Source: an uncultured bacterium | GTDB taxonomy: Bacteria > Patescibacteriota > JAHJAL01 | Assembly: GCA_938004065.1 (NCBI GenBank) | Contig: CALKWM010000038.1 | Coordinates: 2,466 to 66,465 of the forward strand | Direction: 5' to 3' | Length of the DNA stretch: 64,000 nt | Part shown: positions 1 to 64,000 of the stretch, one piece after another | Layout of the letters: each line of letters opens with the position of its first letter | Numbering within the stretch: the first letter of the stretch is position 1 | Notes under the pieces: generated by a model | The model's database searches: none | Seen by the model: only the letters and a program-made list of their open reading frames with translations | Told to the model about the DNA's origin: nothing | Program-made: the position numbers and the translations under genes

Positions 1-239
1 TGTTTGGTTAAAATTCCGCGACCGGGACCTATTTCCAGTATTAAATCATTACTATTTAAATCAGCCGCCTGAATTATCTCAGGCAGCACAGACTGGTTTA
101 TCAAAAAATTTTGGGAAAACTTGGGCATTAATTCGAACTTTACAAAAATTTCAAACAATTTAAAAACTTTACAAACATTTTTAAATTAGTAGAATATTTG
201 GAAAGTTTGAAAATGTTTGGACTTGTTTGACTATGTTTA

Positions 240-1481
240 TTATAGAGGGCTGACTGTTACCTCCATCAACCCTTGACTTAATGGGGCAATACTGGAGAAG
301 GCGACGGAATTGAGATCAATGATACGTCCCGTCCATGCTTGCGGACCGTAATCGTTGACAGTAACTACAACCGATGCACCGGTAGAATTATTGGTAACTA
401 ATAATCTGGTACCTTTGGGATAGGTGCGATGAGCGCAGGTGGGAGTGGAGCCATAATTGTACCAACTGGCGGTACCGACATCGCCACCGGCCGGTGGAGT
501 GGAATATATGATTTCCGGTTGTTTCTTGCCAACGGCTACTTTTTTGGGTATCGGCTCTTTGATGATATTTTCAGATACGAGATGACGATCGGTTTCCTGA
601 CCGTCTTCGAAATTTACTTCAAAGACTAATTCTTTGTCGCCATTTTCTCCCCATTCAACTACCTGATCGTCGCCGATAAATGCGTCCCAATTTTCCACAT
701 AGATAGTGTCGGGATAAATTACCTCATGTTCGCTAGTTAGTTCACTAGTAACTCGAGTTACTTTGATTTCCTGCCCGGAATGCAGCTCTTCGTTCGAAGA
801 CAGAAGTGCCTGGTTGATTTCATCATCCGGAATACTTAGCTCGTCTTTGGCTTCGTTGACTGCGTCAGCGACGTTTTTGGCTCTTGTTTCCATCTGGTAT
901 GAATTTTTGCCATAGGTTATCTTGAGTGGAATAGCGCGATCAATGTAGATAGTTGAACCGGCTGAGATTTGTTTGTCCAGTGATGGAAAAACTTTATCTT
1001 TGTGACCGACATCGATATGACAGGAAATCAAAATATTACGAACGGAGTTGGCGGAGGTTGTGATGGTATATGATCGGTTGTCTTCGACAATTTTGACCGG
1101 TATTTTTGAACTTTCGATGTTAACATTGACCGTACCACCGTTGAGGGAAGTAAATCGATGCGGTTCGGAGATCAGGCCACTGGAAAGTTCATATCCGGAT
1201 TCGGTAAGAGCTTGGTGAAGTTTTTCTTGTTTGGTATAAACCACTTGTTTACGGCCGTCTTTGTTGATTACGATTTGAGTAGTTTTGTGAGTTAAATAGG
1301 TGGGAATATGTTTAATCGAAGAATCATGATCGGTTGGCTTATGGTGAAACAGTAGCTCCAAAACGTTTAAATCTTGGGTAAATGTGGAAGACACTAGCAA
1401 AACAGCCAGTAAAATTATACTGCCATACACGATCGATCCAAAATTGAATTTTGATTTCACCTCCATAAAAGCAAGTATCAA
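240..1481 (-). CDS. YabE-like cell-wall protein: N-terminal membrane anchor, DUF348/G5-like middle region, C-terminal 3D/RlpA-like double-psi beta-barrel
   Basis: C-terminus ASWYNYGSTPTCAHRTYPKGTRLLVTN...VVVTVNDYGP matches the RlpA/3D DPBB signature. N-terminal hydrophobic segment. Architecture matches B. subtilis YabE. Confidence 0.65.
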   Translation of the reverse strand: MILAFMEVKSKFNFGSIVYGSIILLAVLLVSSTFTQDLNVLELLFHHKPTDHDSSIKHIPTYLTHKTTQIVINKDGRKQVVYTKQEKLHQALTESGYELSSGLISEPHRFTSLNGGTVNVNIESSKIPVKIVEDNRSYTITTSANSVRNILISCHIDVGHKDKVFPSLDKQISAGSTIYIDRAIPLKITYGKNSYQMETRAKNVADAVNEAKDELSIPDDEINQALLSSNEELHSGQEIKVTRVTSELTSEHEVIYPDTIYVENWDAFIGDDQVVEWGENGDKELVFEVNFEDGQETDRHLVSENIIKEPIPKKVAVGKKQPEIIYSTPPAGGDVGTASWYNYGSTPTCAHRTYPKGTRLLVTNNSTGASVVVTVNDYGPQAWTGRIIDLNSVAFSSIAPLSQGLMEVTVSPL

Positions 1482-1644
1482 GGATCAAGAAACAAGTATC
1501 AAGTATTGGAATAATATATAAAGATTACTTGATAAAAGTAGAAATTGATATGCAAGGAGTATTGTATATCAAATTACGGATTTTGGCAAAAAGAAAGAAG
1601 TCGCAATTTGTAGCTTCAAAATTTATTATTGATATAATGAGTTT

Positions 1645-2427
1645 ATGTATAAAAAAGAATTACAATTGGCAATTGAGTTGGCTCGTGAAGCAAGTGAAGT
1701 ATTGCGGAAAGATTTCTATGAGCCCCGTCCCACTCCGGTAATTGATGAAAATGGTGTTCATCTGGCTATTGATCATGAAATCGAGCAGTTAATCAAAGGC
1801 AAAGTTAAACTGCAATTTCCCGATCATAGATTTTTAGGTGAGGAGGAAGGTGCAAGTGGTACGGAAAGTGATTATCGGTGGATAGTTGACCCGATTGATG
1901 GTACGTCAAACTATTTTTGTCATAATCCTTTTTTTTGTGTTTCCATCGCTTTGGCATATAAAGATGAGATTGTGATGGGGGTGATTGATGCTCCGATTAT
2001 CGATGAATCGTACGCGTTGGAAAAAGGAAAAAATTTATTTATCAATGACAAAGAGATATTGAATATTGAGTCGAAAAGTTTTGATAAAATTGTGATTGGC
2101 GGACGTTCATATGAAGCCAGGTGTTTGAATGTCAGCAATTATCACATTGATAATGAAAATACTTATTCAAAAATTGAAATGGGAGCGGCAGCGCTGGAAT
2201 TGGCTTACGTTGCCAGTGGCAAAATACAATGCTATATGGTGGAAGGGATAAAAGATTGGGATGTGGCGGCGGGAGTGTTGATGGTGCGGGAAATGGGAGG
2301 GAAGGTGGTCAATTGGAAAGGGCAAGATTGGAATTTTGGAGATGACCGCTTGATTGCGGGAAGAGATGATATTGTGGAGAAGTTGTTAGAGAAGGTAGTT
2401 TCAACAAGCAAAAATTCGTCCGCCTGA
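1645..2427 (+). CDS. suhB: inositol monophosphatase family protein (SuhB/IMPase-like)
   Basis: Motifs WIVDPIDGTSNY and DWDVAAG are typical of the IMPase/FIG superfamily. Confidence 0.8.
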   Translation: MYKKELQLAIELAREASEVLRKDFYEPRPTPVIDENGVHLAIDHEIEQLIKGKVKLQFPDHRFLGEEEGASGTESDYRWIVDPIDGTSNYFCHNPFFCVSIALAYKDEIVMGVIDAPIIDESYALEKGKNLFINDKEILNIESKSFDKIVIGGRSYEARCLNVSNYHIDNENTYSKIEMGAAALELAYVASGKIQCYMVEGIKDWDVAAGVLMVREMGGKVVNWKGQDWNFGDDRLIAGRDDIVEKLLEKVVSTSKNSSA

Positions 2428-2523
2428 TGGCGGAATAATCGAAATGATATTTTTTTAAACTTATCAAATATCAAACATAACAAACTTATCAAACAATAAA
2501 CTTATGAAAACTAGGAGAATACA

Positions 2524-3768
2524 ATGTTGGATATAAAATTGATCCGGGAAAACCCGGATATAGTTAAGAAAAACATCGAAAGAAGAGGCAAAGATCCCCA
2601 GATAGTGGATGAAGTATTGGGATTGGACAAGGAGTTGTGTGCTTTGACGGCAAAAATTGACGAATTGAGGTCCAAGAAAAATTTACCTAAAGGTAAACCA
2701 ACGGATGACGAATTGGAAATGTTGGTAAAAATAAAACAAGAGACCGATTCACTGGAAAAAGAAAGAGATGTCTTGGGATCGCAGTTTAAACAGAAAGTGA
2801 TGGCAATCCCAAATCTAACTGCCGATGACGTACCCGATGGCAAGGATGATAGTGAAAACAAGATAGTGGAAAAAGTTGGAGAAATTCCAAAATTTGATTT
2901 CGAAGTGCAAGATCACTTACAAATTGGTGAGAGGTTGGACTTGATTGATTTTGAGCGCGGATCAAAAGTTGCACAGAGCGGGTTTTATTATTTGAAGAAC
3001 GAATTGGCTATGCTTGATTTGTCTTTGCAGAGATATGCGATGGACAAATTGGCGGCTAAAGGATATATACCGATTATCACACCTGATATTGCCAAGGATG
3101 AAATGTGCATGGGTACAGGTTATAATCCGCGTGGAGATGAAAAACAAATTTTTAATATCGCCGATGAAGATATAAGTTTGGTGGGAACAGCGGAAATTAC
3201 TCTCGGAGGGTATTATGCCGATGAGATTATAAATAAAGATGATTTGCCGATAAAATTCGTTGGGTTGTCGCATTGTTTTCGAGTGGAGAAAGGCGGATAT
3301 GGGAAATACTCCAAAGGTTTATATCGAGTAAGGCAGTTTAGTAAAGTCGAAATGTTTATTTTATGTAAACCAGAGGATAGTGAAAAATATCATCAAGAAC
3401 TACTAAGTAACGAAAAAGAAATTTGGAATGAACTTGGCATCCCCTATCGTGTGATGTTGCAATGCACTGGAGACATGGGTAGTTCCAGTATGAAAACATA
3501 TGATGTCGAAGCGTGGATGCCCGGTCGGGGTGATTATGGCGAAGTAACCAGTACTTCCAATACCGGAGATTACCAGGCGCGACGTCTAAAGATTCGTTTC
3601 AAAGATGATGATGGTGCAAATAAATTTGTACACATGCTCAATGGGACTGCTGTCAACAACAGTCGTTTTCCTTTGACTATTTTGGAAAATGGGCAACAGG
3701 CGGATGGCAGCGTGAAGATTCCGGAAGTATTGTGGAAATACACGAGGTTTGATGTAATTACCAAATAG
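2524..3768 (+). CDS. serS: seryl-tRNA synthetase
   Basis: N-terminus MLDIKLIRENPD, coiled-coil arm, class II motifs (FRVEKGG..., GSSSMKTYDVEAWMPG). SD aggag upstream. Hairpin terminator at 3797-3823. Confidence 0.95.
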   Translation: MLDIKLIRENPDIVKKNIERRGKDPQIVDEVLGLDKELCALTAKIDELRSKKNLPKGKPTDDELEMLVKIKQETDSLEKERDVLGSQFKQKVMAIPNLTADDVPDGKDDSENKIVEKVGEIPKFDFEVQDHLQIGERLDLIDFERGSKVAQSGFYYLKNELAMLDLSLQRYAMDKLAAKGYIPIITPDIAKDEMCMGTGYNPRGDEKQIFNIADEDISLVGTAEITLGGYYADEIINKDDLPIKFVGLSHCFRVEKGGYGKYSKGLYRVRQFSKVEMFILCKPEDSEKYHQELLSNEKEIWNELGIPYRVMLQCTGDMGSSSMKTYDVEAWMPGRGDYGEVTSTSNTGDYQARRLKIRFKDDDGANKFVHMLNGTAVNNSRFPLTILENGQQADGSVKIPEVLWKYTRFDVITK

Positions 3769-3796
3769 TAATTGATAATGACTAATTAAATTAGAA

Positions 3797-3823
3797 AAAC
3801 TGCAGTTTGTTACTGCAGTTTTT
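3797..3823 (+). terminator. rho-independent terminator after serS (aaactgcagtttgttactgcagttttt)
   Basis: Perfect 8-bp stem followed by a T-run immediately after the serS stop. Confidence 0.7.
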
Positions 3824-3969
3824 GTTGACGAATACATGACTTTCCCAAAACTCTTTACTATATTGGAATTCTTCCTCGCTTTGACTTGAATTGTGAAAAT
3901 CGGGAGCGTAATTACCAGGAAAAGTGGCTACTTCGCTGGAGAGAGTGTTTTGGATTATGTAACGCGCAA

Positions 3970-4224
3970 TTATTTATTTTTCATCAGATCCAAGTCTATC
4001 AAAATATTGTCAGTGCCGTCTTTGACGGTTTTTTTGACGTCATCCAAGGCCTGGTTATAGATTTCGGGATGTAGTTGTTGCAGAAAAAAATCGAGAATTT
4101 CACCGGCAGCAATGATGCCGATTTCTTCATTTCGTTCGTTTTGAAAATAGCCGATAATTTCTTTGATTAGAAATTGCTTTTTTTGATCGTCTAAAATGTC
4201 CCATTTACGTTTAGTTTTATTCAT
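3970..4224 (-). CDS. small hypothetical protein (possibly DUF2164-like)
   Basis: 84-aa ORF with good spacing. Weak resemblance only. Confidence 0.3.
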   Translation of the reverse strand: MNKTKRKWDILDDQKKQFLIKEIIGYFQNERNEEIGIIAAGEILDFFLQQLHPEIYNQALDDVKKTVKDGTDNILIDLDLMKNK

Positions 4225-4327
4225 GTTATTTTTTTATAATGACTTTTTTTTATTTGGCTCTACAAAATTTCAGACACATGTCAAATGGCTAAATTGTTTT
4301 TAGCAATCCAATTATTTTCAATTTCGA

Positions 4328-4933
4328 TTAAACCAAGTATTTAATTGCAATAAAGCCAAGAACCAGCAAAAGGGTAAATGCTATAGCTAAAAGATTGAAT
4401 TGTTTGTCAATGAAGGTTTTGATGCGTGGTCCGTATTTCCAGATCAGGGCCGATAACAGGAAAAATCTGGCGCCACGGCTAATAATCGAGGCGATTAGAA
4501 ACATAAAAAAATTGATGCCGAAAACTCCGGAGGTGATGGTAAATACTTTGTAAGGAATCGGAGTAAAACCGGCGGTGAAGACAATCCAGAAATTGTATTG
4601 GTTGTATAGTTCCTTGATTTTGTCGTAGAGTTCAACCGTAAAACCGGGGATGTGATCAAAGAAAAACTGAGCAAATGAAGTAAAATCACCGACCGAGTTG
4701 ATCCAGATATAGTGCCCGATGGCATAGCCGGTTATGGCTCCCAGTATGGAGCCAACCAGACAAATGGTGGCAAATTTGAATGCTTTTTTTGGTTTTCCAA
4801 CACAGAGAGCAATCAGCAAGACATCCGGTGGTATGGGAAAAAAAACGGATTCAATAAAAGCGTGGATAAATATTGCCACTGAGCCATAAGGTGAGTTAGC
4901 CCACGAAAGAATCCAGTTATATATTTTTTTCAT
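4328..4933 (-). CDS. DedA/YqaA-family membrane protein
   Basis: Multi-TM protein with the FIESVFFPIPPDVLLIAL motif characteristic of the DedA/SNARE-associated (YqaA) family. Confidence 0.6.
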   Translation of the reverse strand: MKKIYNWILSWANSPYGSVAIFIHAFIESVFFPIPPDVLLIALCVGKPKKAFKFATICLVGSILGAITGYAIGHYIWINSVGDFTSFAQFFFDHIPGFTVELYDKIKELYNQYNFWIVFTAGFTPIPYKVFTITSGVFGINFFMFLIASIISRGARFFLLSALIWKYGPRIKTFIDKQFNLLAIAFTLLLVLGFIAIKYLV

Positions 4934-4993
4934 AAAAATATTATTTGTCTGATAGAGTTAATTATACATTAATGCATGAAAATATCTTGGATT

Positions 4994-6010
4994 TTATGAA
5001 TTTAAAAATGAATCAATCCGTCCGATCATTTTTTCCTTGTCTTTTTCGTCCAGAAAACTAGCTCGAAAGGAGTTTTTGGCAAGAGTGATGATTTGTTCGT
5101 TGGAAAGATCCAGGGCTTCGGCTAAGGCGTGATAATTTTCATTGAGATAGCCGCCGAAATACGCCGGATCATCAGAGTTGATCGTTACCAGAACGCCTTG
5201 TTTGAGCATAATTTTTAGCGGGTGTTTTGTTAAATCGGGCGCCACTTGCAATTTATAATTTGATAGCGGACACATAGTGAGAGGTATTTGGGCGTTGACG
5301 ATTTTCTCCAGTAATTGCTCGTCATCGATCGTATGATTGCCGTGATCAATGCGAGAAACTCCGAGTAAATCGATGGCTTCCCAGATGTATTGGGCCGGAC
5401 CTTCCTCGCCGGCATGGGCGACGGTTAAAAAACCATCTTTTCTGGCTTGTGCAAAAACTTTGGCAAATTTTGAGGGGGGATTGCCAACTTCAGACGAATC
5501 CAAACCAACAGCAACTATTTTGTTTTTATGGGGAAGAGCTGCTTGCAGTGTCTCGAAGGCTGACTTTTCATCAAGATGACGAAGAAAACACATAATTAAT
5601 TTTGAGTTTATGCCAAATTTGGTCTGACCATCTTGCAAAGCGTGGTAAATACCATTGATAACAGTATCAAAAGCTACCCCGCGGTCGGTGTGAGTTTGGG
5701 GGTCAAAAAATATCTCGGTGTGAATGATATTTTGCTCATGGCATTTTTCCAGATAGGCCCAGGTGAGATCAAAGAAATCCTGTTCGAGAGTCAAAACGCT
5801 GGCGCCGGCATAATAGATGTCGAGAAATTCTTGCAAATTATGAAAATTATAAGCCGAACGAAGTTCCTCAACCGTTTTGTATTTTATCTCAATTTTGTTA
5901 CGCCTGGCGATGGCAAACATCAATTCCGGTTCGAAAGTGCCTTCGATATGCAGATGTAATTCAGCTTTTGGTATATTGTTGATAAGATCTTGCCGGGAAA
6001 TGGTGTTCAT
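4994..6010 (-). CDS. add: adenosine deaminase
   Basis: [15 protein letters not shown] and [17 protein letters not shown] motifs of the metal-dependent adenosine/AMP deaminase family. Confidence 0.85.
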
Positions 6011-6056
6011 AAAAAAATGATTTAGACAGATAATATTTAATGCGAGATTGATATAT

Positions 6057-6180
6057 GAATAGTGCTATATAAAATTAAAATATGGTATGGATCCCCAATC
6101 CGCCCGAGGCGGACAAGTTATCGAATCGCCCGCCGATCCGCATCGAGGATGACAAATAAGAAAATTAGATAGCACTATTC
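6057..6180. mobile_element. ~120-bp MITE with ~25-bp terminal inverted repeats (GAATAGTGCTAT...AATAAGAAAATTAGATAGCACTATTC) enclosing a palindromic core GGATCCCC...GAGGATGACA
   Basis: Seen in sequence. Homologous copies at 14706-14823 (both TIRs) and 46201-46300 (one TIR). Core also contains the CCGCCCGAGGCGGAC palindrome. Confidence 0.7.
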
Positions 6181-6333
6181 TTTAATATATCGATTATGTT
6201 TTTTGAATGATAGTATTCTGTAGGAAAATTTTTCATATATATTGATCATATAATAAATTTTTCCGGTTTGGAAAAAACAGCAAGGGAAATTATAATAGAA
6301 GTAGTCAATATATTCTTTTTTTGATGGAGGAAA

Positions 6334-6888
6334 GTGATGCAGTTAATAATTTCAACCAGAAGACTGAATTTAACAGATGATGTCAGGGATTATGTTCATG
6401 AAAAAATGGAAAAGATGAACAATTTTTTTGATAACATTATTTTTGTCAGAGTGGAATTAAGTCGGGAAGAAAAGAGGGATGATGGCAAGCCATTTGGTTG
6501 CGAAGTGTTGGTGAGTGTGCCCAATAAACAATTCCGAGCAGGCAAGCGAGGAGGTGAATTGTTTGAAGCGATAGATTTAACCGAGGAAGCGTTGGAAGTG
6601 CAGATCAAATCTTTCAAAGAAAAAATTGATGACACGATGTTTAAAGACAAAGGACAAATGAATGAGGTTTTGCAAGAGGCGGAACTAAGTAGTCTGGATG
6701 AGGACAGAGAAGATCAGTATGATTATATCTACCGCGGACCGGGCGAGGCGATGACACTCGATGAAGCTAAACAACAGATGGAGCTTATGAAACAGGATTT
6801 TTATGTTTTTGTTAATGAAGAAACCGGCAAAACCAATACGGTATATAAAAAAGCCGATGGTCGGTATGGTGTGATTGTGGAGGGATAA
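6334..6888 (+). CDS. hpf: ribosome hibernation promoting factor (long HPF/RaiA family)
   Basis: N-terminal S30AE domain (MQLIISTRRLNLTDDVRDYV...) plus C-terminal dimerisation domain. Confidence 0.85.
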   Translation: MMQLIISTRRLNLTDDVRDYVHEKMEKMNNFFDNIIFVRVELSREEKRDDGKPFGCEVLVSVPNKQFRAGKRGGELFEAIDLTEEALEVQIKSFKEKIDDTMFKDKGQMNEVLQEAELSSLDEDREDQYDYIYRGPGEAMTLDEAKQQMELMKQDFYVFVNEETGKTNTVYKKADGRYGVIVEG

Positions 6889-6894
6889 ATAGAA

Positions 6895-6970
6895 GGGATA
6901 GGTTTTAAACCTGTCCCTACCCTGTGAATTTATAAAACCGGCAGTGGTCTTGATAGACTGCCGGTTTTTT
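6895..6970 (+). terminator. REP-like palindrome GGGATAGGTTTTAAACCTGTCCCTACC followed by a hairpin terminator (aaaccggcagt..actgccggttttttt)
   Basis: Perfect palindromes directly after the hpf stop. The first belongs to the repeat family also at 26818, 42166 and 43118. Confidence 0.6.
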
Positions 6971-6974
6971 TCTA

Positions 6975-7187
6975 TTAATTTTTTATGATGTCGACGATCT
7001 CATCGGGAGAATAATTTCTCCCAAATTTTTTATTGACAATTTGACATATTATTGTCAAATTTGTCATCCCGTTAACAAAAACATCGTCGATGAATAAAAT
7101 ATATAGTTGGCGGATATGTTCTTTAATCTGATAATCAGAATATTTCTGATTATCAACTTCATTGCAAAAAGTAGCGGTTGTGGTCAT
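6975..7187 (-). CDS. hypothetical protein with a PRTase-like motif (ILFIDDVFVNGMT)
   Basis: 70-aa ORF overlapping the upstream ORF by ATGA. Motif resembles the type-I phosphoribosyltransferase / ComF PRPP-binding loop. Confidence 0.3.
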   Translation of the reverse strand: MTTTATFCNEVDNQKYSDYQIKEHIRQLYILFIDDVFVNGMTNLTIICQIVNKKFGRNYSPDEIVDIIKN

Positions 7188-7459
7188 AAAGAAACTTTAT
7201 CCTCCAACTTTTTGAATTTCAAATTGATCCGACCTTTATTTGGCACGTCCACCAGTACGAGAAGTGGCGGTGTTTGGGAATTCAGAATGTATTTGAGCTT
7301 ACCTAGTTTTTCAAGTTTATATGTTGCGTATTCTTTGCCTGTGATAAGCTCAACCAAACTTTTTTTCTGATCAAGTGCTTTTTTTACATCCTGAAAATTT
7401 AATTCATTAATTCTTTTCAGTTGTTTTTTGGTCATTTTTGGATCAAGGTATAAGTGCAT
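7184..7459 (-). CDS. hypothetical protein, possibly the N-terminal part of a split ComF/PRTase-like gene
   Basis: 91-aa ORF translationally coupled (ATGA overlap) to 6975-7187. Confidence 0.3.
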   Translation of the reverse strand: MHLYLDPKMTKKQLKRINELNFQDVKKALDQKKSLVELITGKEYATYKLEKLGKLKYILNSQTPPLLVLVDVPNKGRINLKFKKLEDKVSL

Positions 7460-7683
7460 TAATTTTTTAACCTCCGTTTTGAAATTTTTTTCATTGAAGA
7501 TTTTTTGTGGGCTTTTTTTGCCCCATCACCTCCTAGATTATTAATTTGCAAACGAGATTTTTAAAAAAGCGGCAAAGATGAACAAGAAAGTTCAACCGAA
7601 GATGCAATCTCTGCCGCCAGGATTTTTATAGTGGTCGTTTTTAGACTATTTTATTGTAATAAATATTTGAATTATTGGCAAGA

Positions 7684-10524
7684 CTATTTTCTGGATAGTA
7701 TTTTCGCCAGGTATTGTCCGGTATATGATCGCTTTACCTTGGCTACTTCTTCCGGTGTACCGGTGGCCACAATTTCGCCACCCTCATCACCACCTTCCGG
7801 GCCCAGATCAATGATGTAGTCAGCCACTTTGATCATATCTAAATTATGTTCGATCATGAGAATAGAGTTACCACGACGAACAAGTTTGTTTAAGATTTTG
7901 ATCAAATTTTCGACATCGGCAAAATGCAAACCGATAGTTGGTTCATCCAAGATATAAAGTGTTTTACCGGTGGCACGACGAGCCAGTTCGGTAGATAATT
8001 TGATCCTTTGCGCCTCGCCACCGGAGAGAGTGTTGGCCGGCTGACCAAGTTGCAGATATCCCAACCCCACATCAACCAGAATTTTGAGTTTTTTCTCAAG
8101 GGCAGGAATGTTTTTGAAAAAAATATGCGCTTCTTCGGCGGTCATTTCCAGCACTTCGGAGATATTTTTTCCCTTGTAGTAAATATCCAGGGCTTCCGGA
8201 TTGTAACGGTGCCCGCCACATTCCGGGCAGGTGATATATACATCGGGCAAAAAATGCATTTCAATTTTGATACTGCCGTCCCCTTTACAGTGTTCGCATC
8301 GTCCGCCTTTGACGTTGAACGAAAACCGGCCGGCTTTGTAACCGCGCATTTTGGCCTCGGGGGTAGAAGCAAATAAATCTCGAATCAAGGTAAATGAGCC
8401 GGTATAGGTAGCCGGGTTGGAGCGGGGAGTGCGTCCAATCGGGCTTTGGTCGATGGTGATCACTTTGTCCAAATTTTCCAGGCCTTTGATTTCCCGGTGC
8501 TCACCGGCGGGTTGTTTGGAACGATGAAATTCACGAGCCAACTGTTTGGCCAGTATTTTATGAATCAGAGTAGATTTTCCCGATCCGGAGACGCCGGTTA
8601 CGCAAACAAATTGTCCGAGAGGAATTTTGACGTTGACGTTTTTCAGGTTATGTTCGTTGGCCCCGACAATTTCCAAATATTTGTCCGTAACCTTGCGACG
8701 GCCGGTAGGCACTTCAATCTTTTTTTTGCCGGATAGATACTGTCCGGTGAGAGAGTTTTTGTTTTTCATGACTTCTTTGGGAGTACCTTGCGCCATCAAT
8801 TCACCACCATGCTTGCCGGCGCCGGGCCCGATGTCAATCAAATGATCGGCGGCCAACATGGTTTCTTCGTCATGTTCAACAACGATAATCGAGTTGCCAA
8901 TATCGCGTAATTCTTTGAGCGACTCGATCAATTTACTATTGTCGCGTTGGTGCAAACCGATCGATGGTTCGTCGAGGATATACATGACTCCGGTTAGCAT
9001 CGAACCGATTTGGGTGGCCAGGCGAATACGTTGAGCTTCACCGCCGGACAGAGTATTGGCCGAGCGATGCAAAGTTAGATATCCCAGACCAACATTTTCC
9101 AAAAATCCCAATCTCTCGCCGATTTCTTTGATGATCGGGTTCGATATTTTGCTGTTTTCACGCGAAAATTTCAAGCCGGCAAAAAATTTGATTAGTTCAC
9201 GAACATTCATTTCAGTTACTTCGATGATATTTCTATCATCGATCGTAACCGCCAAAGATTCTATCCGTAAACGTTTACCACCACATTCCGGGCAGGTTTG
9301 TTCAATCATGTATTTTTCGATATCGCTACGCACGTATTCACTGCCTGTTTCCCGATACATTCTCATCAGTTGCGGAATGACGCCTTCGAAAGTTGTTTCG
9401 TATTCCTTGACTTTACCGTATGGTGAGGGATTGGTGACCAAATATGTTTTGCTACCGGTTCCGTGTAAAACAATTTGGATGTGTTCCGGTTTCATATCGG
9501 CAATCGGTGTATCGATATCAAATTTGTTGGCTTCGGCAACCGCCATCAGTATCCGCATATGCCAATTCTGGCGACCGGAAGTTTTGCTCCACGGACCGAT
9601 ACCGCCTTCGGCAATAGTCAATTTCGGGTTGGGAAAAATCATATTTTCATCAATTTCCTGTCTAATACCCAAACCGCTACAACCACTGCAGGCGCCTTGA
9701 GGATTGTTGAAAGAAAAAATGCGGGGGTTGATCTCGGGCAGGTTGATTCCGCACTCGGCACAGGCAAATTGTTCACTAAAGGCATCAATTTTTCCGGTAT
9801 CGGGTTGCAAGACATGAATTAAACCATTGCCATAATTGAGAGCCGTTTCCAATGATTCAACCAGACGGGAACGAAAATCAATGTCTTTTTTGTCGATTTG
9901 CAAACGGTCAACCACAATTTCGATCGTGTGCTTTTTTTGTTTATCGAGAACGATAGATTCCGATAAGTCGCGAATCTCGCCATTGACTCGCACCCGCACA
10001 AATCCGGCTTTTTTGATTTCAGCGAAAGTATTTTTGTGCTCGCCTTTTTGGGCGATAACCAAAGGTGACAGAATGATTATTTTAGTTTTGTTTTGAATGC
10101 TTTCAATCTGATCGGCGATTTGACCGACGGTTTGTGAAGAAATCGGTTTGTGACATTTGGGACAATGCGGGATACCCACCCGGGCAAACAAAAGACGCAA
10201 ATAATCATATATTTCCGTCACGGTTCCCACGGTGGAGCGAGGATTGGAACTGGCTGATTTTTGATCGATAGAAATAGCCGGCGATAATCCTTCAATTTTA
10301 TCCATATCCGGTTTTTCCATAATGCCTAAAAATTGCCTGGCATATGCGGATAGAGACTCGACGTATCGACGTTGACCTTCGGCGTAAATAGTATCAAAAG
10401 CCAATGAAGATTTGCCCGATCCGGAGATACCGGTAATCACAACCAATTCATTTTTGGGAATTACCAAATCGATATTTTTGAGATTGTGTTCTCTGGCTCC
10501 CTTGATAGTAATTTTGTCAATCAT
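7684..10524 (-). CDS. uvrA: excinuclease ABC subunit A
   Basis: 946 aa with two ABC ATPase modules ([23 protein letters not shown]), zinc-finger Cys clusters and LSGGEAQR signature motifs. Confidence 0.97.
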
Positions 10525-10819
10525 TTTTTTTTATAAAAAAATTTATTAAATATATTTTGCGAAATGGCCCATGAAAAAGTCGAAACGTTGTATATTTTTT
10601 AAAACTTGCGGTCGGAAATGATAGATGTTTTTTAGCTAAAACATAAAAATTGTAGCAACATTTTTGCTTTTTTTCAAGGGTAGAAAAAAAGAAGATTTGA
10701 TAATGATTTTTTTTCAAATACCGCTTTGAAGGAAATAAAATGGTTAAATTGTTAAATTGTTATGCAATAATTTTCTCAACCATTTAGCCATTTAACAAAT
10801 TATATTTCTTAAGTATTTC

Positions 10820-11566
10820 ATGCCTCATAATAAACAAATTTTTATTATAATAGAATTAATGATGAAAAAAGTGCACAAAAAATACAAACGTAAATATCGA
10901 CAAAAGGGTAGCTGGTTAAACTATTTGGTCTGGTCGTTGATCGGACTGGCGCTGTTACCGGTTTTATTGGCTGTTTTGGTGGCAACGTTTATGCTCGTTA
11001 GGCAGATTCCTTTTTTATCAACCACGATTTGGTATATAGTGTTAGGATTGGTGCTTTACACTTTTTTTCATACTTTTGTATATCAACCGGTGGGATTGTA
11101 TGTAATGGCACATGAATTTACTCATGCGGCGTTTGCTTTGTTGTTTGGCTATAGAGTAAAGAAAATCAAAATCTCAACCGGTGGCGGATATGTGGAGATG
11201 TCGGAATCAAATTTTGTGATTGACTTGGCGCCATATTTTTTTCCACTTTATACCGTGATATTAACCGCCGCTTTCTACGGACTGGACAGGTTGTTTGATT
11301 GGAGTAATTTTTACTGGTTGTTTTTTATTTTCGTCGGAATATTTCTCTCTTTTCATTTTCTATCAAACTGGGACGTTCTAAAAATTGGACAGCCCGATCT
11401 AAATTCGACGGGGAAAATTTTCGCGGTAATTTTTGTGATAATTTCCAATTTGTTGGTGATAAATGTTTTGATGGTGATTTTTTTCATTGATTATATAAAT
11501 TTAAATACAATTTTTGATAATTTTTATCATGCCGGTAGATTTGTTTACGGCTTGTTAGAAAGTTGA
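10820..11566 (+). CDS. polytopic membrane protein with HExxH motif (putative membrane zinc metalloprotease-like)
   Basis: MAHEFTHAAF motif inside a multi-TM protein. Family uncertain. Confidence 0.4.
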   Translation: MPHNKQIFIIIELMMKKVHKKYKRKYRQKGSWLNYLVWSLIGLALLPVLLAVLVATFMLVRQIPFLSTTIWYIVLGLVLYTFFHTFVYQPVGLYVMAHEFTHAAFALLFGYRVKKIKISTGGGYVEMSESNFVIDLAPYFFPLYTVILTAAFYGLDRLFDWSNFYWLFFIFVGIFLSFHFLSNWDVLKIGQPDLNSTGKIFAVIFVIISNLLVINVLMVIFFIDYINLNTIFDNFYHAGRFVYGLLES

Positions 11567-11671
11567 AAAATAGAATGTTTTTTGGTAAGTTTAGCTTACA
11601 AATGTCCTTGTTAAAATGTATTTAAAATGAGGATTTTTGCATTTTAAAAAGAAGGAGGAGCAATATATAAA

Positions 11672-12145
11672 GTGGCAAATCTATTTGAGGGACGGGCTTT
11701 GAGTTACAAGAAATCTTGTAAAGCAAAAAGACCTGGAGAAAAACAGGTGGTAAATTTATTTATCACCGAATTCGGAAAGATGAAAAAACTGACCGCAGTG
11801 GATTTAAATTTGATAGAGTATTTGTACGGCACCTACGAAAAGCGTGGGGCAGAAATCTATCTGCGGGAAGTGGTGACTGCTGATTCGGTATCCAGGATAT
11901 CTATCGGGCGAATGTATTTGATCGTCGAGCTAGTCAAAAAATATGATTTAGCTGAGGTTTTTGAGTTATTGTTAGATAAATTAAAAACCTTTATCGCCCG
12001 CAAAATTTGCACTTATAGTAAAAAGATAAAAGGAATTTTTATGGTACTAAAGAAAACTGAACTTGATATCAAAAAATTTATTGATAATATCGAGTTTAGA
12101 TTTTCTGATCATTCGCAGTTGGCCTACAGGTTAGCTGCAATATAA
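11672..12145 (+). CDS. hypothetical protein
   Basis: 157-aa ORF with no recognisable motif. Confidence 0.3.
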   Translation: MANLFEGRALSYKKSCKAKRPGEKQVVNLFITEFGKMKKLTAVDLNLIEYLYGTYEKRGAEIYLREVVTADSVSRISIGRMYLIVELVKKYDLAEVFELLLDKLKTFIARKICTYSKKIKGIFMVLKKTELDIKKFIDNIEFRFSDHSQLAYRLAAI

Positions 12146-12165
12146 AAAAGAAGAAAGGAAAAAAC

Positions 12166-12369
12166 ATGAAAAAGGGGGACGAGTTTGAACGAAGATCTAA
12201 TTTATTAAAAGAAATTGAAAAGATAAAGCCGGAGTATGCTGAAAAGTTTCTTGATCCAGCCAATGAAAGTCCTTTACATTTATTTTGTAAATGTGAGGCA
12301 ATGGACAGATTGGAAAAACTGGCAGATCGCTATAATTATTGTTTGAAAAAAAGCGATTTGCCCAATTAA
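12166..12369 (+). CDS. hypothetical small protein
   Basis: 67-aa ORF followed by a strong terminator at 12404-12433. Confidence 0.3.
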   Translation: MKKGDEFERRSNLLKEIEKIKPEYAEKFLDPANESPLHLFCKCEAMDRLEKLADRYNYCLKKSDLPN

Positions 12370-12403
12370 AAATATATTTAAGAAGACAGTATCTAATAAA
12401 ATA

Positions 12404-12433
12404 CTGTCTTTTGCCTTTTATGATACAAGGTGG
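12404..12433 (+). terminator. rho-independent terminator (gacagtatctaataaaatactgtctttt)
   Basis: 8-bp perfect stem plus T-run downstream of the 12166-12369 ORF. Confidence 0.7.
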
Positions 12434-12439
12434 TATAAT
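12411..12439 (+). promoter_or_regulatory. sigma70-like promoter for thrS leader: TTGCCT -17 bp- TGgTATAAT (extended -10)
   Basis: Seen in sequence. -35 TTGCCT at 12411-12416, TG-extended -10 TATAAT at 12434-12439. Confidence 0.55.
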
Positions 12440-12446
12440 TTTTTTG

Positions 12447-12700
12447 ACGGAACAAGTAGTTTGAAATAAGTATTTAACAGGGAATGAAAGCCCACGAGAC
12501 TGGAAGCTTTCTAGATACATTTCAAATGAAACCAACCATGATTAAAGTTTCAAGTATCAAAACCCGATAAACAAGTAAGTATCGATACTTTGTACAACAA
12601 TATGTAAGTGATAAGTGCCCTGTTACAAGGGAATTTGAGTGGAACCGCGGGATTTATCTCGTCTCAAAATGAATTTTTTGGGATGTTTTTTTAAAATCTA
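12447..12700 (+). promoter_or_regulatory. candidate T-box riboswitch leader upstream of thrS
   Basis: AATTTGAGTGGAACCGCGGGA at 12633-12653 matches the T-box consensus AAUUAGGGUGGNACCGCGG. Long (~400 nt) leader between promoter and thrS start. thrS is a classic T-box-regulated gene. Confidence 0.45.
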
Positions 12701-12851
12701 AAATATTAAATATAAAAAATCAAAAATTTCTTAAGTAGCTATTTTTTATAAACTATAATATACAGATTAAATGGTTATGTTTGGAAATAATAATTGAAAA
12801 ATGCATGTTTTTTAATTTTCTAATTGGAAAATATTATTTAGGAGAAATATT

Positions 12852-14624
12852 ATGAGTAAACTAACAAAAGAACAAAAAGAAGAGCAACTCCACGCCATGC
12901 GGCATTCGCTGGCGCACATCATGGCGGAGGCGGTGCAAGAGATGTTTCCGGAGGTCCAATTCGGGATTGGCCCGGTGATTGACAATGGATTTTATTATGA
13001 TTTCGATCTGCCCAGAACACTCGTGCCGGAAGATTTGCCGTTAATTGAAAAAAAGATGGCGGAGATTGTCAAACAGAAAAACCGATTTGAACGACAGGAA
13101 GTGAGCAAAAAAGAAGCATTGCAATTCTTTCAAAAAGCCAAAGAGCCGTACAAACTGGAACTGATTGCGGAATTGGAAGACGGGGAAATCACTTTGTTTA
13201 GAAGCGGTAAATTTGTCGATCTCTGCAAAGGTCCCCATGTGGAAAATACCGGACAAGTCGGTGCATTTAAACTGACTCATATCGCCGGGGCATACTGGCG
13301 AGGGGACGAGAAAAACAAGATGTTGCAGAGAATTTATGGTGTAGCTTTTGCGGATAAAAAAGAATTGAAGAAATACTTGAATATGGTGGAGGAGGCGAAG
13401 AAGCGAGATCATCGAAAATTGGGCAAGGAATTGGATTTGTTTTGTTTTTCTGATTTAGTCGGTCCGGGACTGCCACTTTATACACCCAGGGGAACGATTA
13501 TGAAAGATGAGCTGCAAAAGCATATTGAAAATATATGTAGAAAATATGGTTTTCAAAAAGTCTCCGCACCAGCTTTTGCCAAAGAAGAACTTTTTCAGAT
13601 ATCGGGACATGCTCAAAAATTTGCCGACGAACTTTTTCATGTTAGTTCAAAGAAAAAACATGATTTTGTTTTAAAACCGGTACAATGTCCACATCATACT
13701 CAGATATATGCCTCCAAAATCCGTTCATATAAAGATTTGCCGATTCGCTACATGGAATCTGACAAACAATATCGTGCTGAAAAAACCGGTGAAGTGGGGG
13801 GATTGTCAAGAGTGTATGCTATTACTATTGAAGACGGGCATTCTTTCTGCCAGGTTGAACAGGTCAAAGATGAAGTAGTAGGCATGGTAAACATTATTAA
13901 GGAATTTTACACTTCACTGGGGTTATGGAGGACTTTGAAAGTTTATTTATCGGTTAGAGATTATGAACATCCGGAAAAATACATTGGCACACCGGAAGAT
14001 TGGGATACTTGTGAGTCAATGTTGGCTGATGTTTGCGAAGAACTAAACTTGCAGGCGGAGCGTCAAGAAGGGGAAGCGGCGTTGTATGGGCCGAAAATTG
14101 ATTTTATGTTCAGAGATGCCCTGGGAAAAGAAATCCAAATACCTACAGTTCAATTGGATTTTGCCACTCCCAAAAGATTTAATTTGAAATATATCAATTC
14201 CGAGGGCAATGAAGTGCCACCGGTAATGGTGCACCGGGCAGTTTTGGGCTCCTACGAAAGATTTCTCGTTATGTTAATCGAGCATTTTGCCGGAATATTT
14301 CCGTTGTGGCTGGCGCCGGAGCAAGTGAGGGTGATACCGGTTTCAGCGGAAAAACATTTGGAATACGCAAAATCAATTGCCGAGGAACTTAGAAAAAATA
14401 ATTTCCGAGTGGAGTTGGATGATAGCGCCGAGTCGGTGGGTAAAAAAATCCGCAATGCCGATTTGATGAAAGTAAATTACATGATTATCGTTGGTGACAA
14501 AGATGTCGAAGCTGATACAGTTTCTGTTAGACCCTTGCGTGGCGAAGACATGGGAGCAATGAAATTGCAGAAATTCATTGAAATCATCGCAAAAGAACGT
14601 GATGAGAAGATTATCAAGAATTAA
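12852..14624 (+). CDS. thrS: threonyl-tRNA synthetase (lacks N-terminal TGS domain)
   Basis: HSLAHIMAEAV editing-domain motif, class II catalytic core, C-terminal anticodon-binding domain. 590 aa. Confidence 0.95.
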   Translation: MSKLTKEQKEEQLHAMRHSLAHIMAEAVQEMFPEVQFGIGPVIDNGFYYDFDLPRTLVPEDLPLIEKKMAEIVKQKNRFERQEVSKKEALQFFQKAKEPYKLELIAELEDGEITLFRSGKFVDLCKGPHVENTGQVGAFKLTHIAGAYWRGDEKNKMLQRIYGVAFADKKELKKYLNMVEEAKKRDHRKLGKELDLFCFSDLVGPGLPLYTPRGTIMKDELQKHIENICRKYGFQKVSAPAFAKEELFQISGHAQKFADELFHVSSKKKHDFVLKPVQCPHHTQIYASKIRSYKDLPIRYMESDKQYRAEKTGEVGGLSRVYAITIEDGHSFCQVEQVKDEVVGMVNIIKEFYTSLGLWRTLKVYLSVRDYEHPEKYIGTPEDWDTCESMLADVCEELNLQAERQEGEAALYGPKIDFMFRDALGKEIQIPTVQLDFATPKRFNLKYINSEGNEVPPVMVHRAVLGSYERFLVMLIEHFAGIFPLWLAPEQVRVIPVSAEKHLEYAKSIAEELRKNNFRVELDDSAESVGKKIRNADLMKVNYMIIVGDKDVEADTVSVRPLRGEDMGAMKLQKFIEIIAKERDEKIIKN

Positions 14625-14705
14625 AATAAGGGATATATTGTTATATGGCAATATTGTGAGTAATAAAATAGTTGCAAATTTGGCTGGAGAATTATTGAAT
14701 TAATG

Positions 14706-14823
14706 AGTTGTGCTAATTAATTTTCTTATCTGTCATCCTCGAATCGAAAGTCCGCCGAATCGGCGGGCGCTTCGATATCGGGGATCCATACCATATTTCT
14801 TATTTTTATTTAGCACTACTCAT
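14706..14823. mobile_element. MITE copy with both TIRs (GAGTTGTGCTAATTAATTTTCTTATC ... TTTCTTATTTTTATTTAGCACTACTCAT) around core TGTCATCCTCGA...GGGGATCCATACCAT
   Basis: Reverse-complement homologue of the 6057-6180 element. Confidence 0.7.
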
Positions 14824-14972
14824 AAATCGTTTTTTGTTGTATTGTTGCCAGAAAGATAGCTGGACAAAGATGCTTGGTTTGTGTTAAAATTTGGTTGGAG
14901 ATGGAGAAAAGACATTAAAAACCTCTGGTGTTTGAGACCGGGGGTTTTTGTCTAAGTTGAAACTTAACAATT

Positions 14973-15341
14973 TTGTTAACAATACAAAATAGAATGGTGG
15001 TGAAAATGATGAGTACGCAAAAAAGAGATATGCTGGATATTTTAATAAACAAGATCGAATTTGCGGTGGAACGTAAGTATTGTCAGATCACTACTAATCG
15101 GGAAATAGAAAACAGTGGCGAGCAGGCGGAATTGATTGATAGAGCATCTTTTGCCGGAAACGCAGTGGCGTCACTACTGAATTCAAAAGATGTATTTATC
15201 GAATACATCAATAAAAGGAATTCGTCTTTAACTGACCATGTAAAATCAATTTTCGACTATCTTTCAAAAGAAAATTCTTCCGAGAAGGATTTCAAAAGAG
15301 CAAGGTCGAATGTTCAAAACATCAAAAAAGTAATTTTTTAG
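14973..15341 (+). CDS. hypothetical protein
   Basis: 122-aa ORF with no motif. Confidence 0.3.
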   Translation: MLTIQNRMVVKMMSTQKRDMLDILINKIEFAVERKYCQITTNREIENSGEQAELIDRASFAGNAVASLLNSKDVFIEYINKRNSSLTDHVKSIFDYLSKENSSEKDFKRARSNVQNIKKVIF

Positions 15342-15443
15342 AAAGGAGTGATAATATTCGCTCTTTCTACTCAGGTTTTAATGAAAAAAAATCAATATAT
15401 TCTTATAAAAATCTCCTAAAGAAGGGAGATTTTTTATTGGGTT

Positions 15444-17393
15444 TTGTTTATAATAAGGGTTATGAATAAAAATAAAGCAAAAACTTTTTGCATCATCACT
15501 TTCGGGTGTGCCATGAATTATAGCGACTCGGACCGAATCGAGGCAGTATTGAAGGAAAACGGTTTGGTTCCGACCAAAAAAGATATTGAGGCCGATTTAG
15601 TGATTATCAATAGTTGCAGTGTCCGGCAAATGGCGGAGGATAGAACATATGGCAAAATCAGTAAATTGGCCAAGTTGAAAAAAAGACCCAAAATAATAGC
15701 CACCGGTTGCTTGGTGTCGGACAAGATTTGGAAAAAATTGTTGGACAAAAACAAATTTGATTTGTGTTTGCCGATTGACCGGATGATTGAACTGCCGAAA
15801 TATCTGGCGGAATGGGGACTGAATTGTCATCCCGAACACGAAAGCGAGTCATCGAGCGTTTCGAGCGATTCGGGATCCCAGAAGAAAATTACCAATTACC
15901 AATTACCAATTACCAATAAAATTCCAAATTCCAAATTCCAAATTCCAAACGAAACATATCTGTCGTCCTCGAGTCGAATGAGTGAAGCGAATATCGACAT
16001 CGGGGATCCAGAAAATAAATCTAAAGTATCAAGTAATAAGTATCAAGGATCAAGTTTGGTGTCCCTCGAACCCGAAGGGTCCACATTGGGACAACTCGGG
16101 ACGATAAATAATGAGATCCTGAATGGCTCGAATAGCCCTGCGGGCTTTCGGGTTCAGGATGACACCAAAAAATACAAGCATTATCTCGACATTGTGCCGA
16201 AGGGGAAACAGACTTTTACGGCGTATATCCCAATCATGACCGGGTGCAATAATTTTTGTTCATATTGTGCGGTGCCATACACTAGAGGCCGCGAAGTTTC
16301 GCGGCCGATGGCGGATGTAATCAACGAAGCCAAGATATTGGCGGAAAATGGGTGTATCGACTTAACTTTGTTGGGGCAGAATGTGAACTCATATAAGTGT
16401 CATCCTGAACTCGGAAGCGAGTCATCGAGCGCTTCGAGCGATTCAGGATCCCAGAAGAAAATTACCAATTACCAATTACCAATTACCAATAAAATTCCAA
16501 ATTCCAAATTCCAAATTCCAAACGAAACATATTTGTCATCCTCGAGTCGAATGAGTGAAGCGGATATCGACAACGGGGATCCAGAAAATAAATATCAAAT
16601 CTCGAATAAATCGCATGGATCCCCGATCCTGCATCCGGGCATTCGCCGGACAGGTTCGCTGGACAAGTTAGCGAAGCGCCCGCCTAAACTAGGAGGGGGA
16701 AGTGAATTAAATAACTCTTTTGTGGAATTATTGCGAAGAGTATCGGATATTAAAGAATTAAAAAGAATATTTTTTATTTCCTCGCATCCGAAAGATATGT
16801 CGGAGGAGTTGATTAGTTTGGTGGCTAGTCGTGATAATTTGTGTAATTACATCCATTTGCCGGTACAGGCGGGAGATAATGAAATTTTAAAAAAGATGAA
16901 CCGGCATTACACACGTGAGCAATATCTTGATCTGGTGGCAATGATTAGAAATACTATTCCCAATGTTAGTTTGACGACAGATCTGATCGTTGGCTTTCCG
17001 GGCGAAAGCGAAAAACAATTTGAGCAATCAGTTGATTTATTCCGACGATGTAAATTTGATATGGCTTTTATCGCCGAGTATTCACCGCGACCCAAAACAG
17101 CCGCTGCTAATTTGAAAGATAATGTCCCCAAAGCGGAAAAACATAGACGAAAGAAGTTTTTAAATGACGAGGTGTTAGCAGTATCTGCACTTGAAAATAA
17201 CAAAAAACTGGAAGGCAAAATTATACCGGTTTTAATATCTCGAGCGAATAAAAATGGATTGATTGGGTTGACTGAAGGGTTAAAACAAGTGCATATCAAA
17301 GGGGATAAAAAAATGATCGGGCAGATTTTGCCGATCAAGATTGTTAAAGCAATGAAGTGGGCGCTGGAGGGAAGAGTTATCAATCATCGATAA
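15444..17393 (+). CDS. miaB: tRNA-i6A37 methylthiotransferase MiaB carrying two in-frame blocks of palindromic repeat-element insertions
   Basis: MTTase N-domain (FCIITFGCAMNYSDS), radical-SAM CNNFCSYCAV and a C-terminal TRAM-like region. 649 aa against ~440-450 expected. Extra ~200 aa map to 15825-16165 and 16398-16700 and consist of copies of the hairpin repeats found intergenically. Confidence 0.85.
   Translation: MFIIRVMNKNKAKTFCIITFGCAMNYSDSDRIEAVLKENGLVPTKKDIEADLVIINSCSVRQMAEDRTYGKISKLAKLKKRPKIIATGCLVSDKIWKKLLDKNKFDLCLPIDRMIELPKYLAEWGLNCHPEHESESSSVSSDSGSQKKITNYQLPITNKIPNSKFQIPNETYLSSSSRMSEANIDIGDPENKSKVSSNKYQGSSLVSLEPEGSTLGQLGTINNEILNGSNSPAGFRVQDDTKKYKHYLDIVPKGKQTFTAYIPIMTGCNNFCSYCAVPYTRGREVSRPMADVINEAKILAENGCIDLTLLGQNVNSYKCHPELGSESSSASSDSGSQKKITNYQLPITNKIPNSKFQIPNETYLSSSSRMSEADIDNGDPENKYQISNKSHGSPILHPGIRRTGSLDKLAKRPPKLGGGSELNNSFVELLRRVSDIKELKRIFFISSHPKDMSEELISLVASRDNLCNYIHLPVQAGDNEILKKMNRHYTREQYLDLVAMIRNTIPNVSLTTDLIVGFPGESEKQFEQSVDLFRRCKFDMAFIAEYSPRPKTAAANLKDNVPKAEKHRRKKFLNDEVLAVSALENNKKLEGKIIPVLISRANKNGLIGLTEGLKQVHIKGDKKMIGQILPIKIVKAMKWALEGRVINHR
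15825..16165. repeat. insertion block 1 in miaB: hairpin element TGTCATCCCGAAC..GATTCGGGATCC, heptamer repeats (ATTACCA)x3-(ATTCCAA)x4, element TGTCGTCCTCGAG..GGGGATCCA, element GTGTCCCTCGAACC..CTCGGGACGA, element GAGATCCTGAAT..GGGTTCAGGATGACA
   Basis: Seen in sequence. Same families occur in intergenic DNA (e.g. 21529, 24647, 19336). Confidence 0.8.
16398..16700. repeat. insertion block 2 in miaB: near-duplicate of block 1 (TGTCATCCTGAAC..GATTCAGGATCC, heptamers, TGTCATCCTCGAG..GGGGATCCA, GGATCCCCGATCC..GCGAAGCGCCCGCC)
   Basis: Encodes CHPELGSESSSASSDSGSQKKITNYQLPITNKIPNSKFQIPNETYLSSSSRMSEADIDNGDPENK, almost identical to the block-1 peptide. Confidence 0.8.
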
Positions 17394-17801
17394 TTATTTT
17401 TTTGAATTTGTTTATTAAAAAAATTAATGAACTGGATATTATAAAATAAAATAGAATTTCGATAGTTTTTATCAGATATAATCCAAAAATATTATTGGAG
17501 TGCGTAATTCCAAGGTAAAATTTGTAAACGATCGAGCAAAGTAATAAAACTATCAGAATAATCAGGTGATCATATTTGAGTATGTTTCCTATGGAAAGAA
17601 TTATTCCAAGCAATATGACGGTTATTATCAGCATCATATTTTTTTCACTCCTTTGAAAAAAAATTAATTTTTAAAAAACATAGGTTTCTTTATTGAAAGT
17701 GTATTGTTTGTAGGTATTAATGTCAAATATTTGCCTAGATTTTTTTAATAAATAAATAGCAAATAATGATTGTTTCTGCTATAATCAAACCATAAAAAAA
17801 T

Positions 17802-17993
17802 ATGAAAAAGGAGTTATTTAGCATGAACAACGAAAACGGGGACAATACGAAGGGGAAAAAAAGGGCAGAAAAAAGTTTCCGGGAAAAACATCGAATGAAG
17901 GTAACTGGTAAGAGTGCCCTGCTTTGGGAAAAGTTAAAGAATGAAAGGGCGGAAAAGTTGAAAAAAATTCAGAAAGAAAGGAAGAGGAAATAA
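17802..17993 (+). CDS. small lysine-rich hypothetical protein
   Basis: 63-aa highly basic ORF. May be spurious. Confidence 0.2.
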   Translation: MKKELFSMNNENGDNTKGKKRAEKSFREKHRMKVTGKSALLWEKLKNERAEKLKKIQKERKRK

Positions 17994-18002
17994 TGGCTGA
18001 GA

Positions 18003-18062
18003 AAATACACAACCACCCCATCCGCCCAGGGCGGATTGCCCCTCCTTCAAAAGGAGGGGAGT
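18003..18062. repeat. GC-rich palindromic repeat CACCCC..CCGCCCAGGGCGGA..CCCCTCCTTCAAAAGGAGGGG
   Basis: Homologous to the first element of the in-frame insertion in trmD (27117-27175). Confidence 0.6.
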
Positions 18063-18114
18063 TTAATAATCTCTGCAAAAAAACTGTTTAAGAAATATTG
18101 CGAACTAGAACTAT

Positions 18115-19296
18115 ATGACAAGAAATAATTCTAAAAAAGTGAAGTTGGTGTGTATCGGGGGGCCGACAGCTTCGGGGAAAACCGAAGCATCTTTAGTATT
18201 GGCGGAAAAATTTGATGGAGCGATAATTTCCTGTGATTCGAGGCAGATTTACAAAGAGCTGGATGTTTCGACTGATAAAATACCATACTCTCTCCCCTAT
18301 CATGACCCGATTTTATATCGTGGTATAGAACATTATGGAATAAATGTCGCTGAGATTGATAAGCCATTCACATTGTTTGATTGGATGACATATTGCCGAG
18401 GAGCGATTGCCAAAATCGTAAATTCAGGGAAAATTCCATTTCTAGTGGGCGGGACCGGATTATACATTCAGTCAATTATTGAAAATTATAAATTGAAACA
18501 GGATTTTGATGCTGAGTTGAGAGAAGAATTGAATAAAATGTCATTGAAACAATTGCAGACGAGATTGAAAGAATTAAATCCTGATTTGTATGAAAAGATT
18601 GATGTTAATAATCCGCGGAGGGTGGTGAGAGGGATAGAAAGAGCCATTCTGTCATCCTCGAGTCGGAAGCCCGAAGGGCGATCAGACATCGGGGATCCAG
18701 AAAATAAATCTCAAATATCAAATATCAAATATCAAGCAAAAAAAACACATGGATCCCCGATAGCGAAGCGCCCGCCGAGTCGGTGGACTTTCGATTCGAG
18801 GATGACAAAAGAGAGTATCGTAAATCATTCTAAATCCCTGCACGAAGCGGATGGTAATGATGAAAACAATGAGATCCTGAATCGCTCGGAAACTCATCCG
18901 ATAAAAAATCGGATTCGTATCCGGGTTCAGGATGACAAAATAAAAAAATTTGACAGTCTGGTATTGTCATTTAATCCAGAGCGAGAGTTGATTAGACAAC
19001 GGATCGAGAATCGTGTCAAAAAACACCAAGAAATCGGAGTAATTGATGAGGTGAAAAGATTGGTAGAAAAATATGGGGCTGACAATCAGATCTTGAATTC
19101 TACTATTAGTGTGCAGGAATACATTCCATATGTTTTGGGAAAAATTTCATTGGAAAAAGCGCAAGAAAGGGTTGTTATAAATAATTATCAGTATGCCAAA
19201 AGGCAGATGACCTGGTTTAAGAAGTATGGAAATACGGTATTTGTCGATAGTGTAAAGGAGATGGAGAGAGAGATTGTTAAATGGATAAATGGATAA
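18115..19296 (+). CDS. miaA: tRNA dimethylallyltransferase MiaA with an in-frame ~96-aa insertion made of three hairpin repeat elements
   Basis: P-loop GGPTASGKTE, DSRQIYKELD, LVGGTGLY motifs. 393 aa against ~300 expected. Insertion 18650-18937. Confidence 0.85.
   Translation: MTRNNSKKVKLVCIGGPTASGKTEASLVLAEKFDGAIISCDSRQIYKELDVSTDKIPYSLPYHDPILYRGIEHYGINVAEIDKPFTLFDWMTYCRGAIAKIVNSGKIPFLVGGTGLYIQSIIENYKLKQDFDAELREELNKMSLKQLQTRLKELNPDLYEKIDVNNPRRVVRGIERAILSSSSRKPEGRSDIGDPENKSQISNIKYQAKKTHGSPIAKRPPSRWTFDSRMTKESIVNHSKSLHEADGNDENNEILNRSETHPIKNRIRIRVQDDKIKKFDSLVLSFNPERELIRQRIENRVKKHQEIGVIDEVKRLVEKYGADNQILNSTISVQEYIPYVLGKISLEKAQERVVINNYQYAKRQMTWFKKYGNTVFVDSVKEMEREIVKWING
18650..18937. repeat. insertion block in miaA: TGTCATCCTCGAG..GGGGATCCA; ATATCAA heptamer x3; GGATCCCCGA..GAGGATGACA; GAGATCCTGAAT..GGGTTCAGGATGACA
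   Basis: Seen in sequence. Translated in the same frame (LSSSSR...DIGDPENK) as the copies in miaB. Confidence 0.8.
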
Positions 19297-19569
19297 AAAA
19301 TTAACATATCAAACTTAGCAATTAACAAACTTAAGAAGTTTCAAGACTCAAGTATCAAGGATCAAGTATTGGTGTCCCTCGACAAGCTCGGGACGATATT
19401 TATTCAAAGCTATAAAAAGGAAAACAATCTCAAGGTTTTTACGGAAGTTTTAATGTTTGGATGGTAAAATGGGATAAGTTATAAGTAAAAAGTAATAAGT
19501 AAAAAATTAGCACAAATATAAGTTTTGGAAAGTTTGTAATTGTTTGAAAAGTTTGATTAAGTTTGTCCC

Positions 19570-21525
19570 ATGGATTTTTTTGGAAAAAAATATGATTCCT
19601 TGCCCGGAGACGACAAGAAAAGACAAATCAAAAAAAACTGGCAGGAGATTGATAGCTGGGAAGGATATCTGTCCAGTGATGATCAAGTATTATCCAAACA
19701 ACGAGATATATCGGAAATTGTGCCAACGAGAAATTTTGGCAACTTAAATATCATATATCTGGTATGTTTTTTGCTATGTGTGATTTTGGCGGGTCGACTG
19801 TGGCAGTTGCAGATAGTACAAGGCAAGGAAAGTTTGGAAAAAGCCGAAGGCAATATACTGCATGTAGAAACGGTATATGCGCCGCGTGGGGTGATATATG
19901 ATCGTAACCGCAATATTTTGGCCGGCAATAAATCACGTTATGACTTGACTGTTATACCTGCCCACATGAGTCAAGACGTCGAGAAACGCTATGATTGTTA
20001 TCTACAAATATCACAAATATTGGGCAAAGATTCCAGTGAAATACGGGCAATTGTAGAAGAGAAAGGTATAAATAATTGGAATGAAGTAAAAGTGGTTAAG
20101 GATTTGGAACGAGAAAAAGCATTAATCCTAAAAACAAAACAATTACCCGGTTTTGAAGTAGAGAATATTTCTTCCAGAAAATATTATTGTGATGAACAAT
20201 GTGCGCATGTCTTGGGATATACCGGTCAGGTCTCAGAAAATGAATTACTTGCAGACGCTGAATACCAACCAATTGATCAGGTTGGCCGGGCCGGTTTGGA
20301 GTCGTATTATGAACGGGAACTAAAAGGCACAAATGGAGCTGAATATCGCATCGTCGATGCTTCAGGAGAAACTATCAATGTACTTACGCCCAGAGAAGGA
20401 GTGTCTGGGAACAACATTGTAACCGCTCTCGATATGGATTTACAAAAACTCGCTTTTGAAGAAATCTCCTCACAGATTGGTCGAGGCAATACAACCGGTG
20501 GATCGGTAGTGGTGTCCAACCCAAATACGGGCGAGATTATTGCCTTGGTCAGTGCGCCAGCTTATTCGTCGGAAAAAATGTCAGCCGGATTAACCGAGGA
20601 AGAATACGCAAATTTACTCAATAATGACAAATTACCATTGTTCAACCGGCCGATTACCGGTGAATACCCTCCGGGGTCGACATTCAAGATCGTATCGGCG
20701 ACCGGGATTTTGTCGGAGGGATTGGCCGACATCTATGATTATGTTAACGACCAGGGTACGATCAGGGTAGTAAATAAATATGATCCGAATATCATATACT
20801 ATTTTTATAGCTGGGACCGTTCCGGTTTAGGTTCGGTCAATATCATCGGGGCTTTGGAAAAATCTTCCGATATTTATTTCTATGTATATGGTGGTGGTTG
20901 GGAAGATATCGAAGGATTGGGAATCGAACGAATTAAAGAATACAGTGAAAGATTTATGATATCCAAGACACTGGGAATCGACATTGAGGGAGAGCGGCCC
21001 GGATTTATCCCAACACCGGAGTGGAAATACAAAACCTTCGGTGAAGACTGGTATCTGGGAGATGATTATAATACTATTATCGGCCAGGGTTCAATCCAAG
21101 CAACACCGTTGCAAGTCAATGCTTATACTGCAGCTATCGCTAATGGTGGCAAAATATATCGACCGCATATCGTAAACGAAGTCATTGATAGCACGGGCAA
21201 TGTGATTAACAGGATAAAACCGGAAATTATCAAACAAGACATTGCCTTACCGGAAGTTATTGGTATTATCAGACAAGGACTGGAGGCGGTGGTAAATACC
21301 GGTACAGCCGGTATTATGAAAAATGCTATAGTTAGTGTAGCCGGCAAAACCGGTACCGCACAGTATGAAAATAATACCAAAGAACACGCTTGGTTTACAT
21401 GTTATGCTCCGGTGGACAATCCTCAAATCGCAGTAACGGTAATGGTTGAAGGTGGCGGAGAAGGTTCCAGTGTGGCCGTACCGATTGCATTGAAATTGGT
21501 AAATGAATATTTTCGGGAAGAGTAA
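19570..21525 (+). CDS. mrdA: penicillin-binding protein 2 (peptidoglycan D,D-transpeptidase)
   Basis: N-terminal TM, dimerisation domain, transpeptidase motifs STFK (PGSTFKIVSA), SSD/SxN-like, KTGT (GKTGTAQ). Confidence 0.85.
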   Translation: MDFFGKKYDSLPGDDKKRQIKKNWQEIDSWEGYLSSDDQVLSKQRDISEIVPTRNFGNLNIIYLVCFLLCVILAGRLWQLQIVQGKESLEKAEGNILHVETVYAPRGVIYDRNRNILAGNKSRYDLTVIPAHMSQDVEKRYDCYLQISQILGKDSSEIRAIVEEKGINNWNEVKVVKDLEREKALILKTKQLPGFEVENISSRKYYCDEQCAHVLGYTGQVSENELLADAEYQPIDQVGRAGLESYYERELKGTNGAEYRIVDASGETINVLTPREGVSGNNIVTALDMDLQKLAFEEISSQIGRGNTTGGSVVVSNPNTGEIIALVSAPAYSSEKMSAGLTEEEYANLLNNDKLPLFNRPITGEYPPGSTFKIVSATGILSEGLADIYDYVNDQGTIRVVNKYDPNIIYYFYSWDRSGLGSVNIIGALEKSSDIYFYVYGGGWEDIEGLGIERIKEYSERFMISKTLGIDIEGERPGFIPTPEWKYKTFGEDWYLGDDYNTIIGQGSIQATPLQVNAYTAAIANGGKIYRPHIVNEVIDSTGNVINRIKPEIIKQDIALPEVIGIIRQGLEAVVNTGTAGIMKNAIVSVAGKTGTAQYENNTKEHAWFTCYAPVDNPQIAVTVMVEGGGEGSSVAVPIALKLVNEYFREE

Positions 21526-21528
21526 TTT

Positions 21529-21981
21529 TGTCATCCTGAACCCGAATCCGCTCAGAGCGGATATCGAGCTATTCAGGATCTTGCAACTCATCACTTAGAA
21601 ACTTGGCAATACAAATCGTTCCAAGAAGAATTATTTCTCTCTATTAGTTTGACTTTTCAGGATATATTCCAGTCTTTTTAGTATTTTTTCTTTTCCAATG
21701 GCATCGTCAATATCATCAAACATCTCAAAATAAACGAGTTGATCAATATTGTATTTGGATGCAAAACATTTTATAATCCTATTTTTATGTGCCCAAACTC
21801 TACCCTTTAAATAATTTTTGACTCCAATATACAAAATCCCTTTTGCTCTATTTGCTAGAATATAAACATAATAATCATTTTTCATAATCTGATTTTTTCA
21901 ATTTAGAGAATAATTTAATATTAAGAGATCCTGAATTGCTCGATGTGCTCATAAAAATTCGCTTTCGGGTTCAGGATGACA
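21529..21981. mobile_element. GIY-YIG cassette: hairpin element (21529-21580, TGTCATCCTGAA..ATTCAGGATC), GIY-YIG ORF, inverted hairpin element (21925-21981, GAGATCCTGAAT..GGGTTCAGGATGACA)
   Basis: Outer ends are perfect inverted repeats TGTCATCCTGAAC / GTTCAGGATGACA. Second copy with the same architecture at 26029-26466. Confidence 0.6.
21631..21885 (-). CDS. GIY-YIG nuclease superfamily protein (YhbQ/URI-like)
   Basis: YYVYILANRAKGILYIGVKNYLKGRVWAHKN matches the GIY-(10-11)-YIG pattern of small URI-domain nucleases. Confidence 0.75.
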   Translation of the reverse strand: MKNDYYVYILANRAKGILYIGVKNYLKGRVWAHKNRIIKCFASKYNIDQLVYFEMFDDIDDAIGKEKILKRLEYILKSQTNREK

Positions 21982-21995
21982 CCAAGGATTAATAC

Positions 21996-22835
21996 ATGAA
22001 AATATTGGACGGGAAAAAATTGGCGGGGGAAGTTACAGAACGACTGAAAAATGAAGTCGTTAAATTAAGACAAAACGGTATAGTGCCCAAACTAATAATA
22101 TTTCAAGTGGGGAATAATCCCGCTTCAAATGTTTATGTGCGTATGAAACAGAAAAAAGCCGAAGAGATCGGGGCGATTTGCCGGGTGGAGAAATTGGATG
22201 AATCCGCAGGAGAAGAAAAGCTGTGTGAATTGATAACAAAGTTCAATAGTGACGAAGAAGTAAAAGGGATAATTGTCCAACTTCCCCTACCCGATGGCTG
22301 GGATAAAAATCGGATAATCAACATGATTGACGAAAAAAAAGATGTGGATGGATTGACGGACGCCAATCAGATCAAAATTTTAAATGGTGATTTGTCAGGT
22401 TTGAAACCGGCCACGCCAAAAGGAATAGTTTCGATATTGGACAAATACGAGATTCCAATTGCCGGTGCCAGAGTGGTGGTGGTCGGCCGGAGCCGACTGG
22501 TTGGCAAGACCGTTGCTTTGATGCTTTTAAACCGGAACGCCACCGTTACAATATGCCACAGCAAGACAGATGATTTGAAAAGTGTTACCAGGGAAGCGGA
22601 TATCTTGATATCCGCCGTGGGAGTGCCAAAATTGATCACTGTAAAGCATGTCAAATCGGGAGCAATAGTTGTTGATGTCGGTATCAGCCAGGAAACAGAT
22701 ACCGGAATGGTCGGCGATGTGGATTTCGAGGCGGTAAAGGATGTAGCCGGCATGATCTCGCCGGTGCCGGGTGGAGTGGGCCCGATGACGGTCGTATGTT
22801 TGTTTGAAAATCTGATCGATTCGTGCCAGAATTAA
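21996..22835 (+). CDS. folD: bifunctional methylenetetrahydrofolate dehydrogenase/cyclohydrolase
   Basis: Typical FolD N-terminus MKILDGKKLAGEV, IVQLPLP motif, Rossmann GRSRLVGKTVAL. Confidence 0.9.
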   Translation: MKILDGKKLAGEVTERLKNEVVKLRQNGIVPKLIIFQVGNNPASNVYVRMKQKKAEEIGAICRVEKLDESAGEEKLCELITKFNSDEEVKGIIVQLPLPDGWDKNRIINMIDEKKDVDGLTDANQIKILNGDLSGLKPATPKGIVSILDKYEIPIAGARVVVVGRSRLVGKTVALMLLNRNATVTICHSKTDDLKSVTREADILISAVGVPKLITVKHVKSGAIVVDVGISQETDTGMVGDVDFEAVKDVAGMISPVPGGVGPMTVVCLFENLIDSCQN

Positions 22836-22881
22836 TATATTGAATATAAAAAAACATAAAAGTTTATCTTACAATCAGTCT

Positions 22882-22919
22882 CCCCAACTTTTTTTAAAAA
22901 AAGTTGGGGTATTTTTTTT
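22882..22919 (+). terminator. rho-independent terminator after folD (ccccaacttttttt aaaaaaagttgggg + T-run)
   Basis: Perfect palindrome followed by tttttttt. Confidence 0.7.
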
Positions 22920-23799
22920 GTGATAAACCAAAGAATAATGATAAATAGTGATAAATATGACTATTGACATTCACCAATTTTTTCGATACAAATAATCTAT
23001 CGAAAATTAAAAAATTCAAAAAAGAAAGGATGTGAAATATAGTGATAGAATTTACCTTCTATACACTAGAATGTTGGATCAGTTTATTCACCAGGAGATT
23101 GATCGATTTTGTGAGTGAATTGTTTAAAACAAGAAATCACAAACCGGTCAGAAAAATATCGCCGGTGAACAAAAAATACGTCGCCAGTTGGGAAAGACGG
23201 CACGAGCGACGTGATTTTAGAAAAATCGGTGGCCAAAAAAAGGATGCAAAAAGGCCATCAAAGGATAACTTTTCTCAGTTTTCAGGGAAAAAGTTATCCA
23301 ATACAAAGAAAGGAGTGTTGTCAAAATGTTTTGGTAAAATTAATTTTTCAAAACAATTGAATAACGCTACTACCACCACCATATGATATGGTGGATTTTT
23401 TTTGCTAAAAAACTACGTTTTCATAGATTATTTTATGGTTAGGATGGTATTTTATAACATTTAAACCTTGACTTTTTGATATTTTTGATTTATAATGCTG
23501 TTGTGAACGATCGTCCCCAGCAAAAAATGAGAAAAAAATAACTTACTCTTTTTTGATGGGGATAAAAAAAATTTGTCAGGAGGTGAAAAAAGTTGATTTT
23601 CGGATAATGTAATTTTTGAAATGGATTATTTTTCAAAAAACATATCCATAAGATCAACTGGAAAAAATGAAGAATTATTTTTTTGATCAAAAAAAAGATC
23701 TGCCAGGTTCAGGTGGACTTGGCTGGTAAAGGAAAAAAAAATGGAGTTTAACCACATATTAAAAAAGTTAGACTCCTTTTTTAAAAAAATTATTATCAC

Positions 23800-24633
23800 A
23801 TGATTAACAAAATATTTTTAAATCTCGGGATGACAGAGCGGGAAGCTAAAGTGTATTTAGCAATTTTGAAATTGTGCAATCCCAATATCAGCGACTTACA
23901 AAAACAGACCGGCCTTTCCAGGAGTACGGTTTATTATTGTATCGATTTATTGATTAAGAATGATATCGTTTTTTCTAAAAAGCTTAATGAGAAGACAGTT
24001 TATGAAGCTATTTCCCCTGAACAATTGAAAAAAATCGTAGAATATAAAATTACCGAGCTCAAAAAAGACATAACGATATTTGAAAAAGCTATACCGGATA
24101 TCGTTCAGTCAACAAAAAAAGGGAAAATGAATCTGAAAATGCTAAAAGGATTTAAGTCTTTGACCAATACGATGCGAGATGTGTACATCGGTCACAAAAA
24201 TTCAACCGTAAGAGTTTTTGGCACAAAACCGAAAGAGTATAATTTAAAACATTTCGACAAATCTTTTGAAAAAACCATAAATAATCGAATAACAAACAAT
24301 GTTTTTTTGAAAGGAATTAGCCCTATTACGAAAAACAAATTTCTTGTTCGAGATAAAGACTTAAAACAACTTCGCGAGTCTAGATTTTTGCCGGAAAAGA
24401 CCTTTAATTTTCAAAGTGAGATATTTATTTTCGACGACTTGGTACTGGTAATCAGTGAGGATATTGAAAATGAAGTAAATACAATTTATTTTGATGATGT
24501 AAACTATGTGAATACTATGAAAATGATATTTGATTTGGCGTGGGAAGCGGCGGGGAAATATGATAAAGAAGTGGTGGCGGAGTATGAGAAAAACATATCA
24601 AACTTATCAAATATCAAACATAGCAAACAATAA
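23800..24633 (+). CDS. TrmB-like transcriptional regulator (N-terminal wHTH, C-terminal ligand domain)
   Basis: N-terminus LGMTEREAKVYLAILKLCNPNISDLQKQTGLSRSTVYYCIDLLIKNDIV is typical of TrmB-family HTH. C-terminal codons overlap ATATCAA-type heptamer repeats. Confidence 0.55.
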   Translation: MINKIFLNLGMTEREAKVYLAILKLCNPNISDLQKQTGLSRSTVYYCIDLLIKNDIVFSKKLNEKTVYEAISPEQLKKIVEYKITELKKDITIFEKAIPDIVQSTKKGKMNLKMLKGFKSLTNTMRDVYIGHKNSTVRVFGTKPKEYNLKHFDKSFEKTINNRITNNVFLKGISPITKNKFLVRDKDLKQLRESRFLPEKTFNFQSEIFIFDDLVLVISEDIENEVNTIYFDDVNYVNTMKMIFDLAWEAAGKYDKEVVAEYEKNISNLSNIKHSKQ

Positions 24634-24646
24634 ATAAGTATAAAAA

Positions 24647-24697
24647 GATCCTGAATCGCTCGAACGCTCGATGACTCGCTTTCGGGTTCAGGATGAC
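24647..24697. repeat. hairpin element GATCCTGAATCGCTCGAACGCTCG..GGGTTCAGGATGACA
   Basis: Same family as 21925, 26415, 18871, 16113 and 44284. Confidence 0.75.
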
Positions 24698-25274
24698 AAA
24701 AAAGAAACACCTTATTTAATTTTGTAAAGGTGTTTATAGTATAATTTAGGCGGAAAATAGTTTCAAAATCCCTCACCTATTCCTAGGTTGGGTTTTTATT
24801 TTTGTGTTTGTTAGCTAATTTTTAGAAGATGATCTTACACATTTTTTTTTATATTAATTTTTGATAAGCATTTTAAAAAGGTACAAAGAATACTTGAAAA
24901 AGGATAATTTTGTTTTTGTTTTTGTTTTGGCCCTACCTTTTGAGGCGAAAATTTTTTCGTTTTTGTTCTCTTTCAAGTATTCTTGTTCATAAGGTGCATT
25001 GGGCTTAACCCAACATTTTTTGTTTTTGGATATTGGGTTTCTTTTTCCAATATCGTATTAGTGTAGCAAATCTGGAATAATAAGTCAATAGTCAGGTAAA
25101 CGAAACCTATCAAATTCCAAACATATCAAACTTATCAAACATATACATAAATTTAATTATGGTTTGTTAAGTTTGATATTTGCTAGGTTTGATATGTTTA
25201 ATACAGAGACGATTTGCAATTCACTGATTATTATTTATAATTGATATGATATTTTTATAACAAATTATTACATT

Positions 25275-25994
25275 ATGTCGAAGATGCGTTTGCAAAAATT
25301 TCTAGCGGAGAGCGGTGTCGGTTCCAGAAGGGAATGCGAGGAGCATATCTGGGAGGGACGGGTAAGGGTCAACGGACGAAAAGTGGCGGAAATGGGTGTA
25401 ATAATTGATCCGGAAGTGGATGAAGTGCGATTTAAAAATCGAATCGTGCGACTTGATGAAAAAGTATATTATGTTTTAAATAAACCGGTTGGTTATGTTT
25501 CAACCAGGAGAGATATTAACGCTCCCAAGATGGTAGTGGATTTGGTTCCCCAAAACCCGCCCGTTTACCCTGTCGGCAGGTTGGACAAGGAATCGGAAGG
25601 ATTGATTTTGATTACCAATGACGGTGAGTTGACCAATCAATTAACCCATCCTTCCAGTCATGTGGAAAAGGAATATATGGTTGTGTGCCGGCCTCGATTT
25701 GATGATTTGAGATTGATGGAAGCGGTCAAAAAGTTGCAAAAAGGAGTGTTAATTGACGGATATCTGACACGTGAGGCCAAAGTGTTTGCGGTCAGTGAAG
25801 ATCGGAGTAAAGTAAAGTTCAATATCATCATCAAAGAGGGTAAAAATCGGCAGATTCGCCGGATGTGCCACAATGTCGGATTGAAGGTTATATCGCTCAA
25901 AAGAATCAGAATAGGCAGGTTAAAATTGGGAGGGTTGAAGAAGGGAGAATACAAAGTGTTAGATATCAATAATATTAAGAAACTATTATACTAA
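25275..25994 (+). CDS. rluB: RluB/RsuA-family 23S/16S rRNA pseudouridine synthase (S4 domain + catalytic domain)
   Basis: S4 domain (MRLQKFLAESGVGSRRECEEHI), catalytic motif GRLDKESEGLILITNDG. Confidence 0.8.
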   Translation: MSKMRLQKFLAESGVGSRRECEEHIWEGRVRVNGRKVAEMGVIIDPEVDEVRFKNRIVRLDEKVYYVLNKPVGYVSTRRDINAPKMVVDLVPQNPPVYPVGRLDKESEGLILITNDGELTNQLTHPSSHVEKEYMVVCRPRFDDLRLMEAVKKLQKGVLIDGYLTREAKVFAVSEDRSKVKFNIIIKEGKNRQIRRMCHNVGLKVISLKRIRIGRLKLGGLKKGEYKVLDINNIKKLLY

Positions 25995-26028
25995 CAATGT
26001 CAAATTGCGAGTAAATTTGTCATCCTGA

Positions 26029-26466
26029 ACCCGAAAGGTCCGTCTTCGGACCGCTTCGAGTGATTCAGGATCCCTCCAATTACCAGAATTGAATATCATT
26101 ATACAAATCATTCCAATTCGGATTTTCTTTTTCTATCAATTTTATTTTCCAACTTCTTTTCCAATCTTTTAACTTTTTTTCTCTGTATATTGCTTCATTG
26201 ATATCCTCAAATATTTCATAGTACACTATTTTATCAATATTATATTTTGATGTGAATCCTCTGATGATTTTGTTCTTATGTTCCCATACTCGACCCTTTA
26301 AAACACTTGTAACGCCAATATACAAACTAGCTCGTTTTTTGTTTGTTAAAATGTAGACATAATAAATATTTTTCATAATTATATTATCTAACTTAGTAAT
26401 TAAATATATATTAAGAGATCCTGAATTGCTTGAAGCGCCCTTCGGGCTTTCAGGTTCAGGATGACA
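26029..26466. mobile_element. second GIY-YIG cassette: hairpin element (26029-26085), GIY-YIG ORF, inverted hairpin element (26415-26466)
   Basis: Same architecture and flanks (..atattaagagatcctgaattgct..) as 21529-21981. An extra solo right end ..GCAAGTTCAGGATGACA at 26518-26534. Confidence 0.6.
26080..26376 (-). CDS. GIY-YIG nuclease superfamily protein (paralog of 21631-21885)
   Basis: YYVYILTNKKRASLYIGVTSVLKGRVWEHKN. Confidence 0.75.
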   Translation of the reverse strand: MKNIYYVYILTNKKRASLYIGVTSVLKGRVWEHKNKIIRGFTSKYNIDKIVYYEIFEDINEAIYREKKLKDWKRSWKIKLIEKENPNWNDLYNDIQFW

Positions 26467-26565
26467 CTTTTTCTTTAATTTTGATCAAATTTGATAATTT
26501 CCGCCCATGGTGGCTTGCAAGTTCAGGATGACATAATTAGTTTGACATTTGCTAAGTATAATTAA

Positions 26566-27519
26566 ATGAAAATAGACATTATTACCCTATTTCCCGAGAT
26601 GTTTGCTGGTGTATTTGAGGCCAGTATTATCGGACGTGCCAGGGAAAAGGGCTTGATAGAGATAAATTTGCATAATCTCAGGGACTGGGCAGTCGATAAA
26701 CACAAAACCGTTGATGACACGCCTTATGGCGGAGGCGCGGGGATGGTGATCAAGGTGGAGGTGATGGACCGATGCCTGACAGACATAATTCAAAAATCAA
26801 AAATCAAAAATCAAAAAGGACAGGTTACAAACCTGTCCCTACAACGGATATTAATGACACCGCAGGGAAGGACATTTGATCAGAAAAAGGCGAGGGAGAT
26901 GGCGAAATTGGACCAAATCGTTTTGATCTGCGGGCATTACGAAGGATTTGATCAAAGAATTCATGAAAATTTGGTGGACGAGGAATTATCGATCGGAGAT
27001 TTTGTCCTGACCGGTGGAGAGATTCCGGCGATGGCGGTAGTAGATGCGGTAGCTCGACTGGTGCCGGGGGTGATCAAAGAAGAGTCACATATGAATGAGA
27101 GTTTTTCGGTGGTACCTGATAACCACCCCGCCACGCCTCATCGGCGGGAGCCCCTCCTTGAAAAGGAGGGGTGTAAAAAGAAGGAGAAAAGTGATGGATC
27201 CCCCCACCACACCGCCACGCCTTCGCTCATAAAAAGGGAGCTTCGGCGAGCTGCTCCTACTCGAACAGGGGGGAACTACCACCACCCCGAATCGGTCTGC
27301 GACCTTTCTACCCTTCCACTGGTCCACCCCAAAAATTGTTTCACAATTTCTGGGGACCCCGGGGCAGGAGGGGAATATAGACAAGATTTGTATCTAGAAT
27401 ATCCGCATTATACAAAACCGGCGGAATACAAAGGGTGGAAAGTGCCGGAGGTGCTAATGTCCGGCAATCACGCCGAGATTGAAAAATGGAGACAAAAAAA
27501 TATCAAAAAGAAGCCATGA
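26566..27519 (+). CDS. trmD: tRNA (guanine37-N1)-methyltransferase TrmD with two in-frame repeat insertions
   Basis: MKIDIITLFPEMF, GGGAGMV, LICGHYEGFDQR, LTGGEIPAMAVVDAV, SGNHAEIEKWR motifs. 317 aa against ~230-250 expected. Insertions at 26790-26850 and ~27115-27375. Confidence 0.85.
   Translation: MKIDIITLFPEMFAGVFEASIIGRAREKGLIEINLHNLRDWAVDKHKTVDDTPYGGGAGMVIKVEVMDRCLTDIIQKSKIKNQKGQVTNLSLQRILMTPQGRTFDQKKAREMAKLDQIVLICGHYEGFDQRIHENLVDEELSIGDFVLTGGEIPAMAVVDAVARLVPGVIKEESHMNESFSVVPDNHPATPHRREPLLEKEGCKKKEKSDGSPHHTATPSLIKRELRRAAPTRTGGNYHHPESVCDLSTLPLVHPKNCFTISGDPGAGGEYRQDLYLEYPHYTKPAEYKGWKVPEVLMSGNHAEIEKWRQKNIKKKP
26790..26850. repeat. in-frame insertion 1 in trmD: (AAAATCA)x3 heptamers + REP palindrome GGACAGGTTACAAACCTGTCCCTAC
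   Basis: Palindrome family also found intergenically at 6895, 42166 and 43118. Confidence 0.7.
27115..27375. repeat. in-frame GC-rich insertion 2 in trmD (CACCCCGCCACGCC..GCCCCTCCTTGAAAAGGAGGGG.. and further GC-rich palindromic units)
   Basis: Strong local GC shift inside a low-GC gene. First unit homologous to the intergenic element at 18003-18062. Sits between conserved ...EESFS and LEYPHYTKP... segments of TrmD. Confidence 0.65.
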
Positions 27520-27542
27520 AAAAAATTGGCTTCTTTTTTTGC
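27508..27542. terminator. bidirectional hairpin terminator between trmD and the convergent gene (aagaagccatgaaaaaaattggcttcttttttt)
   Basis: Stem gaagcca/tggcttc with flanking A/T runs. Confidence 0.5.
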
Positions 27543-27983
27543 TTATAGTTTTTGTTTGATGCGATCTGTCCAGGCGGTGAAATCGTCGGGAGCAACGGCA
27601 TAATAATAATCCCCCCTGTTATTTTGTCTGACTTCAACCTGAAAATTTATGGGAACTTCTTGTTCAATCAAATCCAAGATTTTTTGTGAAAATCTCCGGA
27701 AATGAGATCGAAAATCTTTTTTGACCATGATCTCAAATTCCTCATCGCCTCGATCATTGGTAACCGTCGCATAGAGGTGAATTTGGGCGGGCTGTGAAAA
27801 ACCACCCAATCCATGTCCCAAGTTTTTGAAACTTCGATTTGATTTTTGTCCTTTTTTTGTACCTTGGACTAAATTGAAGTTTCCTTTTACGACTTTTATG
27901 CCTAGTAGTTTAGCCGGTAATATTTTTGCCAAGTGTATCATCCTTTCTTTTTTCTGGGCTGGTGCGGGATCCACGGACCCCAT
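27543..27983 (-). CDS. hypothetical protein
   Basis: 146-aa ORF. Likely start at the internal Met (MIHLAKI...). No recognised motif. Confidence 0.3.
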   Translation of the reverse strand: MGSVDPAPAQKKERMIHLAKILPAKLLGIKVVKGNFNLVQGTKKGQKSNRSFKNLGHGLGGFSQPAQIHLYATVTNDRGDEEFEIMVKKDFRSHFRRFSQKILDLIEQEVPINFQVEVRQNNRGDYYYAVAPDDFTAWTDRIKQKL

Positions 27984-30900
27984 TTATCTTCGAAGATCGC
28001 TTTGTTTTTGTTAAAGATCTGCATATATTTTTGATCGTCCAATTTGGCGAAACTGGCACGACCAATATGATGGACAAACACATCATCGGTCATTACAATC
28101 TTTTTGTCAATTTGTTTAAATTTATGGGAGAGGTCATCATCTTCAAACATACCAACTTCGTACTCTTCACTTAACAATCCGACTTTTTCCAAGTCTGATT
28201 TGCGGGCAATTGTGCAAAACAATGCTAACATTTTGTTTTCATTTATTATGTCCTGATTTTTGCGAGTATATTTCCAGGCAAATTGTTGCATGCCTTCAAT
28301 ATCTCGATAATCGACATCAATTTTTTGTTCATTGCCGATTGAGTTGGTTACCGGTCCCAAAAGCCCGATGTCGGGATTGGTTTCCATGTGATAAACCATA
28401 CCCCAAATCCAGTCATTGGTAACGATGGTGTCGTTGTTTAATAAAATTATATATTCACCTTCGGCAATTTTGATGCCTTGATTGTTGGCTTTGGCAAATC
28501 CCTTGTTATCCTGATTCAAGATAATTTTGATATTGGGAAAAATGTCTGAAATTTCCTGTAAATAAGCCGGGGTACTATCTGATGAATTATTGTCGATAAT
28601 TATTAATTCATAATTGGGGTAGCGAGAGTATTTGAAAATACTTTCCAGACAATTTTTGGTGTACTCGAGATTACCAAAAGTAACTATGACAATACTAACC
28701 GAAGGATATAGTTGGTAAATTTTTTTCTCAAAATCATCGACTCGTGATTTCCAGGAATTGGCCAGAGCAACGGCCTTGCGCTTGGATATGATTTCATTGT
28801 CATTTTCATCCAGAGCTTTTTGAATATTGTCGATAAACTCTTGCTGAGATTTGGAAAAATAACAAATGTCTTGGTGATCTTTTAGTTCCGGAAGTTCGAC
28901 TGTTACAACCGCTTTCCCGGAAGAAATGTATTCGTAGAATTTAACCGGATTGGTGGCCAAAGTAAGATTATTGATTTTGAACGGGATCAGACAAACATCA
29001 AAACAAGAAAGTAAATTGGGTAATTCTTCATATTTTTTTTCGCCCAAGAGATGAACATTGGGCAGATTTTCGATTGGTCGTAAATCCGCACCATAGGTGT
29101 TGCCGATCAAGACAAAACTGTAATTTGGATAATGTTTGGCACAGCGGGCCACTAATTCACAATCAAACCAATCAGATATGGCACCATAATAGCCAATGAT
29201 CGGTTTTTTGATTAATGACTCTTGACATGAAGGTAGATTGGCAAAGTGCTTGATATCACTCCCATTTCGTATCAATGCCGTGTTTTGATTGTATTCATGG
29301 GCTTTTTGGTGTAGAGATACAGATGTTGTGATCACACAATCTGACGATGATAATAAATCATTTTCCAGATCTGATTGTTTGGTAGTATTGGTGGAAAAAC
29401 CGGAATGATCATCCATGCAGTCATAGACAATTTTGTTGCGACTAATTGTTTTAACCAAAGAAAACCAAAATGGTTGATGAACAATGGAAACACTATGACC
29501 TATTTTAAATTTGTCTTTGATGATACTGATAGACTTTTGCAGAATATTGACTTGATCTGGAGCAAGAGTGTCTTGATAGATATTAATATCCTGGGTACTT
29601 GGCAACTGAATTTGGTAAATATTTTCACAAATATTGCCAATCTTGATAGATTTTTCCAAATCAGTAGAATCGGTCCGGTTGAAAGTTGGGGAAAAATAAA
29701 ACACTCGGTGTCCCCTCTTGGCCAGTCGGGAAATAATCTGTTGCGGTCTTTGATAGCGACCATGCCAATCGATAACAGGAAAAACAAAAATATCGAGCAT
29801 AGTCTCGCGATGCAGAGTATCATCAATCAGGTCAGGATCAACTTTGTCGAGAGTGAGTTGCAAGACGCTATTGTTGGGAATGCCCGAAAACAAGCGGTGA
29901 TAGACGGGTTTGATAGTATTTTTTATGGGTTGCGGAATGTATGGAGCGAGTTTGTCGAGTTGTCGCTTGGTCTGGATGCGGGTATTGATGGTTGATTTTT
30001 TGATAAAATCCATACCTGATCGAAGAGGTTGGGTTAGTTTCCAGGAGGTGGAGGATTCTAATTCTTGGAGGCGGGATTTTAATAACGAATTTTCATTTTC
30101 TTTATCAACCAAATTCTTTAACTTTGCTTCAAGTTGGATTATTTTCTGGTCTTTTGCAAAAATATCTTCATTGAGAACAGAAAGTCGGTTTTTTAAATCC
30201 AAAATATGATTTGCAGATTTTGAAATTGAGATTTTTTTCTGAAGCTCAAGCTCCCACATATAAAAATATTTCCAATAATCGATCCATTCTTCATCTGATA
30301 TTTCATGTAAAATAATTTTTGATATTGTATTTTTGCATAGCTTATGAAACCAGAAGTCTTTTTTGAATATTAATTCCCTAAATTTGCTTGGACTATCCGA
30401 TGGTATCGTGTTTTCTAGAGAAAGAAGTTGCTGAAAAAAATTGTGGAAAAACCTCAAAGTAGGGATAATTTTGTTAGTGGTAGTGACTAATTCCCAATCA
30501 ATTATCCAATTGGAGTCATTGTTGTAGAAAATATTTTGAGCGATTAGATCGCAGTTTTGTGAATTTTTATCTCGAAGTATAAGATATTTTGATTCAAAAA
30601 AAGTCATTTCTTTCGTGGAATCTATTTGAAAAGGAGATGCAGTCGAAATATGAATATCTTGAAAAGTGTTAAACAAATCTAACCAGTCAAAAAACAGTTT
30701 GTTTGTGATTTTTTCAATATTGTCAGATTTGCATTTTTCGATAATCTTTTGCCACGAGATACCTGATGCCGGTTTTTCGAAATAGACTAGATGGTTGCTG
30801 AAAGTATATTTGTCTACCGTAACAGGAATATTTGGAAATTTTGAGGAATATATTTTTTTTACATCGTCTTCAAATCTAATAACTCTGCCAGAATCTTCGT

Positions 30901-31084
30901 TTTTGGCAATCTTGGTAATTAGAAAAGGGTTTTTTGTTCCTTGGATAAACCAGAGTACAATTATTTTCGAGTAATCTAAAATTTTGTTGGGATTGGAGTT
31001 GATCTGAATAAAAGATATATCATCTGACTCAAGATTGAATCTTATTTTGTTTTCTAAAATATATTGTTTTATCTTGTAGATCAT
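27938..31084 (-). CDS. multidomain glycosyltransferase (N-terminal unknown domain, coiled coil, GT1/GT4-like domain, C-terminal GT2 domain)
   Basis: GT2 signature VSIVIVTFGNLEYT...IIDNNSSD...GFAKANNQG...LLNNDT. GT4-like EX7E region KFYEYISSGKAVV. Coiled coil around LEAKLKNLVDKENE. Confidence 0.7.
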   Translation of the reverse strand: MIYKIKQYILENKIRFNLESDDISFIQINSNPNKILDYSKIIVLWFIQGTKNPFLITKIAKNEDSGRVIRFEDDVKKIYSSKFPNIPVTVDKYTFSNHLVYFEKPASGISWQKIIEKCKSDNIEKITNKLFFDWLDLFNTFQDIHISTASPFQIDSTKEMTFFESKYLILRDKNSQNCDLIAQNIFYNNDSNWIIDWELVTTTNKIIPTLRFFHNFFQQLLSLENTIPSDSPSKFRELIFKKDFWFHKLCKNTISKIILHEISDEEWIDYWKYFYMWELELQKKISISKSANHILDLKNRLSVLNEDIFAKDQKIIQLEAKLKNLVDKENENSLLKSRLQELESSTSWKLTQPLRSGMDFIKKSTINTRIQTKRQLDKLAPYIPQPIKNTIKPVYHRLFSGIPNNSVLQLTLDKVDPDLIDDTLHRETMLDIFVFPVIDWHGRYQRPQQIISRLAKRGHRVFYFSPTFNRTDSTDLEKSIKIGNICENIYQIQLPSTQDINIYQDTLAPDQVNILQKSISIIKDKFKIGHSVSIVHQPFWFSLVKTISRNKIVYDCMDDHSGFSTNTTKQSDLENDLLSSSDCVITTSVSLHQKAHEYNQNTALIRNGSDIKHFANLPSCQESLIKKPIIGYYGAISDWFDCELVARCAKHYPNYSFVLIGNTYGADLRPIENLPNVHLLGEKKYEELPNLLSCFDVCLIPFKINNLTLATNPVKFYEYISSGKAVVTVELPELKDHQDICYFSKSQQEFIDNIQKALDENDNEIISKRKAVALANSWKSRVDDFEKKIYQLYPSVSIVIVTFGNLEYTKNCLESIFKYSRYPNYELIIIDNNSSDSTPAYLQEISDIFPNIKIILNQDNKGFAKANNQGIKIAEGEYIILLNNDTIVTNDWIWGMVYHMETNPDIGLLGPVTNSIGNEQKIDVDYRDIEGMQQFAWKYTRKNQDIINENKMLALFCTIARKSDLEKVGLLSEEYEVGMFEDDDLSHKFKQIDKKIVMTDDVFVHHIGRASFAKLDDQKYMQIFNKNKAIFEDKWGPWIPHQPRKKKG

Positions 31085-31086
31085 GA

Positions 31087-32124
31087 TTATTTTTCTGAAA
31101 TAATGAAGTATGAAGAAACTTTACCTTGTAACTCTTCGGAATTACTTTTTTCCAGTAATTCCAATTCCTGTTTGACTGCGGTTTTTTCGTAGTCATTGAA
31201 AATATTTATTGGTAATACTTTTTCGTATAGATATTGCAGATTTTCAATATTGTCGATTTCGATTATTGCTTGATTGTCTTTGTACGATTTGACCGGATAA
31301 TAATATTTGGTTTTTTGGGTATAAAAACCGGCTTCTTTGAGAAGTTGTTGATAACCATTCATATCATAGGTGTATGTTCGATAGTCTTTTTTGTGTTTTT
31401 CTTGCATCATTGAATTGGCCGTTGCTCTATCTTGATATGATATCTGTGGTAATCCGGCATGATCGTCAGGAGCTCCGGCAAAATACTTGAGTCCATGAGA
31501 ATTTTCGATTCCGATTACTAACTGCCCTTCTTTTTTAAGCACTCTTCTGATTTCTTGCAAAGCTTGTAACTGGATGTCTCTGGGATCACCACTGGCAAAT
31601 CCTTCCGGTATCCACTCCAAAACACCTACCAAAAAAACGAAGTCGATTGTATCGTCTACAAGTGGCAATTTAGTGGTGTGGGAAACAAAATATTCATTTT
31701 TCTCATGTTTGGCTTGAATGCATCTGGTTTTTACAAAATCCACTTTGATTGGATTGGCATCAGTTGCGTAGACCTTTTGACACATACTAGAAAGTGGTTC
31801 GGTGATTTGTCCCCAACCACAGCCGATATCCAGACAAATCTTGTCTTCGAGATCAAGTAGATATAAAAAATCAGCTCTGTTTTGTGAGGTGATAATATGA
31901 TTGAGCCAAGGATTGTCGGCCGTGTATTTTTGGACTACCTCGAGCCATGGTTTTTGCTTTGACTCTTTGATTATTTTTTCTAGTATCGGAGTGTCTGAGT
32001 ATTCTATAATTGACTTGGTACGGAAATCAATGATGTTGTTTTGTTGCAAAAAAGTTTTGGAACATCGATTACAGGTATCGACGGACAAATTATGATGACA
32101 AATTGGACAGACAAATTTGGACAT
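31087..32124 (-). CDS. class I SAM-dependent methyltransferase with N-terminal zinc-ribbon
   Basis: CPICHHNL..CNRC ribbon, motif I LDIGCGWGQ. Confidence 0.6.
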   Translation of the reverse strand: MSKFVCPICHHNLSVDTCNRCSKTFLQQNNIIDFRTKSIIEYSDTPILEKIIKESKQKPWLEVVQKYTADNPWLNHIITSQNRADFLYLLDLEDKICLDIGCGWGQITEPLSSMCQKVYATDANPIKVDFVKTRCIQAKHEKNEYFVSHTTKLPLVDDTIDFVFLVGVLEWIPEGFASGDPRDIQLQALQEIRRVLKKEGQLVIGIENSHGLKYFAGAPDDHAGLPQISYQDRATANSMMQEKHKKDYRTYTYDMNGYQQLLKEAGFYTQKTKYYYPVKSYKDNQAIIEIDNIENLQYLYEKVLPINIFNDYEKTAVKQELELLEKSNSEELQGKVSSYFIISEK

Positions 32125-32155
32125 TATTAATGTTTTCTAAAAATAACTCAAAAAT

Positions 32156-32995
32156 ATGATATCTGTAGTAGTGATTATCTATAATATGAAAAGAGAGGTA
32201 GAAAGGACATTCTACTCGCTGTCTAAATTATATCAGAAAGAAGCTAAAAATGGTTATGAAATAATTGTGGTGGACAATGGTTCTGATGAAAGATTATCAG
32301 ATGATTTTATCCTGAGTTTTGGAGATAATTTCAAATATTATTATTTGGAGAATGCTTCTGCTTCTCCCGCTAGCGCTGTGAATTTTGGGGCTAGCAAGGT
32401 CACAGGTGATATTATTGGGATTGTGATAGATGGTGCGAGAATAATATCAGATGCTGTTATTAGAAAAACAGAGAATGTCTTTGAGAAATGGAACAATCCA
32501 ATCGTAGCAGTACTTGGGTATCATTTGGGACCGGATTTGCAGTCAAAATCCATTCAAAATGGTTATTGTCAAAACGTGGAAGATAAAATACTTGAAGAAA
32601 TCGATTGGAAAAATAATCCAAACAAATTATTTGAGGTGTCGGTGCTGGCCGGTTCTAATCCTGAAGGTATGGATGGTTCTATTGCCGAGTCTAATTGTAT
32701 GTTTATCAAAAAAAGTACTTTCGAAAAAATCGGTGGGATGGATGCCAGATTTAACTCTCCAGGAGGTGGGTTGGTAAATTTGGATTTTTTTAAAAGATTA
32801 CTAGAACTGAATGACGTTCAACTGGTACTATTGAGAGATGAAGGAAGTTTTCATCAGATACATGGAGGGATAATGTCGAATGTGTCAGGAGAGGAAAAGT
32901 CGATTGAAAATTTTATAAAATACTTAGAGGAGTATAAGAAAATTACCGGCAAAGATTATGAGGTGCCGATAATAAATAATAGAGTTATTATTTAG
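32156..32995 (+). CDS. family 2 glycosyltransferase
   Basis: VVVIIYNMKREVERT...IIVVDNGSDE typical of the GT2 N-terminal region. Confidence 0.65.
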   Translation: MISVVVIIYNMKREVERTFYSLSKLYQKEAKNGYEIIVVDNGSDERLSDDFILSFGDNFKYYYLENASASPASAVNFGASKVTGDIIGIVIDGARIISDAVIRKTENVFEKWNNPIVAVLGYHLGPDLQSKSIQNGYCQNVEDKILEEIDWKNNPNKLFEVSVLAGSNPEGMDGSIAESNCMFIKKSTFEKIGGMDARFNSPGGGLVNLDFFKRLLELNDVQLVLLRDEGSFHQIHGGIMSNVSGEEKSIENFIKYLEEYKKITGKDYEVPIINNRVII

Positions 32996-32996
32996 A

Positions 32997-34139
32997 TTAT
33001 TTGACAATCCAAGAATGATTAATTTCGACAAGACCTCGATATTTTTGATTTCCAATAATTTCAAATTTGAACGCTTGTCCAACAAAATCCAGAAATTTGA
33101 TTTCATCTTTATTAAAACATACTACATTTATGTAATAATTGCCCGGAAGTAAACTTTGTTTTCGTAATATTGTTTCTATTGTTCCGTTTTTAAAAGGTTT
33201 GATTTTTATTTTGTCATGCGAAGTATTGAATCCAAAAATATACTCATTTAAATTGTCCGAATATATGCCCAACCCAAAATTTATTGATTTCGAAACATCC
33301 ATAGCCTGATATTTGATTGTAATTTTTATATCTTCCTTGGTTTTATAAATATTTTTATCACAATTTACACTACGGATCGAGACCTTAGAATTTTCAATTT
33401 TTCTGATTGTAGAAAACACATGAGACTGAATGTATCGGTTTACAATTTTTTTGGCATTATCAAAACTCTTAATTTTTCCTGACTCCATCCATATGACTTT
33501 GTCAGAAAAATTCACAATCTGTTTGAGATTGTGTGAAACAAACACAATTGTTTTTCCCTTTTCTTTAATCTCTTCAAATTTTTGAAAACATTTTTGTTGA
33601 AAACTAACATCCCCAACAGCCAATACTTCATCCAATAAGAGATTATCGAAATCGGCGTGGATGGCGACGGAAAATGCCAATCTAACATACATGCCGGAAG
33701 AAAAATGCTTTAATGGGGTATTGATGAATTTTTCTAATTCAGAGAAAGATATAATGTCATTGAGTTTTTCATCTATTTGAGACTTGGTCATGCCGAGAAG
33801 TGAGCCGTAGAGATAGATGTTGTCCAAGGCGGAAAGTTCTTCTTGAAAACCGACACCGAGCTCAAGAAATGGGCTGACTTTGCCGTTTATTTCAATTTTC
33901 CCAGTATCGGGCTCTATGATGCCGGCGAGAATTTTGAGCAAGGTGCTTTTGCCACAACCGTTTTGGCCGATAATTCCGATAAACTCTCCTTTTTTGATGT
34001 CAAAACTAATGTCGTCCAGAACTGTTAGTTTTTGACGAGTGCCACCAAACACATTGAGTAATGTGTATTTTAGTGACCGGGAAGAGACGGAATTGATCAT
34101 GAAGGACTTGGATAGGTTTTTTATTTTGATGGCGCGCAT
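32997..34139 (-). CDS. wzt: polysaccharide ABC transporter ATP-binding protein (Wzt/TagH-like with C-terminal extension)
   Basis: Walker A GQNGCGKSTLLK, signature FSSGMYVRLAFS, Walker B LLLDEVLAVGD. ~150-aa C-terminal carbohydrate-binding-type extension. Confidence 0.85.
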   Translation of the reverse strand: MRAIKIKNLSKSFMINSVSSRSLKYTLLNVFGGTRQKLTVLDDISFDIKKGEFIGIIGQNGCGKSTLLKILAGIIEPDTGKIEINGKVSPFLELGVGFQEELSALDNIYLYGSLLGMTKSQIDEKLNDIISFSELEKFINTPLKHFSSGMYVRLAFSVAIHADFDNLLLDEVLAVGDVSFQQKCFQKFEEIKEKGKTIVFVSHNLKQIVNFSDKVIWMESGKIKSFDNAKKIVNRYIQSHVFSTIRKIENSKVSIRSVNCDKNIYKTKEDIKITIKYQAMDVSKSINFGLGIYSDNLNEYIFGFNTSHDKIKIKPFKNGTIETILRKQSLLPGNYYINVVCFNKDEIKFLDFVGQAFKFEIIGNQKYRGLVEINHSWIVK

Positions 34140-34237
34140 TTGAAAAGAATTACTAATGACTAATTACAAATTACTAATGAAAAAATATAAATCGAAAAGA
34201 AGATAATAATCGCAACATAATAGAAATTAAGGAAATG

Positions 34238-34280
34238 GATCCCGGATAATCTAGCGCTTCGCTTAGATTTCCGGGATGAC
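34238..34280. repeat. hairpin element GGATCCCGGATAATCTAGCGCTTCGCTTAGATTTCCGGGATGACA between wzt and wzm
   Basis: Variant of the GGATCC...GGATGACA hairpin family. Confidence 0.55.
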
Positions 34281-34332
34281 AACAATAGTAAATTTCTTTC
34301 GGACCCGAGAGATCTTTGTTGGGGCATGAAAG

Positions 34333-35100
34333 CTACAGTTGCTCGGCGAAGGAACGTTGGGAGCGTTGAAAAATAACTAGTCCTAAAATTAATATAAGAA
34401 AAATTCCAAAAAGATGAAGCCAGGGATAATATGGGAGAGTCGGATAATCAAACGTAATAAATATCAGGCGAAAGTCGGTGATAATTTGGGCGATTGGGTT
34501 AATCATCAGATATTTATCATATGGTGAGGTAATCATACTAAAAGGGTAAATGATGGGAGTGGCGTAAAAAAATATTTGCAGAAATAATTCCCAGATATAC
34601 GATATGTCACGATAGCGGACATACAAACTAGACAAGATTAGTGCTAGTGAGAATCCCAAAACCCATAGTTCAATGATATAAAGTGGAGCCAATAAAGTTT
34701 TCAGGTGAAAAACATCGATCTTGAAAATTATCATGAGAATAATCAGAACCATAACATTGAAAGATAAATTTATCAAAGCGCTGAAAGATGAGACTAGTAC
34801 AATAATTATCCTAGGAAAATAGATTTTTTTGATCAAGGAGGAACGTTGGACGATTGAATGTAGCCCATTGGTGGTAACTTCGACAAAAAAATTCCACAAG
34901 ACTATACCGATGAGCAAATACATCGGAAAATTGGGAACGGAATCGCCAAAACGGAGCATTTGGGCGAATACTATATAGAGAACCAAAAACAATCCTAGTG
35001 GCTTCAAAAACGACCAGAGATATCCCAAGACCGACCCCGAGTAGCGGAGTTTGAAGTCGGTGTAAGTGAGTTGGCGGATTATTTCGAGGTTTTGTTTCAT
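34333..35100 (-). CDS. wzm: ABC-2 type polysaccharide exporter permease (Wzm/TagG-like)
   Basis: 6-TM ABC-2 permease immediately upstream of wzt. Overlaps the next gene by 4 nt. Confidence 0.8.
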   Translation of the reverse strand: MKQNLEIIRQLTYTDFKLRYSGSVLGYLWSFLKPLGLFLVLYIVFAQMLRFGDSVPNFPMYLLIGIVLWNFFVEVTTNGLHSIVQRSSLIKKIYFPRIIIVLVSSFSALINLSFNVMVLIILMIIFKIDVFHLKTLLAPLYIIELWVLGFSLALILSSLYVRYRDISYIWELFLQIFFYATPIIYPFSMITSPYDKYLMINPIAQIITDFRLIFITFDYPTLPYYPWLHLFGIFLILILGLVIFQRSQRSFAEQL

Positions 35101-35867
35101 TTGATCTTTTTCAATACAAAATAATGATGAAGGCCAACTAGCGTCATAATGGGACTGATAATGTATTCGAAAGCTTTGAGAGCAGGAAAGGCAAAGTTGG
35201 GAAGTTTTTGATCAAGCCAGATTCCACCTGTAGCAATATAGCGGATAAATCCAAATGGTTTATGATAGACCAGTTTAAATTGAGGGAATAATTTCTGAAA
35301 TTTTTCTTTGTCTCTTTTGAGAAGTAAATAACTCAGGGCTTGATTACTACCGGACATAGGACCGGACTTTTCTAGTTGCCACACAGATGCGTATTCGTCG
35401 AACGGCTCGGGATGGATATTTTTGTATAGATATTTGGCAAGCGGACTCCAGTATGGCTCTACCATAACCAATCCCCCACCCGAGATTAATACTCTGTCTG
35501 CTTCATGAAAAAATTTGGTGACATCGGGAATGTGGTGTAGGACATGCACGGCGAATATTGAATTGAGAGAATTGTTATCAAAGGGAATATTTTGGGCATC
35601 AATGATATGATCGACATTTTCCACTTCTTTGACGTCTGAGGTAATAATATCAGGATACAAATCTTTTAAGAAACCTCCACCTGAACCAAGTTCGAGTATT
35701 TTATCACCATCATCGAGAAATTTTTTATTTAGCGACATCATATGATGATAAATTTCTGAGTAAACGTCGTTTAGACATTTCTTGTTTCTCATAATTTCTA
35801 CCGCTTGCAAGGTAGTCTCGGGAGAGTCAAAGTCTATCTCCTGATATTCTTTTGGTTGGATAATCAT
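35097..35867 (-). CDS. class I SAM-dependent methyltransferase
   Basis: Motif I ILELGSGGGFL, acidic residue DIITSD. Confidence 0.65.
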   Translation of the reverse strand: MIIQPKEYQEIDFDSPETTLQAVEIMRNKKCLNDVYSEIYHHMMSLNKKFLDDGDKILELGSGGGFLKDLYPDIITSDVKEVENVDHIIDAQNIPFDNNSLNSIFAVHVLHHIPDVTKFFHEADRVLISGGGLVMVEPYWSPLAKYLYKNIHPEPFDEYASVWQLEKSGPMSGSNQALSYLLLKRDKEKFQKLFPQFKLVYHKPFGFIRYIATGGIWLDQKLPNFAFPALKAFEYIISPIMTLVGLHHYFVLKKIK

Positions 35868-36245
35868 TTAAATAGTTTCTTGATTAAAACCGGCGATGAT
35901 AAATATGCCAATAATTATCAAAAATGTTCCCAATAAATGCGACCAGCTGATATTCTCGTGAATAACCATATATGCAGCCAAAAAATTGAAAATATATGTC
36001 AAAGCTGTTAGAGGGATAACCAAGGAAAGTTGGTAGTGGGATAAAAGATAAAAGAACAGAATCATAGATATGCCGTAAAATATTATTCCTAGTATGATTT
36101 TGAATGACAAGAAAAGTGAAATAATGTTTCCGGGGTTTTGGAATGTAAAAGGGTTGGTGGCAAGCTCCAACTTCCAGAAAGTATTGGCGGCGGCATTGAG
36201 CAATGTCGCTAGTAAAATTGGAATTAATAATTTGAGAATGCTCAT
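35868..36245 (-). CDS. small 4-TM membrane protein (SMR/DMT-like, candidate lipid-linked sugar flippase subunit)
   Basis: 125 aa with four hydrophobic segments. Size and context resemble ArnE/ArnF or GtrA-type proteins. Confidence 0.4.
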   Translation of the reverse strand: MSILKLLIPILLATLLNAAANTFWKLELATNPFTFQNPGNIISLFLSFKIILGIIFYGISMILFFYLLSHYQLSLVIPLTALTYIFNFLAAYMVIHENISWSHLLGTFLIIIGIFIIAGFNQETI

Positions 36246-37144
36246 TTTTTGAGATATTTATTGATAATTGCAAAAGTTTCATTGGCATGTTTTTGAGAGG
36301 AAAGACCAATGACGATATTTTTGATTTTGGGTAGTGAGAAAAGATAATCGTAAGCTTCATGGGGATCGATAGAGCCAGATGCCAAGGTGGCCATGGCTAA
36401 AACTTTGTAATTGTTTTTCGTGAGCGCTTTTTCGCAAGCTTTTCGACTGGGATTCATAAGAAACCCGCGTTTGTTGAAAGATGCCATGACAATGGTGTTT
36501 TTTATTCCCGATTTTTTAAGAAGCTGGCAAAACTTGGGGTAGTTGAGAGTGCAAAATGCAGGAATAACTCCATATTTTTTTTGGATATAGTCATAGTAAC
36601 TACGGATAACATTGGTCATCTGATACCCTAGCGCCAAATCACTAAGTGCATTGTGAAGAAAGACTGCTTTGAGATTGAGATCAAAGAATGGGTTGAGCTC
36701 GGCATCGACAAGCCGATTGGTAATGGAAAGATAGTTATTGGTAGCAACAGCATATGCACTTTTGGCAAAATACTCTGTGGATTTTAAAAAACTTTGTCCT
36801 TTAAAAACGGTTTTAATCGATTCATACATACCCATTTCACTGGCCATGCGAACATACTTGACAATATAAGGAAGGTTGACATAGATATTGAGATTTTTTT
36901 TAAGTGCAGAATCACCGCGAATCATATCTGTAATTTCATAGATTCGAGGATGTGTGGAAAATACGATACCATTTACTCCTTTATCCATAGCATAATGGAT
37001 GATTTTTTTAATTTCCGACATATCTTTGAATTTTTTTTCGCTGATTTTTCCTTTTTCCTGAGACATATGATTAACACCGAAGAATTGATTGTCTCCAAGA
37101 ATAATTGGGTCGATATCAGCTGTATTAATAAATTTCTGATTCAT
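36242..37144 (-). CDS. hypothetical protein (possible TIM-barrel sugar-modifying enzyme)
   Basis: 300-aa ORF in operon context. No diagnostic motif. Confidence 0.35.
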   Translation of the reverse strand: MNQKFINTADIDPIILGDNQFFGVNHMSQEKGKISEKKFKDMSEIKKIIHYAMDKGVNGIVFSTHPRIYEITDMIRGDSALKKNLNIYVNLPYIVKYVRMASEMGMYESIKTVFKGQSFLKSTEYFAKSAYAVATNNYLSITNRLVDAELNPFFDLNLKAVFLHNALSDLALGYQMTNVIRSYYDYIQKKYGVIPAFCTLNYPKFCQLLKKSGIKNTIVMASFNKRGFLMNPSRKACEKALTKNNYKVLAMATLASGSIDPHEAYDYLFSLPKIKNIVIGLSSQKHANETFAIINKYLKK

Positions 37145-38150
37145 TGATTTTTATTAATTGATTGTTTGACGAAGATCTGTAAATACAATCAATGAGATAT
37201 TGCACATAGAGAGCGGTCTTGATATTTGTACCGGGTTGTTTTTGATTGAGAATGCTGTCTACAAAATCATTCATTTGAGAACTATAATTGGGGCCACCGA
37301 TATCTATATTGTATCCGGAATAAAGCTCGGGATAATAAATTTCCTTGATCATTTTTCCATTTTTCTCTATGTGAATGGTTTGATCGGTGACTGTCATAGT
37401 ACCTTTAGAACCAGTGATAATCATCTTGGCATATGATTTGCGGTGTTCGGGTTTGCTCCAAGAAGAATATAGATTAGCTTTGATATTGTTTTTGAAATTT
37501 ATATCAACATTGACTTCGTCTTCTACATCTAATGAATACAATTGAGCTGTCTTGCCTTTCACAGAATCTACCTTGCCAAAATACCATGTGAGCAAATCAA
37601 GCATATGGACTGAGAAATCAAGCAGAACTCCCCCGCCAGCAATGGATTTTTGAAATCGCCAACCTTTTTGGGGAGAAAGGACGTCACAGATGTGCATAAA
37701 TGATTTAACAGTTTCAATTTCTCCAATTATTTTTTCTTGTAATATTTGCCTGCCTTTAATAAAAGTTGGAACATAACGCATACAAAAAGCCACTAGATTG
37801 ATTGCGGATAAATCTTTGGTGGTATCGTAAAGTTTTTTGGCGTCAAGTAGATTTGTACTTAATGGTTTTTCGATGAACAGATGGATATTCTTTTTGGCGG
37901 CTTTAAGAGCTATTGGCACATGGCAAAATGTGGGGGTGGAAATAATGAGTGCGTTAACATCGGAATTTTGCAGTAAATCATCCTCAGATGTGTAAAATTG
38001 TATATCAGGCATTACAGAATGATATGCTTTGACCATGAAGGAAGACTTGTCAGCTACTGCAATCAAATTACATTTTTCATGGGCATTTATTAATGCTCCG
38101 TGAAGCATTCCCATTTTACCAAATCCGATGATTCCAGCATTAATTTTCAT
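37125..38150 (-). CDS. Gfo/Idh/MocA-family NAD(P)-dependent sugar oxidoreductase
   Basis: Rossmann INAGIIGFGKMGMLHG at the N-terminus. Length and pattern typical of UDP-sugar dehydrogenases in O-antigen loci. Confidence 0.75.
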   Translation of the reverse strand: MKINAGIIGFGKMGMLHGALINAHEKCNLIAVADKSSFMVKAYHSVMPDIQFYTSEDDLLQNSDVNALIISTPTFCHVPIALKAAKKNIHLFIEKPLSTNLLDAKKLYDTTKDLSAINLVAFCMRYVPTFIKGRQILQEKIIGEIETVKSFMHICDVLSPQKGWRFQKSIAGGGVLLDFSVHMLDLLTWYFGKVDSVKGKTAQLYSLDVEDEVNVDINFKNNIKANLYSSWSKPEHRKSYAKMIITGSKGTMTVTDQTIHIEKNGKMIKEIYYPELYSGYNIDIGGPNYSSQMNDFVDSILNQKQPGTNIKTALYVQYLIDCIYRSSSNNQLIKINESEIY

Positions 38151-38239
38151 GTATTTAATGAATCATGTTTATAATTAATATATATGCAAACAAATGCTTG
38201 CATGCGTGAAGTCTGATATCTTTTTATATTATCTAATAT

Positions 38240-40312
38240 TTGAGGTCAAAATTAAAGATGACTATTCTTAGAAAATATGGTTCTGCAATATTGTATGTAT
38301 TGATATTGCTTGTATTTGGATTTGGATACTGGATGAGTTGGCAAAACAAAATATGGACTGCAGCAAATATCAACGTGCTAATGCTAAGCACAATCAGCAT
38401 GATTGTCCTGGGAGGAATGTGGGCAGTCTTTTTTGCATTGAAGAGGGAATATATTATCTTGTTTCTGATTCCAATTTTAATATTGATAAAGGGTGAAGTG
38501 GTTGGATTGATTGGTTTGGTTGTATGGTTTTTGGCAAATCATACTACGGGAATGTGGATCAAGGATTTTTTGATCAAAAAAAAGAACAGTTTGTTTCAGA
38601 TATTTTTAGCGCAGTTTTTGGGAATGGGGGTCAACGCTTATCTAGTCTGGGGAATAATGCATTTTCCTATTAATTATAGCTGGGTGTATTATTTGATTTT
38701 TGTCTTTGAGATTGTTTTATTTAGGAAACATTTAATTCAATTTGGAAAGAAATTACAGTCAGTTATTTTAGAATTCAAGCCAAATTGGGAAATACGAATT
38801 GTGCTTTTTTTCATAATATATTTTCTTGTTTACAGCTTGAGTTCCTACTACAATTGGGATGATATTGCTAAACATTTGTTTATCGCAAAACAAACCTATT
38901 TGCAGGGGGTGTTTGATTTTGATCCAAGATATGTAGTGGGATTGGACACAAGTATTATTGCTCAGAACTCTTATGTGTCGGGATATATGTTGGGTGGAGA
39001 GATGACTGACAGATTGATAAATCTGATGATGTTTGCTTGCGGATGGTTGGTGTTGGCTGATTTTTGGAGAAACAAATTTGGAAATGGAAGTATTCTCGGA
39101 ATTTTGCTACTGATAATCACTCCTTTTGTGTTGTGGCAAATAGATATTAGCTTTATTGATTCATTTAATTTTTTCTCACTAGTCGTAATATTGATAGTTT
39201 TTTACAAGTTGATACAAAGGATAAAAGGTAAATACTTGACACTATACTTTATCTTGGCTGGTTTGGCATTCTTGACCAAGCAACAATCAGTATTCTTTCT
39301 AATACCGACTAGCGCAGTATTGACCGGTCTGATATTAATCAGAGACAGAAAATATATCAAGCATCTGTTGGTCGGAATAATCGCTTCGATAATGATCGTA
39401 TTGCCAATATTGGGCACAAATTACGCTGTTACTGCCAATCCATTTTATCCCTATATGAATAAAGTTTTTCAATCTGACTATCTGACGAGTGAAAACATAG
39501 GAGATCAATGGAAGAAGGATACATTTCCTCCGGATTTTGTATATGACATCACATTTAATGGGCAAGATTATATTGAAAATCACGCTTATAGTTTCGGTAT
39601 ATCTTATGTGATGTTAATATGGTTTATTCCTGTGATTATTATCGACAAAAAAAGATTGTCCAATGTATTGCTGATACTAACTTTTGCGGTTGGTGTAGCT
39701 ACGTGGTTTTTTGTGTCGGGTCCGTATATGAGATACTTTGTGGCTTTGATGCCTCTGGGTGCAACTTTGATAACTATGACAATTGCAAAGATTCAGGAAA
39801 TTCTAGACAATAAATATATGAAGGGAGTATTTGTTTTTATTTTGGCACCGGTGGTTTTACTAAATTTTTTGTGTATGACAGGTATTTCCAATGTAATGCC
39901 TACATATCCTATAACAAATCTTTATCAAAAAGACGTGGAATTTGTAAGTTATCAGGATATTAAAAAATCTTTTGAAGAAGCTGATAAAATATTTGAAAAT
40001 AACAACAAAGGATTATTGGTGGAATCTCCTGCATTATATTTTGCTAATACAAAAATTGAGAGTTTGTATTGGTATCATTGGAAAAATTATGAAGAAATCG
40101 CCACTTCGGGATTGTTCAATGAAGAATTGAGAGATTTGATTTTTAAAAAAAAAGAATTTGATTATATAGTGATACCAAATACTGACAACTATGGTTTGTT
40201 TACAGAGGAATTTTTGACTCTACTAAAACCAATTTATAAAGGAAATAGCTTTTCAGCGTATATAAATAATGAGAAAACAAGACAAAATACTAGCGATAGT
40301 ACCGGCGTATAA
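38240..40312 (+). CDS. large polytopic membrane protein (GT-C-like glycosyltransferase / polymerase candidate)
   Basis: 690 aa, >12 predicted TM segments, adjacent to the Dpm1-like synthase that would supply a polyprenyl-P-sugar donor. Confidence 0.4.
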   Translation: MRSKLKMTILRKYGSAILYVLILLVFGFGYWMSWQNKIWTAANINVLMLSTISMIVLGGMWAVFFALKREYIILFLIPILILIKGEVVGLIGLVVWFLANHTTGMWIKDFLIKKKNSLFQIFLAQFLGMGVNAYLVWGIMHFPINYSWVYYLIFVFEIVLFRKHLIQFGKKLQSVILEFKPNWEIRIVLFFIIYFLVYSLSSYYNWDDIAKHLFIAKQTYLQGVFDFDPRYVVGLDTSIIAQNSYVSGYMLGGEMTDRLINLMMFACGWLVLADFWRNKFGNGSILGILLLIITPFVLWQIDISFIDSFNFFSLVVILIVFYKLIQRIKGKYLTLYFILAGLAFLTKQQSVFFLIPTSAVLTGLILIRDRKYIKHLLVGIIASIMIVLPILGTNYAVTANPFYPYMNKVFQSDYLTSENIGDQWKKDTFPPDFVYDITFNGQDYIENHAYSFGISYVMLIWFIPVIIIDKKRLSNVLLILTFAVGVATWFFVSGPYMRYFVALMPLGATLITMTIAKIQEILDNKYMKGVFVFILAPVVLLNFLCMTGISNVMPTYPITNLYQKDVEFVSYQDIKKSFEEADKIFENNNKGLLVESPALYFANTKIESLYWYHWKNYEEIATSGLFNEELRDLIFKKKEFDYIVIPNTDNYGLFTEEFLTLLKPIYKGNSFSAYINNEKTRQNTSDSTGV

Positions 40313-40973
40313 CGAATCAAATAATATCCGTAAAGTAATTCTCGATTTGAAGAAGCATTGCCACAATGCAGACGTATTGCTTGTAAACGACTGTTCTACA
40401 GACAAGACATATAAAATAGCAGACAAATACGCTGACTACATTGTTGATTTGCCAATAAATCTTGGCATAGGGGGTGCGGTCCAAACCGGTTTTGTATTTG
40501 CGCGAGACAATAATTATGATATTGCTTTTCAGTTTGACGGTGATGGACAACACAACGCTGAGGAGGTGAAAATATTAATCGATTCAATACAGTCTGGTAA
40601 TGCAGATGTTGTAATTGGATCTAGATTCTTACGAGAAGATGAAGGATTTAAATCTACTGTGTTGCGCAGGATTGGAATAAAGATTTTTTCCTTTATAAAT
40701 TCATTATTGATAAAACAATATATTACTGATAACACATCAGGATTCCGTGCTTATAACTTGAAAGCAATAAAATTTTTATCGGATAATTATCCATCTGATT
40801 ATCCTGAACCTGAGGCGGTAATAATGCTAGGTAAAAAGAATTTCAAAATACTGGAAGTACCGGTACTCATGAAAAAGAGAGAAAAAGGAAAGTCATCGAT
40901 TACTGGTGTATATTCTTTTTATTATATGATAAAAGTGTTGTTAGCAATATTTATGACATCTACAAGGGAGTAA
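40269..40973 (+). CDS. polyprenyl-phosphate sugar synthase (Dpm1/ArnC-like GT2)
   Basis: ILAIVPAYNESNNI...LLVNDCSTD...DGDGQH motifs of the dolichyl-/undecaprenyl-phosphate glycosyltransferase family. Confidence 0.8.
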   Translation: MRKQDKILAIVPAYNESNNIRKVILDLKKHCHNADVLLVNDCSTDKTYKIADKYADYIVDLPINLGIGGAVQTGFVFARDNNYDIAFQFDGDGQHNAEEVKILIDSIQSGNADVVIGSRFLREDEGFKSTVLRRIGIKIFSFINSLLIKQYITDNTSGFRAYNLKAIKFLSDNYPSDYPEPEAVIMLGKKNFKILEVPVLMKKREKGKSSITGVYSFYYMIKVLLAIFMTSTRE

Positions 40974-40974
40974 A

Positions 40975-41397
40975 ATGTTTGATTTGTTGGACAAAGTGAA
41001 TACGAACAGAATTCAAATTTTTGCTATCATTGGTAGTATATTGTTTTTTGGTTTTGTATTTGAATTGGTGAGAAAAAGAAAGATAAGAGAGCAGTATGCT
41101 TTACTGTGGTTGTTTTTTGGACTTGTTTTTTTAGTTATATCGATATGGCGTGGTTTGCTGGAAAAAATTTCGATAATGCTTGGGATTGTTTATCCACCAG
41201 CGGCTTTTTTGTTGATATTGATAATAGCCATATTTTTGATTTTGATTCAGTATTCCGTAGTAATTTCGCAATTGACTGAGAAAACAAAAAAAATGAGTCA
41301 GGAGATTGGTTTGCTGAAGGAGAAGTTGAATAGAAAAAAGAATAGAAATCACAGCAAAATAAAAATTAAGGAATTGAATTCGATAAGCAACAAGTAA
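40975..41397 (+). CDS. DUF2304-family small membrane protein
   Basis: IQIFAIIGSILFFGFVFELVRKRKI...LLWL pattern and position right after the Dpm1-like gene match DUF2304. Confidence 0.55.
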   Translation: MFDLLDKVNTNRIQIFAIIGSILFFGFVFELVRKRKIREQYALLWLFFGLVFLVISIWRGLLEKISIMLGIVYPPAAFLLILIIAIFLILIQYSVVISQLTEKTKKMSQEIGLLKEKLNRKKNRNHSKIKIKELNSISNK

Positions 41398-41504
41398 GAG
41401 CAGAATCGCAATATATTTTTTAGATTAATGTACTGGATTTACGATAATTAATGTTCTTTACTCTAACATCATTTCGGGGATGACGAATTATAAAGAGGAT
41501 AATC

Positions 41505-42158
41505 ATGCAACTAATTGAAATCGTAAAACAATCGGATAAAATCCTCGATATCGGGACCGGCCCCGCAGGGTCGCATTTTTATCCATATGCAAAACCGGAG
41601 ACCATTATTGTCGGGATTGATAAATACAACAAACCGGAAGTGGAGCATCCGAATTTTATATATGAAGCGTTGGACGCGATGGATCTGGATAAAGTTGGCA
41701 CAGGATTATTTTCGAAATTCAAACCGGGGTGGATGGAATATTTTGATCTGGTAGTAGCTGATCATGTGATGGAGCATGTCAGTAATCCCGAAAAATTGGT
41801 AACAGGAATTAAAAAAGTATTAAAAAAAGACGGGATTGCACATATCGCGATTCCCGATCCAAATAATTTCACTGAGAAATTTTATCACCTGATTCATCCA
41901 GAGGGTGGTGGACATGTGAGCAAAATTCCAAAAAAAGAACTAATTGCTCTTTTTGAAAAGCATGGTTTTGAGTTGTTGTATTATACTGACATACCTGATG
42001 ATTGGAAGTGGTTGGAATTTTTGTATGATTGGAAACGAAGAGGGATCAAATATTTTGCCAATGAGGATATAAAATCTATCGTGGAGACTTTCCGGAAGGA
42101 ACTAACGGCGGAGAAAGGGTATTTTTATGGCGGTGAGTATTTTTGGCGGAGGAAATGA
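41505..42158 (+). CDS. class I SAM-dependent methyltransferase
   Basis: ILDIGTGPAG motif I, VVADHVMEHV. Confidence 0.6.
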   Translation: MQLIEIVKQSDKILDIGTGPAGSHFYPYAKPETIIVGIDKYNKPEVEHPNFIYEALDAMDLDKVGTGLFSKFKPGWMEYFDLVVADHVMEHVSNPEKLVTGIKKVLKKDGIAHIAIPDPNNFTEKFYHLIHPEGGGHVSKIPKKELIALFEKHGFELLYYTDIPDDWKWLEFLYDWKRRGIKYFANEDIKSIVETFRKELTAEKGYFYGGEYFWRRK

Positions 42159-42290
42159 CAAATTGGTAGGGACAGGTTTGAAACCTGTCCCTACCAAAAG
42201 GACAACCCGAGGGTTGCCCCTACAAATAATCATACGCCACCCTGGTTCACGAAAAACATGTGGATGGTACGGATGATGATGAAATGATTT

Positions 42291-42713
42291 TTATTTTTCT
42301 ATTATGTGCTTTTTGACAAACTTTTCAATCGCTGAAACTGTTTCTTCTTTCATATCAGGTGGACTGCTCGCAATCCAAACGGCGAAATTATAGAACTCAA
42401 CATTGTCGACTTGCAACCATTTGCCATTTTTTTCCAAAAATACCAAGAGTGCAGTGATAGCGATTCGTTTGTTGCCATTTTGAAACGGATGATTTTTTAT
42501 CATTAGATAAAACAATATTGCCGCTTTTCCTGCCAATCCTTTGTATAATGGCTTTTTATCGAATTTTTGAAATGGTACCAGAAGGCAACTTTCAAGAATC
42601 TTGGGGTAACGAGTGAAAAAGTCCGGAATTGGCTCCTGATAATCCATGTACTTCTTGGCGATATAAAAAGCGATTTTTTCTACCTCGGCCAATTTTATGG
42701 ATTTGATTGCCAC
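42291..42713 (-). CDS. doc: Fic/Doc-family toxin (death-on-curing)
   Basis: HPFQNGNKRIAITA matches the Doc variant of the Fic motif H-x-F-x-x-G-N-K-R. Confidence 0.75.
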   Translation of the reverse strand: MAIKSIKLAEVEKIAFYIAKKYMDYQEPIPDFFTRYPKILESCLLVPFQKFDKKPLYKGLAGKAAILFYLMIKNHPFQNGNKRIAITALLVFLEKNGKWLQVDNVEFYNFAVWIASSPPDMKEETVSAIEKFVKKHIIEK

Positions 42714-42716
42714 TTT

Positions 42717-42974
42717 TTATTCCTCCCCCAATAATTCGAGTGTGTGCCCATAATCCTTGATTACCCGATCTACTACTCTTTTAATATTTTTTTCTCTCTG
42801 CTTGGAGACTTCAAAGCCAAAAATATCCGTCAAATCCGTTGTGTCTATCACATAGTTGCGACCAACTTTTTGCGCTTTTATTTCTCCCGATTTGATTTTC
42901 TTGAAAACCGCAACATGGGAGATCCCCAATAATTGAGCTAAATCGTTGGTAGAGATTAAATTTTGTTTTTTCAT
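42717..42974 (-). CDS. putative antitoxin with excisionase/MerR-type HTH DNA-binding domain
   Basis: LISTNDLAQLLGISHVAVFKKIKSGEI HTH. 3-nt spacing to doc. Confidence 0.5.
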   Translation of the reverse strand: MKKQNLISTNDLAQLLGISHVAVFKKIKSGEIKAQKVGRNYVIDTTDLTDIFGFEVSKQREKNIKRVVDRVIKDYGHTLELLGEE

Positions 42975-43301
42975 ATCTTAACTTATGTTTTATAATTAAT
43001 ATATATTAACTTACTATATATAGGTTAACATATTATTAATTTTATTTCAATAGGATAATTTAAGAGAAAAATAAAGGAGGGAGATGATATATTTGTAGGG
43101 GCAATTCCCGCCCAAGGCGGACAGGAGCAACCTGTCCCTACGGGAAATCACACCTCACCACGGTTTACAAAAAACATTCTGACAGTGCGGGGGATGATAA
43201 TTTGATACAAAGTGATCGAATATATTTATTGACCTGAAATTTATATTTGTTTCTTTAAGATAAATAATTATAGAGATAAGATATTTATAAATCTGTCCAA
43301 C

Positions 43302-43737
43302 ATGAAGCCGCTAAATATTGTAATTTTTGAAGTAACAGATTGAGTCGGAAAAACAACTGCTTTCAATAATCTGACAAACTACAGTTTTTATTACATCGAT
43401 CGTTTCACCGGATCGGGGTTTGTTTACGACTCTATTTATGGTCGAGCAGATAATCGTAGTCGGATTATTAATTTTAAAAAAGAATTTTTTAAAAATTAAT
43501 AATGCCATTGTATTTATGGTCTATTTACATTGTGCCCGGAAAGAACAAATTAAACGGATACGACAGTATGACGAAAAATATTTGGACCGAATAGAAAAAT
43601 TGGATTTATCTTTGGAAGGATATCGAGAGTATTTAACATTAACACCTAATAAAATAATTATTGATACTACCAGTTCCTCTCCTAAAAATACAGTCAAAGA
43701 AATTTTGGAACAAATAAATAGGTATTTAAAAAGATAA
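43302..43737 (+). pseudogene. thymidylate/deoxynucleoside-kinase-like P-loop kinase disrupted by an in-frame TGA and a frameshift
   Basis: Reading from 43302 gives MKPLNIVIFEVTD*VGKTT...YYIDRFTGSGFVYDSIYG (P-loop and DRY..S..AY motif). The downstream ORF 43420-43737 continues a kinase-like C-terminus in another frame. Confidence 0.4.
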
Positions 43738-43743
43738 TAGTAT

Positions 43744-44187
43744 CTAGCTTTTTTTTACCGCCATTTTTATTTGTGCTCTGGTACCAGTAGGAGAATCAAT
43801 GCCAATCGTATCCAATGCGTCAATTTCCTCGATGTCAAACCAACCATAATCCATAAGTTCCGGAGATAATTTCACTTTAGTTTTGTTGTTATCAATATCT
43901 ACCAAAAAAATTAAGCCCAGGCGATAGATGTCGTTAGAGTCTTTTTGCCAACTGTAACTATGCAAATATTTTACAGGTGTGTCAGATGTAATTTTTATGC
44001 CTACTTCTTCATAAATTTCTCGAATTAAAGTTTGTTCCACCGATTCGCCAATTTCCATTTTCCCTCCCAGATTTTGCCATTTCCCGGGAAAAATATCGTC
44101 GTTTATATTTCTTCTAACTAGAAGATATTTGTGAGCGCTATTTTTTATAACGGCAATTACGGATACAATTTGTAATAAATTGGTCAT
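43744..44187 (-). CDS. Nudix hydrolase
   Basis: Nudix box GGKMEIGESVEQTLIREIYEEVGI. Confidence 0.8.
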   Translation of the reverse strand: MTNLLQIVSVIAVIKNSAHKYLLVRRNINDDIFPGKWQNLGGKMEIGESVEQTLIREIYEEVGIKITSDTPVKYLHSYSWQKDSNDIYRLGLIFLVDIDNNKTKVKLSPELMDYGWFDIEEIDALDTIGIDSPTGTRAQIKMAVKKS

Positions 44188-44270
44188 GGTTTTTTGATAA
44201 TAATTTTACGGATCTATCTCCCCGCCCTTTGGGCAATTCAGAATGTTCAGTTATTCAAACCACCTTCATT

Positions 44271-44640
44271 TCTCAGGATGACAGAGATCCTGAATCGCTC
44301 GAGCGCTCGTATAACTCGCCTCGGGTTCAGGATGACATTGTAATTTGTTTGGAATTTGATTAGACAAGGATGGGTGGAACAACGTAGAACTCCTTCCATT
44401 TCTTAAGATGACAGAGATCCTGAATCGCTCGAGTGCTAGTATAACTCGCCTCGGGTTCAGGATGACATTGTGATTTGTTTGGAATTTGATTAGACAAGGA
44501 TGGGTGGAACAACGTAGAACTCCTTCCATTTCTTAAGATGACAGAGATCCTGAATCGCTCGAGTGCTCGTATAACTCGCCTCGGGTTCAGGATGACATTG
44601 TGATTTGTTTTCCGCCCAAGGCGGACCAGTCATAAACTGG
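44271..44640. repeat. tandem array, ~2.8 copies of a 130-bp unit (hairpin element GAGATCCTGAATCGCTCGAG..GGGTTCAGGATGACA + 73-bp spacer)
   Basis: Unit starts at 44284, 44414 and 44544. Spacers are identical between units. Confidence 0.8.
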
Positions 44641-44672
44641 GGAAATTGGAAATTGATACTTGGAAATTGTCC

Positions 44673-46040
44673 TCAAACCCCTCCCCTATTTACAAAAAAC
44701 ATTCTGACAGTGCGGAGGATAATGATGAAATCCAGGAAAAGTGATCGGTTTTTGAGGTAATAGAGATCGTACTGGAGTTTTTCGTCGGCGTCGGAAAAGG
44801 ACGCGCTGTAGTTCATATTGATTTGCGCCCAACCGGTTAATCCCGGTTTGATGAGATGTCTTTTGTAATATAATTTTTGTCGTTGTTCCAGTTTGCCAGT
44901 AAATTCCGGCCGTTCGGGACGGGGACCGACGAGACTCATGTCCCCTATCAAAATATTCCAAAATTGCGGGAGCTCATCGAGACAAGATTTGCGCAGGAAT
45001 CGGCCGATGTTGGTAACTCGGTTGTCGTGGGTGGTAGCCCATTTGGCTTTTTTGGTTTCGGCATTTACCGTCATGGTGCGAATTTTGTAGAGATTGAATA
45101 CTTGATTATTGATGCCCATCCGAGATTGCGAGTAGAAAAACGGACCGCGAGAGTCGATTTTGACCAGAATGTATAATAGTGGAAATAAAATAACAAAAAT
45201 AATTAATCCGATCAAACCGGCCACGATATCGATCAATCTCTTGAAATAGATATTGATTTTATGCGGAGAGTGGTTGATATTGGCAAAAATTATCTGGCTG
45301 ATATGCTCCAAGGGGATTTTGCCGGTTAGGTGCTCGTACAGGTAAGAGATGTCAATCAGTTGAGCGTGGTTGGTCAAGCAGTAATCGGTAATTATCGCCA
45401 ATTCATCATGATGGTTGGACAATTTGTTGATGTCCAGAACGATAACATCGATTTGCCGGCGAGCGAGAATTTTTTTGATGTCACCGAGGTGACCGATAGT
45501 TTTTAATTGATTGTTGCGAATAGATTGATTGGTAACTATCATACCGTTTAATTGATAGCCAAAAGAGGGATTGGAATTGATCAGGCGAGATAAATTGGAT
45601 TCAAATTTCTGATTGCCGATAATAATGATTTTTTTTAACAGTGGGCGGGAGATGAAGATTTTGTTGAAAATTATCCGCCAGACAAAAAGGGAAAAGCCGG
45701 TAACTAAAAGCAGGATAATCAAAATAGTTTTGGGGGTAATGTTGAAGGCGGGAAAACTGTAAAAAAAGATAATTGATATGATAAAGTTAATTATAGATGA
45801 GCGAAGAGTGGCATAGGTTAAAAATTGTATATTGGAAAACTGAAAATAGTCGTAAAGTTGGTTGATATAGTACACAATCAGCCAGAGGACAAAAACCGGA
45901 ATAAAGACATACAAATGCTCGCGATAGTTGTAAAAAATATCGTTTAATATTTGGTATCGGATAAAAACACTTAGCCAGAGGGCGAGGATCAAAATACACA
46001 GGTCGCCCGAAAATAATGTAAGACGTTTAACGAGATTCAT
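44673..46040 (-). CDS. polyprenyl-phosphate hexose-1-phosphate transferase (WbaP/WcaJ-like bacterial sugar transferase)
   Basis: N-terminal TM bundle and C-terminal catalytic domain with DELPQFWNILIGDMSLVGPRPERPEF and a terminal ...RTVRMFFVNRGGV. Confidence 0.85.
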   Translation of the reverse strand: MNLVKRLTLFSGDLCILILALWLSVFIRYQILNDIFYNYREHLYVFIPVFVLWLIVYYINQLYDYFQFSNIQFLTYATLRSSIINFIISIIFFYSFPAFNITPKTILIILLLVTGFSLFVWRIIFNKIFISRPLLKKIIIIGNQKFESNLSRLINSNPSFGYQLNGMIVTNQSIRNNQLKTIGHLGDIKKILARRQIDVIVLDINKLSNHHDELAIITDYCLTNHAQLIDISYLYEHLTGKIPLEHISQIIFANINHSPHKINIYFKRLIDIVAGLIGLIIFVILFPLLYILVKIDSRGPFFYSQSRMGINNQVFNLYKIRTMTVNAETKKAKWATTHDNRVTNIGRFLRKSCLDELPQFWNILIGDMSLVGPRPERPEFTGKLEQRQKLYYKRHLIKPGLTGWAQINMNYSASFSDADEKLQYDLYYLKNRSLFLDFIIILRTVRMFFVNRGGV

Positions 46041-46200
46041 TGAGGAGAAATTACAAATTACAAATTACTAATTACGAGATAAAAAACTTTTCCCAGCCCA
46101 AGGCTGGTCCGCCCAGGGCGGAAAACTTGTTCAAACATTTTTAAACTTTCCAAAATTTATGAAGTAGAAAGTGAAAAGTTGGAAAGTGAAAATTTTTTCT

Positions 46201-46300
46201 GGATCCCCAATCCAGCATTCGCCGGACAAGTTGTCTAATCGCTCGTCCCTCGCTTTCGACTCGAGGATGACAGATAAGAAAATTAATTAGCACTACTCAT
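46201..46300. mobile_element. MITE copy (core GGATCCCCAATCC..CGAGGATGACA + right TIR GATAAGAAAATTAATTAGCACTACTCAT; left TIR absent)
   Basis: Homologous to 6057-6180 and 14706-14823. Confidence 0.6.
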
Positions 46301-46389
46301 TAATTTAAGTTTGCTAAGTTTGAAAATTGGTATGCTTGATAAGTTTATAATTGATTCTAATCTAATTTAACCATAACTAATAATAAAAA

Positions 46390-48591
46390 GTGAAATTAAA
46401 TAAAAATTATCCCACGTATTATTATCTCGATGTGGCAATGCAGTTTTTCCTGATTTTGGCATTGACGCTGGTACCAATTTACTTTACGACCATGATCCAC
46501 AACTCTTTTACAATCGAGAAACATGTTATTTTCCGCGTCTGTGTACTGCTCATGTTTGCAATCGGCGTGATCAAATATTCATATTTTAGTGCTCGAAAGT
46601 TACCCAAGGTTTTCTGGTTGATGCCTTTGTTTGGTTTGGTGGGAGTACTTTCGACAATTTTTTCGATCAATCCGGCGGTCAGTTTGTGGGGTATTCATCT
46701 GCGGATGGACGGATTGGTAAATATGTTGTTTCTGGTGATGTTTTTTGTGTTGGCATATCTGCAGTTGGATACCAAAACCAAGATAAAACAAGTGATATTG
46801 GCCATCGTGTTGGGTTCGATAATACCGGTTGTCTATGCCATCATGCAAAAAATTGGCGCCGATCCGCTGGAATGGAAAGGGGTAAATGCGGAGGAAAGGG
46901 TGTTTGGCACTACCGGTAACCCGGCTTATCTCGGCGCCTATTTGTTGTTTACCATTCCTCTAACTTGCTATCTGGGAATAAAATACAATTCTCTCAAAAA
47001 ATATTTTTTTTATGTACTTGGTTTGGCTTCAATCTATGTTTTGATCCTGACCTGGACGAGAGCGGCTTATCTGGCTTTGGGATTGGAAATATCAATTTTG
47101 GCTATGGCGTATTTTTGGATGAGCCATAAAAAACGGCTGTTTTATGTTTTTTCGGGACTGATATTGGCGGGAATACTATTTGTCGGGGCGTTAAATGTAA
47201 ATCCCGGCTTGGTAAACACTTTGGGGAACAATCGCTATCTGGAAAGATTGTCGCAACTTACGCAAACTACCGAGGGGACGGGAAAAGACAGGTTGGAAAT
47301 GTGGAAAATTTCGGTTAAAGCGATCGAAGAAAGACCGTTACTGGGTGCCGGTTTGAGTCAGTATATCCAGTATTTCAATAAATACTATCCAAATTACATG
47401 GACGCTCGCCCGGACAAAGACCGTTACAGCAATTATTCTCACAATCTCTGGCTAGATACGGGAGTGGCACATGGATTGGCCGGGATTTTGGTTCTGCTTT
47501 CCATTTATGCCTCTTTTATCTGGTTGGGTCTTAAAAAAATGCGCGCTCAGGAAACTCTGGAGGAAAAATTTTTGTATCTTTCGGTTATAGTAGCGATTTT
47601 GGGCTATCTCACTCAGGCAATGTTCAATATCGAAACAATTATTACCTGGGAATATAGTTTTGGACTGTTGGCAGTATTGCTGGCGATGGTAAATTTAAAC
47701 GAAGAGCAAGAACTGCATTCTAAATCCCCTACCGTCTGGAAACAAATTTTGACGACGGTGCTAGTGGTGGCGGGATTGGTTGGTGTTTATTTTCTCGCAA
47801 TCAATCCTTGGTCGGCGGATAAAAATTATTTCTATGTCAATAGTGCAAATCTGCCGATTGATCAAAAATTGGCACTGGCTCAGGAGGCGGAAATATTTAC
47901 CCCCTATTTTGAATATGCTCCAATCAGGATTGGTGATATCTATGCTTCGCAAATTGATTTAAGCAAAACCCAAGAAGCCACAGATTTATTTACTAATTCG
48001 GTTGAACAAGTGAACAAAGCCCTCGCTATTAACCCGCTTAATTACAAAAACTATATGTCGCTGGCGACCATCTACGGATCGTGGGCAAGGATAGACAATA
48101 CCAAATTGGTACAAGCCGAAGAGCATTTCAAAAAAGCTAAAACGATGAGTCCGAACCGACTGGATTTACATTGGACATGGGGCAATGTTTATCTGGATTT
48201 AAATATGGTGGACAAAGCCCATGAGCAATACGAAGAAGCCCGGAAATTGAATCCGGAAATTGGAGAAACATATTTCAATTTGGCAAAAGTGGCGATTTTG
48301 CAAGGCGAGCAACAACAGGCCGATGAATTTTTGCAAACAGCTTTGGATAAAGGATATGTTTATGAAGAGTTAAAATTTTACCAGGATATGGCACTGATGG
48401 TTTACAAGCAAAGTAATTTTTTACTGGCCGGTTCGTTGGCCGGGCGGGCCAATGAAATATCCGTGTCTGAAATGTCGGCCATGATCGAAATCCAAGCTAA
48501 TTTGGAATTGGATCAAAGCGATGTGGCCGGTTCCTTGTTGAATGAGTATAGCAAACTTGTCCCGGGGTTGGAGGAGAAGTTTCAACAATAA
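46390..48591 (+). CDS. O-antigen ligase/polymerase-like (Wzy_C) membrane protein fused to C-terminal TPR repeats
   Basis: ~12 TM N-terminal region containing LTWTRAAYLALGLE (Wzy_C-like). C-terminal ~250 aa with TPR-like helices (ATIYGSWARIDN..AEEHFKKAKTMSPN..). Confidence 0.65.
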   Translation: MKLNKNYPTYYYLDVAMQFFLILALTLVPIYFTTMIHNSFTIEKHVIFRVCVLLMFAIGVIKYSYFSARKLPKVFWLMPLFGLVGVLSTIFSINPAVSLWGIHLRMDGLVNMLFLVMFFVLAYLQLDTKTKIKQVILAIVLGSIIPVVYAIMQKIGADPLEWKGVNAEERVFGTTGNPAYLGAYLLFTIPLTCYLGIKYNSLKKYFFYVLGLASIYVLILTWTRAAYLALGLEISILAMAYFWMSHKKRLFYVFSGLILAGILFVGALNVNPGLVNTLGNNRYLERLSQLTQTTEGTGKDRLEMWKISVKAIEERPLLGAGLSQYIQYFNKYYPNYMDARPDKDRYSNYSHNLWLDTGVAHGLAGILVLLSIYASFIWLGLKKMRAQETLEEKFLYLSVIVAILGYLTQAMFNIETIITWEYSFGLLAVLLAMVNLNEEQELHSKSPTVWKQILTTVLVVAGLVGVYFLAINPWSADKNYFYVNSANLPIDQKLALAQEAEIFTPYFEYAPIRIGDIYASQIDLSKTQEATDLFTNSVEQVNKALAINPLNYKNYMSLATIYGSWARIDNTKLVQAEEHFKKAKTMSPNRLDLHWTWGNVYLDLNMVDKAHEQYEEARKLNPEIGETYFNLAKVAILQGEQQQADEFLQTALDKGYVYEELKFYQDMALMVYKQSNFLLAGSLAGRANEISVSEMSAMIEIQANLELDQSDVAGSLLNEYSKLVPGLEEKFQQ

Positions 48592-48863
48592 ATTTCCAAT
48601 TTTCAATTCTCAATTTCCAATGAAGCGCAGGAACGAAGAAAAAATCCCTGGAGAAATCCGGGGGTTTTGTTAATTTTAAGTTACAAAAAATGACCCGAAA
48701 GAGAATTGTTATATTGTGATATTGAAAAAAAATAAATGGTTAAATTGTTAAATGGTTGGGAAATTTATTGAAAACTGCTTGTACTAGAATAGGTAATTGA
48801 AAACTGAAAATTATTTATTTGCTATAGTGGAGATAGACTATAATTTTTTGAAGGAAGATAAAT

Positions 48864-51080
48864 ATGAAAAAGTTTTTTGGGTGGGTGGTGGTTTTTGTAC
48901 TTTTAGCGTCGTTATTCATAAATATTCAAGGTGTAAAAGCAGCGACGACTATATTGCATGAGTTTTCAGGAGGAGGGAGTGATGGAGCTAATCCACGCAC
49001 TGGTCTTACTCACTACGACGGTAAACTTTATGGAACAACGTTTAATGGAGGGGATTCAAATGAAGGAACAGTTTTTAGAGTTGATATAGATGGCTCAAAC
49101 TTCACTTTGTTGCATGAATTTGCGGGAGGAGGGAGTGATGGAGCAAAACCTTTTAGTGCTTTGCTAATAGAATCTGGCGTGATTTATGGAACAACCACCA
49201 AAGGAGGTGATAATAATATTGGAACAATATTCTCAATGAATACTAATGGAACAGGATTCACTTTATTGCATGAATTTGCAGGTGGTGCAAATGATGGCCA
49301 AAGTCCACTTGGCTCTTTAATTCTAGATACTGGTGTTCTTTATGGAACAACAGATCGAGGTGGAGACTACAATTATGGAACCATATATTCCATCCAAACA
49401 GATGGAAATAATTTTTCTTTGTTGCATGAGTTCGCGGGATCTCCAAACGAAGGAAGTTACCCTAAGGGCAATTTACTTTATAGTGAAGGAAAGCTATACG
49501 GAACTACAAACAGTGGAGGAAATGCGACAGGATATGGGTATGGATATGGCACAATATTCTCTATCGATACAGATGGAACTAATCACGTACTTTTACACGA
49601 ATTTGGTGGAGGAAATAATGATGGTGCTTATCCATACGGAGGATTAGTTATCGACTCAGGCACGCTTTATGGCTTAACTAATAGTGGAGGCGACAGTGGC
49701 TATGGAACTATTTTTTCGATAGATACCAATGGAACAAATTTTACTCTGTTGCATGAGTTTGCTGGGGGCAATGATGACGGTAATAGTCCTAAAGATTCAT
49801 TATTGTTAAGTAATGGAACATTGTTTGGAACAACATTTTATGGAGGTGAATTTGGAGCTGGTTTTGGCTATGGTACTATTTTCTCAATTGATACTAATGG
49901 TTTGAATTTTGGTTTACTACATGAGTTTGAATCAGGTACAGATGATGGTAGCTGGCCAGAAGGAAATCTAATTCTGGTTTCTAATAATTTTTACTCAACC
50001 ACAAATGCTGGTGGTGACAGCAATTTAGGTACAATTTTTAGTACAGATCTGCCTATATCTTCAGGTCCTACATCAATCAAAAACACGCTAAGCAGTTCCG
50101 CTCCCGGGGAATTGGTGAATATGACTATCGAATACACTCCAGCACTAACAACTGCTGTGACTGATGGATCGGTTAAATTAACCCTCGCTGAAGAATTTGA
50201 TTTTAACGGAATATCAAAAGACGACGTATCTGCCAGTGGTGGAGATGTTACTTGGGATCCTAATGAGATAATAACAGTCGATGGGACAATAATCACAAGA
50301 AATAATAGCTGGGTAGACAGAGTTTACGCGCAGGGAGAAGATAGTATTGTGTTTGGATTTACGGGAGATTTGGACAATACTGGCGGGACAATTACATTTA
50401 CCATCAATGGAGCGACCGCTCCGTTGAATCCCGGTTCAATTGGTTCATATGATTTCAATGTGGGAGTTTTTTCGACCAGCGACGGTACCGGTGCGGCTTT
50501 GGAAGTAAGAGATGGGAGAGTGGCGATTGCCAGTCAAGTAAATGTTACCGCCACCGTTCCATCTACCCTAACTCTAACAATTAATGGAGTGGCAAGTGGA
50601 AACGCGTGTAGTAATAGTGGTAGCAATGCATCAGTTACAACAACATCTTCTACTATTCCATTTGGAATATATACCGGAGCACAAACCAAGATAGCTTGTC
50701 AGACATTAACAGTAAGTACCAATGCTACCAATGGATATATCGTAACTGTCGAACAAGATCAAGATCTAACCAGTGCCGGATCAGATACAATGAAAGCTTT
50801 TTCCGGTACTTATGCCACTCCAACAACTTGGGCAACACCTCCGGGGAGTGGAACGGAATCATTTTTTGGATTTACGACTGATGATACCGGCTACTCCAGT
50901 TTTCAAACAGCTAAATACGCGGGATTTGCGGTGGATAATACTCCATATGCCATCATGACCGGACCGGAACCGGTGGTTGATGAAGAGAATGTAATTTCCT
51001 ATCAATTGGAAGTTACTAACTTGCAAGAAGCGGGTGTTTATAGTAATACTGTAATGTATATTGCGACGGCGATGTTTTAG
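48864..51080 (+). CDS. secreted repeat protein: signal peptide, 8 tandem ~45-aa beta-propeller-like repeats (LLHEFxGGxxDGxxPxxxL....LYGTTxxGG....GTIFSI) resembling choice-of-anchor GloVer-type repeats, plus ~330-aa C-terminal module shared with the 57651-62075 protein
   Basis: Signal peptide MKKFFGWVVVFVLLASLFINIQGVKA. LHEF occurs 8 times at regular spacing. C-terminal module ends ...VMYIATAMF. Confidence 0.7.
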   Translation: MKKFFGWVVVFVLLASLFINIQGVKAATTILHEFSGGGSDGANPRTGLTHYDGKLYGTTFNGGDSNEGTVFRVDIDGSNFTLLHEFAGGGSDGAKPFSALLIESGVIYGTTTKGGDNNIGTIFSMNTNGTGFTLLHEFAGGANDGQSPLGSLILDTGVLYGTTDRGGDYNYGTIYSIQTDGNNFSLLHEFAGSPNEGSYPKGNLLYSEGKLYGTTNSGGNATGYGYGYGTIFSIDTDGTNHVLLHEFGGGNNDGAYPYGGLVIDSGTLYGLTNSGGDSGYGTIFSIDTNGTNFTLLHEFAGGNDDGNSPKDSLLLSNGTLFGTTFYGGEFGAGFGYGTIFSIDTNGLNFGLLHEFESGTDDGSWPEGNLILVSNNFYSTTNAGGDSNLGTIFSTDLPISSGPTSIKNTLSSSAPGELVNMTIEYTPALTTAVTDGSVKLTLAEEFDFNGISKDDVSASGGDVTWDPNEIITVDGTIITRNNSWVDRVYAQGEDSIVFGFTGDLDNTGGTITFTINGATAPLNPGSIGSYDFNVGVFSTSDGTGAALEVRDGRVAIASQVNVTATVPSTLTLTINGVASGNACSNSGSNASVTTTSSTIPFGIYTGAQTKIACQTLTVSTNATNGYIVTVEQDQDLTSAGSDTMKAFSGTYATPTTWATPPGSGTESFFGFTTDDTGYSSFQTAKYAGFAVDNTPYAIMTGPEPVVDEENVISYQLEVTNLQEAGVYSNTVMYIATAMF

Positions 51081-51221
51081 GAAGAAAGTTTAACGAGAAA
51101 GTTTTAAGTGACAAGTACAAAGTATCAAGAGAAGCACAGGAACGAAGGATAACAAACTAGTACAAACATATCCAAACTTTCCAAACATTATTAGCTACAC
51201 TAAAAAAACAGACTTGAAAAC

Positions 51222-51623
51222 TTGAATAGATATTATTTAAGGTTTTTTGGTATGTTTAAAATGGTATGTTTGTCTAGAAAAATGTATATGAAAAAAATTT
51301 ATCACAAAAATTTATCAAAAGACAAGTGGTTTGAAATGACTTTGGCGGAACAGATGGCAAACATCGGTAGCGAGTATTTCAGAGCGAAAAACTGGAAACA
51401 AAAAGACAATAAAAAATATTTCGAACCGGCATTTGATCGAATGCTGGAGCTTTTAAACTTAAGTCTGTCTGATAAAAGATGGAAATCGAGTCAACTTAAA
51501 GAATTGGCCAGATTGAAAGAATTTGTTGTTCGTTATTTGTTTAATGAAGAAAGTTTTCGAAATGATAAAGATTTTGATAGTTATTTTATGCAATTTAGTT
51601 TACTTGCAAGATCTAATAGATAA
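51222..51623 (+). CDS. hypothetical protein
   Basis: 133-aa ORF followed by hairpin terminators at 51626-51700. Confidence 0.3.
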   Translation: MNRYYLRFFGMFKMVCLSRKMYMKKIYHKNLSKDKWFEMTLAEQMANIGSEYFRAKNWKQKDNKKYFEPAFDRMLELLNLSLSDKRWKSSQLKELARLKEFVVRYLFNEESFRNDKDFDSYFMQFSLLARSNR

Positions 51624-51657
51624 AAAATCCCAATCGAGAATGAAGGGATTTTTACAA

Positions 51658-51700
51658 ATGCGGTTATCCTAAGGGGGAGTTGGATAACCGCATTTTTTAT
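51658..51700. terminator. bidirectional rho-independent terminator (gcggttatcc..ggataaccgc + T-run)
   Basis: 10-bp perfect stem flanked by A/T runs between convergent genes. Confidence 0.65.
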
Positions 51701-51714
51701 ATTAGCATTTTTTT

Positions 51715-52071
51715 TCAAAAAGAGCAATCAGGAAGTAATTTTTTTATCGCAGATTTAATTTTTTCTGTCGAGAAAGGTTCGAGAAAGATAATTTCTCTTT
51801 TGAATCCATTGGAAGAAATTATGTTTCCGGTTTTATGATATCCTTCATCGACAAACAGAACAGGAATATTTTTAAAGTAAGCAGGATTTATGATATTACA
51901 ATAACTACTAGGAATTATGAGAAATGAATATCTTCCTTCTTCTTCAAAAATATCCTGATAATTTTCCGACAAATCGACACTAATTTTCAGACAATTACTG
52001 ATGTAATTGACTAAAAAATGCCGACTTTTATCGCTTAAACCAACCGCGAGAGCTTGGTGCGCCATGGACAT
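51715..52071 (-). CDS. degenerate receiver-like (REC) domain protein
   Basis: PVLFVDEG segment and size similar to CheY-like domains, but key residues unclear. Confidence 0.3.
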   Translation of the reverse strand: MSMAHQALAVGLSDKSRHFLVNYISNCLKISVDLSENYQDIFEEEGRYSFLIIPSSYCNIINPAYFKNIPVLFVDEGYHKTGNIISSNGFKREIIFLEPFSTEKIKSAIKKLLPDCSF

Positions 52072-52172
52072 TCCACCTTTCTTGTTTTTAAAGTTTTAAG
52101 GGCATGTGGTGATTGTAACGAATAAATACACACCCGGTCAAGAAAAAAATGCCCACCAATGTTTGGGGCATT

Positions 52173-52533
52173 TTAACAATTATTTTTAATTTTTTTTAAT
52201 ATTTGATCTATCGTAAAGGGTTTTTGAATTACTTCTACTTCTTTATTTATAATTGCAGAAGTAATGTATCCAGTTACGATAAATATTTTTTTTATCAAAC
52301 CGGTATCTATTTTTTTCAAAACAGATTCGCCACTGATCCCACTTAAACACAGATCGCAAAAAACTATGCAACCGGGATTGTCATTTATAATTTCGATAGC
52401 TTTTTGGCCATCAGAGCAAAATATGGCTTCTATATCGTCCCTGTCGACTTTCTCCATGATCATTTTATAGATGTCAATTATAACATCTTCGTCTTCGATG
52501 AAAATGACTTTTTTTATATTGTTACCAGACATT
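52173..52533 (-). CDS. single-domain response regulator (CheY-like receiver)
   Basis: Start MSGNNIKKVIFIEDEDV (SD ggaagg upstream). Acidic pocket and conserved T/K positions. Confidence 0.6.
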
Positions 52534-52996
52534 TCCCACTTCCTTCCAAAGATGAAATCTTTATGATCAAGTCGACCACAATTTTTTTGATTTTGTGACC
52601 AATCAAGTATCCTTTGTCCAGTGACACTATCCGATCGTAAAAAGCTCGTTGTTGAACAAAATCTGACATAATATTGGAACTCTCGGAACAATACAGTACC
52701 AGGACGGGTAGTTCTTGGCCCTTGGTTTGTGCAAAAATACTGTACAACAGTTGAGTTCCGGTTGGTTCCGTTCCCTTGGGCATTTCCTGATCGGATACCA
52801 CCAAACAAATACTATCCAGATTCTCCAGAATATATTTAATGGCTTTCTTGGGATCGCTGTATGTTTTTATCGTGATATTAACAAAACTTACTTCCGGAAT
52901 TGTCTGGAATAATTCTCTAATCGTTGCTTGAAAGAAACATTTGTTGATTCCGAGTAAATCAACATCGTCATCGATCAGAATTATCTGATTTTTCAT
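52514..52996 (-). CDS. single-domain response regulator (CheY-like receiver)
   Basis: MKNQIILIDDDVD...LVVSDQEMP... Confidence 0.6.
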   Translation of the reverse strand: MKNQIILIDDDVDLLGINKCFFQATIRELFQTIPEVSFVNITIKTYSDPKKAIKYILENLDSICLVVSDQEMPKGTEPTGTQLLYSIFAQTKGQELPVLVLYCSESSNIMSDFVQQRAFYDRIVSLDKGYLIGHKIKKIVVDLIIKISSLEGSGKCLVTI

Positions 52997-53093
52997 TTTT
53001 TAACCTCCCTAAAAATTTTAAAGTACAAAAAAAAATTAATTTAATGTTTAATATTAAATTAATATTTTCTTAAGCTAGAATTAATATACCGGT

Positions 53094-54692
53094 TTAGTTG
53101 AAAGTTATCAAGTTTTGACCGGTCATATCTGAACCTTTGGGTAAGCCCAACAGATAGAGCATGGTTGGAGCGATATCCCTAAGCTCGGTTGAGTAATCGG
53201 ATGGGATATTGGAATTGGGTATCAACCGGTTTTGTGAATCACAGACAATCAACGGCACCGGATTGCGGGTGTGCTCCGGATCGGGTCGGCCGGTTTCGAT
53301 ATCTACCATTTGCTCGGCATTGCCGTGATCGGCGGTAACGATTAGGATTCCGTTCATTTTTTTTACCATCTCCCAGACCTCTCCCAGACATTCATCACTG
53401 GCTTCGCATCCTTCAATCGTGGCCGAGAGATCGCCGGTGTGGCCGGTCATATCGGGATTGGCAAAGTTACAGATGTAGCTATCGTATTTGTTGTTTTTTA
53501 GAGAATTTAGCAGAGTTTTGGTCACTTTATCAATACTCATACGGGGAACGAGATCGTATGTTTTGTCTTCGATCGAGGGAATAAGCGCGCGATATTCGTT
53601 GGGAAAAGGATTTTCCCGACCGCCGTTGATAAAGAAGGTAACATGTGGGTATTTTTGTGATTCGGCGATATGAAATTGGCTGAGGCCATTGTTGGAAATT
53701 ACTTCCGCCAAACACTCTTCTTTGGCCTCAATTTTGAAGGCGATATTTGGTGGTAGATTGGGGGAATAATAGGCCATGGAACAGAAATATATCGCTGGCC
53801 ATTTTTGGCGTTTAAAACCGTTGAAATCAGCATTGCAGAGAGCTTTGGAAATCTGGCGAGTACGGTCGGCGCGAAAATTGGCGAAGATCATTACATCCTG
53901 ATCGTCGATAGTGGCAATGGGTTTTTGATCGGCATCGACAATGACAGAGGGGACGATGTATTCATCTGTAACGTCACGGGCGTAACTCATAGTAAAAACT
54001 TCTTCCGGATTTTGATAAAATTCGCCTCGGCCCAGCACCATGGCGTTGTAAGTGCGTTCGGTACGCTCATAACGTTTGTTACGGTCCATGGCAAAATAAC
54101 GGCCGGTGATAGTGGCAATCTCCCCCACTCCCAATTCTGTTAGTTTCTCCAGTAAACGGTGAACCTGCTCAAAACCTTCTCGTTGCGGAGCATCGCGTCC
54201 ATCGGAAAAACCGTGGATATAGACTTTGGATAGTCCTTGCTCTTTGGCTAATTTACATAAATTGTAAACATGATCGATGGAACCGTGAACTTGAGCGCCA
54301 ACTGAAAGCATACCCATGATATGCAGTTTGGAATTGCGTTGTTTGGCGGTTTGCATGGCTTTGATAAGTTCGGGGTTTTGAAAAAATGTACCGTCTTCGA
54401 TAGATTTGTTGATCAGATATAGGTGCTGATGAACAATTCGGCCGGCACCGATGGCAACATGGCCAACCTCGGAGTTTCCAGGCATCATGGTCGGCAACCC
54501 GACGGCACCTTCAGCGGCTTTGAGAGTAAAATGCGGATGGGTGGTCCATAGATGATCAAAATTGGGTGTGTCGCCCATGGTAATGGCGTTGCCACCCCAG
54601 GCGTGGGCATATCCCCAACCGTCGAGGATAAGCAAAACGACTGGCGGTTTGTCGGTTAATTTGGTTTTTTTGAAAAGGTCAAATAGTCCCAT
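53094..54692 (-). CDS. gpmI: 2,3-bisphosphoglycerate-independent phosphoglycerate mutase
   Basis: LLILDGWG, NSEVGHVAIGAGR and downstream metal-binding motifs of iPGM. 532 aa. Confidence 0.95.
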   Translation of the reverse strand: MGLFDLFKKTKLTDKPPVVLLILDGWGYAHAWGGNAITMGDTPNFDHLWTTHPHFTLKAAEGAVGLPTMMPGNSEVGHVAIGAGRIVHQHLYLINKSIEDGTFFQNPELIKAMQTAKQRNSKLHIMGMLSVGAQVHGSIDHVYNLCKLAKEQGLSKVYIHGFSDGRDAPQREGFEQVHRLLEKLTELGVGEIATITGRYFAMDRNKRYERTERTYNAMVLGRGEFYQNPEEVFTMSYARDVTDEYIVPSVIVDADQKPIATIDDQDVMIFANFRADRTRQISKALCNADFNGFKRQKWPAIYFCSMAYYSPNLPPNIAFKIEAKEECLAEVISNNGLSQFHIAESQKYPHVTFFINGGRENPFPNEYRALIPSIEDKTYDLVPRMSIDKVTKTLLNSLKNNKYDSYICNFANPDMTGHTGDLSATIEGCEASDECLGEVWEMVKKMNGILIVTADHGNAEQMVDIETGRPDPEHTRNPVPLIVCDSQNRLIPNSNIPSDYSTELRDIAPTMLYLLGLPKGSDMTGQNLITFN

Positions 54693-54889
54693 TGGTGGAA
54701 GAATAAGAAGTAAGAAATAAGAAGTAAGAAATAAGATTTGTATTTATTGGCTTATGTTTATTGTAGTGGAAAATTGGTAAATGGTTAAATTGTCAAAAAA
54801 GAACAAAATAAGAAATCAAAAAATACCGTGGTTGTAAGATGTCAGTTTATTATAGTATTGTAGTTTATTTGATTAACTTAACTAACAAA

Positions 54890-57523
54890 CTAAATATTAA
54901 AATTTTTGTTTTCATAGTTATTCATCCAAATTACATCCATATTTTGTTGATGGTAATTATTGAAATATGAAAATCTTTTTGGTTCTGGGAAAATATATTT
55001 CTCATTAATAAGAGCAATTCTTTCTTTGAGAGCTTCTTCAAAAGCACCACCGGTGCGATTGGTTCTTATTTGAGGATTTTCTGAAGTGAGAATTTTATCG
55101 ATACCGTTATCGGTGGCAAAAATCGATAGTTGTTTTATCAGTTCGTCAAAGAGTAGTTTTTCATCGATTTTAAAGAGAAATGTGCTGCAAGGATTTAGTG
55201 AGGCGGTAAGAATTTTTTGGCTATTTTCCTCGTAGTAATGGAGCAACACTAATCCTTGACAATTTTTTGTTTGCGAGTCATGTAAAGCCATTTGGAAATA
55301 ATTTGACATTTCCCACATATTTTCCGGTCTTTTTTCATTTCCTTCGTATGATAGAGGGTTGTCTCCGGATACGCATACACCGCCAACAGACCGAGTATGG
55401 GCGGAGGTATGATTTTTGGTGATATAACAATCGAGTTTTTTTAGTTGAGTAACTCGATCACTTGTAGTTTCTATGGGTTGAAATTTGGCAATTTCCTGAT
55501 CGATAAAATTTATCTCTTCCAAAAATATATCGTGAAATAATTGGGTTAAATAATTTGCAAAAAGATGCTGATCATAAGATTTATTGCCAATATTTTTTTC
55601 GAGGTCCAGATATTCTGTCAAATTTAATTCCCCCAAATGGATTGAAGCGGGATCGATTTTTTCCTTTTTTAGAATTTCCAGGGCTTTGGCAGCTTTGTTT
55701 TGTTCATTGGAAATAATACCGGCAATTGCTTTGCCTTTTTGGTCCAGGATGATTTCTTTGGTCTCATTCGTTTTAAAAAGTTTAGTTTTTTTGTTTTTTA
55801 ATACGTTTTCGATTTTCACCAATACATGAACACCGCCAATCTTGTCAATTTGCATTTTGTTTATTTTGTCCTGCATTAGTATTTCTTGTTCTTGACCGGA
55901 TATTTTCTGGTAGAAATGAGTTAAAATCTTTTCGAATACTTTATTTTCGAGGGCTTTGGTAACGATTTCTCTCTGGGTATCTTTGATTTTATCGGTGAAA
56001 AACTCTCTTATTTCCAATAGATAAAAATATTCCGGACTGGTTGATTGGTTTACTCTGTCTCGTGTGCCTTGCAAGTACTCCTCAATCACAGGAAAATGGG
56101 CTATTTGGTATTCGATAATGATTTGTTTTATTTCCGACGTGGTAATATCGGGATTCAGTTGAGCTTCCAGTAGAAGGACCAGAATCTTATCTTCATTGGT
56201 ACATAGTTTATCTTGAGAAATATTAAATTTATTAAAAATCGAATCAATTTTATGGCTAAACAAGGTTAGCTTTTCGTCGGAATTAAATTTGGTAATCTCA
56301 GATACGGGGTGTTTGATCTGGTATTCCAAAGTGGATAATTTATTTTTATCAAGTTTAACATTTTCTTTGACAACCATTTTATTACCAGGCATCAATTTGA
56401 TAGGATAATTATCTCTGATTGAAAATATTGATAAATCGGCTGTGCGGTCCGGGCAACTTTCATTGCTTTTAAAGCTGCTATATTGTGAATTTTGAGGATA
56501 GAGAGCTTTGATGATATCTTGGTAGTATTTTTCGTCGATAATGTTGGGATCTTGTTTGGAAGGAGAGGTAAATTTTTCTTTTTTCTGGTTAATGTCGTCA
56601 ATAAAACCCTGGAGAAGAATGGGGTCGTTCTGTTTTCTCAGATTGTGATAATCTTTTAGAACTTCACCATAGACAACTCCCGTATCTTGGTGACAGGATA
56701 GTAAACTGTATTCTGTTTCTAGATATTTAACCGCTTTTTTGTCGAATTTTGACAAATGCAACATAATTTCATGAGGTTCTCTTTCTTGCATTATTACTTG
56801 AAGTGACTCAATACCCAGATTTTTAAATTTGGGATAGTATTCAAGGTTAAAAATATTTAATGAGGTGTGCCGGGAGATTTTGATGGCAACACTATCTGAT
56901 AACCAGGGCATTTTTTGCAGTAAGTTAGTTACCAAAAAATATTTATCAATCCCATCGATCAGACCGGCAATGTAGTCATTGATTTTGACAATTAATTGGT
57001 GAGACAATTTTTGCATTTGATCAGCATTCAATACATGAGTAATATACATTATGCCTTCATTGTTTTTGTCACTTTCGAGAATTTGGTTGGCAATGTAGTT
57101 TATATCACAGCCCGAAAGATCATCGGCAATTTTTAAAAGATAATTTATTTTGTTAGCTGCAAGTAATTTATCAACTACAAGATGATGAAATACAGGGTCG
57201 ATTTCTTTGGCAAAACATGCCAAATGCAGAATCAAACCTTTTTCATACATTTTTTCAATAATTGTTGTTGGATCAGGGATATTAAATTGGTCTAAATGTC
57301 TGGCCAACTCACTTCCCAAGCCCGAGTCAATGAGGTGGAGGGCGTATTTCGTATGCATATTTTGGGGCAATTCGGAAACAAAAATTGAGTCAAAATCTTC
57401 AGAATTTTCGATTTTTTCCAGCCATTTTTGCTGATTGATTTTGTCTTGAAAAGCCGAATTTTCGTCGGGTAATTTTTTCGAATCTGATTCAGAAGGTCTA
57501 TATTGGTCAAAATTCTGGTTCAT
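54890..57523 (-). CDS. large cytoplasmic hypothetical protein (877 aa, predominantly alpha-helical, Cys/His-containing C-terminal region)
   Basis: Long uninterrupted ORF, no signal peptide. No recognisable domain. C-terminal segment CYITKNHTSAHTRSVGGVCVSGD... Confidence 0.5.
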   Translation of the reverse strand: MNQNFDQYRPSESDSKKLPDENSAFQDKINQQKWLEKIENSEDFDSIFVSELPQNMHTKYALHLIDSGLGSELARHLDQFNIPDPTTIIEKMYEKGLILHLACFAKEIDPVFHHLVVDKLLAANKINYLLKIADDLSGCDINYIANQILESDKNNEGIMYITHVLNADQMQKLSHQLIVKINDYIAGLIDGIDKYFLVTNLLQKMPWLSDSVAIKISRHTSLNIFNLEYYPKFKNLGIESLQVIMQEREPHEIMLHLSKFDKKAVKYLETEYSLLSCHQDTGVVYGEVLKDYHNLRKQNDPILLQGFIDDINQKKEKFTSPSKQDPNIIDEKYYQDIIKALYPQNSQYSSFKSNESCPDRTADLSIFSIRDNYPIKLMPGNKMVVKENVKLDKNKLSTLEYQIKHPVSEITKFNSDEKLTLFSHKIDSIFNKFNISQDKLCTNEDKILVLLLEAQLNPDITTSEIKQIIIEYQIAHFPVIEEYLQGTRDRVNQSTSPEYFYLLEIREFFTDKIKDTQREIVTKALENKVFEKILTHFYQKISGQEQEILMQDKINKMQIDKIGGVHVLVKIENVLKNKKTKLFKTNETKEIILDQKGKAIAGIISNEQNKAAKALEILKKEKIDPASIHLGELNLTEYLDLEKNIGNKSYDQHLFANYLTQLFHDIFLEEINFIDQEIAKFQPIETTSDRVTQLKKLDCYITKNHTSAHTRSVGGVCVSGDNPLSYEGNEKRPENMWEMSNYFQMALHDSQTKNCQGLVLLHYYEENSQKILTASLNPCSTFLFKIDEKLLFDELIKQLSIFATDNGIDKILTSENPQIRTNRTGGAFEEALKERIALINEKYIFPEPKRFSYFNNYHQQNMDVIWMNNYENKNFNI

Positions 57524-57650
57524 TTTAGGTAAGGGGGATTAATTTTCCAATTTTCAAATAAAATAATTTAAAATGAAAAAAATGTTGAATTGTTATTTTC
57601 GTTCTGCGACTTTACTTTATACTTGATACTTGAAACTTGTGACTTTTTCG

Positions 57651-60600
57651 TTAGAAGGTCGGCGTCGCGATATAGGTGATAGTGGTGGAATAGGTGCCGG
57701 GTGATTGGAATTTGGTTAGATTCAATCGATAACCGATACGAGTGATCTGGTCGGCTACGGGGCCGGAGTCATAGGCCACTTCTTGCGGTAGTGTGTCGAA
57801 AGCGGCCCATTTATCAGAAACGAAACGATCTACCGGTGAAGTAAAGAGCGAATCATCGGAAGTTGTATAACCGAAATACCCTTCGGTACCGGAGCCGGGA
57901 GGAGCGCTCCAAGTGGCCGGTGAAGAGTTGGAATGAGGGAAGTTTGAAATAGTGCCTGTTGCAGAAGTCATGGTCTGATCGTATTCGATAGTAACTACGT
58001 AACCGTCGGTAGCGTTGGTGGAAACTTGCAAATCATGAGCTTGGATACGGTCATCGGCATCGGAGTATAGACCAAAATCAACAGCGCCGGGGGAAGTGGT
58101 GGCAGAGGTGATAGTTGCACCGTTGACGTTGCCGGTGGCAACCGGTAAAATGTCGAAAGTTAGATATGATGGTACGGTGGCGGTTACGATAACAACGTGG
58201 TTTAAAAATACCATACCGTCCCCTATCTCAACCGGCTCACCAAAGCCACTCTGATTGTCATACAGGTTGTAACTCACCGAGAAAGAACCGGTACTGGATG
58301 GATTGGTCGGTTCGTTGAGGGCACCGATCGTAAATGATAGCTGGCCATCGGAATTGTCGATAGTGCCGGTAAATGGGAAGACGATAGCATCTTCACCGGC
58401 GGCATAACCGTGTTCAATCCACCATGCCCAGTGGTTGGCAACGATGGTACCGTCGTCGTAGATTATTTCATCGTTTGTCCAGGTAACATCACCACCACTG
58501 GCCGAGACGTCGTCTTTGGTTAGTTGTGAAAGATCATAATCATTGTGTAGTCGAATTTTGATACTACCATTGGAGATGGCGGTGGTAGTTAAATCAAGTG
58601 TGAACGTAACCAAGATATTTCCGGATTTTCCCGGATCGGAAGTTTCAAGCAATGCCCTCATACCTCCACCGGCTAAATTTTCATCAACTTCGTAATCGAT
58701 TTGATATGAATTGGTGGATTTGTTGCCGGCTACGTCCATGCAACGCATAAATACTGACTTGAAGCCGTCGGAATAATGGGCAACCGTACAATTGGTGGTG
58801 CTTTCACAAGTGCCGGTCATAGAGTCGTAAGCAACATTGGAATTACTCCATTTGCAGGCGACGGCGTCGGTGTCGGCAGTGTAAACGATCAAGGCCACGC
58901 CATCTTCGACGATATCAACATAGGGTGCCTGGGTGTCACCAGCGACGGAGCTAACGGTTAAAACATTGGGGACTATGCTGTCTATGGTGTAATTGACTTC
59001 ATAACTACTGGTCATCTTGTTGCCGGCTTCGTCACGACATCTAATATAAACAGTTTTGGCACCTTGACCGGAAAGATTGGCGGTACAATTGCCGGCCGAA
59101 GTACAAGTGTTGGGCATACTATCGTACGCCTGATCTACGAAAGACCATTTGCACTCGGTTGGGTCGCCACTGGTGTTGTATAGTATCTGAGTGGAACTAT
59201 CGTCGGTAGTGTCATAATAAGGCGAAGTGGTGTCGCCGGCAATTGATGTGATTGATGTGATTGACGGTGGAGTAGCATCAATAGTGTAATTTAGAACATA
59301 TGATGTTGGAGAATCCAGTTCGTTGGCATCACGGCAACGCATATAGACAGTTTTGGCGGTTTCGCCGGTAAGATCCAGATTACAATTGGAGGTATCGGTA
59401 CAAGTATTGGCCATAGCGCCGTAAGTCAAATCGGTTTCGTCCCATTTGCAACTGACGGCATCGGCCGAAGCGGTATAAATCACGTCTGTTGAGCCATCGT
59501 CAGTAGTGTCGTAATAAGTAGTAGTGGTATCACCGGCGACAGAGGTAATGGAAATAACTTCCGGCGGGGTGGAATCGATGGTGTAGTTGAGAGTGTAAGA
59601 AGATGAAGCCGCATTGTCAGCGCCGTCGATACATCGCAGGTAAACCGTATGGGCGGATTCGCCGGTCAGATTGAGTGTACAATGAGAGGAGTCAGTACAA
59701 CTATTGACCATAGCGCCGTAAGTTAAATCGGTTTCGTCCCATTTGCATCCGGTAACGCCGGTTAAATTGTCTGAAGAAGTAAATACGACCTGGGTATTAC
59801 CATCATCGGTAGTATCGACATAAGGGGCAGAAGTATCGCCAGCCACTGAAGTAATGGAATCAATGGTCGGTGCGGTTTTGTCGTATCTGGTCTCGTAGTT
59901 GTATTCATCGCCCCAGATGTCAGCCGAAGAGAACGGCCGAACATGCATGAAATGTATGCCTTCGGTAAATAAATAATTGTCAATATTGGAGTCGAGAGAA
60001 AGTTTTCGTAAATATTCATTGGATATTTCAGAAGGACTTAGAGCTTGATCAAAAATTTTCACCTCGTCTATGTCTCCATTAAATCTTCTCAGTACACTGC
60101 TCCATGAGATATAAATATCGCCATTGGAATTTTTGATGTTACCGGTAAAAGGATTTGAGTCTTCAAGCTGACCATTAATATAAAGTGATACATTACTACC
60201 GTCATAAACACCAACCACATGCGTCCAGACTCCATTATTTATTGTTGATGAAGAAATGGCATCGCCATAAGAGCCGGAAGTATTTTGGACATAGAACCGC
60301 CAATAGGGATTATACATTTGAAGATAAAAATCATCTCCTCCGCTATGCGGATCAGTACAAACCAGAGCATCATAACTGCTCACTGCTGCATTCCTTTTGA
60401 CCCAGGCCGATACCGTGATGGCATTTGACGGATGCAGTTCAATCGAGGAAGGTATTGTGACGTGATCATTTACGCCATCAAATGTTCTGGCATTACCCAA
60501 TTGGCCGGTGGTAACAGTCGATTCACTTAAAGTTCCATGGTTTCCTTCCCCACTGTGATCAAACGCTGTCGTAGTATTATCATTTTCAAAATTCCACCAG

Positions 60601-62075
60601 CCGACCAGATCGTCGTTGGTGATAGCGGGCACACTTGAGTCATTTTCCAGATAATAGTAATAGTAAAGCGGTTCGCTGATCTGATTGGAATAAGTTGATG
60701 TGCTCCAGTCGGAAATATTGTCCAAGGCGTCTTTGGCGCGGACAAAGTAATAGTAAGTGTTTTCATCCAGACTGGTGAATGTATATTCCGGATCAGTCAG
60801 CCACCCTGATGGAGTACAACCGGTAGTGGAATCCGTGTCGTTAATACAAAATTGATATTGGACAGTATCAACTCCGTCATCAATCACACTGGTGGAAGAG
60901 ACTGTGTTCTCTGTACCGGAAGTGTATTCCGGTTCGGCATTCATGGTCGGCACGGGTGGCGGGGTATTGTCTTGTTCGTATTCATAGTCTGATGAGGTGA
61001 GGTAACAATTGTTGGCATCGTCACAAGTTATGTATTTGAAATGACTGGTAATGGAAATGGAATGATCCGCCCAGGTGGGAGACGATTGGTCGGGCTCACT
61101 GGTGTCGTCAGTGTAACGAATTATAGTTCCTCCGGTTCCCGGCGTACAAGCAACAGCCAAATCGTCTTTGAAGTAAGTACCACTGACCGGGGTACAGGTA
61201 GGAGAGGCAGTGGGACCGGATTTATCGATTTTGAATTGGAGTGATTGAATACTTTGTTCATTGCCAGCATTGTCCAGTGAATAATAACGGAAATAATTTG
61301 TACCTTCAGTTGAAAAAGCTTGTGGTGATAAGTATTCGGTAGTGGGTGTACATGTATTGGTTTGATCAGTACAGAAATAAGTTGTATCAATGCCGGAAAA
61401 ATTATCCACTGGTACAGCAGTGATAGTGATATCGGTGGTGTACCAGTTATCACTACCCAACGTTCCTGCGGTAACTGAGGCGGAGGTAGTCGGGTCGGTT
61501 ACGTCTTTGTCGATACCAAACGATCGGGTTATGCTTTCATAATAGCCATCGTGGGCGCGAACATAGATGGTAGTCGCACCGTCGGCCGGGTAGTTTGTCC
61601 AAGAGGAAACATCGGGTGTGCCGACCATCGTCAAATCATCCACCGGACTGAGTTCGGTATCTATTGTATGCCAGTTAATTTCGTCAAAAGACCCTTCACA
61701 AGTAATCGTCTGATCCGATTCCGTGTCCGTCACACCCAGACACTGAATATTGAAAGCGGTTTGATTGAGTGAATTTATATAGCTTTCCGAGGTGGTAGCG
61801 CTATCCAGCAAAACTTCGTTGTCCGACTGGATGAAGCCGGATTCCAGATCGTAAGTTGTATTGCTGTCATGACTGCCGGCAAACGGTTCGCCAAAACTGT
61901 CGGTCAAAAAATAGTTGGTTGATGTGCTATCATCTGCACCGGCATTATTGGTTACATCATGTACAATCTCATAATTGGCACTGTTCATAGCCATGGCCGA
62001 ATAGCTAACCAAACCGGTCATCCAGACGGAGACAAGCATTACCAGAAATTTATTATTGATTAGTTTGGTTAACAT
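57651..62075 (-). CDS. giant secreted/surface protein: signal anchor, Ig/CHB_HEX_C-like DNAGN segments, LamG-like jellyroll domain, four ~96-aa Cys-containing tandem repeats, and a ~330-aa C-terminal module shared with 48864-51080
   Basis: N-terminal MLTKLINNKFLVMLVSVWMTGLVSYSAMA. LamG-like region (..NHGTLSES..FDGVNDHVTIPSS..VSAWVKR..GDIDEVKIFDQALS). Four repeats ..SITSVAGDT..YYDTTDDGST..CKW.ETDLTYGAM.N.CTD.S.C.L.LTGE.A.TVY.RC.D.A.N... C-terminus ...ITYIATPTF. Confidence 0.75.
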   Translation of the reverse strand: MLTKLINNKFLVMLVSVWMTGLVSYSAMAMNSANYEIVHDVTNNAGADDSTSTNYFLTDSFGEPFAGSHDSNTTYDLESGFIQSDNEVLLDSATTSESYINSLNQTAFNIQCLGVTDTESDQTITCEGSFDEINWHTIDTELSPVDDLTMVGTPDVSSWTNYPADGATTIYVRAHDGYYESITRSFGIDKDVTDPTTSASVTAGTLGSDNWYTTDITITAVPVDNFSGIDTTYFCTDQTNTCTPTTEYLSPQAFSTEGTNYFRYYSLDNAGNEQSIQSLQFKIDKSGPTASPTCTPVSGTYFKDDLAVACTPGTGGTIIRYTDDTSEPDQSSPTWADHSISITSHFKYITCDDANNCYLTSSDYEYEQDNTPPPVPTMNAEPEYTSGTENTVSSTSVIDDGVDTVQYQFCINDTDSTTGCTPSGWLTDPEYTFTSLDENTYYYFVRAKDALDNISDWSTSTYSNQISEPLYYYYYLENDSSVPAITNDDLVGWWNFENDNTTTAFDHSGEGNHGTLSESTVTTGQLGNARTFDGVNDHVTIPSSIELHPSNAITVSAWVKRNAAVSSYDALVCTDPHSGGDDFYLQMYNPYWRFYVQNTSGSYGDAISSSTINNGVWTHVVGVYDGSNVSLYINGQLEDSNPFTGNIKNSNGDIYISWSSVLRRFNGDIDEVKIFDQALSPSEISNEYLRKLSLDSNIDNYLFTEGIHFMHVRPFSSADIWGDEYNYETRYDKTAPTIDSITSVAGDTSAPYVDTTDDGNTQVVFTSSDNLTGVTGCKWDETDLTYGAMVNSCTDSSHCTLNLTGESAHTVYLRCIDGADNAASSSYTLNYTIDSTPPEVISITSVAGDTTTTYYDTTDDGSTDVIYTASADAVSCKWDETDLTYGAMANTCTDTSNCNLDLTGETAKTVYMRCRDANELDSPTSYVLNYTIDATPPSITSITSIAGDTTSPYYDTTDDSSTQILYNTSGDPTECKWSFVDQAYDSMPNTCTSAGNCTANLSGQGAKTVYIRCRDEAGNKMTSSYEVNYTIDSIVPNVLTVSSVAGDTQAPYVDIVEDGVALIVYTADTDAVACKWSNSNVAYDSMTGTCESTTNCTVAHYSDGFKSVFMRCMDVAGNKSTNSYQIDYEVDENLAGGGMRALLETSDPGKSGNILVTFTLDLTTTAISNGSIKIRLHNDYDLSQLTKDDVSASGGDVTWTNDEIIYDDGTIVANHWAWWIEHGYAAGEDAIVFPFTGTIDNSDGQLSFTIGALNEPTNPSSTGSFSVSYNLYDNQSGFGEPVEIGDGMVFLNHVVIVTATVPSYLTFDILPVATGNVNGATITSATTSPGAVDFGLYSDADDRIQAHDLQVSTNATDGYVVTIEYDQTMTSATGTISNFPHSNSSPATWSAPPGSGTEGYFGYTTSDDSLFTSPVDRFVSDKWAAFDTLPQEVAYDSGPVADQITRIGYRLNLTKFQSPGTYSTTITYIATPTF

Positions 62076-62111
62076 TAATTTAAATATTTTTAATAATTTC
62101 TTATTTTTTTC

Positions 62112-62894
62112 TTAACTACAATAATTTCGAATACAGCGGAAATATCGCAAACTACTATCGGTTTTGGTCACGGTACTTGATCCGCCAAAACTGAAATTGG
62201 TCGTGAAGGCGGTATTGACATCATTTTGATACGAACTCCAATAATCATTGGGTTGAAAACCACCTCCAGCAGAAACGCGATTGGTAAACAATGTACCAAG
62301 TTGAGTTTGTGCCGGTAAGAACCAGTCGCTATATCCATATTTGATTAAATTGTAACAATGATCGGCAGCCGGATTGGTCGGCGGATTATTGTTATATAAC
62401 CAGGTAGTGAGAGTTTCACCATCAGTAGGATCGCCGCCTGGCCATTCATTGTAGCCAACCGCACTAGCCCATTGTTTGGTCACCAGATCAATACCGCTAC
62501 AAGCCGGTTCATTTGTAGAGTTGGCACAACCGCTTGGCATTGCTACCATACAATTGGCGTATTTATAACCACCACCGCAGTTGGTACCGACGGCATCACC
62601 GGCAGTACATTCACAAGTTGGACCGGTACAGGTCGGACCACATGTAACATTGGCCAATCCACCGGCAGTACATTTATCATTGAAAGCGTTCCATTCCAAA
62701 TCAGTGTTGTTTGGCACAAAGTAGTCATACGAACTGTTATTGACTACTTGTCGGCTACGTTCGGTAATTACCGTGGTGGTCCCGTGGTTGGCACGATAAT
62801 AAGTAGCGGCATAGGCGATCAGAATCGGAATCGTAATCAAACAAAGCAGACTTAAAGCAACTATTAAAAATGTTTTTGTTTTGAACTTGAACAT
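62112..62894 (-). CDS. secreted Cys-rich protein with DUF1566 (Lcl C-terminal)-like domain
   Basis: N-terminal signal anchor. Cys-rich segment TCGPTCTGPTCECT. C-terminal DWFLPAQTQLGTLF...NDYWSS...YFRCIRN resembles DUF1566. Confidence 0.5.
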   Translation of the reverse strand: MFKFKTKTFLIVALSLLCLITIPILIAYAATYYRANHGTTTVITERSRQVVNNSSYDYFVPNNTDLEWNAFNDKCTAGGLANVTCGPTCTGPTCECTAGDAVGTNCGGGYKYANCMVAMPSGCANSTNEPACSGIDLVTKQWASAVGYNEWPGGDPTDGETLTTWLYNNNPPTNPAADHCYNLIKYGYSDWFLPAQTQLGTLFTNRVSAGGGFQPNDYWSSYQNDVNTAFTTNFSFGGSSTVTKTDSSLRYFRCIRNYCS

Positions 62895-62917
62895 AACTTA
62901 TTTTTTATTTTTTATGT

Positions 62918-63985
62918 TTATTTATTTTTCAATGTTTCAACTTCTTGTTTCAATTGATCAATTTGGGTTTGTTGTTCTTGAATCGCTTTCAACAATACCG
63001 CTGTCATGTTGCCGTATTCCATCCCTTTCATGCCAGTGCTTGGATTGGTAGTTACAAGCTCCGGATAATACTTCTCAACATCTTGGGCGATAAAACCTAT
63101 TTCCTTGTCGCCGCCGGTTTTCCAATTAAAGGTAACCGGTTGAATTTGTTTAACTTTTTCTAAAGTATTATCAGCCAATGGTTGAATATTGGTTTTCAAT
63201 CGTTGGTCGGAACTATAGATGAAAGAAGCAGCTTGCACGTCACCATTAACATCTAGTTCTTGTCCTGGATTTGTCATCCCAATCCCAACCATGCCGCCAT
63301 TGGGATTCAATGTGAGTGCAGTAGTTGTGACGCCGTTATAAACCGATTGAATCCAACCATAATACGGACTTGCGCCATTATTGTATCCCATCGCCAAACG
63401 ATATTGGTTTCCTCCACCAGTAACCAACAAAGAACCAAGTTCACCTGACGGTGAGGTGCTGGCTCCAGCAATATGAGTAGTAGTCAATGGTCCTGTAGTG
63501 CCAATCCCGAAATTACCGCCAGATGGATTAATAGTAACGGGCACAGAAGCTGCGTCATTAAGCATACCTTGTAGCCAGGTAGAACCATTGGACAAAGTTC
63601 CCATCGCTAAGCCATAGCCGTTATCAGATCCACGTAAATACAGTGATGAATTAGCTACACTGACACTAGAGGGAACAGTTCTGAGAATGCTAACTTTGGA
63701 AGATAATGTTCCAGTAGCACCGATACCAACATTCCCGGAAGAATCAACCATTATGTCGTCTTTGGAATTTGTACGACCTATACCAAAACTATTAGTGGCT
63801 CCGCTCCAACGATTACCGATATACCAATCGCTAGCGGTATCTTTGAAATGTATATTTTGGTCATAACTGGCACCACCTGTACTCTCGATTAATATTGAAG
63901 CATCTGCAGAACTTCTATTGAGGTGCAAACCGGCCGCTGGCGTAACTGTTCCTATACCAACGTTACCATTCCATCTCCAAGTCAT
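62918..63985 (-). CDS. tail-fibre-like Gly-rich beta-helical protein with C-terminal peptidase S74 intramolecular-chaperone domain (5' end probably beyond window)
   Basis: SDQRLKTNIQPLADNTLEKV...GFIAQDVEKYYPELV...MEYGNMTAVLLKAIQEQQ matches the S74 chaperone-of-endosialidase domain. Reading frame open to the window edge. Confidence 0.65.
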   Translation of the reverse strand: MTWRWNGNVGIGTVTPAAGLHLNRSSADASILIESTGGASYDQNIHFKDTASDWYIGNRWSGATNSFGIGRTNSKDDIMVDSSGNVGIGATGTLSSKVSILRTVPSSVSVANSSLYLRGSDNGYGLAMGTLSNGSTWLQGMLNDAASVPVTINPSGGNFGIGTTGPLTTTHIAGASTSPSGELGSLLVTGGGNQYRLAMGYNNGASPYYGWIQSVYNGVTTTALTLNPNGGMVGIGMTNPGQELDVNGDVQAASFIYSSDQRLKTNIQPLADNTLEKVKQIQPVTFNWKTGGDKEIGFIAQDVEKYYPELVTTNPSTGMKGMEYGNMTAVLLKAIQEQQTQIDQLKQEVETLKNK

Positions 63986-64000
63986 TAGATTAATACCTTG

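Follow-up and report, generated by a model that had tools for sequence, protein, structure and literature searches.

Gene content of the locus

Positions 27938-48591 of the window (the whole stretch of 64,000 nucleotides that was analysed) hold a cluster of genes that serve to build, cap, export, decorate and attach a sugar polymer of the cell surface in an ultrasmall, monoderm bacterium of the candidate phyla radiation (Patescibacteria). The open reading frames lie as an earlier sequence-only reading had described them, with 27938 and 48591 being true ORF ends, and every domain that it had named was recovered in place in Pfam and NCBIfam with E-values far beyond chance; its glycosyltransferase (GT), Wzt and Wzy_C assignments, which these searches could have overturned, were all supported. 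The features are given below by coordinates and strand.

27543..27983, minus: 146-aa basic protein, overlapping the 3' end of the polymerase gene
28028..29797, minus: GT-B/GT4-like module (residues ~430-781) and GT2 module (794-1019) of the 1048-aa protein (Pfam, NCBIfam)
30050..30220, minus: helical linker of the 1048-aa protein free of Pro and Gly, residues ~289-345 (AlphaFold helices, heptad pattern)
30230..31084, minus: protein-kinase/APH-like domain of the 1048-aa protein, residues 1 to ~285 (motifs, profile, Foldseek)
31087..32124, minus: MT1, class I SAM methyltransferase, 345 aa (Pfam Methyltransf_11, 63 bits)
32156..32995, plus: stand-alone GT2, 279 aa (Pfam)
32997..34139, minus: Wzt, ABC nucleotide-binding subunit (ABC_tran 78 bits) with a carbohydrate-binding module (CBM; Wzt_C 58 bits, cut-off 30 bits) at the C-terminus, residues ~246-380 (33000-33404, minus)
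34333..35100, minus: Wzm, ABC-2 permease (Pfam ABC2_membrane; NCBIfam galactan and KpsM permease models)
35097..35867, minus: MT2, methyltransferase of the accessory block (Pfam)
35868..36245, minus: 125-aa ArnE/ArnF-like protein (NCBIfam; Pfam EamA 29 bits)
36242-37144, minus: 300-aa conserved hypothetical protein, paired with the oxidoreductase
37125-38150, minus: Gfo/Idh/MocA oxidoreductase (Pfam)
38240..40312, plus: 690-aa polytopic membrane protein, GT-C-like (ArnT/PMT_2 family)
40269-40973, plus: polyprenyl-phosphate sugar synthase, GT2, 234 aa (NCBIfam PpgS)
40975-41397, plus: DUF2304 membrane protein (88 bits)
41505..42158, plus: MT3, methyltransferase (Pfam Methyltransf_23)
42230..44726, no strand: two inserted islets (42284-44672), located where the priming-transferase gene ends and bracketed by that 3' end in three direct copies
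44673..46040, minus: large polyprenyl-phosphate glycosyl-1-phosphate transferase, the priming enzyme (Bac_transf 221 bits; TIGR03025)
46390..48591, plus: Wzy_C-family ligase/O-oligosaccharyltransferase (Wzy_C 82 bits) with C-terminal TPR (residues ~530-730)
48864..51080, plus: 738-aa secreted protein with 7 GloVer repeats (TIGR03803, 258 bits) and a weak pilin-like C-terminus

The locus had been taken for one contiguous unit, but comparison with the related loci L086, L082 and L084 shows that it is composite, with a conserved core joined by an accessory block (35097-41397) that is missing from L086, the closest relative. Wzm, Wzt with its CBM and the GT2 make up the core together with the 1048-aa polymerase, methyltransferases, the priming transferase and the Wzy_C-TPR ligase. 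MT3 belongs to it (70% identical in L086, where 12 bp separate its gene from the priming-transferase gene end), and MT2 is absent from all three of these loci. In L082 and L086 the priming-transferase and Wzy_C-TPR genes directly adjoin those for Wzm, Wzt-CBM, methyltransferases and the big glycosyltransferase (44-80% identity), and therefore the priming, ligase, exporter and polymerase genes are read as one pathway. No Wzx, Wzz or LCP genes were found among the window ORFs scanned, and the locus holds neither nucleotide-sugar synthesis genes nor an identified acceptor. The 146-aa basic protein, which has no family match and no conservation in L086, is of uncertain membership.

Among surface-glycan gene clusters the locus is largely ordinary in kind; its new detail is a previously unrecognised kinase-like “stop” module on the main polymerase, which suggests a methyl-phosphate chain end.

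A kinase-like domain on the polymerase

The 1048-aa protein had been described as a trifunctional glycosyltransferase with an unknown N-terminus followed by GT4-like and GT2 parts. The latter two stand (Glyco_trans_1_4 at 30 bits and a TuaH-like match over residues 501-781, E 6e-25, for the GT-B/GT4-like part; 101 bits in Pfam/NCBIfam for the GT2 part) and we propose that they form a two-module polymerase, but the N-terminus is now read as a divergent kinase-like domain followed by a probable short coiled coil. Residues 331-1048 are kept in L086 (65%), in L082 (homologue P0123, 49%) and in homologue P0122.

The N-terminal domain is a near-orphan, divergent protein-kinase/APH-like domain, for which only about four relatives were found among ~1.8 billion cluster representatives searched. 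The motifs kept in these four are K58 (beta3), E72 (alphaC), an FEKP hinge (102-105), [H/N]xD179xxxxN184IF and IID196WE198, and thus the catalytic Asp, the Asn, the Mg-binding Asp, the beta3 Lys/Arg and the alphaC Glu are retained, with the window protein having Asn where the HxD motif canonically has His. One relative (P0124) matches Pfam APH (E 7e-4). The top five matches in a PDB profile search were kinases aligned on the catalytic loop, at a weak E of 0.04; the AlphaFold model has kinase N-lobe topology at a low pLDDT of 47.5, and the top 50 Foldseek matches to it were all kinases or APH(3'), again weakly (E ~1e-3, TM 0.17). Sequence similarity to WbdD was not detected. We propose that this domain is a glycan-end kinase.

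The linker has no Pro or Gly in 56 residues, is modelled by AlphaFold as continuous helices (289-329 and 291-330), and shows a heptad pattern in sliding 28-residue windows starting at residues 291-301, with a signal over the whole segment that was not significant against shuffles (207/2000). It is probably a short coiled coil (about 40-55 residues) and is a candidate molecular ruler, although its shortness and its non-significant heptad signal over the full length count against that function. In homologue P0122, whose polymerase chassis is the same, the N-terminal place is taken by two methyltransferase domains, and in P0123 by another uncharacterised domain that is not kinase-like, so that this position hosts interchangeable modules, as it does in WsaE, WbbB and ORF6-O7 (PMC2943079; PMC11231755). 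With a kinase-like domain and a coiled coil, the N-terminus is therefore likely to be a chain terminator.

Proposed methylation of the chain end, and export

MT1, called a Zn-ribbon methyltransferase from its sequence, does carry an N-terminal Cys4 zinc-ribbon-like motif (CxxC...CxxC) beside its Methyltransf_11 match, and shares 73% identity with its L086 counterpart. A gap of 2 nt separates its gene from the polymerase start that follows. In an unrelated locus (L089) an MT1 orthologue (40% identity, E 7e-67) directly precedes a distant relative of the kinase-like domain (P0126), the pair having overlapping stop and start and being followed by a GT2. We propose that MT1 is the partner of the kinase-like domain and methylates the phosphate. 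Methyltransferase-kinase terminator pairs are known (PMC11231755), and because the MT1-kinase pairing matches the terminators WbdD (E. coli O9a) and ORF6 (Klebsiella O7), the best model is a methyl-phosphate cap that the Wzt CBM would read. The earlier reading of methyltransferases as involved in capping is supported, with a cap that is more likely methyl-phosphate than a plain O-methyl group.

That chains end by O-methylation alone, the mode of E. coli O8 and of Geobacillus WsaE, is the alternative that survives best, although we consider it doubtful. The N-terminal domain would then be no glycan kinase and could be a degenerate pseudokinase scaffold or a nucleotide-binding regulatory or substrate-binding domain. 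The number of methyltransferases in the locus, the methyltransferase domains of P0122, the replacement of the canonical His by Asn and the weakness of all the kinase statistics are in keeping with this, as is L082, where an MT1-like methyltransferase adjoins a polymerase that has no kinase-like domain, so that MT1 could cap by plain O-methylation. A dead scaffold, however, would have no need of the catalytic, Mg-binding, beta3 and alphaC residues kept in the four relatives, and the pairing kept in L089, which mirrors the known methyltransferase-kinase terminators, also argues for the methyl-phosphate cap.

The exporter had been predicted as Wzm/Wzt with a glycan-binding extension on Wzt, and the ABC2_membrane, ABC_tran and Wzt_C matches agree. 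Among solved structures Wzt is closest to 8dku/7k2t (E 2e-64), a chain of 404 aa whose deposited name is “ABC transporter”, and the match extends through residue 363, well into the C-terminal domain; teichoic-acid exporters (TagH/TarH) and the galactan exporter of mycobacteria are among the solved relatives and NCBIfam matches of Wzt and Wzm. Wzm identity stands at 79% for L086 and at 60% for both L082 and L084. Where the terminator is the same, in L086, the Wzt CBM is 50% identical, compared to 23-28% in L082 and L084, which have others; its divergence tracks terminator type in these comparisons. The stand-alone GT2, kept at the same position in L086 (67%) and L082 (49%), is either an adaptor or a third polymerase module.

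Priming, ligation and the possible acceptor

The priming transferase, previously called WbaP-like, exceeds the TIGR03025 cut-off (368 bits against 296) in addition to matching Bac_transf, and does not reach the WbaP and WcaJ equivalog cut-offs. In L082-L085 its gene and that of the Wzy_C-TPR protein are divergent neighbours. The Wzy_C-TPR protein has orthologues of 45-62% identity in Patescibacteria MAGs and keeps the Arg/Arg/His set; among 35 homologues no change occurs at R301 or H351, and R224, N352 and D356 are nearly invariant. Its assignment as a Wzy_C ligase stands, but the fusion is not unusual as had been supposed; more than 100 were retrieved, from Patescibacteria, Thermoflexales and others, and a C-terminal TPR has been described for the protein O-oligosaccharyltransferases WsfB and PglL (PMC2943079). 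Four hydrophobic segments follow a large loop (269-362) in a crude prediction, which would therefore place the TPR tail outside the cell.

The 738-aa protein has an N-terminal signal-like hydrophobic segment and a CPR_Pam_pilin_C match (27.5 bits) below the cut-off of 55, and the adjacency of its gene to the ligase gene is not kept in L082 or L084; it is a candidate glycan acceptor only. It is possible, but rather unlikely, that the same assembly line makes a secondary cell-wall polymer or lipoglycan instead of a protein glycan, with the Wzy_C-TPR enzyme, or an LCP enzyme encoded elsewhere, attaching the chain to peptidoglycan or a membrane lipid anchor. The teichoic-acid and galactan exporters among the Wzt/Wzm relatives, the resemblance of the GT-B module to TuaH of teichuronic acid synthesis and the lack of a conserved neighbour as protein acceptor would all fit such a product, and WaaL-type Wzy_C enzymes, of which there is a weak match to 7tpg, ligate to glycolipid. 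To our knowledge no Wzy_C enzyme ligates to peptidoglycan. Against a wall polymer are also the lack of an LCP gene among the ORFs scanned, the conserved partnership of the ligase and priming-transferase genes, and the TPR tail shared with WsfB and PglL (PMC2943079), so a protein glycan is preferred here.

The accessory block

The block at 35097-41397 is Arn/Gtr-like and for extracytoplasmic glycosylation. All of its earlier-named genes (small flippase-like, 300-aa, Gfo/Idh/MocA, GT-C-like, Dpm1-like and DUF2304) were recovered, the flippase match being below cut-off and the GT-C match marginal. The 125-aa protein, with four hydrophobic segments (transmembrane helices), matches ArnE (E 1.6e-10; 41 bits against a cut-off of 92) and ArnF (E 1e-8, also below cut-off), and is a candidate flippase for a polyprenyl-phosphate sugar. 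The 300-aa protein has no family match in Pfam or NCBIfam. It lies next to the oxidoreductase gene in the same order in polysaccharide loci of other phyla, on Bacteroides thetaiotaomicron and Rhodovulum plasmids (34-39% identity for the 300-aa protein, 27-31% for the oxidoreductase), and we propose that this cassette (36242..38150) modifies a sugar precursor. The 690-aa protein has about 12-14 hydrophobic segments, a PMT_2 match of 27.4 bits (cut-off 26.1), a LIC_10190 family match below cut-off (36 bits) and no PDB relative by sequence; it is proposed to be the extracytoplasmic transferase. The 234-aa GT2 scores 110 bits against the PpgS cut-off of 370, and its best PDB relatives are DPMS, the glycosyltransferase sll0501 and undecaprenyl-phosphate 4-deoxy-4-formamido-L-arabinose transferase. 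DUF2304 adjoins this synthase, presumably as in PpgS/Rv3632.

The block matches three-component extracytoplasmic glycosylation systems, among them Gtr (GtrA/GtrB/Gtr*), Arn (ArnC/ArnE-F/ArnT), mycobacterial PpgS-Rv3632(DUF2304)-Rv3779 and Citrobacter GT136 (PMC11127046). Like these it has a GT2 polyprenyl-phosphate sugar synthase, a small flippase-type membrane protein, a GT-C transferase and auxiliary sugar-modifying enzymes, but none of its members reaches an equivalog cut-off and its auxiliary enzymes are a Gfo/Idh/MocA oxidoreductase and a conserved hypothetical protein. The least probable alternative is that the GT-C and synthase are an independent Pmt/Ppm1-like protein O-glycosylation or ArnT-like lipid/wall modification system inserted by chance, leaving the Wzm/Wzt polymer undecorated: PMT_2, the only family match of the GT-C, is the family of protein mannosyltransferases and ArnT, the synthase resembles DPMS, and the block is dispensable for the core pathway since L086 lacks it, but the block is fused into the two divergent core operons, through a 4-nt overlap of MT2 with the Wzm start on one side and GT-C, GT2 and DUF2304 genes that continue into MT3 on the other, in a manner that fits co-expression with the polymer pathway, and three-component side-chain addition is documented for ABC-transporter-dependent glycans (PMC11127046).

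Proposed pathway and comparison with known systems

The central earlier reading, of glycan biosynthesis and Wzm/Wzt export with Wzt reading a capped end and Wzy_C as the final ligase, is thus supported by the domain searches. For the full reading, an ABC-transporter-dependent assembly line for a capped surface glycan of probably controlled length, we estimate a probability of about 0.6. The large phosphoglycosyltransferase (44673-46040), from its domain, would prime polyprenyl phosphate, and the stand-alone GT2 and the GT4-like/GT2 modules, judging from domains and conservation, would extend and polymerise the chain in the cytoplasm. The kinase-like domain, spaced from the polymerase modules by the helical, probably coiled-coil, linker, may then phosphorylate the non-reducing end, and translationally coupled MT1 would methylate the phosphate so that growth stops, the analogues being WbdD from E. 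coli O9a and ORF6 from Klebsiella O7. The Wzt CBM would recognise this cap and Wzm/Wzt export finished chains only, the domains being present and the specificity presumed. In this genome only, the inserted Arn/Gtr-like block (the Gfo/Idh/MocA and 300-aa cassette, polyprenyl-phosphate sugar synthase, DUF2304, ArnE/F-like flippase, GT-C and MT2) may make a lipid-linked modified sugar, flip it and add it extracellularly as a side branch. Finally, the Wzy_C-TPR enzyme would take the completed glycan off its lipid carrier and attach it to an acceptor, the least certain part of the scheme; most likely this is a Ser, Thr or Tyr residue in a protein of the surface, S-layer or pilus, on the pattern of S-layer glycosylation in Geobacillus and Paenibacillus.

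In overall design the locus comes nearest to the S-layer glycosylation clusters of Gram-positive bacteria, namely slg of Geobacillus stearothermophilus NRS 2004/3a and Paenibacillus alvei (WsaP, Wzm/Wzt, WsaE, WsaB/WsfB; PMC2943079). These share a monoderm host, priming by a WbaP-type phosphoglycosyltransferase, a multidomain cytoplasmic polymerase also bearing the terminating activity, Wzm/Wzt export thought to read the capped end, and final transfer by a Wzy_C-family enzyme with TPR (fused in WsfB, separate as WsaA in Geobacillus). Unlike them, the terminator here is kinase-like with a separate methyltransferase rather than a fused methyltransferase, there are no rml or other nucleotide-sugar genes and no identified S-layer protein gene, an Arn/Gtr-like extracytoplasmic block is added, and the host is a member of the Patescibacteria.

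ORF6 of Klebsiella pneumoniae O7, WbdD of E. coli O9a/K. pneumoniae O3 and WbbB of K. pneumoniae O12 are polymerase-terminators with a coiled-coil ruler and a Wzt CBM (PMC11231755, PMC3482155). As in ORF6-O7 and WbbB, the terminator lies beyond a helical/coiled-coil spacer with the glycosyltransferase modules C-terminal in the same polypeptide and, as in the ORF6/WbdD group, a methyltransferase is paired with a cryptic aminoglycoside-kinase-like domain and Wzt has a C-terminal CBM. The locus differs in showing no detectable sequence resemblance to WbdD or any other known terminator, in encoding its methyltransferase as a protein of its own, in having a far shorter spacer, and in being primed by a large phosphoglycosyltransferase and not WecA; nor can its product be an LPS O antigen.

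Inserted islets

Direct repeats of the last ~55 nt of the priming-transferase gene (42230-42283, 43148-43201 and 44673-44726) bracket the inserted genes, supporting the earlier label of integration islets even though no integrase is carried. Islet B holds Fic/DOC (42291-42713) and HTH_17 (42717-42974) genes; islet A holds a shikimate-kinase-like fragment (43420-43737), a NUDIX gene (43744-44187) and a 130-nt tandem repeat (44258-44647) of 2.7 copies, inside which lies an 87-aa ORF (44266-44529) that is probably no gene. L086 lacks the islets; in L084 the priming-transferase gene end is duplicated in an analogous way.

Gene content of the locus

All the open reading frame (ORF) coordinates proposed in the sequence-only reading matched ORFs of the window exactly, and every domain named there was recovered by Pfam and NCBIfam scans. 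The genes on either side (trmD, PBP2, iPGM and one for a pseudouridine synthase) are housekeeping ones, and the locus itself includes the following features:

27938-31084, minus strand: 1048-aa protein (putative polymerase) with a GT-B/GT4-like region and a GT2 region (Pfam/NCBIfam)
MT1: 345-aa methyltransferase with a CxxC...CxxC motif near its N-terminus, as read in the sequence
Stand-alone GT2, 279 aa
Wzt: ABC_tran and Wzt_C domains
Wzm, then the MT2 methyltransferase, then a 125-aa ArnE/ArnF-like membrane protein
300-aa protein without a family match, then the Gfo/Idh/MocA oxidoreductase and a polytopic protein of 690 aa whose PMT_2 match is marginal
234-aa GT2, a DUF2304 protein and the MT3 methyltransferase
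Priming transferase: 455-aa Bac_transf phosphoglycosyltransferase
Wzy_C protein, 733 aa, with TPRs at the C-terminus

The priming transferase consists of a Bac_transf catalytic domain (221 bits) after an N-terminal membrane domain, as in large phosphoglycosyltransferases of the WbaP/WcaJ/WsaP type, and exceeded the cut-off of TIGR03025 (368 bits against 296). Its scores fell below the equivalog cut-offs for both WcaJ (320 against 411) and WbaP (215 against 403), so it is treated as a family member to which no sugar specificity is assigned. Three ORFs, of 300, 146 and 87 aa, matched nothing in Pfam at E values up to 10, nor anything in the PDB.

A conserved core and an accessory block

The closest relative of the locus, L086 (65-80% protein identity), carries in order the priming transferase, MT3, Wzm, a Methyltransf_24 gene, Wzt, GT2, MT1, the big glycosyltransferase and trmD. 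It lacks MT2, the ArnE-like protein, the 300-aa protein, Gfo, the GT-C protein, the 234-aa GT2 and DUF2304, and also the Fic, HTH and NUDIX genes. In two more distant loci, L082 and L084 (44-60% identity), the priming transferase and a divergent Wzy_C-TPR gene adjoin Wzm, a Wzt with a carbohydrate-binding module (CBM), methyltransferases and a large multidomain glycosyltransferase. By this linkage across the three relatives the core genes form one conserved functional unit, which is evidence that the priming transferase and the ligase work in the Wzm/Wzt pathway.

By this comparison, 35097-41397 is an accessory block inserted in the divergent promoter region between Wzm and MT3, and it is joined to both operons through overlapping or abutting reading frames. 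It encodes a predicted GT2 polyprenyl-phosphate sugar synthase, DUF2304, the ArnE/F-like small membrane protein and the GT-C-like protein, a set that matches three-component extracytoplasmic glycosylation of the Gtr, Arn and PpgS type. Seven of the nine PDB matches of the 234-aa GT2 (the top seven) were of the DPMS/GtrB/ArnC kind, among them DPMS (E 2e-13), glycosyltransferase sll0501 and undecaprenyl-phosphate 4-deoxy-4-formamido-L-arabinose transferase, and the PpgS model scored 110 bits, under its equivalog cut-off. The 125-aa protein has four transmembrane segments and matched ArnE (E 1.6e-10) and ArnF (E 1e-8), both under the curated cut-offs. For the 690-aa protein the PMT_2 score was marginal (27.4 bits against 26.1), and sequence searches of the PDB returned no relative.

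We suggest that these proteins may add a side branch to the exported glycan. The rival explanation, that the block has an independent Pmt/Arn-like role, would fit the kinds of family matched and the absence of these genes from L086; the overlapping or abutting reading frames that join it to both flanking operons fit co-expression with the polymer pathway, and three-component glycosylation has also been documented for glycans of the ABC-transporter pathway (PMC11127046).

The 300-aa protein encoded in the block has relatives elsewhere: on plasmids of Bacteroides thetaiotaomicron and Rhodovulum, homologues that match over the full length (31-39% identity) are encoded in polysaccharide loci, where they come after a Gfo/Idh/MocA gene, and the pair of a Gfo/Idh/MocA gene with a hypothetical protein of ~290-300 aa is found at 36242-38150 of the window, at 7952-9873 of L087 and at 7913-9885 of L088 (two other loci with the pair). 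Because the pair recurs across phyla it appears to be a conserved, as yet uncharacterised two-gene cassette for sugar modification.

A putative kinase-like domain at the N-terminus of the proposed polymerase

Homologues of the 1048-aa protein keep residues 331-1048, but residues 1-330 have hardly any relatives: when 1.84 billion representatives were searched exhaustively with HMMER, only P0124 and P0126 came out, and a metagenome scan added the L086 orthologue (61% identity). Relatives number only about four for the ~1.8 billion representatives covered. A word-indexed homologue search with residues 1-440 gave no match, and a second homologue search with a three-sequence profile returned P0124 alone.

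Alignment with these relatives revealed hallmarks of protein kinases and aminoglycoside phosphotransferases, namely a beta3 Lys/Arg (K58), an alphaC Glu (E72), a hinge-like FEKP, a catalytic loop of the form [H/N]-x-D179-x-x-x-x-N184-I-F and, ten residues on, I-I-D196-W/F-E198; K58, E72, D179, N184 and D196 are conserved among the relatives. P0124 has a sub-threshold Pfam APH match on exactly the kinase-like region. The top five PDB matches of the three-sequence profile were kinases (KSR1/2), aligned on HxDLxxxN...DFG at a weak E of 0.04. When the three-sequence alignment was modelled with AlphaFold, confidence was low (pLDDT 47.5), yet the model showed the N-lobe order b1-b2-b3-aC-b4-b5, and the top 50 Foldseek matches of this model were all protein kinases or APH(3'), again weakly (E ~1e-3, TM 0.17); a single-sequence model of residues 1-440 was unusable (pLDDT 38). 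The profile and fold comparisons agree in pointing, weakly, towards a kinase-like domain. With hhalign the kinase profile showed no relationship to the N-terminus of P0123 (the L082 polymerase), the sole match being a string like 'IIDWE' that occurs by chance where the GT-B module begins, for which reason the IIDWE motif alone was not relied upon. Residues ~289-345 contain a Pro/Gly-free predicted helix of 40-55 residues with a partial heptad signal, not significant over the whole segment, and this helix is a candidate molecular ruler.

Comparison with known terminators

On the same polymerase chassis the N-terminal position is taken by two methyltransferase domains in P0122, a further polymerase homologue, and by a different domain, without assignment, in P0123, and L084 encodes a 1593-aa methyltransferase-glycosyltransferase fusion. 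An interchangeable N-terminal module on a polymerase is the organisation of the polymerase-terminators WsaE, WbbB and Klebsiella O7 ORF6 (PMC2943079; PMC11231755). The Klebsiella O7 study described "methyltransferase-kinase enzyme pairs" in which the kinase domain was unannotated and distantly similar to aminoglycoside kinase; the pair caps the chain with methyl-phosphate, and the Wzt CBM depends on this terminus for export (PMC11231755).

The window locus likewise pairs a SAM methyltransferase with a kinase-like domain, as in WbdD of O9a and Klebsiella O7 ORF6, since the MT1 gene abuts the kinase-polymerase gene, and the pair is kept in L086. An arrangement of the same kind was found at 2-3809 of L089, a farmland soil contig (ERZ1823573) whose locus is otherwise unrelated, where an MT1-like methyltransferase (40% identity, E 7e-67), the 400-aa P0126 (kinase-like domain and coiled coil) and a 527-aa GT2 follow in order, the stop of the MT1 orthologue overlapping the start of the P0126 gene; YfhO and a further two GT2 genes adjoin them. 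We propose this as an independent case of the putative terminator pair, in a stand-alone, WbdD-like arrangement. The coiled coil of WbdD is much longer than the 40-55-residue helix, and WbdD chains were not among the results of PDB sequence or profile searches. By sequence the protein is not a member of the WbdD family, but it may work like one.

In a rival to the methyl-phosphate reading the cap is a simple O-methyl group and the N-terminal domain has no kinase activity. The low scores of the fold comparisons would allow this, while the conserved kinase-like motifs and the recurrence of the methyltransferase beside the domain in an otherwise unrelated locus point to kinase activity and a methyl-phosphate end. 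If so, the polymerase would join Klebsiella O7 as the second case of a cryptic kinase-like terminator overlooked by standard domain searches.

Export by Wzm/Wzt

Both parts of an exporter are present, an ABC-2 permease (Wzm, Pfam ABC2_membrane 46 bits) and a Wzt/TagH-type nucleotide-binding subunit (Wzt, Pfam ABC_tran 78 bits) with a C-terminal CBM (Wzt_C 58.4 bits against a Pfam cut-off of 30.4, Wzt residues 260-372). The best PDB match of Wzt was a 404-aa chain filed as 'ABC transporter' (8dku/7k2t, E 2e-64), with TagH/TarH at E ~1e-50, and the 8dku alignment reaches Wzt residue 363, inside the C-terminal domain. Identity of the CBM with its counterparts is 50% for L086, a locus that shares the putative terminator, and 23-28% for L082 and L084; for the nucleotide-binding domain the values are 74% and 56%. 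This is a weak signal, in the expected direction, that CBM divergence tracks terminator type.

The nearest relatives of Wzt and Wzm are overwhelmingly from Saccharibacteria and Patescibacteria MAGs. The window is part of a contig from metagenome ERZ724098, with ERZ795059 as a second source metagenome, and its host is taken to belong to Patescibacteria. When all proteins of the locus were compared by tblastn with 80 Wzt loci (Saccharibacteria in most of the titles), Wzm and Wzt were the only genes in common; the content of these loci varies strongly, and they were unsuitable for synteny. A Wzy_C gene lies within 10 kb of Wzt in 14 of the 80.

The probable Wzy_C-TPR ligase and its candidate acceptor

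The Wzy_C protein scored 82 bits (cut-off 31.7) and is polytopic, with ~12 hydrophobic segments. Among 35 homologues R301 and H351 never vary, and R224, N352 and D356 are nearly invariant. From general background on the family, rather than a structural superposition, we equate R301, H351 and R224, which sit within or near the large external loop, with the Arg/Arg/His residues essential to WaaL and PglL. Orthologues of the fusion labelled 'Patescibacteria group bacterium' are 45-62% identical, and the sequence-only reading's view that the fusion is unusual does not hold, more than 100 such proteins being returned, with distant ones in Thermoflexales and other sources.

Crude hydropathy predicts four membrane segments after the large loop (269-362), which would place the TPR tail outside the cell. 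A C-terminal TPR is found in the predicted O-oligosaccharyltransferases WsfB and PglL, and in Geobacillus a separate TPR protein is encoded beside WsaB, according to a review of S-layer glycomes (PMC2943079); the Wzy_C-TPR fusion thus argues for a protein-glycosylating enzyme. The TPR tail favours, indirectly, a protein as acceptor. In the rival view the glycan is attached to wall or lipid, and the match of Wzt to the teichoic-acid exporters TagH/TarH speaks for it; against an LCP-dependent attachment of the teichoic-acid type, an LCP (LytR-CpsA-Psr) domain was found in none of the scanned window ORFs.

The next gene after the ligase (48864-51080) encodes a 738-aa secreted protein with seven GloVer (Gloeo_Verruco) repeats (258 bits), whose C-terminal ~145 aa weakly match NCBIfam CPR_Pam_pilin_C, the pilin subunit of the Pam pilus system (27.5 bits against a cut-off of 55); a literature search for 'Pam pilus' found no paper. 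This protein is a candidate acceptor, and its adjacency to the ligase gene is not conserved in relatives.

Islets at the end of the priming-transferase gene

The 'integration islets' of the sequence-only reading are real: the priming-transferase gene has, at its 3' end, the insertion site of two small islets (42284-44672), which are bracketed by three direct copies of that gene end, the last ~55 nt (44673-44726) being repeated at 43148-43201 (83% identity) and 42230-42283 (69%). One islet carries Fic/DOC and HTH_17, the other NUDIX and a shikimate-kinase-like fragment; no integrase was seen with them. An analogous duplicated priming-transferase gene end occurs at 5679-5783 of L084, and this 3' end looks like a recurrent att-like insertion hotspot. 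Scans of the whole window for tRNAs and Rfam families gave no match, which argues that the islets are not tRNA-targeted.

Directly downstream of the priming-transferase gene (44258-44647) a 130-nt unit is repeated in tandem (2.7 copies, 96% matches), and the 87-aa ORF that lies inside it is probably spurious. The unit contains a hairpin but folds no more stably than shuffled sequences (z -0.3 and -1.2), and it matches no Rfam family.

Proposed pathway and its implications

In the pathway that we picture, the glycan would be primed, polymerised and then capped by the kinase-like domain with MT1; the capped chain would be exported by Wzm/Wzt, gated by the CBM; and outside the cell an optional side branch would be added before transfer by the Wzy_C-TPR protein to a surface protein. 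Its terminator logic comes closest to that of Klebsiella O7 ORF6 and WbdD, and its overall design to that of the slg clusters of Geobacillus and Paenibacillus. A teichuronic-acid-type (Tua) pathway was rejected as no Wzx or Wzz gene was found among the scanned window ORFs, and an LPS O antigen was rejected as the cell is taken to be monoderm and the window holds no lipid A or LPS-transport genes.

A broader joint reading, to which we give a probability of only about three in ten, is that the clade builds a length-controlled, methyl-phosphate-capped glycan O-linked to a surface protein, with an N-terminal terminator module exchanged from lineage to lineage (this locus and L086 having an orphan kinase, P0122 two methyltransferases and L082 another domain), a Wzt CBM that co-varies with it, and add-on blocks and islets at fixed hotspots. 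This would amount to serotype switching of an episymbiont surface, with a new family of glycan-end kinases, and would be relevant to host recognition or phage evasion.

Reduced genomes and a monoderm envelope are general traits of Patescibacteria and the candidate phyla radiation, and the cells live attached to host bacteria, so that their outermost glycan could plausibly determine how they attach, how they are recognised by immune systems and how sensitive they are to phages. Glycoconjugates on Patescibacteria surfaces have hardly been characterised: literature searches turned up no work on systems of the O-antigen-ligase or Wzt type in Saccharibacteria or Patescibacteria, and the words glycan, polysaccharide, S-layer, glycosyl and teichoic are absent from a recent perspective on the phylum. 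In a study of Southlakia, three predicted extracellular-polysaccharide biosynthesis genes were essential or gave a growth deficit on inactivation. The locus offers a testable blueprint (methyl-phosphate as candidate cap, a candidate ruler, the CBM as checkpoint, an optional module for side branches and a ligase) and would extend the polymerase-terminator paradigm of Enterobacteria to an ultrasmall monoderm lineage.

Other features of the window

A 211-aa ORF (52173-52808) with a response-regulator receiver domain (33 bits) lies between surface-protein genes and iPGM, and no partner histidine kinase was found among the scanned ORFs. A run of large genes on the minus strand (54890-63985) probably encodes surface proteins: an 877-aa protein without a family match, a 1474-aa protein with Laminin_G_3, a 260-aa protein with a sub-threshold Lcl_C match and a 355-aa protein with Peptidase_S74, a domain that typically serves phage tail spikes and fibres as intramolecular chaperone. 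Three housekeeping proteins (15444-17393, 18115-19296 and 26566-27519) look longer than is usual in their families; the IPPT match extends over residues 44-370 for a profile of 243 positions, and the Radical_SAM (MiaB-like) and tRNA_m1G_MT (TrmD) domains were each matched in two separate stretches, which suggests internal insertions.

Follow-up and report, generated by a model that had tools for sequence, protein, structure and literature searches.

The window, a 64 kb stretch of a Patescibacteria MAG, carries a gene for a polyprenyl glycosylphosphotransferase within a polysaccharide cluster that also holds glycosyltransferase, Wzm/Wzt, Wzy_C-like and methyltransferase genes. The 2.5 kb from this target gene to a convergent methyltransferase gene is best read as a composite of two mini-islands, and the features at and between these borders are as follows:

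41505..42158, plus strand: convergent methyltransferase gene (217 aa; Pfam Methyltransf_23), the far border of the insertion site
42163..42229: hairpins past copy C, GTAGGGGCAACCCTCGGGTTGTCC and then the perfect palindrome TTGGTAGGGACAGGTTT/AAACCTGTCCCTACCAA
42230-42285, minus strand: copy C, a displaced 3' end of the target gene, which reads FIIIRTIHMFFVNQGGV and a stop codon, with one codon missing
42291..42713, minus strand: Doc (Fic/DOC) toxin gene (140 aa; Pfam Fic 38.2 bits; TIGR01550 54.3, cut-off 38.65)
42717-42974, minus strand: putative antitoxin gene with an HTH_17 (excisionase-type) fold (Pfam HTH_17 30 bits vs 27); together with Doc, the distal mini-island of about 0.9 kb
43075..43147: hairpin cluster past copy B, GTAGGGACAGG..CCTGTCC, CCGCCCAAGGCGG and GAATTGCCCCTACAAATATAT
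43148-43222, minus strand: copy B, a displaced 3' end of about 75 nt
43302..43737, plus strand: thymidylate-kinase-like (TMK-like) pseudogene, with an in-frame TGA at the P-loop Gly codon and one frameshift
43744..44187, minus strand: Nudix hydrolase gene (147 aa; Pfam NUDIX 72.3 bits), cargo of the gene-proximal mini-island, which with the TMK pseudogene measures about 1.45 kb
44263-44610: tandem array of a 130-nt unit, 2.7 copies (TRF score 654, 96% matches)
44609-44626: hairpin CCGCCCAAGGCGG beside the 130-nt array
44673-44747, minus strand: copy A, the live 3' end, attL-like, carrying a 27-nt block (CCGCACTGTCAGAATGTTTTTTGTAAA) common to copy B
44673..46040, minus strand: target gene (455 aa, 1368 nt), WbaP/EPS_sugtrans-like

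In profile searches the target gene matches Pfam Bac_transf (220.8 bits) and, over its full length, TIGR03025 (368 bits, cut-off 295.55). Its score against the WbaP subfamily model is 215, below the cut-off of 403, and 'WbaP-like' is therefore a loose name. The C-terminus, ..IIILRTxRMxFVxRGGV, is kept across 15 homologues. The same locus was recovered in contigs from three other samples, with 4334/4334 (L094), 1398/1399 (L095) and 1340/1341 (L096) nt matching. Assembly L002 ends 290 nt past the target gene.

The mini-islands hold Doc, HTH, Nudix and TMK-like genes, all as an earlier note made from the letters had listed them. Doc has 5721 homologues; among the best 120, all hits with a named source belong to Patescibacteria/CPR or to an unclassified bacterium. 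A gap of 3 nt separates the HTH gene from the Doc start; the HTH product reaches 28.7 bits against TIGR01764 (cut-off 28.8), and the leader of its gene (42972-43039) is AT-rich and partly palindromic, with a repeat. Judged by sequence, Doc and the upstream HTH gene would make up a type II toxin-antitoxin module of the Doc family. The likeness to Doc/Phd modules lies in a toxin of a very abundant family that follows a gene for a small DNA-binding protein; the difference is that the partner here is HTH_17 (excisionase-type) rather than Phd/YefM. Once repaired, the TMK pseudogene scores 29.9 bits against Pfam Thymidylate_kin (vs 27).

Copies A, B and C are direct, in-register repeats of the gene's last ~54-75 nt, with the stop codons kept, and C begins 6 nt past the Doc stop codon. 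Between A and B, 58/71 aligned nt are the same, there is a single indel, of 4 nt, and 27 nt in a row are identical, a length that is improbable given the overall identity (P = 0.013); the 27-mer occurs twice in the window against 0 expected. The pattern is thus one of a diverged arm, an identical core and a diverged arm, as expected for attL vs attR. B and C are 69% identical, with a longest identical run of about 8 nt as read from the alignment. In a six-frame peptide scan of the window B scored 60 and C 58, the next best score being 20 and the best in 20 shuffles 28, and no fourth copy of the gene end was found. The relatedness of the copies at the nucleotide level, on which the earlier note had staked its claim, therefore holds (A-B 58/71, B-C 69%), and its view that B and C once formed the end of this gene, or of one in its family, and were later displaced is supported by the register and the retained stop codons. 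The peptide it gave for B, IIIPRTVRMFFVNRGEV and a stop, was correct, with the 4-nt indel breaking the frame upstream; for C it gave IILRTIHMFFVNQGGV, where the actual reading, as listed above, lacks one Leu codon. Its description of the copies as decayed does not fit: they are no simple decayed duplicates, since their differences are mostly synonymous (synonymous to non-synonymous 6:2 for A-B, 9:3 for A-C, and 7:2 between C and S88, a relative at 88% identity). The copies are therefore alternative ends, each of which once worked in some lineage or element, as ends supplied by an element in replacement would have done.

Hairpin repeats adjoin both B and C, as had been noted. The hairpins past C form a terminator-like site for the minus strand and include the palindrome at 42163-42197, perfect over 17+17 nt. 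The first of them, C's flank GTAGGGGCAACCCTCGGGTTGTCCTTT, matches the hairpin directly past the live gene in the relative L004, and the last 16 nt of copy A with the following GGACAA resemble the live ends of L004 and of a further relative, L003. The window has 7 copies of the motif GTAGGGRCA (0.37 expected), five of them within 42166-43141, and CCGCCCAAGGCGG is found both at 43108 and at 44612. A 15-nt perfect inverted repeat (42214-42228 / 43090-43104) brackets C, Doc and HTH and belongs to the GTAGGGRCAA hairpin repeat family.

Comparison with related genomes, proposed earlier as a search for islet-free alleles, did uncover them. In syntenic relatives at 59-60% identity the target gene directly faces the methyltransferase gene, at a spacing of 53 nt in L005 and 5 nt in L106, so that the 2.5 kb is an insertion relative to these; L108 and L109 are likewise without islets. 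The 88% relative has the Nudix gene and is without the TMK pseudogene, B, HTH-Doc, C or any remnant, the block specific to the window measuring 1561 nt (42165-43725). Nudix is common to the 88% and 83% relatives with the same divergence as the flanking genes, and it adjoins the target gene in L004 and L086 at 84% nt identity to S88, again like the flanking genes.

A variant strain (L091/L092) shows a different arrangement of the distal islet. It is about 95-97% identical to the window over HTH-Doc, and after its Doc stop codon comes C's left portion, including the unusual missing codon, which joins the right part of B in register at CCG. The B part is identical at 42/42 nt, and B's hairpin cluster trails the hybrid remnant (96/101 nt matching). 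This junction is a circular permutation of the window's Doc islet, and it is attP-like, as would be predicted for an islet with a circular or tandem stage. As no identical run between B and C exceeds about 8 nt, the hybrid is explained neither by chimeric k-mer assembly nor by RecA. Both contigs measure about 600 nt, and the final 10 nt of L091 (ATGCTTGTCA) diverge from the HTH leader that a circle or tandem would predict; L092 stops just before them.

A second case was found in an unrelated lineage. In L019, which has the same architecture, a displaced end of 117 nt sits 1 kb downstream of the gene and consists of a block of 52 identical nt and then a tail that has diverged but stays in frame (P = 0.0002); the islet between the copies holds an ArsR-type HTH gene and five hairpin repeats. 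Alignment scores are 67 for L019 and 63 for the window, with a background among distant loci of <=29. L019 is independent of the window and fits integration via a circular form. A displaced end was present in only 1 of the 80 distant loci compared, and the gene family as a whole is no hotspot of end displacement.

The reading that we favour, with about half of our confidence, is a Campbell-type, CIME-like accretion at the 3' end of a protein gene, catalysed in trans. Each mini-island would have entered by single-crossover integration of a small circular DNA whose attachment site mimics the gene's last ~20-25 codons. Integration would couple the gene body to the element-borne end, leaving the gene intact, and would shift the previous end and its hairpin terminator to the far side of the element. 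A would then be the working end, and B and C earlier working ends that are now hybrid attR-like sites; C's right arm and hairpin would be the oldest native end, and B's right arm and hairpin cluster part of the Doc element. The recombinase, encoded elsewhere or long lost, would have acted in trans, as for integrase-less CIMEs.

The search for such an enzyme covered the 64-kb window. No integrase or transposase domain was found in any ORF of at least 110 aa, which bears out the earlier statement that no integrase remains, and the window held no relaxase or conjugation remnants, recombinase or att-matching partner. In viral, phage, plasmid and genome collections, neither islet turned up as a free molecule or on a phage or plasmid. 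The proposal of site-specific integrative elements is thus supported in part: the direct copies, the empty sites, the hybrid junction, the mostly synonymous differences and the lack of a recombinase in the window are observed, and L019 fits them, whereas a circular intermediate, catalysis by a site-specific enzyme and the succession of events are what we infer. A tyrosine- or serine-recombinase genomic island was rejected, as no recombinase lies next to the att site. An integron cassette array was rejected as well (no integrase, and repeats that duplicate a coding 3' end and are no attC sites), as was an IS or MITE (no target-site duplication, no transposase, and an inverted repeat that is a member of the hairpin family).

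Two further observations sit poorly with parts of the favoured reading. In the 88% relative, which has Nudix, the stretch from there to the methyltransferase gene is free of displaced ends, so the Nudix islet may not have used this route, or else a deletion is required. Against site-specificity, X, the reconstructed target of the Doc element, fits the element core poorly and the live end A fits it perfectly, which is odd for a site-specific enzyme. The earlier note implied that the events grow older with distance from the gene; this order is also doubtful, given that Nudix is present in the 88% and 83% relatives and HTH-Doc is absent from the former. The Doc islet looks the younger of the two, and may have entered the distal remnant, not the live end.

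Alternatively, the copies may be stubs that stayed behind when alleles of a recombining glycan locus were replaced, with no circular element or site-specific enzyme involved, either where diverged DNA entered by one homologous anchor and one illegitimate end or where transferase genes were deleted to their last codons. We regard this as possible, if on the unlikely side. Polysaccharide clusters are recombination hot spots, often with gene remnants, and this locus sits in one; the differences dominated by synonymous changes would suit ends from different functional alleles, and the lack of a recombinase in the window and of any remnant beside Nudix in S88 would follow. RecA-type crossover in E. 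coli needs a minimum of roughly 23-27 bp, for which the identical blocks (27 nt in the window, 52 nt in L019) suffice. Yet both remnants are limited to the final 54-75 nt of a 1368-nt gene, which has a chance of roughly (80/1400)^2 if junctions are uniform. To the left of B's identical core there is diverged homology with an indel and no clean illegitimate junction. The exchange in L091/L092 is in register between 69%-identical repeats with a 3-nt shared point, and illegitimate end-joining predicts no circular permutation.

It appears very improbable that the gene end was duplicated in place, for instance through slippage or through unequal exchange at the hairpin repeats, and then decayed neutrally, with the cargo inserted independently. 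Small palindromic repeats and dispersed ones are abundant in the genome, and several of them cluster here, and the spacer past the live gene varies among the three closest relatives. Decay, however, predicts mostly non-synonymous, frame-breaking changes, not the mostly synonymous ones with retained stops that are seen. The Arg codon is CGN/CAG in B and C, as in the 60% outgroup, and AGR in A and two close relatives, and the sequences between the copies are mutually unrelated. Chance similarity or an assembly or binning artefact can be dismissed with near certainty, in spite of the shortness of the copies and the break in L002, as the shuffle and background controls exclude the former and the L094, L095 and L096 contigs (0 or 1 base different) the latter.

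Accretion of small elements at a gene's end, the reading preferred here, is a process known already, seen here in miniature and without its enzyme. Tyrosine integrases insert classical islands and prophages at the 3' end of tRNA, tmRNA and protein genes. The mini-islands share with these the identical core with diverged arms, the direct repeats and a gene kept by an element-borne end, but have no integrase, phage or conjugation genes and are smaller by one to two orders of magnitude. O-antigen and capsule loci carry gene remnants at junctions, and the short 3' stubs of glycan-synthesis genes between functional genes are alike; such remnants are usually not in-register serial copies and lack circularly permuted junctions. 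Patescibacteria have tiny genomes, and their gene gain is little understood.

For CIMEs, elements are described as accreting in tandem where a target gene ends (Guedon et al., 2017; PMC5704250), an example being the ICESt1/ICESt3-related islands at the fda 3' end in Streptococcus thermophilus (PMC5704250, citing Pavlovic 2004, Bellanger 2011). Here too the element supplies a replacement end, several islets are stacked at one site, and a later element may enter the att copy of an earlier one. A CIME has no integration or transfer genes inside it, an empty target site in related genomes and an origin from an ICE or IME by deletion, and it would excise or circularise by recombination between its flanking att sites; the hybrid of C's left and B's right part in L091/L092 is the product predicted for that step. 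The only islet ORFs are Doc, HTH_17, Nudix and the TMK pseudogene, and the site is empty in relatives; neither integrase or transfer remnants nor a related intact element ties the islets to an ICE or IME. They differ further from CIMEs in their size of only 0.9-1.5 kb, their Patescibacteria host, the lack of an identified mobilising partner element here, and an excision that is putative. In the tycheposons of Prochlorococcus, partial copies of the tRNA lie between the stacked elements, and populations include tandem or excised junctions (10.1101/2020.12.28.424599). The likeness extends to serial integration at one site of a streamlined genome, older elements pushed inward, partial target copies as separators, degenerate remnants, and, if the L091/L092 junction is read in that way, excised- or tandem-junction variants in populations. 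Tycheposons use tRNA genes and a tyrosine recombinase, whereas here the target is protein-coding, no recombinase is found and the cargo is 1-2 genes.

On the favoured reading, a glycan cluster can gain one- or two-gene islets (a toxin-antitoxin pair, a nucleotide-cleansing enzyme) without harm to an essential priming enzyme, because every insert would carry its own copy of the gene's end. The displaced ends would then be a fossil record of the alleles or elements that visited the locus, and a trans-acting recombinase, if found, would make the locus a tractable and very small system in which to study how islands accrete in uncultured bacteria. More speculatively, and in our view unlikely, Patescibacteria may host a cassette system analogous and unrelated to integrons, in which minimal recombinase-less cassettes (1-2 genes, about 1 kb) move via circles and insert, in register, at the 3' end of the gene for the priming glycosyltransferase, bringing a functional replacement end and hairpin repeats and relying on an unlinked trans recombinase. 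The excisionase-fold HTH of a Doc cassette could then double as antitoxin and directionality factor.

The 130-nt array, which had been counted as islet cargo, is instead a local amplification of a repeat family dispersed in the genome. It had no match in Rfam. The ~54-nt core of its unit is a dispersed repeat with further copies at 15824, 16398, 21927, 24646 and 26018, and the 88% relative has about one partial unit at the array.

The 3′ end of the WbaP-like sugar-transferase gene occurs three times in the window, once as the live end of the gene (A) and twice as displaced copies (B and C).

44673-46040, minus strand: sugar-transferase gene, 455 aa, from sequence reading and ORF listing, C-terminus ...DFIIILRTVRMFFVNRGGV*
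44673-44747: A, live 3′ end of this gene
43148-43222: B, displaced copy of the end
42230-42285: C, displaced copy of the end

A repeat search returned the three ends as one direct repeat family (D2; 54 nt, at 42230, 43148 and 44673). By local alignment, A and B have ~75 nt in common, with 58 of 71 aligned positions matching, one 4-nt indel and an identical run of 27 nt, and C has ~57 nt in common with either of the other two. In the window the 27-mer is present at two positions only, where none would be expected. A six-frame peptide scan scored B at 60 and C at 58, against 20 for the next site in the window and 28 for the best of 20 shuffles, and detected no fourth copy of the gene end in the window. 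The duplicated ends described in the earlier note are thus real at the nucleotide level; its peptide for C was wrong by one codon, the correct reading being FIIIRTIHMFFVNQGGV*, with one codon missing. Hairpin repeats adjoin both B and C, as had been reported of the palindromes, and the islet contents were all recovered (Doc, an HTH_17 protein, a Nudix hydrolase, a thymidylate-kinase-like (TMK-like) pseudogene and a 2.7-copy 130-nt array).

The copies had also been called decayed, and this description does not hold. Compared codon by codon, A and B differ by 6 synonymous and 2 non-synonymous changes, A and C by 9 and 3, and C and the live end of an 88% relative (S88) by 7 and 2. Synonymous changes predominate when A, B, C and the live gene ends of relatives are compared, and the stop codon is retained in both displaced copies, so that these are alternative ends, each translated somewhere, and not one duplicate that decayed neutrally. 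The penultimate Arg is encoded by AGR in A and its two close relatives and by CGT in B, like the CGN of the 60% outgroup; C has CAG (Gln) at this position.

Comparison with related genomes identified islet-free alleles. In L005, a syntenic locus with 60% protein identity, the gene is followed by 53 nt of hairpins and then by the convergent 217-aa methyltransferase gene, and in L106 (59%) only 5 nt separate the two genes; both sites are free of islets. At 53% identity, two relatives carry an ABC-transporter gene at the insertion position instead, and L107 has a Phd/YefM antitoxin gene (7577-7921) right behind the transferase gene, in each case without remnants. Remnant scans detected no remnant of the gene end in L106-L109 or L086. 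Toxin-antitoxin genes recur around the glycan locus in relatives, as with Phd/YefM in L107 and an AbiEii/DUF6922 pair beside a Wzy_C-like gene in L005 (5563-6114).

In S88 (L003 and L086, from one sample), the order is gene, hairpin, about one repeat unit, Nudix gene, 83 nt (stop to stop) and methyltransferase gene. By blastn, 59 nt occupy the place of a window-specific block of 1561 nt (42165-43725), which holds the TMK-like pseudogene, B, hairpins, HTH, Doc, C and further hairpins; a six-frame peptide and remnant scan of S88 detected no displaced end. Nucleotide identity between S88 and the window is 82.8% for the transferase gene, 84.1% for Nudix and 81.0% for the methyltransferase gene, and Nudix has therefore been at the locus as long as its neighbours. 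The Nudix gene likewise directly follows the transferase gene in the 83% relative L004, whose intergenic hairpins match the sequence beside C (GTAGGGACAACCCTCGGGTTGTCCTTT) and some of that beside B. The implied order of events, in which the islet farthest from the gene is the oldest, is doubtful, as Nudix is old and vertically inherited, while S88 lacks the Doc islet, of which near-identical variants exist.

Such variants are found on two short contigs (~600 nt; L091 and L092) from two ENA assemblies, which encode a Doc protein 98% identical to that of the window and have ~95-97% nucleotide identity to it over HTH-Doc. Their sequence past the stop codon of Doc is TAATCC-TTCATCATCATC-CG/CACTGTCAGAATGTTTTTTGTAAACCGTGGTGAGGTGTGA, and behind it comes the hairpin cluster that in the window lies behind B. 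The left part of this junction is C, its unusual missing codon included, and from CAC on it is B (42/42 nt, with 96/101 nt in the flank). The order is B-right, hairpins, HTH, Doc, C-left in the window and Doc, C-left, B-right, hairpins in L091, which is a circular permutation, the look expected of attP on a circle or of a tandem junction. The exchange point is in register with only CCG in common, and by reading of the alignment the longest identical run between B and C is no more than about 8 nt; with homology so short, the junction is accounted for neither by RecA-type recombination nor by a k-mer assembly chimera. In L091 the final 10 nt mismatch the continuation expected of a circle or tandem.

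A common denominator would be Campbell-type integration of circular DNA bearing a diverged copy of the gene's end, whereby the gene would take the element-borne end and the old end would be displaced. Catalysis would have to be in trans or in the past, because a Pfam scan of every window ORF of at least 110 aa detected no recombinase domain, in agreement with the earlier statement that no integrase remains. We favour a site-specific enzyme over illegitimate joining, given the identical core with diverged arms (in A/B and in the distant locus L019), the position of both remnants within the final 54-75 nt of a gene of 1368 nt, and the junction of L091, which is in register despite low homology. 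The 27-nt block is common to A, B and this junction and is not found in S88 or L004; it may represent a conversion tract or else the core of attP/attB identity. The distal remnant of the older islet was probably the site that the Doc element entered, and B and C would then be hybrids. The HTH protein paired with Doc is excisionase-like in fold (Pfam HTH_17 above cut-off; TIGR01764 28.7 bits vs 28.8), and a role for it in recombination directionality is only a speculation.

Integrase-less CIMEs and their tandem accretion at the end of a target gene are a published concept (PMC5704250), which the window locus matches; it is also like the tycheposons of Prochlorococcus in having stacked elements separated by partial target copies. 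We give roughly even chances to CIME-like accretion by Campbell-type integration catalysed in trans. The observation in the earlier note stands and its interpretation is partly supported. On our reading, unusually small islets without an integrase have accreted behind a protein-coding gene, at its 3′ end, within a glycan cluster of a Patescibacteria genome.

The main rival takes B and C to be stubs left behind when alleles were replaced or genes deleted in a recombining glycan locus. Stubs of this kind account for the synonymous pattern, the absent recombinase and the missing remnant in S88, but leave unexplained the L091 permutation and the fact that both stubs are similarly short. The substitution pattern contradicts a duplication in situ followed by decay. 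Chance or artefact is excluded, and contigs of three other sequencing runs, which match the window across the locus at 4334/4334, 1398/1399 and 1340/1341 nt, show that the structure does not stem from assembly. Assembly L002 breaks 290 nt past the gene. The transferase protein has an exact match on a 326-kb contig of the Patescibacteria MAG GCA_036848155.1, and GTDB species genomes queried with the protein and with the 23-nt core gave no match, so that the window's genome and its close relatives are apparently absent from that collection.

A displaced gene end of this kind occurs independently in L019. A metagenome scan with an alignment of 15 homologues gave matches which, among those listed, were all ≤41% identical, and which served as a background set and as the source of L019, with no close alleles. 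Among the matches listed, 80 distant loci were scored, along with L001 and L003-L005, for whether the final 78 nt of the gene recur behind it. The background did not exceed 29, compared with 63 for the window and 67 for L019, which was the only other locus above background among those tested. In L019 (11226-12432) the last 117 nt of the gene are repeated 1 kb downstream; the first 52 nt of the displaced end are identical (P = 0.0002), the remainder diverged yet in frame. An intrinsic terminator lies behind the remnant, and the intervening islet contains a gene for an ArsR-type HTH protein and, in five copies, the hairpin GGACATATTCGTGCGAATATGTCC. L019 belongs to a distant lineage and is an independent example of the architecture.

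Viral contigs gave no match to the 27-nt core, and 9 matches to a degenerate codon pattern, all short unrelated ORFs and none a transferase end. A blastn of the 2.5 kb between the transferase and methyltransferase genes against phage and plasmid records was negative, and tblastn searches of all retrieved loci with the Doc, HTH, Nudix and TMK sequences revealed no Doc cassette beside the gene in distant relatives. A perfect 15-nt inverted repeat, TTGCCCCTACAAATA (42214-42228 and 43090-43104), brackets C, Doc and HTH; transposon ends were rejected, since the motif belongs to a hairpin repeat family and there is no target-site duplication. Two members of the GTAGGGRCAA hairpin family, whose palindrome is intact in L003 and L004, are the best explanation. 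Rfam gave no match in 41400-46500, and the array and hairpins are thus not a known RNA family.

The TMK-like pseudogene (43302-43737) has a frameshift and an in-frame TGA exactly at the conserved P-loop glycine (FEVTD*VGKTT), either a GGA to TGA nonsense mutation or a hint of a source organism reading TGA as Gly. Recoding was rejected as the simplest reading, given that TGA serves as stop codon in the host gene and in both remnants, and that the pseudogene has the frameshift as well.

The 130-nt array unit has a core of ~54 nt that is a dispersed repeat of the window's genome, found mostly in intergenic leaders upstream of promoters and without Rfam match in 41400-46500. Its positions, and some repeat-bearing ORFs of the window, are as follows.

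15824, 16398, 21927, 24646, 26018, 44286, 44416, 44546: ~54-nt dispersed repeat, ending in GTTCAGGATGACA; related motif near 6145, 26455 and 26525
15444-17393: MiaB-like radical-SAM gene, 649 aa, with inserts at 15822-16036 and 16395-16609
26566-27519: TrmD-like gene, with an in-frame insert at 26790-26842, (TCAAAAA)x4 plus hairpin GGACAGGTTACAAACCTGTCCCTAC
48864-51080: 738-aa ORF

The two in-frame inserts of the MiaB-like gene, each of ~72 aa, come from a repeat of 215 nt (92.6% identical) that includes heptamer tandem repeats and the ~54-nt dispersed repeat. The gene is, by our own estimate, some 200 aa above the usual MiaB length, and repeats translated inside an essential gene are reminiscent of Rickettsia palindromic elements. 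The hairpin of the TrmD insert and the hairpins at 42163-42197 and 6894-6921 are members of one family. The 738-aa ORF, without Pfam match, has internal diverged periodic repeats at ~156-nt spacing and ~66% identity.

Follow-up and report, generated by a model that had tools for sequence, protein, structure and literature searches.

Large binding domains fused to a C-terminal module homologous to Pam pilins in two secreted proteins of a Patescibacterium

Chaperone-usher pili as a rule carry tip adhesins of two domains, a lectin at the N-terminus and a pilin domain at the C-terminus. The adhesins FimH, PapG, CupB6 and CsuE have this layout, in which an N-terminal receptor-binding domain precedes an incomplete-Ig pilin domain that is completed by a strand from a neighboring subunit. 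The donor strand of these pili is an N-terminal extension, which the tip adhesins lack. Donor-strand-complemented fibers of monoderms, namely TasA fibers and archaeal bundling pili, are also among the closest known systems, as are the large WxL proteins that occur with WxLIP (DUF916-DUF3324-TM) in the WxL/Csc clusters of Enterococcus and Lactobacillus (PMC10599100; PDB 9i25, 9i1y). Peptidoglycan is the presumed ligand of WxL proteins, for which polymerization is not known. A further close system is the Pam pilus, described recently from ultra-small CPR bacteria (Patescibacteria), a chaperone-assisted, usher-less pilus built by donor-strand exchange (bioRxiv 10.64898/2026.03.03.709456). Its pilins in Candidatus Mycosynbacter amalyticus (PamA, PamB and PamE) are CPR-restricted. 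N-terminal passengers are not described in that paper, and the words adhesin and fusion are absent from it.

The 64-kb stretch of DNA analyzed here (the window) encodes two secreted proteins that differ greatly, ORF A and ORF B, but are homologous over their last ~340 residues. Both are present in the form that an earlier note on this DNA had given. The features are as follows.

46390..48591, + strand: membrane protein with Wzy_C (O-antigen-ligase family) and TPR, directly upstream of ORF A (PF04932, 82 bits)
48864..51080, + strand: ORF A, 738 aa; Pam-type pilin module behind a signal peptide and a GloVer-repeat passenger (coordinates include the stop codon)
48864..48941, + strand: ORF A Sec-type signal peptide, aa 1-26, ending IQGVKA before A (read from sequence)
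48942..50048, + strand: ORF A passenger, seven GloVer repeats, aa 27-395 (TIGR03803, 258 bits, E 1.8e-78, 7 stretches)
50064..50528, + strand: ORF A pilin N-terminal domain, a weakly conserved beta-sandwich, aa 401-555 (AF2, conservation, Saccharibacteria pilin alignment)
50529..50591, + strand: ORF A linker, putative donor strand, aa 556-576, ASQVNVTATVPSTLTLTINGV (conservation, AF2, correspondence with the donated linker of PamA/PamB)
50592..51077, + strand: ORF A pilin C-terminal domain, Ig-like, putative acceptor, aa 577-738, ending YIATAMF (NF058581, hhalign probability 100%)
57651..62075, - strand: ORF B, 1474 aa; Pam-type pilin module behind a signal peptide and a passenger of several domains (coordinates include the stop codon)
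61989..62075, - strand: ORF B signal peptide, aa 1-29, ending SYSAMA before M (read from sequence)
61818..61988, - strand: ORF B N-terminal PamT-like motif, aa 30-86, three SxNYx(I/L)-type units (NF058579)
61227..61433, - strand: ORF B OmpL47-type beta-barrel domain, aa 215-283 (NF047446, 50.1 bits, cut-off 40)
60021..60479, - strand: ORF B LamG/concanavalin-A-like lectin domain, aa 533-685 (PF13385, Laminin_G_3, 114 bits, E 7.8e-33)
58683..59876, - strand: ORF B, tandem array of four ~99-aa repeats, each containing four Cys, aa 734-1131 (read from sequence)
58203..58673, - strand: ORF B pilin N-terminal domain, aa 1135-1291 (BLASTP with ORF A)
58140..58202, - strand: ORF B linker, putative donor strand, aa 1292-1312, NHVVIVTATVPSYLTFDILPV (BLASTP with ORF A, conservation)
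57654..58139, - strand: ORF B pilin C-terminal domain, aa 1313-1474, ending YIATPTF (NF058581)

BLASTP aligns residues 405-738 of ORF A with residues 1139-1474 of ORF B (43% identity, 62% positives, 341 columns, E 7e-73), and the alignment runs to the last residue of both proteins. The claim that two surface proteins with unrelated N-terminal parts end in homologous modules is borne out, and every motif listed for them is present: GS(V/I)K, DVSASGGDVTW, GEDxIVF, VTATVPSxLT, STNATxGY, PPGSGTE, FG(F/Y)TT and YIATxxF. The bounds proposed previously (~50090 and ~58650) were roughly right, although the actual span is slightly longer, 50064-51077 in ORF A and 57654-58673 in ORF B. A third copy is absent from the window: tblastn with both modules finds only these two, and profile searches of all window ORFs have the same outcome.

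The module is almost certainly a complete two-domain Pam-type pilin subunit. The entire NF058581 profile (CPR_Pam_pilin_C, the NCBIfam "Pam pilus system pilin subunit" model) is matched by the last ~148 aa of ORF A and ORF B, and by those of 9 out of 10 homologues tested, with E values of 1e-3 to 6e-9, all under its curated cut-off of 55 bits. ORF A matches profile positions 2-148 of 148 with 27.5 bits, and ORF B positions 3-148 with 33.6 bits; since, unlike the Pam pilins, they fall below the cut-off, they are members of a divergent clade. Profile-profile alignment of the module family (A1) with a set of eight pilins from Saccharibacteria, among them one (L015:7185-8309) that is above the NF058581 cut-off (56.2 vs 55), gives an hhalign probability of 100% (E 6.9e-41, 333 columns) and takes in the N-terminal domain, the linker and the C-terminal domain, so that the homology with Pam pilins is full-length. 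The family comprises 5,575 cluster representatives, nearly all labeled Patescibacteria; like the Pam pilins, it is CPR-restricted. Among 115 first-round homologues the match reaches the last residue of the protein in every case, and about 50 are proteins of 360-390 aa that consist of a signal peptide and the module only. The earlier note had recognized no named domain here, a statement that does not stand: as a homologue of described pilins, the module is known rather than novel. Fold searches with the module returned only generic Ig-like matches, CupB6 and FimH being among the weak Foldseek ones, and sequence searches matched no PDB chain.

In the AF2 model of the module (pLDDT 90.5), which is all-beta, a linker joins a beta-sandwich domain at the N-terminus to an Ig-like domain at the C-terminus. 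In ORF A the N-terminal domain has ten strands (pLDDT about 90 except in a loop at module residues 74-90). The linker is modeled at a pLDDT of about 91, but within the monomer no strand pairs with module residues 156-168. Mean top-residue frequency is 0.31 in the N-terminal domain, 0.66-0.72 in the core of the C-terminal domain, 0.64-0.67 in the last strand and 0.68 in the linker (VTATVPSxLT, within the conserved strand VxVTATVxSxLTFTI), a value that no other 10-residue block reaches outside the core of the C-terminal domain. The linker and C-terminal domain are likewise the most conserved parts of PamA and PamB (bioRxiv 10.64898/2026.03.03.709456). The C-terminal domain of ORF A contains a cysteine pair (Cys582/Cys612), whereas that of ORF B contains no Cys.

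Because the module is a pilin unit and is preceded by GloVer repeats in one protein and by OmpL47, LamG and Cys-repeat domains in the other, both proteins are pilins that bear large binding domains at the N-terminus; their 375- and 1105-aa passengers set them apart from the Pam pilins. The GloVer passenger is probably a beta-propeller-like binding domain. Such fusions recur: among the best 150 representatives, about 20 carry the module at the extreme C-terminus of a protein of 640-3817 aa, and the folds in front of it are of binding type (DUF5122, DUF5050-like and GloVer propeller repeats, LamG, a Kre9-like Ig domain). The ORF A protein is also present in public collections (P0177), and another protein (P0178) has the signal peptide of ORF A and a 76%-identical module but a different passenger. 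Orthologues of ORF B are P0313, 54% identical over the full length, the L013 giant, 61% identical over 747 aa, and P0012, a truncated gene call that is 96% identical. The four-Cys repeats of ORF B have no family match; one copy (44-52% identity) is present in an 873-aa protein encoded downstream of a core pilin-chaperone pair in L003.

In 63 of 83 related loci, a pilin gene is followed within 400 nt downstream by a gene whose product, 306-380 aa long, starts with a signal peptide and has a transmembrane helix at its C-terminus. The AF2 model of this protein (pLDDT 90) best matches E. faecium WxLIP (Foldseek 9i25_C, 5.9e-13), followed by the chaperone-usher chaperones CfaA, CsuC, Caf1M and FimC; one family member passes the cut-off of Pfam PF06030, and a PDB sequence match to WxLIP has an E value of 1.4e-4. 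This fits PamC and PamD as described, and adjacency to such chaperones is another feature that the family shares with Pam pilins (bioRxiv 10.64898/2026.03.03.709456). The cognate partner is a PapD/WxLIP-like membrane-anchored chaperone, which the window does not encode, and not the sortase-, exosortase- or usher-like protein suggested previously. Unlike those of Pam pilins, the genes of ORF A and ORF B have neither a chaperone gene nor a core operon near them: neither the 64-kb window nor the 10 kb upstream of ORF B contains a gene for a chaperone, a stand-alone pilin or an anchor of PamR type. Related genomes (JBMORM01, JAHJAL01, JAEAMF01) contain orphan fused pilins plus a separate core pilin-chaperone operon. 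The Wzy_C/TPR gene upstream of ORF A could encode a pilin glycosylation enzyme; its neighborhood recurs beside pilin-module genes in L001/L002 and L013, and its membership in the system is uncertain.

Taken as a whole, a likely explanation is that ORF A and ORF B are adhesin pilins that join Pam-type filaments by donor-strand exchange. After Sec export, the membrane-anchored chaperone would, by analogy, cap the incomplete C-terminal domain before assembly. The linker of one subunit would then enter the incomplete C-terminal domain of its neighbor, as in PamA and PamB, within filaments produced from a core pilin-chaperone operon elsewhere in the genome. The binding domains would be displayed on the filament, and we lean toward such polymerization of the fused proteins as adhesins. 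Of the options previously listed for an assembly module shared by unrelated exoproteins, pilus incorporation is the best fit; an unnamed tag it is not. The system would differ from chaperone-usher pili, with which it shares PapD-fold chaperones, in having no usher, no outer membrane, a membrane-anchored chaperone and an internal linker as donor strand, which the module, unlike tip adhesins, retains; no sequence homology was found between the module and the chaperone-usher adhesins.

Several observations speak against this explanation: the window has no core pilin or chaperone gene, the NF058581 scores of both proteins are under the cut-off, the fold matches are generic, and ORF B has no counterpart of the Cys pair of ORF A. 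A passenger of 400-1100 aa on the N-terminal domain might also clash sterically with in-line packing, and single tethered molecules would take large passengers more easily. It is conceivable, though unlikely, that the module instead anchors each adhesin singly, a strand of the WxLIP-like protein permanently completing its C-terminal domain, which would make ORF A and ORF B adhesins of the cell surface instead of pilus subunits. The partner family is homologous to WxLIP, and the published model for WxL proteins of Firmicutes has their sandwich completed by a strand of WxLIP (PMC10599100). However, the C-terminal domain here has no sequence match to the Pfam WxL model or any PDB chain and no dual W-x-L motif. 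In addition, unlike WxL proteins, the module has an N-terminal domain and a strongly conserved donor linker, both kept in the fused proteins and needless in a purely tethered one, and cryo-EM filaments have been shown for the homologous stand-alone pilins PamA and PamB (bioRxiv 10.64898/2026.03.03.709456).

Somewhat more doubtful is a strict tip position, in which ORF B, and perhaps ORF A, would occupy only the distal end of the pilus and nucleate assembly, like FimH or PapG. The lectin-pilin layout, the weak matches to CupB6 and FimH, and the start of ORF B are consistent with it: the PamT-like tip proteins (236-293 aa) of related operons begin with the motif that opens ORF B and P0313. However, the match of ORF B to NF058579 (CPR_pilus_PamT; positions 9-102, E 3.9e-7) spans just 94 of 241 positions, takes in the signal peptide as well and reaches 29.7 bits, far below the cut-off of 240, and ORF A lacks the motif. 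PamT, moreover, is described as having no linker strand (bioRxiv 10.64898/2026.03.03.709456), whereas ORF A, ORF B and all giant relatives keep both the conserved linker and the N-terminal domain.

The earlier idea that the Y-I-A-T-x-x-F tail is an outer-membrane beta-barrel or sortase/exosortase-type signal, prompted by the terminal aromatic residue and the conserved C-terminal strand, is highly improbable and effectively refuted: the tail is the end of the highly conserved last strand of a confidently predicted Ig-like domain, the ends of both proteins are devoid of LPXTG and PEP motifs, of a hydrophobic helix and of a basic tail, conservation extends over a unit of about 340 aa that also exists as a free-standing protein, the relatives are monoderm Patescibacteria, and the conserved neighbor is a chaperone rather than a sortase, exosortase or Bam component.

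What is new here, in comparison with the Pam pili described to date, is the fusion of large binding domains to the Pam pilin unit. Because the tail that ORF A and ORF B share is a complete Pam pilin subunit, both are probably binding proteins made for insertion into a pilus.

Two surface proteins of otherwise different make-up share a C-terminal module of ~340 aa:

48864-51080, + strand: ORF A, a GloVer-repeat protein; 738 aa, intact ORF
57651-62075, - strand: ORF B, a LamG/Cys-repeat giant; 1474 aa, intact ORF

The BLASTP alignment of ORF A residues 405-738 with ORF B residues 1139-1474 (43% identity over 341 columns, E 7e-73) reaches the final residue of both proteins, bearing out the earlier note, which had claimed such a shared module; every motif that it listed is found in this alignment. 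The window holds two copies of the module, those of ORF A and ORF B, both by tblastn with either module as query and by profile searches of all window ORFs of at least 60 aa. As the note had also held, the N-terminal parts are unrelated: ORF A carries seven GloVer repeats (TIGR03803, 258 bits), whereas ORF B carries a Laminin_G_3 match (114 bits), an OmpL47-type domain (50 bits; cut-off, 40) and four repeats of ~99 aa, each of which has four Cys. Both proteins begin with a Sec signal peptide, judged by eye from a basic and then a hydrophobic stretch followed by an A-x-A-type sequence. The C-terminal domain of ORF A contains a Cys582/Cys612 pair; Cys is absent from that of ORF B. A recent duplication of the two modules is ruled out, because they are only 43% identical at the amino acid level and each has closer relatives elsewhere. 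The G+C content across ORF B (0.44-0.475 at window positions 58001-62000, versus about 0.33-0.40 in most of the window) may reflect either a Thr/Ser/Gly/Asp-rich composition or a foreign origin.

Pam pili, which were first described in 2026, are the chaperone-assisted, usher-less donor-strand-exchange pili of CPR bacteria (Patescibacteria). Cryo-EM of filaments of the CPR bacterium Ca. Mycosynbacter amalyticus revealed the pilins PamA and PamB, which possess a Sec signal, an N-terminal domain that is a nine-strand beta-sandwich, one linker strand and, at the C-terminus, a truncated Ig-like domain that takes the linker of the adjacent subunit (bioRxiv 10.64898/2026.03.03.709456). The same preprint proposes PamC and PamD as PapD/FimC-like chaperones with a C-terminal transmembrane helix, PamT as a single-domain tip subunit without a linker, and PamR as a membrane anchor; it is also the origin of the model NF058581 (CPR_Pam_pilin_C, "Pam pilus system pilin subunit"). 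This model is matched over its full length by the last ~148 residues of both window proteins, at the exact C-terminus in each, with scores (ORF A, 27.5 bits, E 2.7e-6; ORF B, 33.6 bits, E 3.7e-8) that lie under the curated 55-bit cut-off. Nine of ten tested homologues behave in the same sub-threshold manner. A Saccharibacteria pilin (locus L015, 7185-8309) passes the cut-off with 56.2 bits. When the family alignment of the window module was compared with an alignment of this pilin and seven relatives, hhalign returned a probability of 100% (E 6.9e-41) over 333 columns, covering the N-terminal domain, the linker and the C-terminal domain. By this comparison of profiles, the module is shown to be homologous to the Pam pilins, with the curated NF058581 threshold missed. 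Consequently, the earlier view of an unnamed domain gives way: the module is a divergent clade of the known Pam pilin family that has been overlooked by curated cut-offs. Pfam contains no match to the module, and searches of PDB sequences with the single sequence, the full-length profile or the C-terminal-domain profile gave no match; a Pam structure was not found in the PDB by these searches.

The AF2 model of the module, built from a 79-sequence alignment, is all-beta (pLDDT 90.5). It comprises an N-terminal domain of ten strands by DSSP (residues 5-155, one strand of only 3 residues), a linker (156-168, pLDDT about 91) that has no strand partner in the monomer, and a C-terminal domain of eight strands (169-336). 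[quoted passage not shown] The frequency of the top residue in the family alignment is 0.31 in the N-terminal domain, 0.68 in the linker (VTATVPSTLT), 0.66-0.72 in the core of the C-terminal domain (STNATxGY), and 0.64-0.67 in the last strand. Conservation in Pam pilins peaks at the donated linker and the site that binds it (bioRxiv 10.64898/2026.03.03.709456); the module has the same pattern, with conservation highest in the linker and the C-terminal domain.

With the ORF A module as query, 115 homologues were retrieved from 5.8 billion proteins, and in all 115 the match ends at the final residue of the protein. About 50 of these are 360-390 aa long and match from residue ~28-42, right behind the signal peptide; others are 460-495 aa. 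A third group (547-591 aa) covers the module only from residue 155 to 338 (identity up to 76%), its second half, and has a propeller-like repeat region in place of the first half. Against 1.84 billion cluster representatives, the family profile found 5,575 proteins (representatives at 50% clustering) at E <= 1e-3 and 1,078 at E <= 1e-30. This shows a family far larger than the curated models detect, with most close relatives falling under the NCBIfam cut-off. A scan of GTDB genomes with a 12-sequence alignment of the C-terminal domain gave 80 loci, nearly all in Patescibacteria; the named homologues and most of these loci belong to Saccharibacteria, Microgenomates groups, Parcubacteria and others. 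Some two dozen MAGs are labelled as non-CPR (Pseudomonadales or Gammaproteobacteria, and single Clostridia, Acidimicrobiales and Vitreimonas records), and these bear typical operons of pilin, PamT-like and chaperone genes:

Non-CPR-labelled loci: L016, L020, L023, L029, L030, L033, L038-L041, L044-L046, L049, L056, L057, L061-L064
Non-CPR-labelled loci (rest): L066, L069, L073, L076-L078, L080, L083

Probably these are CPR contigs with a wrong label or bin; correct labels would mean that the family is not confined to CPR bacteria.

Across the family, pilin genes are linked to genes for PapD/WxLIP-like chaperones. The stand-alone homologue P0020 is adjoined by a 329-aa protein (locus L003, 11172-12161) that has a signal peptide and, at its C-terminus, a transmembrane helix; in 63 of 83 related loci, members of this protein's family, frequently two or three of them, are encoded <=400 nt downstream of a pilin gene. 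AF2 predicts two beta-sandwich domains plus the transmembrane helix (pLDDT 90). In a fold search the best match of the 329-aa protein is E. faecium WxLIP (9i25_C, 5.9e-13), followed by the chaperone-usher chaperones CfaA, CsuC, Caf1M, FimC, EcpB and SafB. The best PDB match to a sequence profile of the family is EfmWxLIP1 (E 1.4e-4), and one member passes the cut-off of Pfam PF06030 (WxLIP_PGBD). NCBIfam gives no match for the chaperone-like proteins, which were identified by PF06030 and the fold search. The 329-aa protein fits the description of PamC and PamD. Related loci also encode PamT-like proteins of 236-293 aa, which match the C-terminal domain only, lack the linker, and open with the motif SSNYxI...SxxYxL...GYxVKAGFQY. 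A chaperone homologue is absent from the window (tblastn; HMM E > 1) and from the 10 kb past its end. All of the passenger-fused and giant proteins fall in the 20 of the 83 loci that lack a chaperone gene right beside the pilin gene; the core pilin-chaperone operon is present elsewhere in sister genomes.

Both ORF A and ORF B contain large additional regions, here called passengers, that separate the signal peptide from the pilin unit. Such fusion is recurrent: among the best 150 representatives, about 20 are proteins of 640-3817 aa that end in the module, and passenger giants also occur in loci L013, L031, L034 and L043. The passengers have binding-type folds, namely GloVer, DUF5122 and DUF5050-like propeller repeats, LamG, and a Kre9-like Ig domain. 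The homologue P0178 shares its signal peptide with ORF A and is 76% identical to it in the module, yet a DUF5122 propeller takes the place of the GloVer repeats; this pair shows that passengers are exchanged on a conserved module. The words "adhesin" and "fusion" are not found in the text of the Pam paper (bioRxiv 10.64898/2026.03.03.709456). Thus, relative to that paper, it is the passenger-fused, operon-orphan architecture that is new; the module itself is known.

ORF B contains two further elements:

61818-61988, - strand: triple SxNYx(I/L) motif behind the signal peptide
58683-59876, - strand: ~99-aa four-Cys domain, consensus ITSVAGDTxxPYxDTTDDG...C.W...C....C...C

This PamT-type motif opens ORF B and its orthologue P0313 and is absent from ORF A; it is common to the small PamT-like proteins and to an FN3-containing pilin (L015, 9419-10513). 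It could serve as a cap, in chaperone recognition or in tip specification. The PamT model NF058579 matches ORF B over profile positions 9-102 of 241 with 29.7 bits (equivalog cut-off, 240 bits). ORF B is ruled out as a PamT, since it possesses the N-terminal domain and the linker and has only the N-terminal SxNY motif in common. The four-Cys domain, for which there is no Pfam or NCBIfam model, has four copies in ORF B and a single one in an 873-aa membrane protein (L003, 12263-14884) whose gene lies downstream of a core pilin-chaperone pair. This domain seems to be a mobile one tied to the Pam-type pilus system.

In the mechanism that we propose, Sec export would be followed by capping of the C-terminal domain by a chaperone. 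The linker would then insert into the C-terminal domain of the more distal subunit, the protein's own C-terminal domain would accept the next linker, and the passenger would be displayed as an adhesin on a Pam-type filament. Because the fused proteins retain the conserved linker and N-terminal domain, incorporation in-line or below the tip is favoured over a position strictly at the tip. The main rival to filament incorporation is WxL-style tethering, in which single molecules are held by a membrane-anchored partner (PMC10599100). The earlier idea of an outer-membrane beta-signal or a sortase or exosortase signal fails, as the last 30 residues are a polar beta-strand ending in F and contain, in both proteins, no LPXTG or PEP-CTERM motif, helix or basic tail.

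The CPR chaperone-like proteins are homologues of Firmicute WxLIP (DUF916-DUF3324-TM; PDB 9i25, 9i1y), which suggests a relationship between the Pam pili of CPR bacteria and the WxL surface clusters. WxL itself (PF13731) gave no match to 12 C-terminal domains at E <= 10 or to full proteins at E <= 0.01, and a sequence search of the PDB with the C-terminal domain gave none, WxL chains included. WxL proteins contain two W-x-L motifs, whereas the C-terminal domain here has one conserved Trp. The passenger-fused architecture of ORF A and ORF B parallels that of large WxL proteins and FimH-type adhesins. Tentatively, and with rather more doubt than confidence, Pam pili and Firmicute WxL/WxLIP clusters could be branches of one ancient usher-less, chaperone-assisted monoderm donor-strand system, in which the incomplete-sandwich C-terminal module is a universal plug for interchangeable host-binding domains, and ORF A and ORF B are the CPR counterparts of large WxL proteins, acting as host-recognition adhesins of Pam pili. 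The homology of the chaperones to WxLIP supports a common system; the lack of a detectable sequence match between the pilin C-terminal domain and WxL counts against it. WxL is not mentioned in the Pam preprint (bioRxiv 10.64898/2026.03.03.709456).

Genes around ORF A and ORF B, and two small ORFs elsewhere in the window, are:

62112-64000, - strand: Lcl_C-like secreted 260-aa protein and Peptidase_S74 protein, upstream of ORF B
54890-57523, - strand: 877-aa ORF directly downstream of ORF B, without a signal peptide
44673-48591: Bac_transf and Wzy_C-TPR pair (also L001 4806-8507; L013 7527-11317)
21631-21885 and 26080-26376, both - strand: small paralogous ORFs of 84 and 98 aa, starting MKN.YYVYIL.N....LYIGV

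Upstream of ORF B, and continuing past the window end, are the Lcl_C protein, the Peptidase_S74 (tail-fibre/endosialidase chaperone) protein, which has a signal peptide and is 687 aa in full (355-aa ORF inside the window, cut by its end), and a 3514-aa multi-LamG giant in which the pilin module is absent. Located at window positions 62112-64000 and at L084 1-9964, they form a co-directional surface-protein cluster; a tail-fibre-like neighbour was also noted in the Pam paper (bioRxiv 10.64898/2026.03.03.709456). The 877-aa ORF has no Pfam or NCBIfam match, is missing at the syntenic position in L013, and is ruled out as the counterpart of the 873-aa L003 protein, to which it is unrelated. The two small paralogous ORFs resemble GIY-YIG-type proteins. 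In three related genomes, genes for a Bac_transf sugar transferase and a Wzy_C (O-antigen-ligase family)-TPR protein adjoin the pilin-module genes. The pilin O-oligosaccharyltransferases PilO and PglL are Wzy_C enzymes. PamA carries an unexplained modification at Ser356 (bioRxiv 10.64898/2026.03.03.709456). The Bac_transf/Wzy_C neighbourhood may be involved in pilin glycosylation, or may represent only synteny from shared ancestry.

How Pam filaments recognise the host surface is stated by the authors of the preprint as not known (bioRxiv 10.64898/2026.03.03.709456). Fusions of a Pam-type pilin with lectin-like or propeller-like domains are direct candidates for host-binding pilus subunits of episymbiotic CPR bacteria. 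Passenger swapping on the conserved module, as in P0178 versus ORF A and among a dozen different giants, provides a sequence handle for the prediction of host range. Finally, the homology of the chaperones to Firmicute WxLIP links Pam pili with WxL clusters, which two papers treat separately (bioRxiv 10.64898/2026.03.03.709456; PMC10599100).
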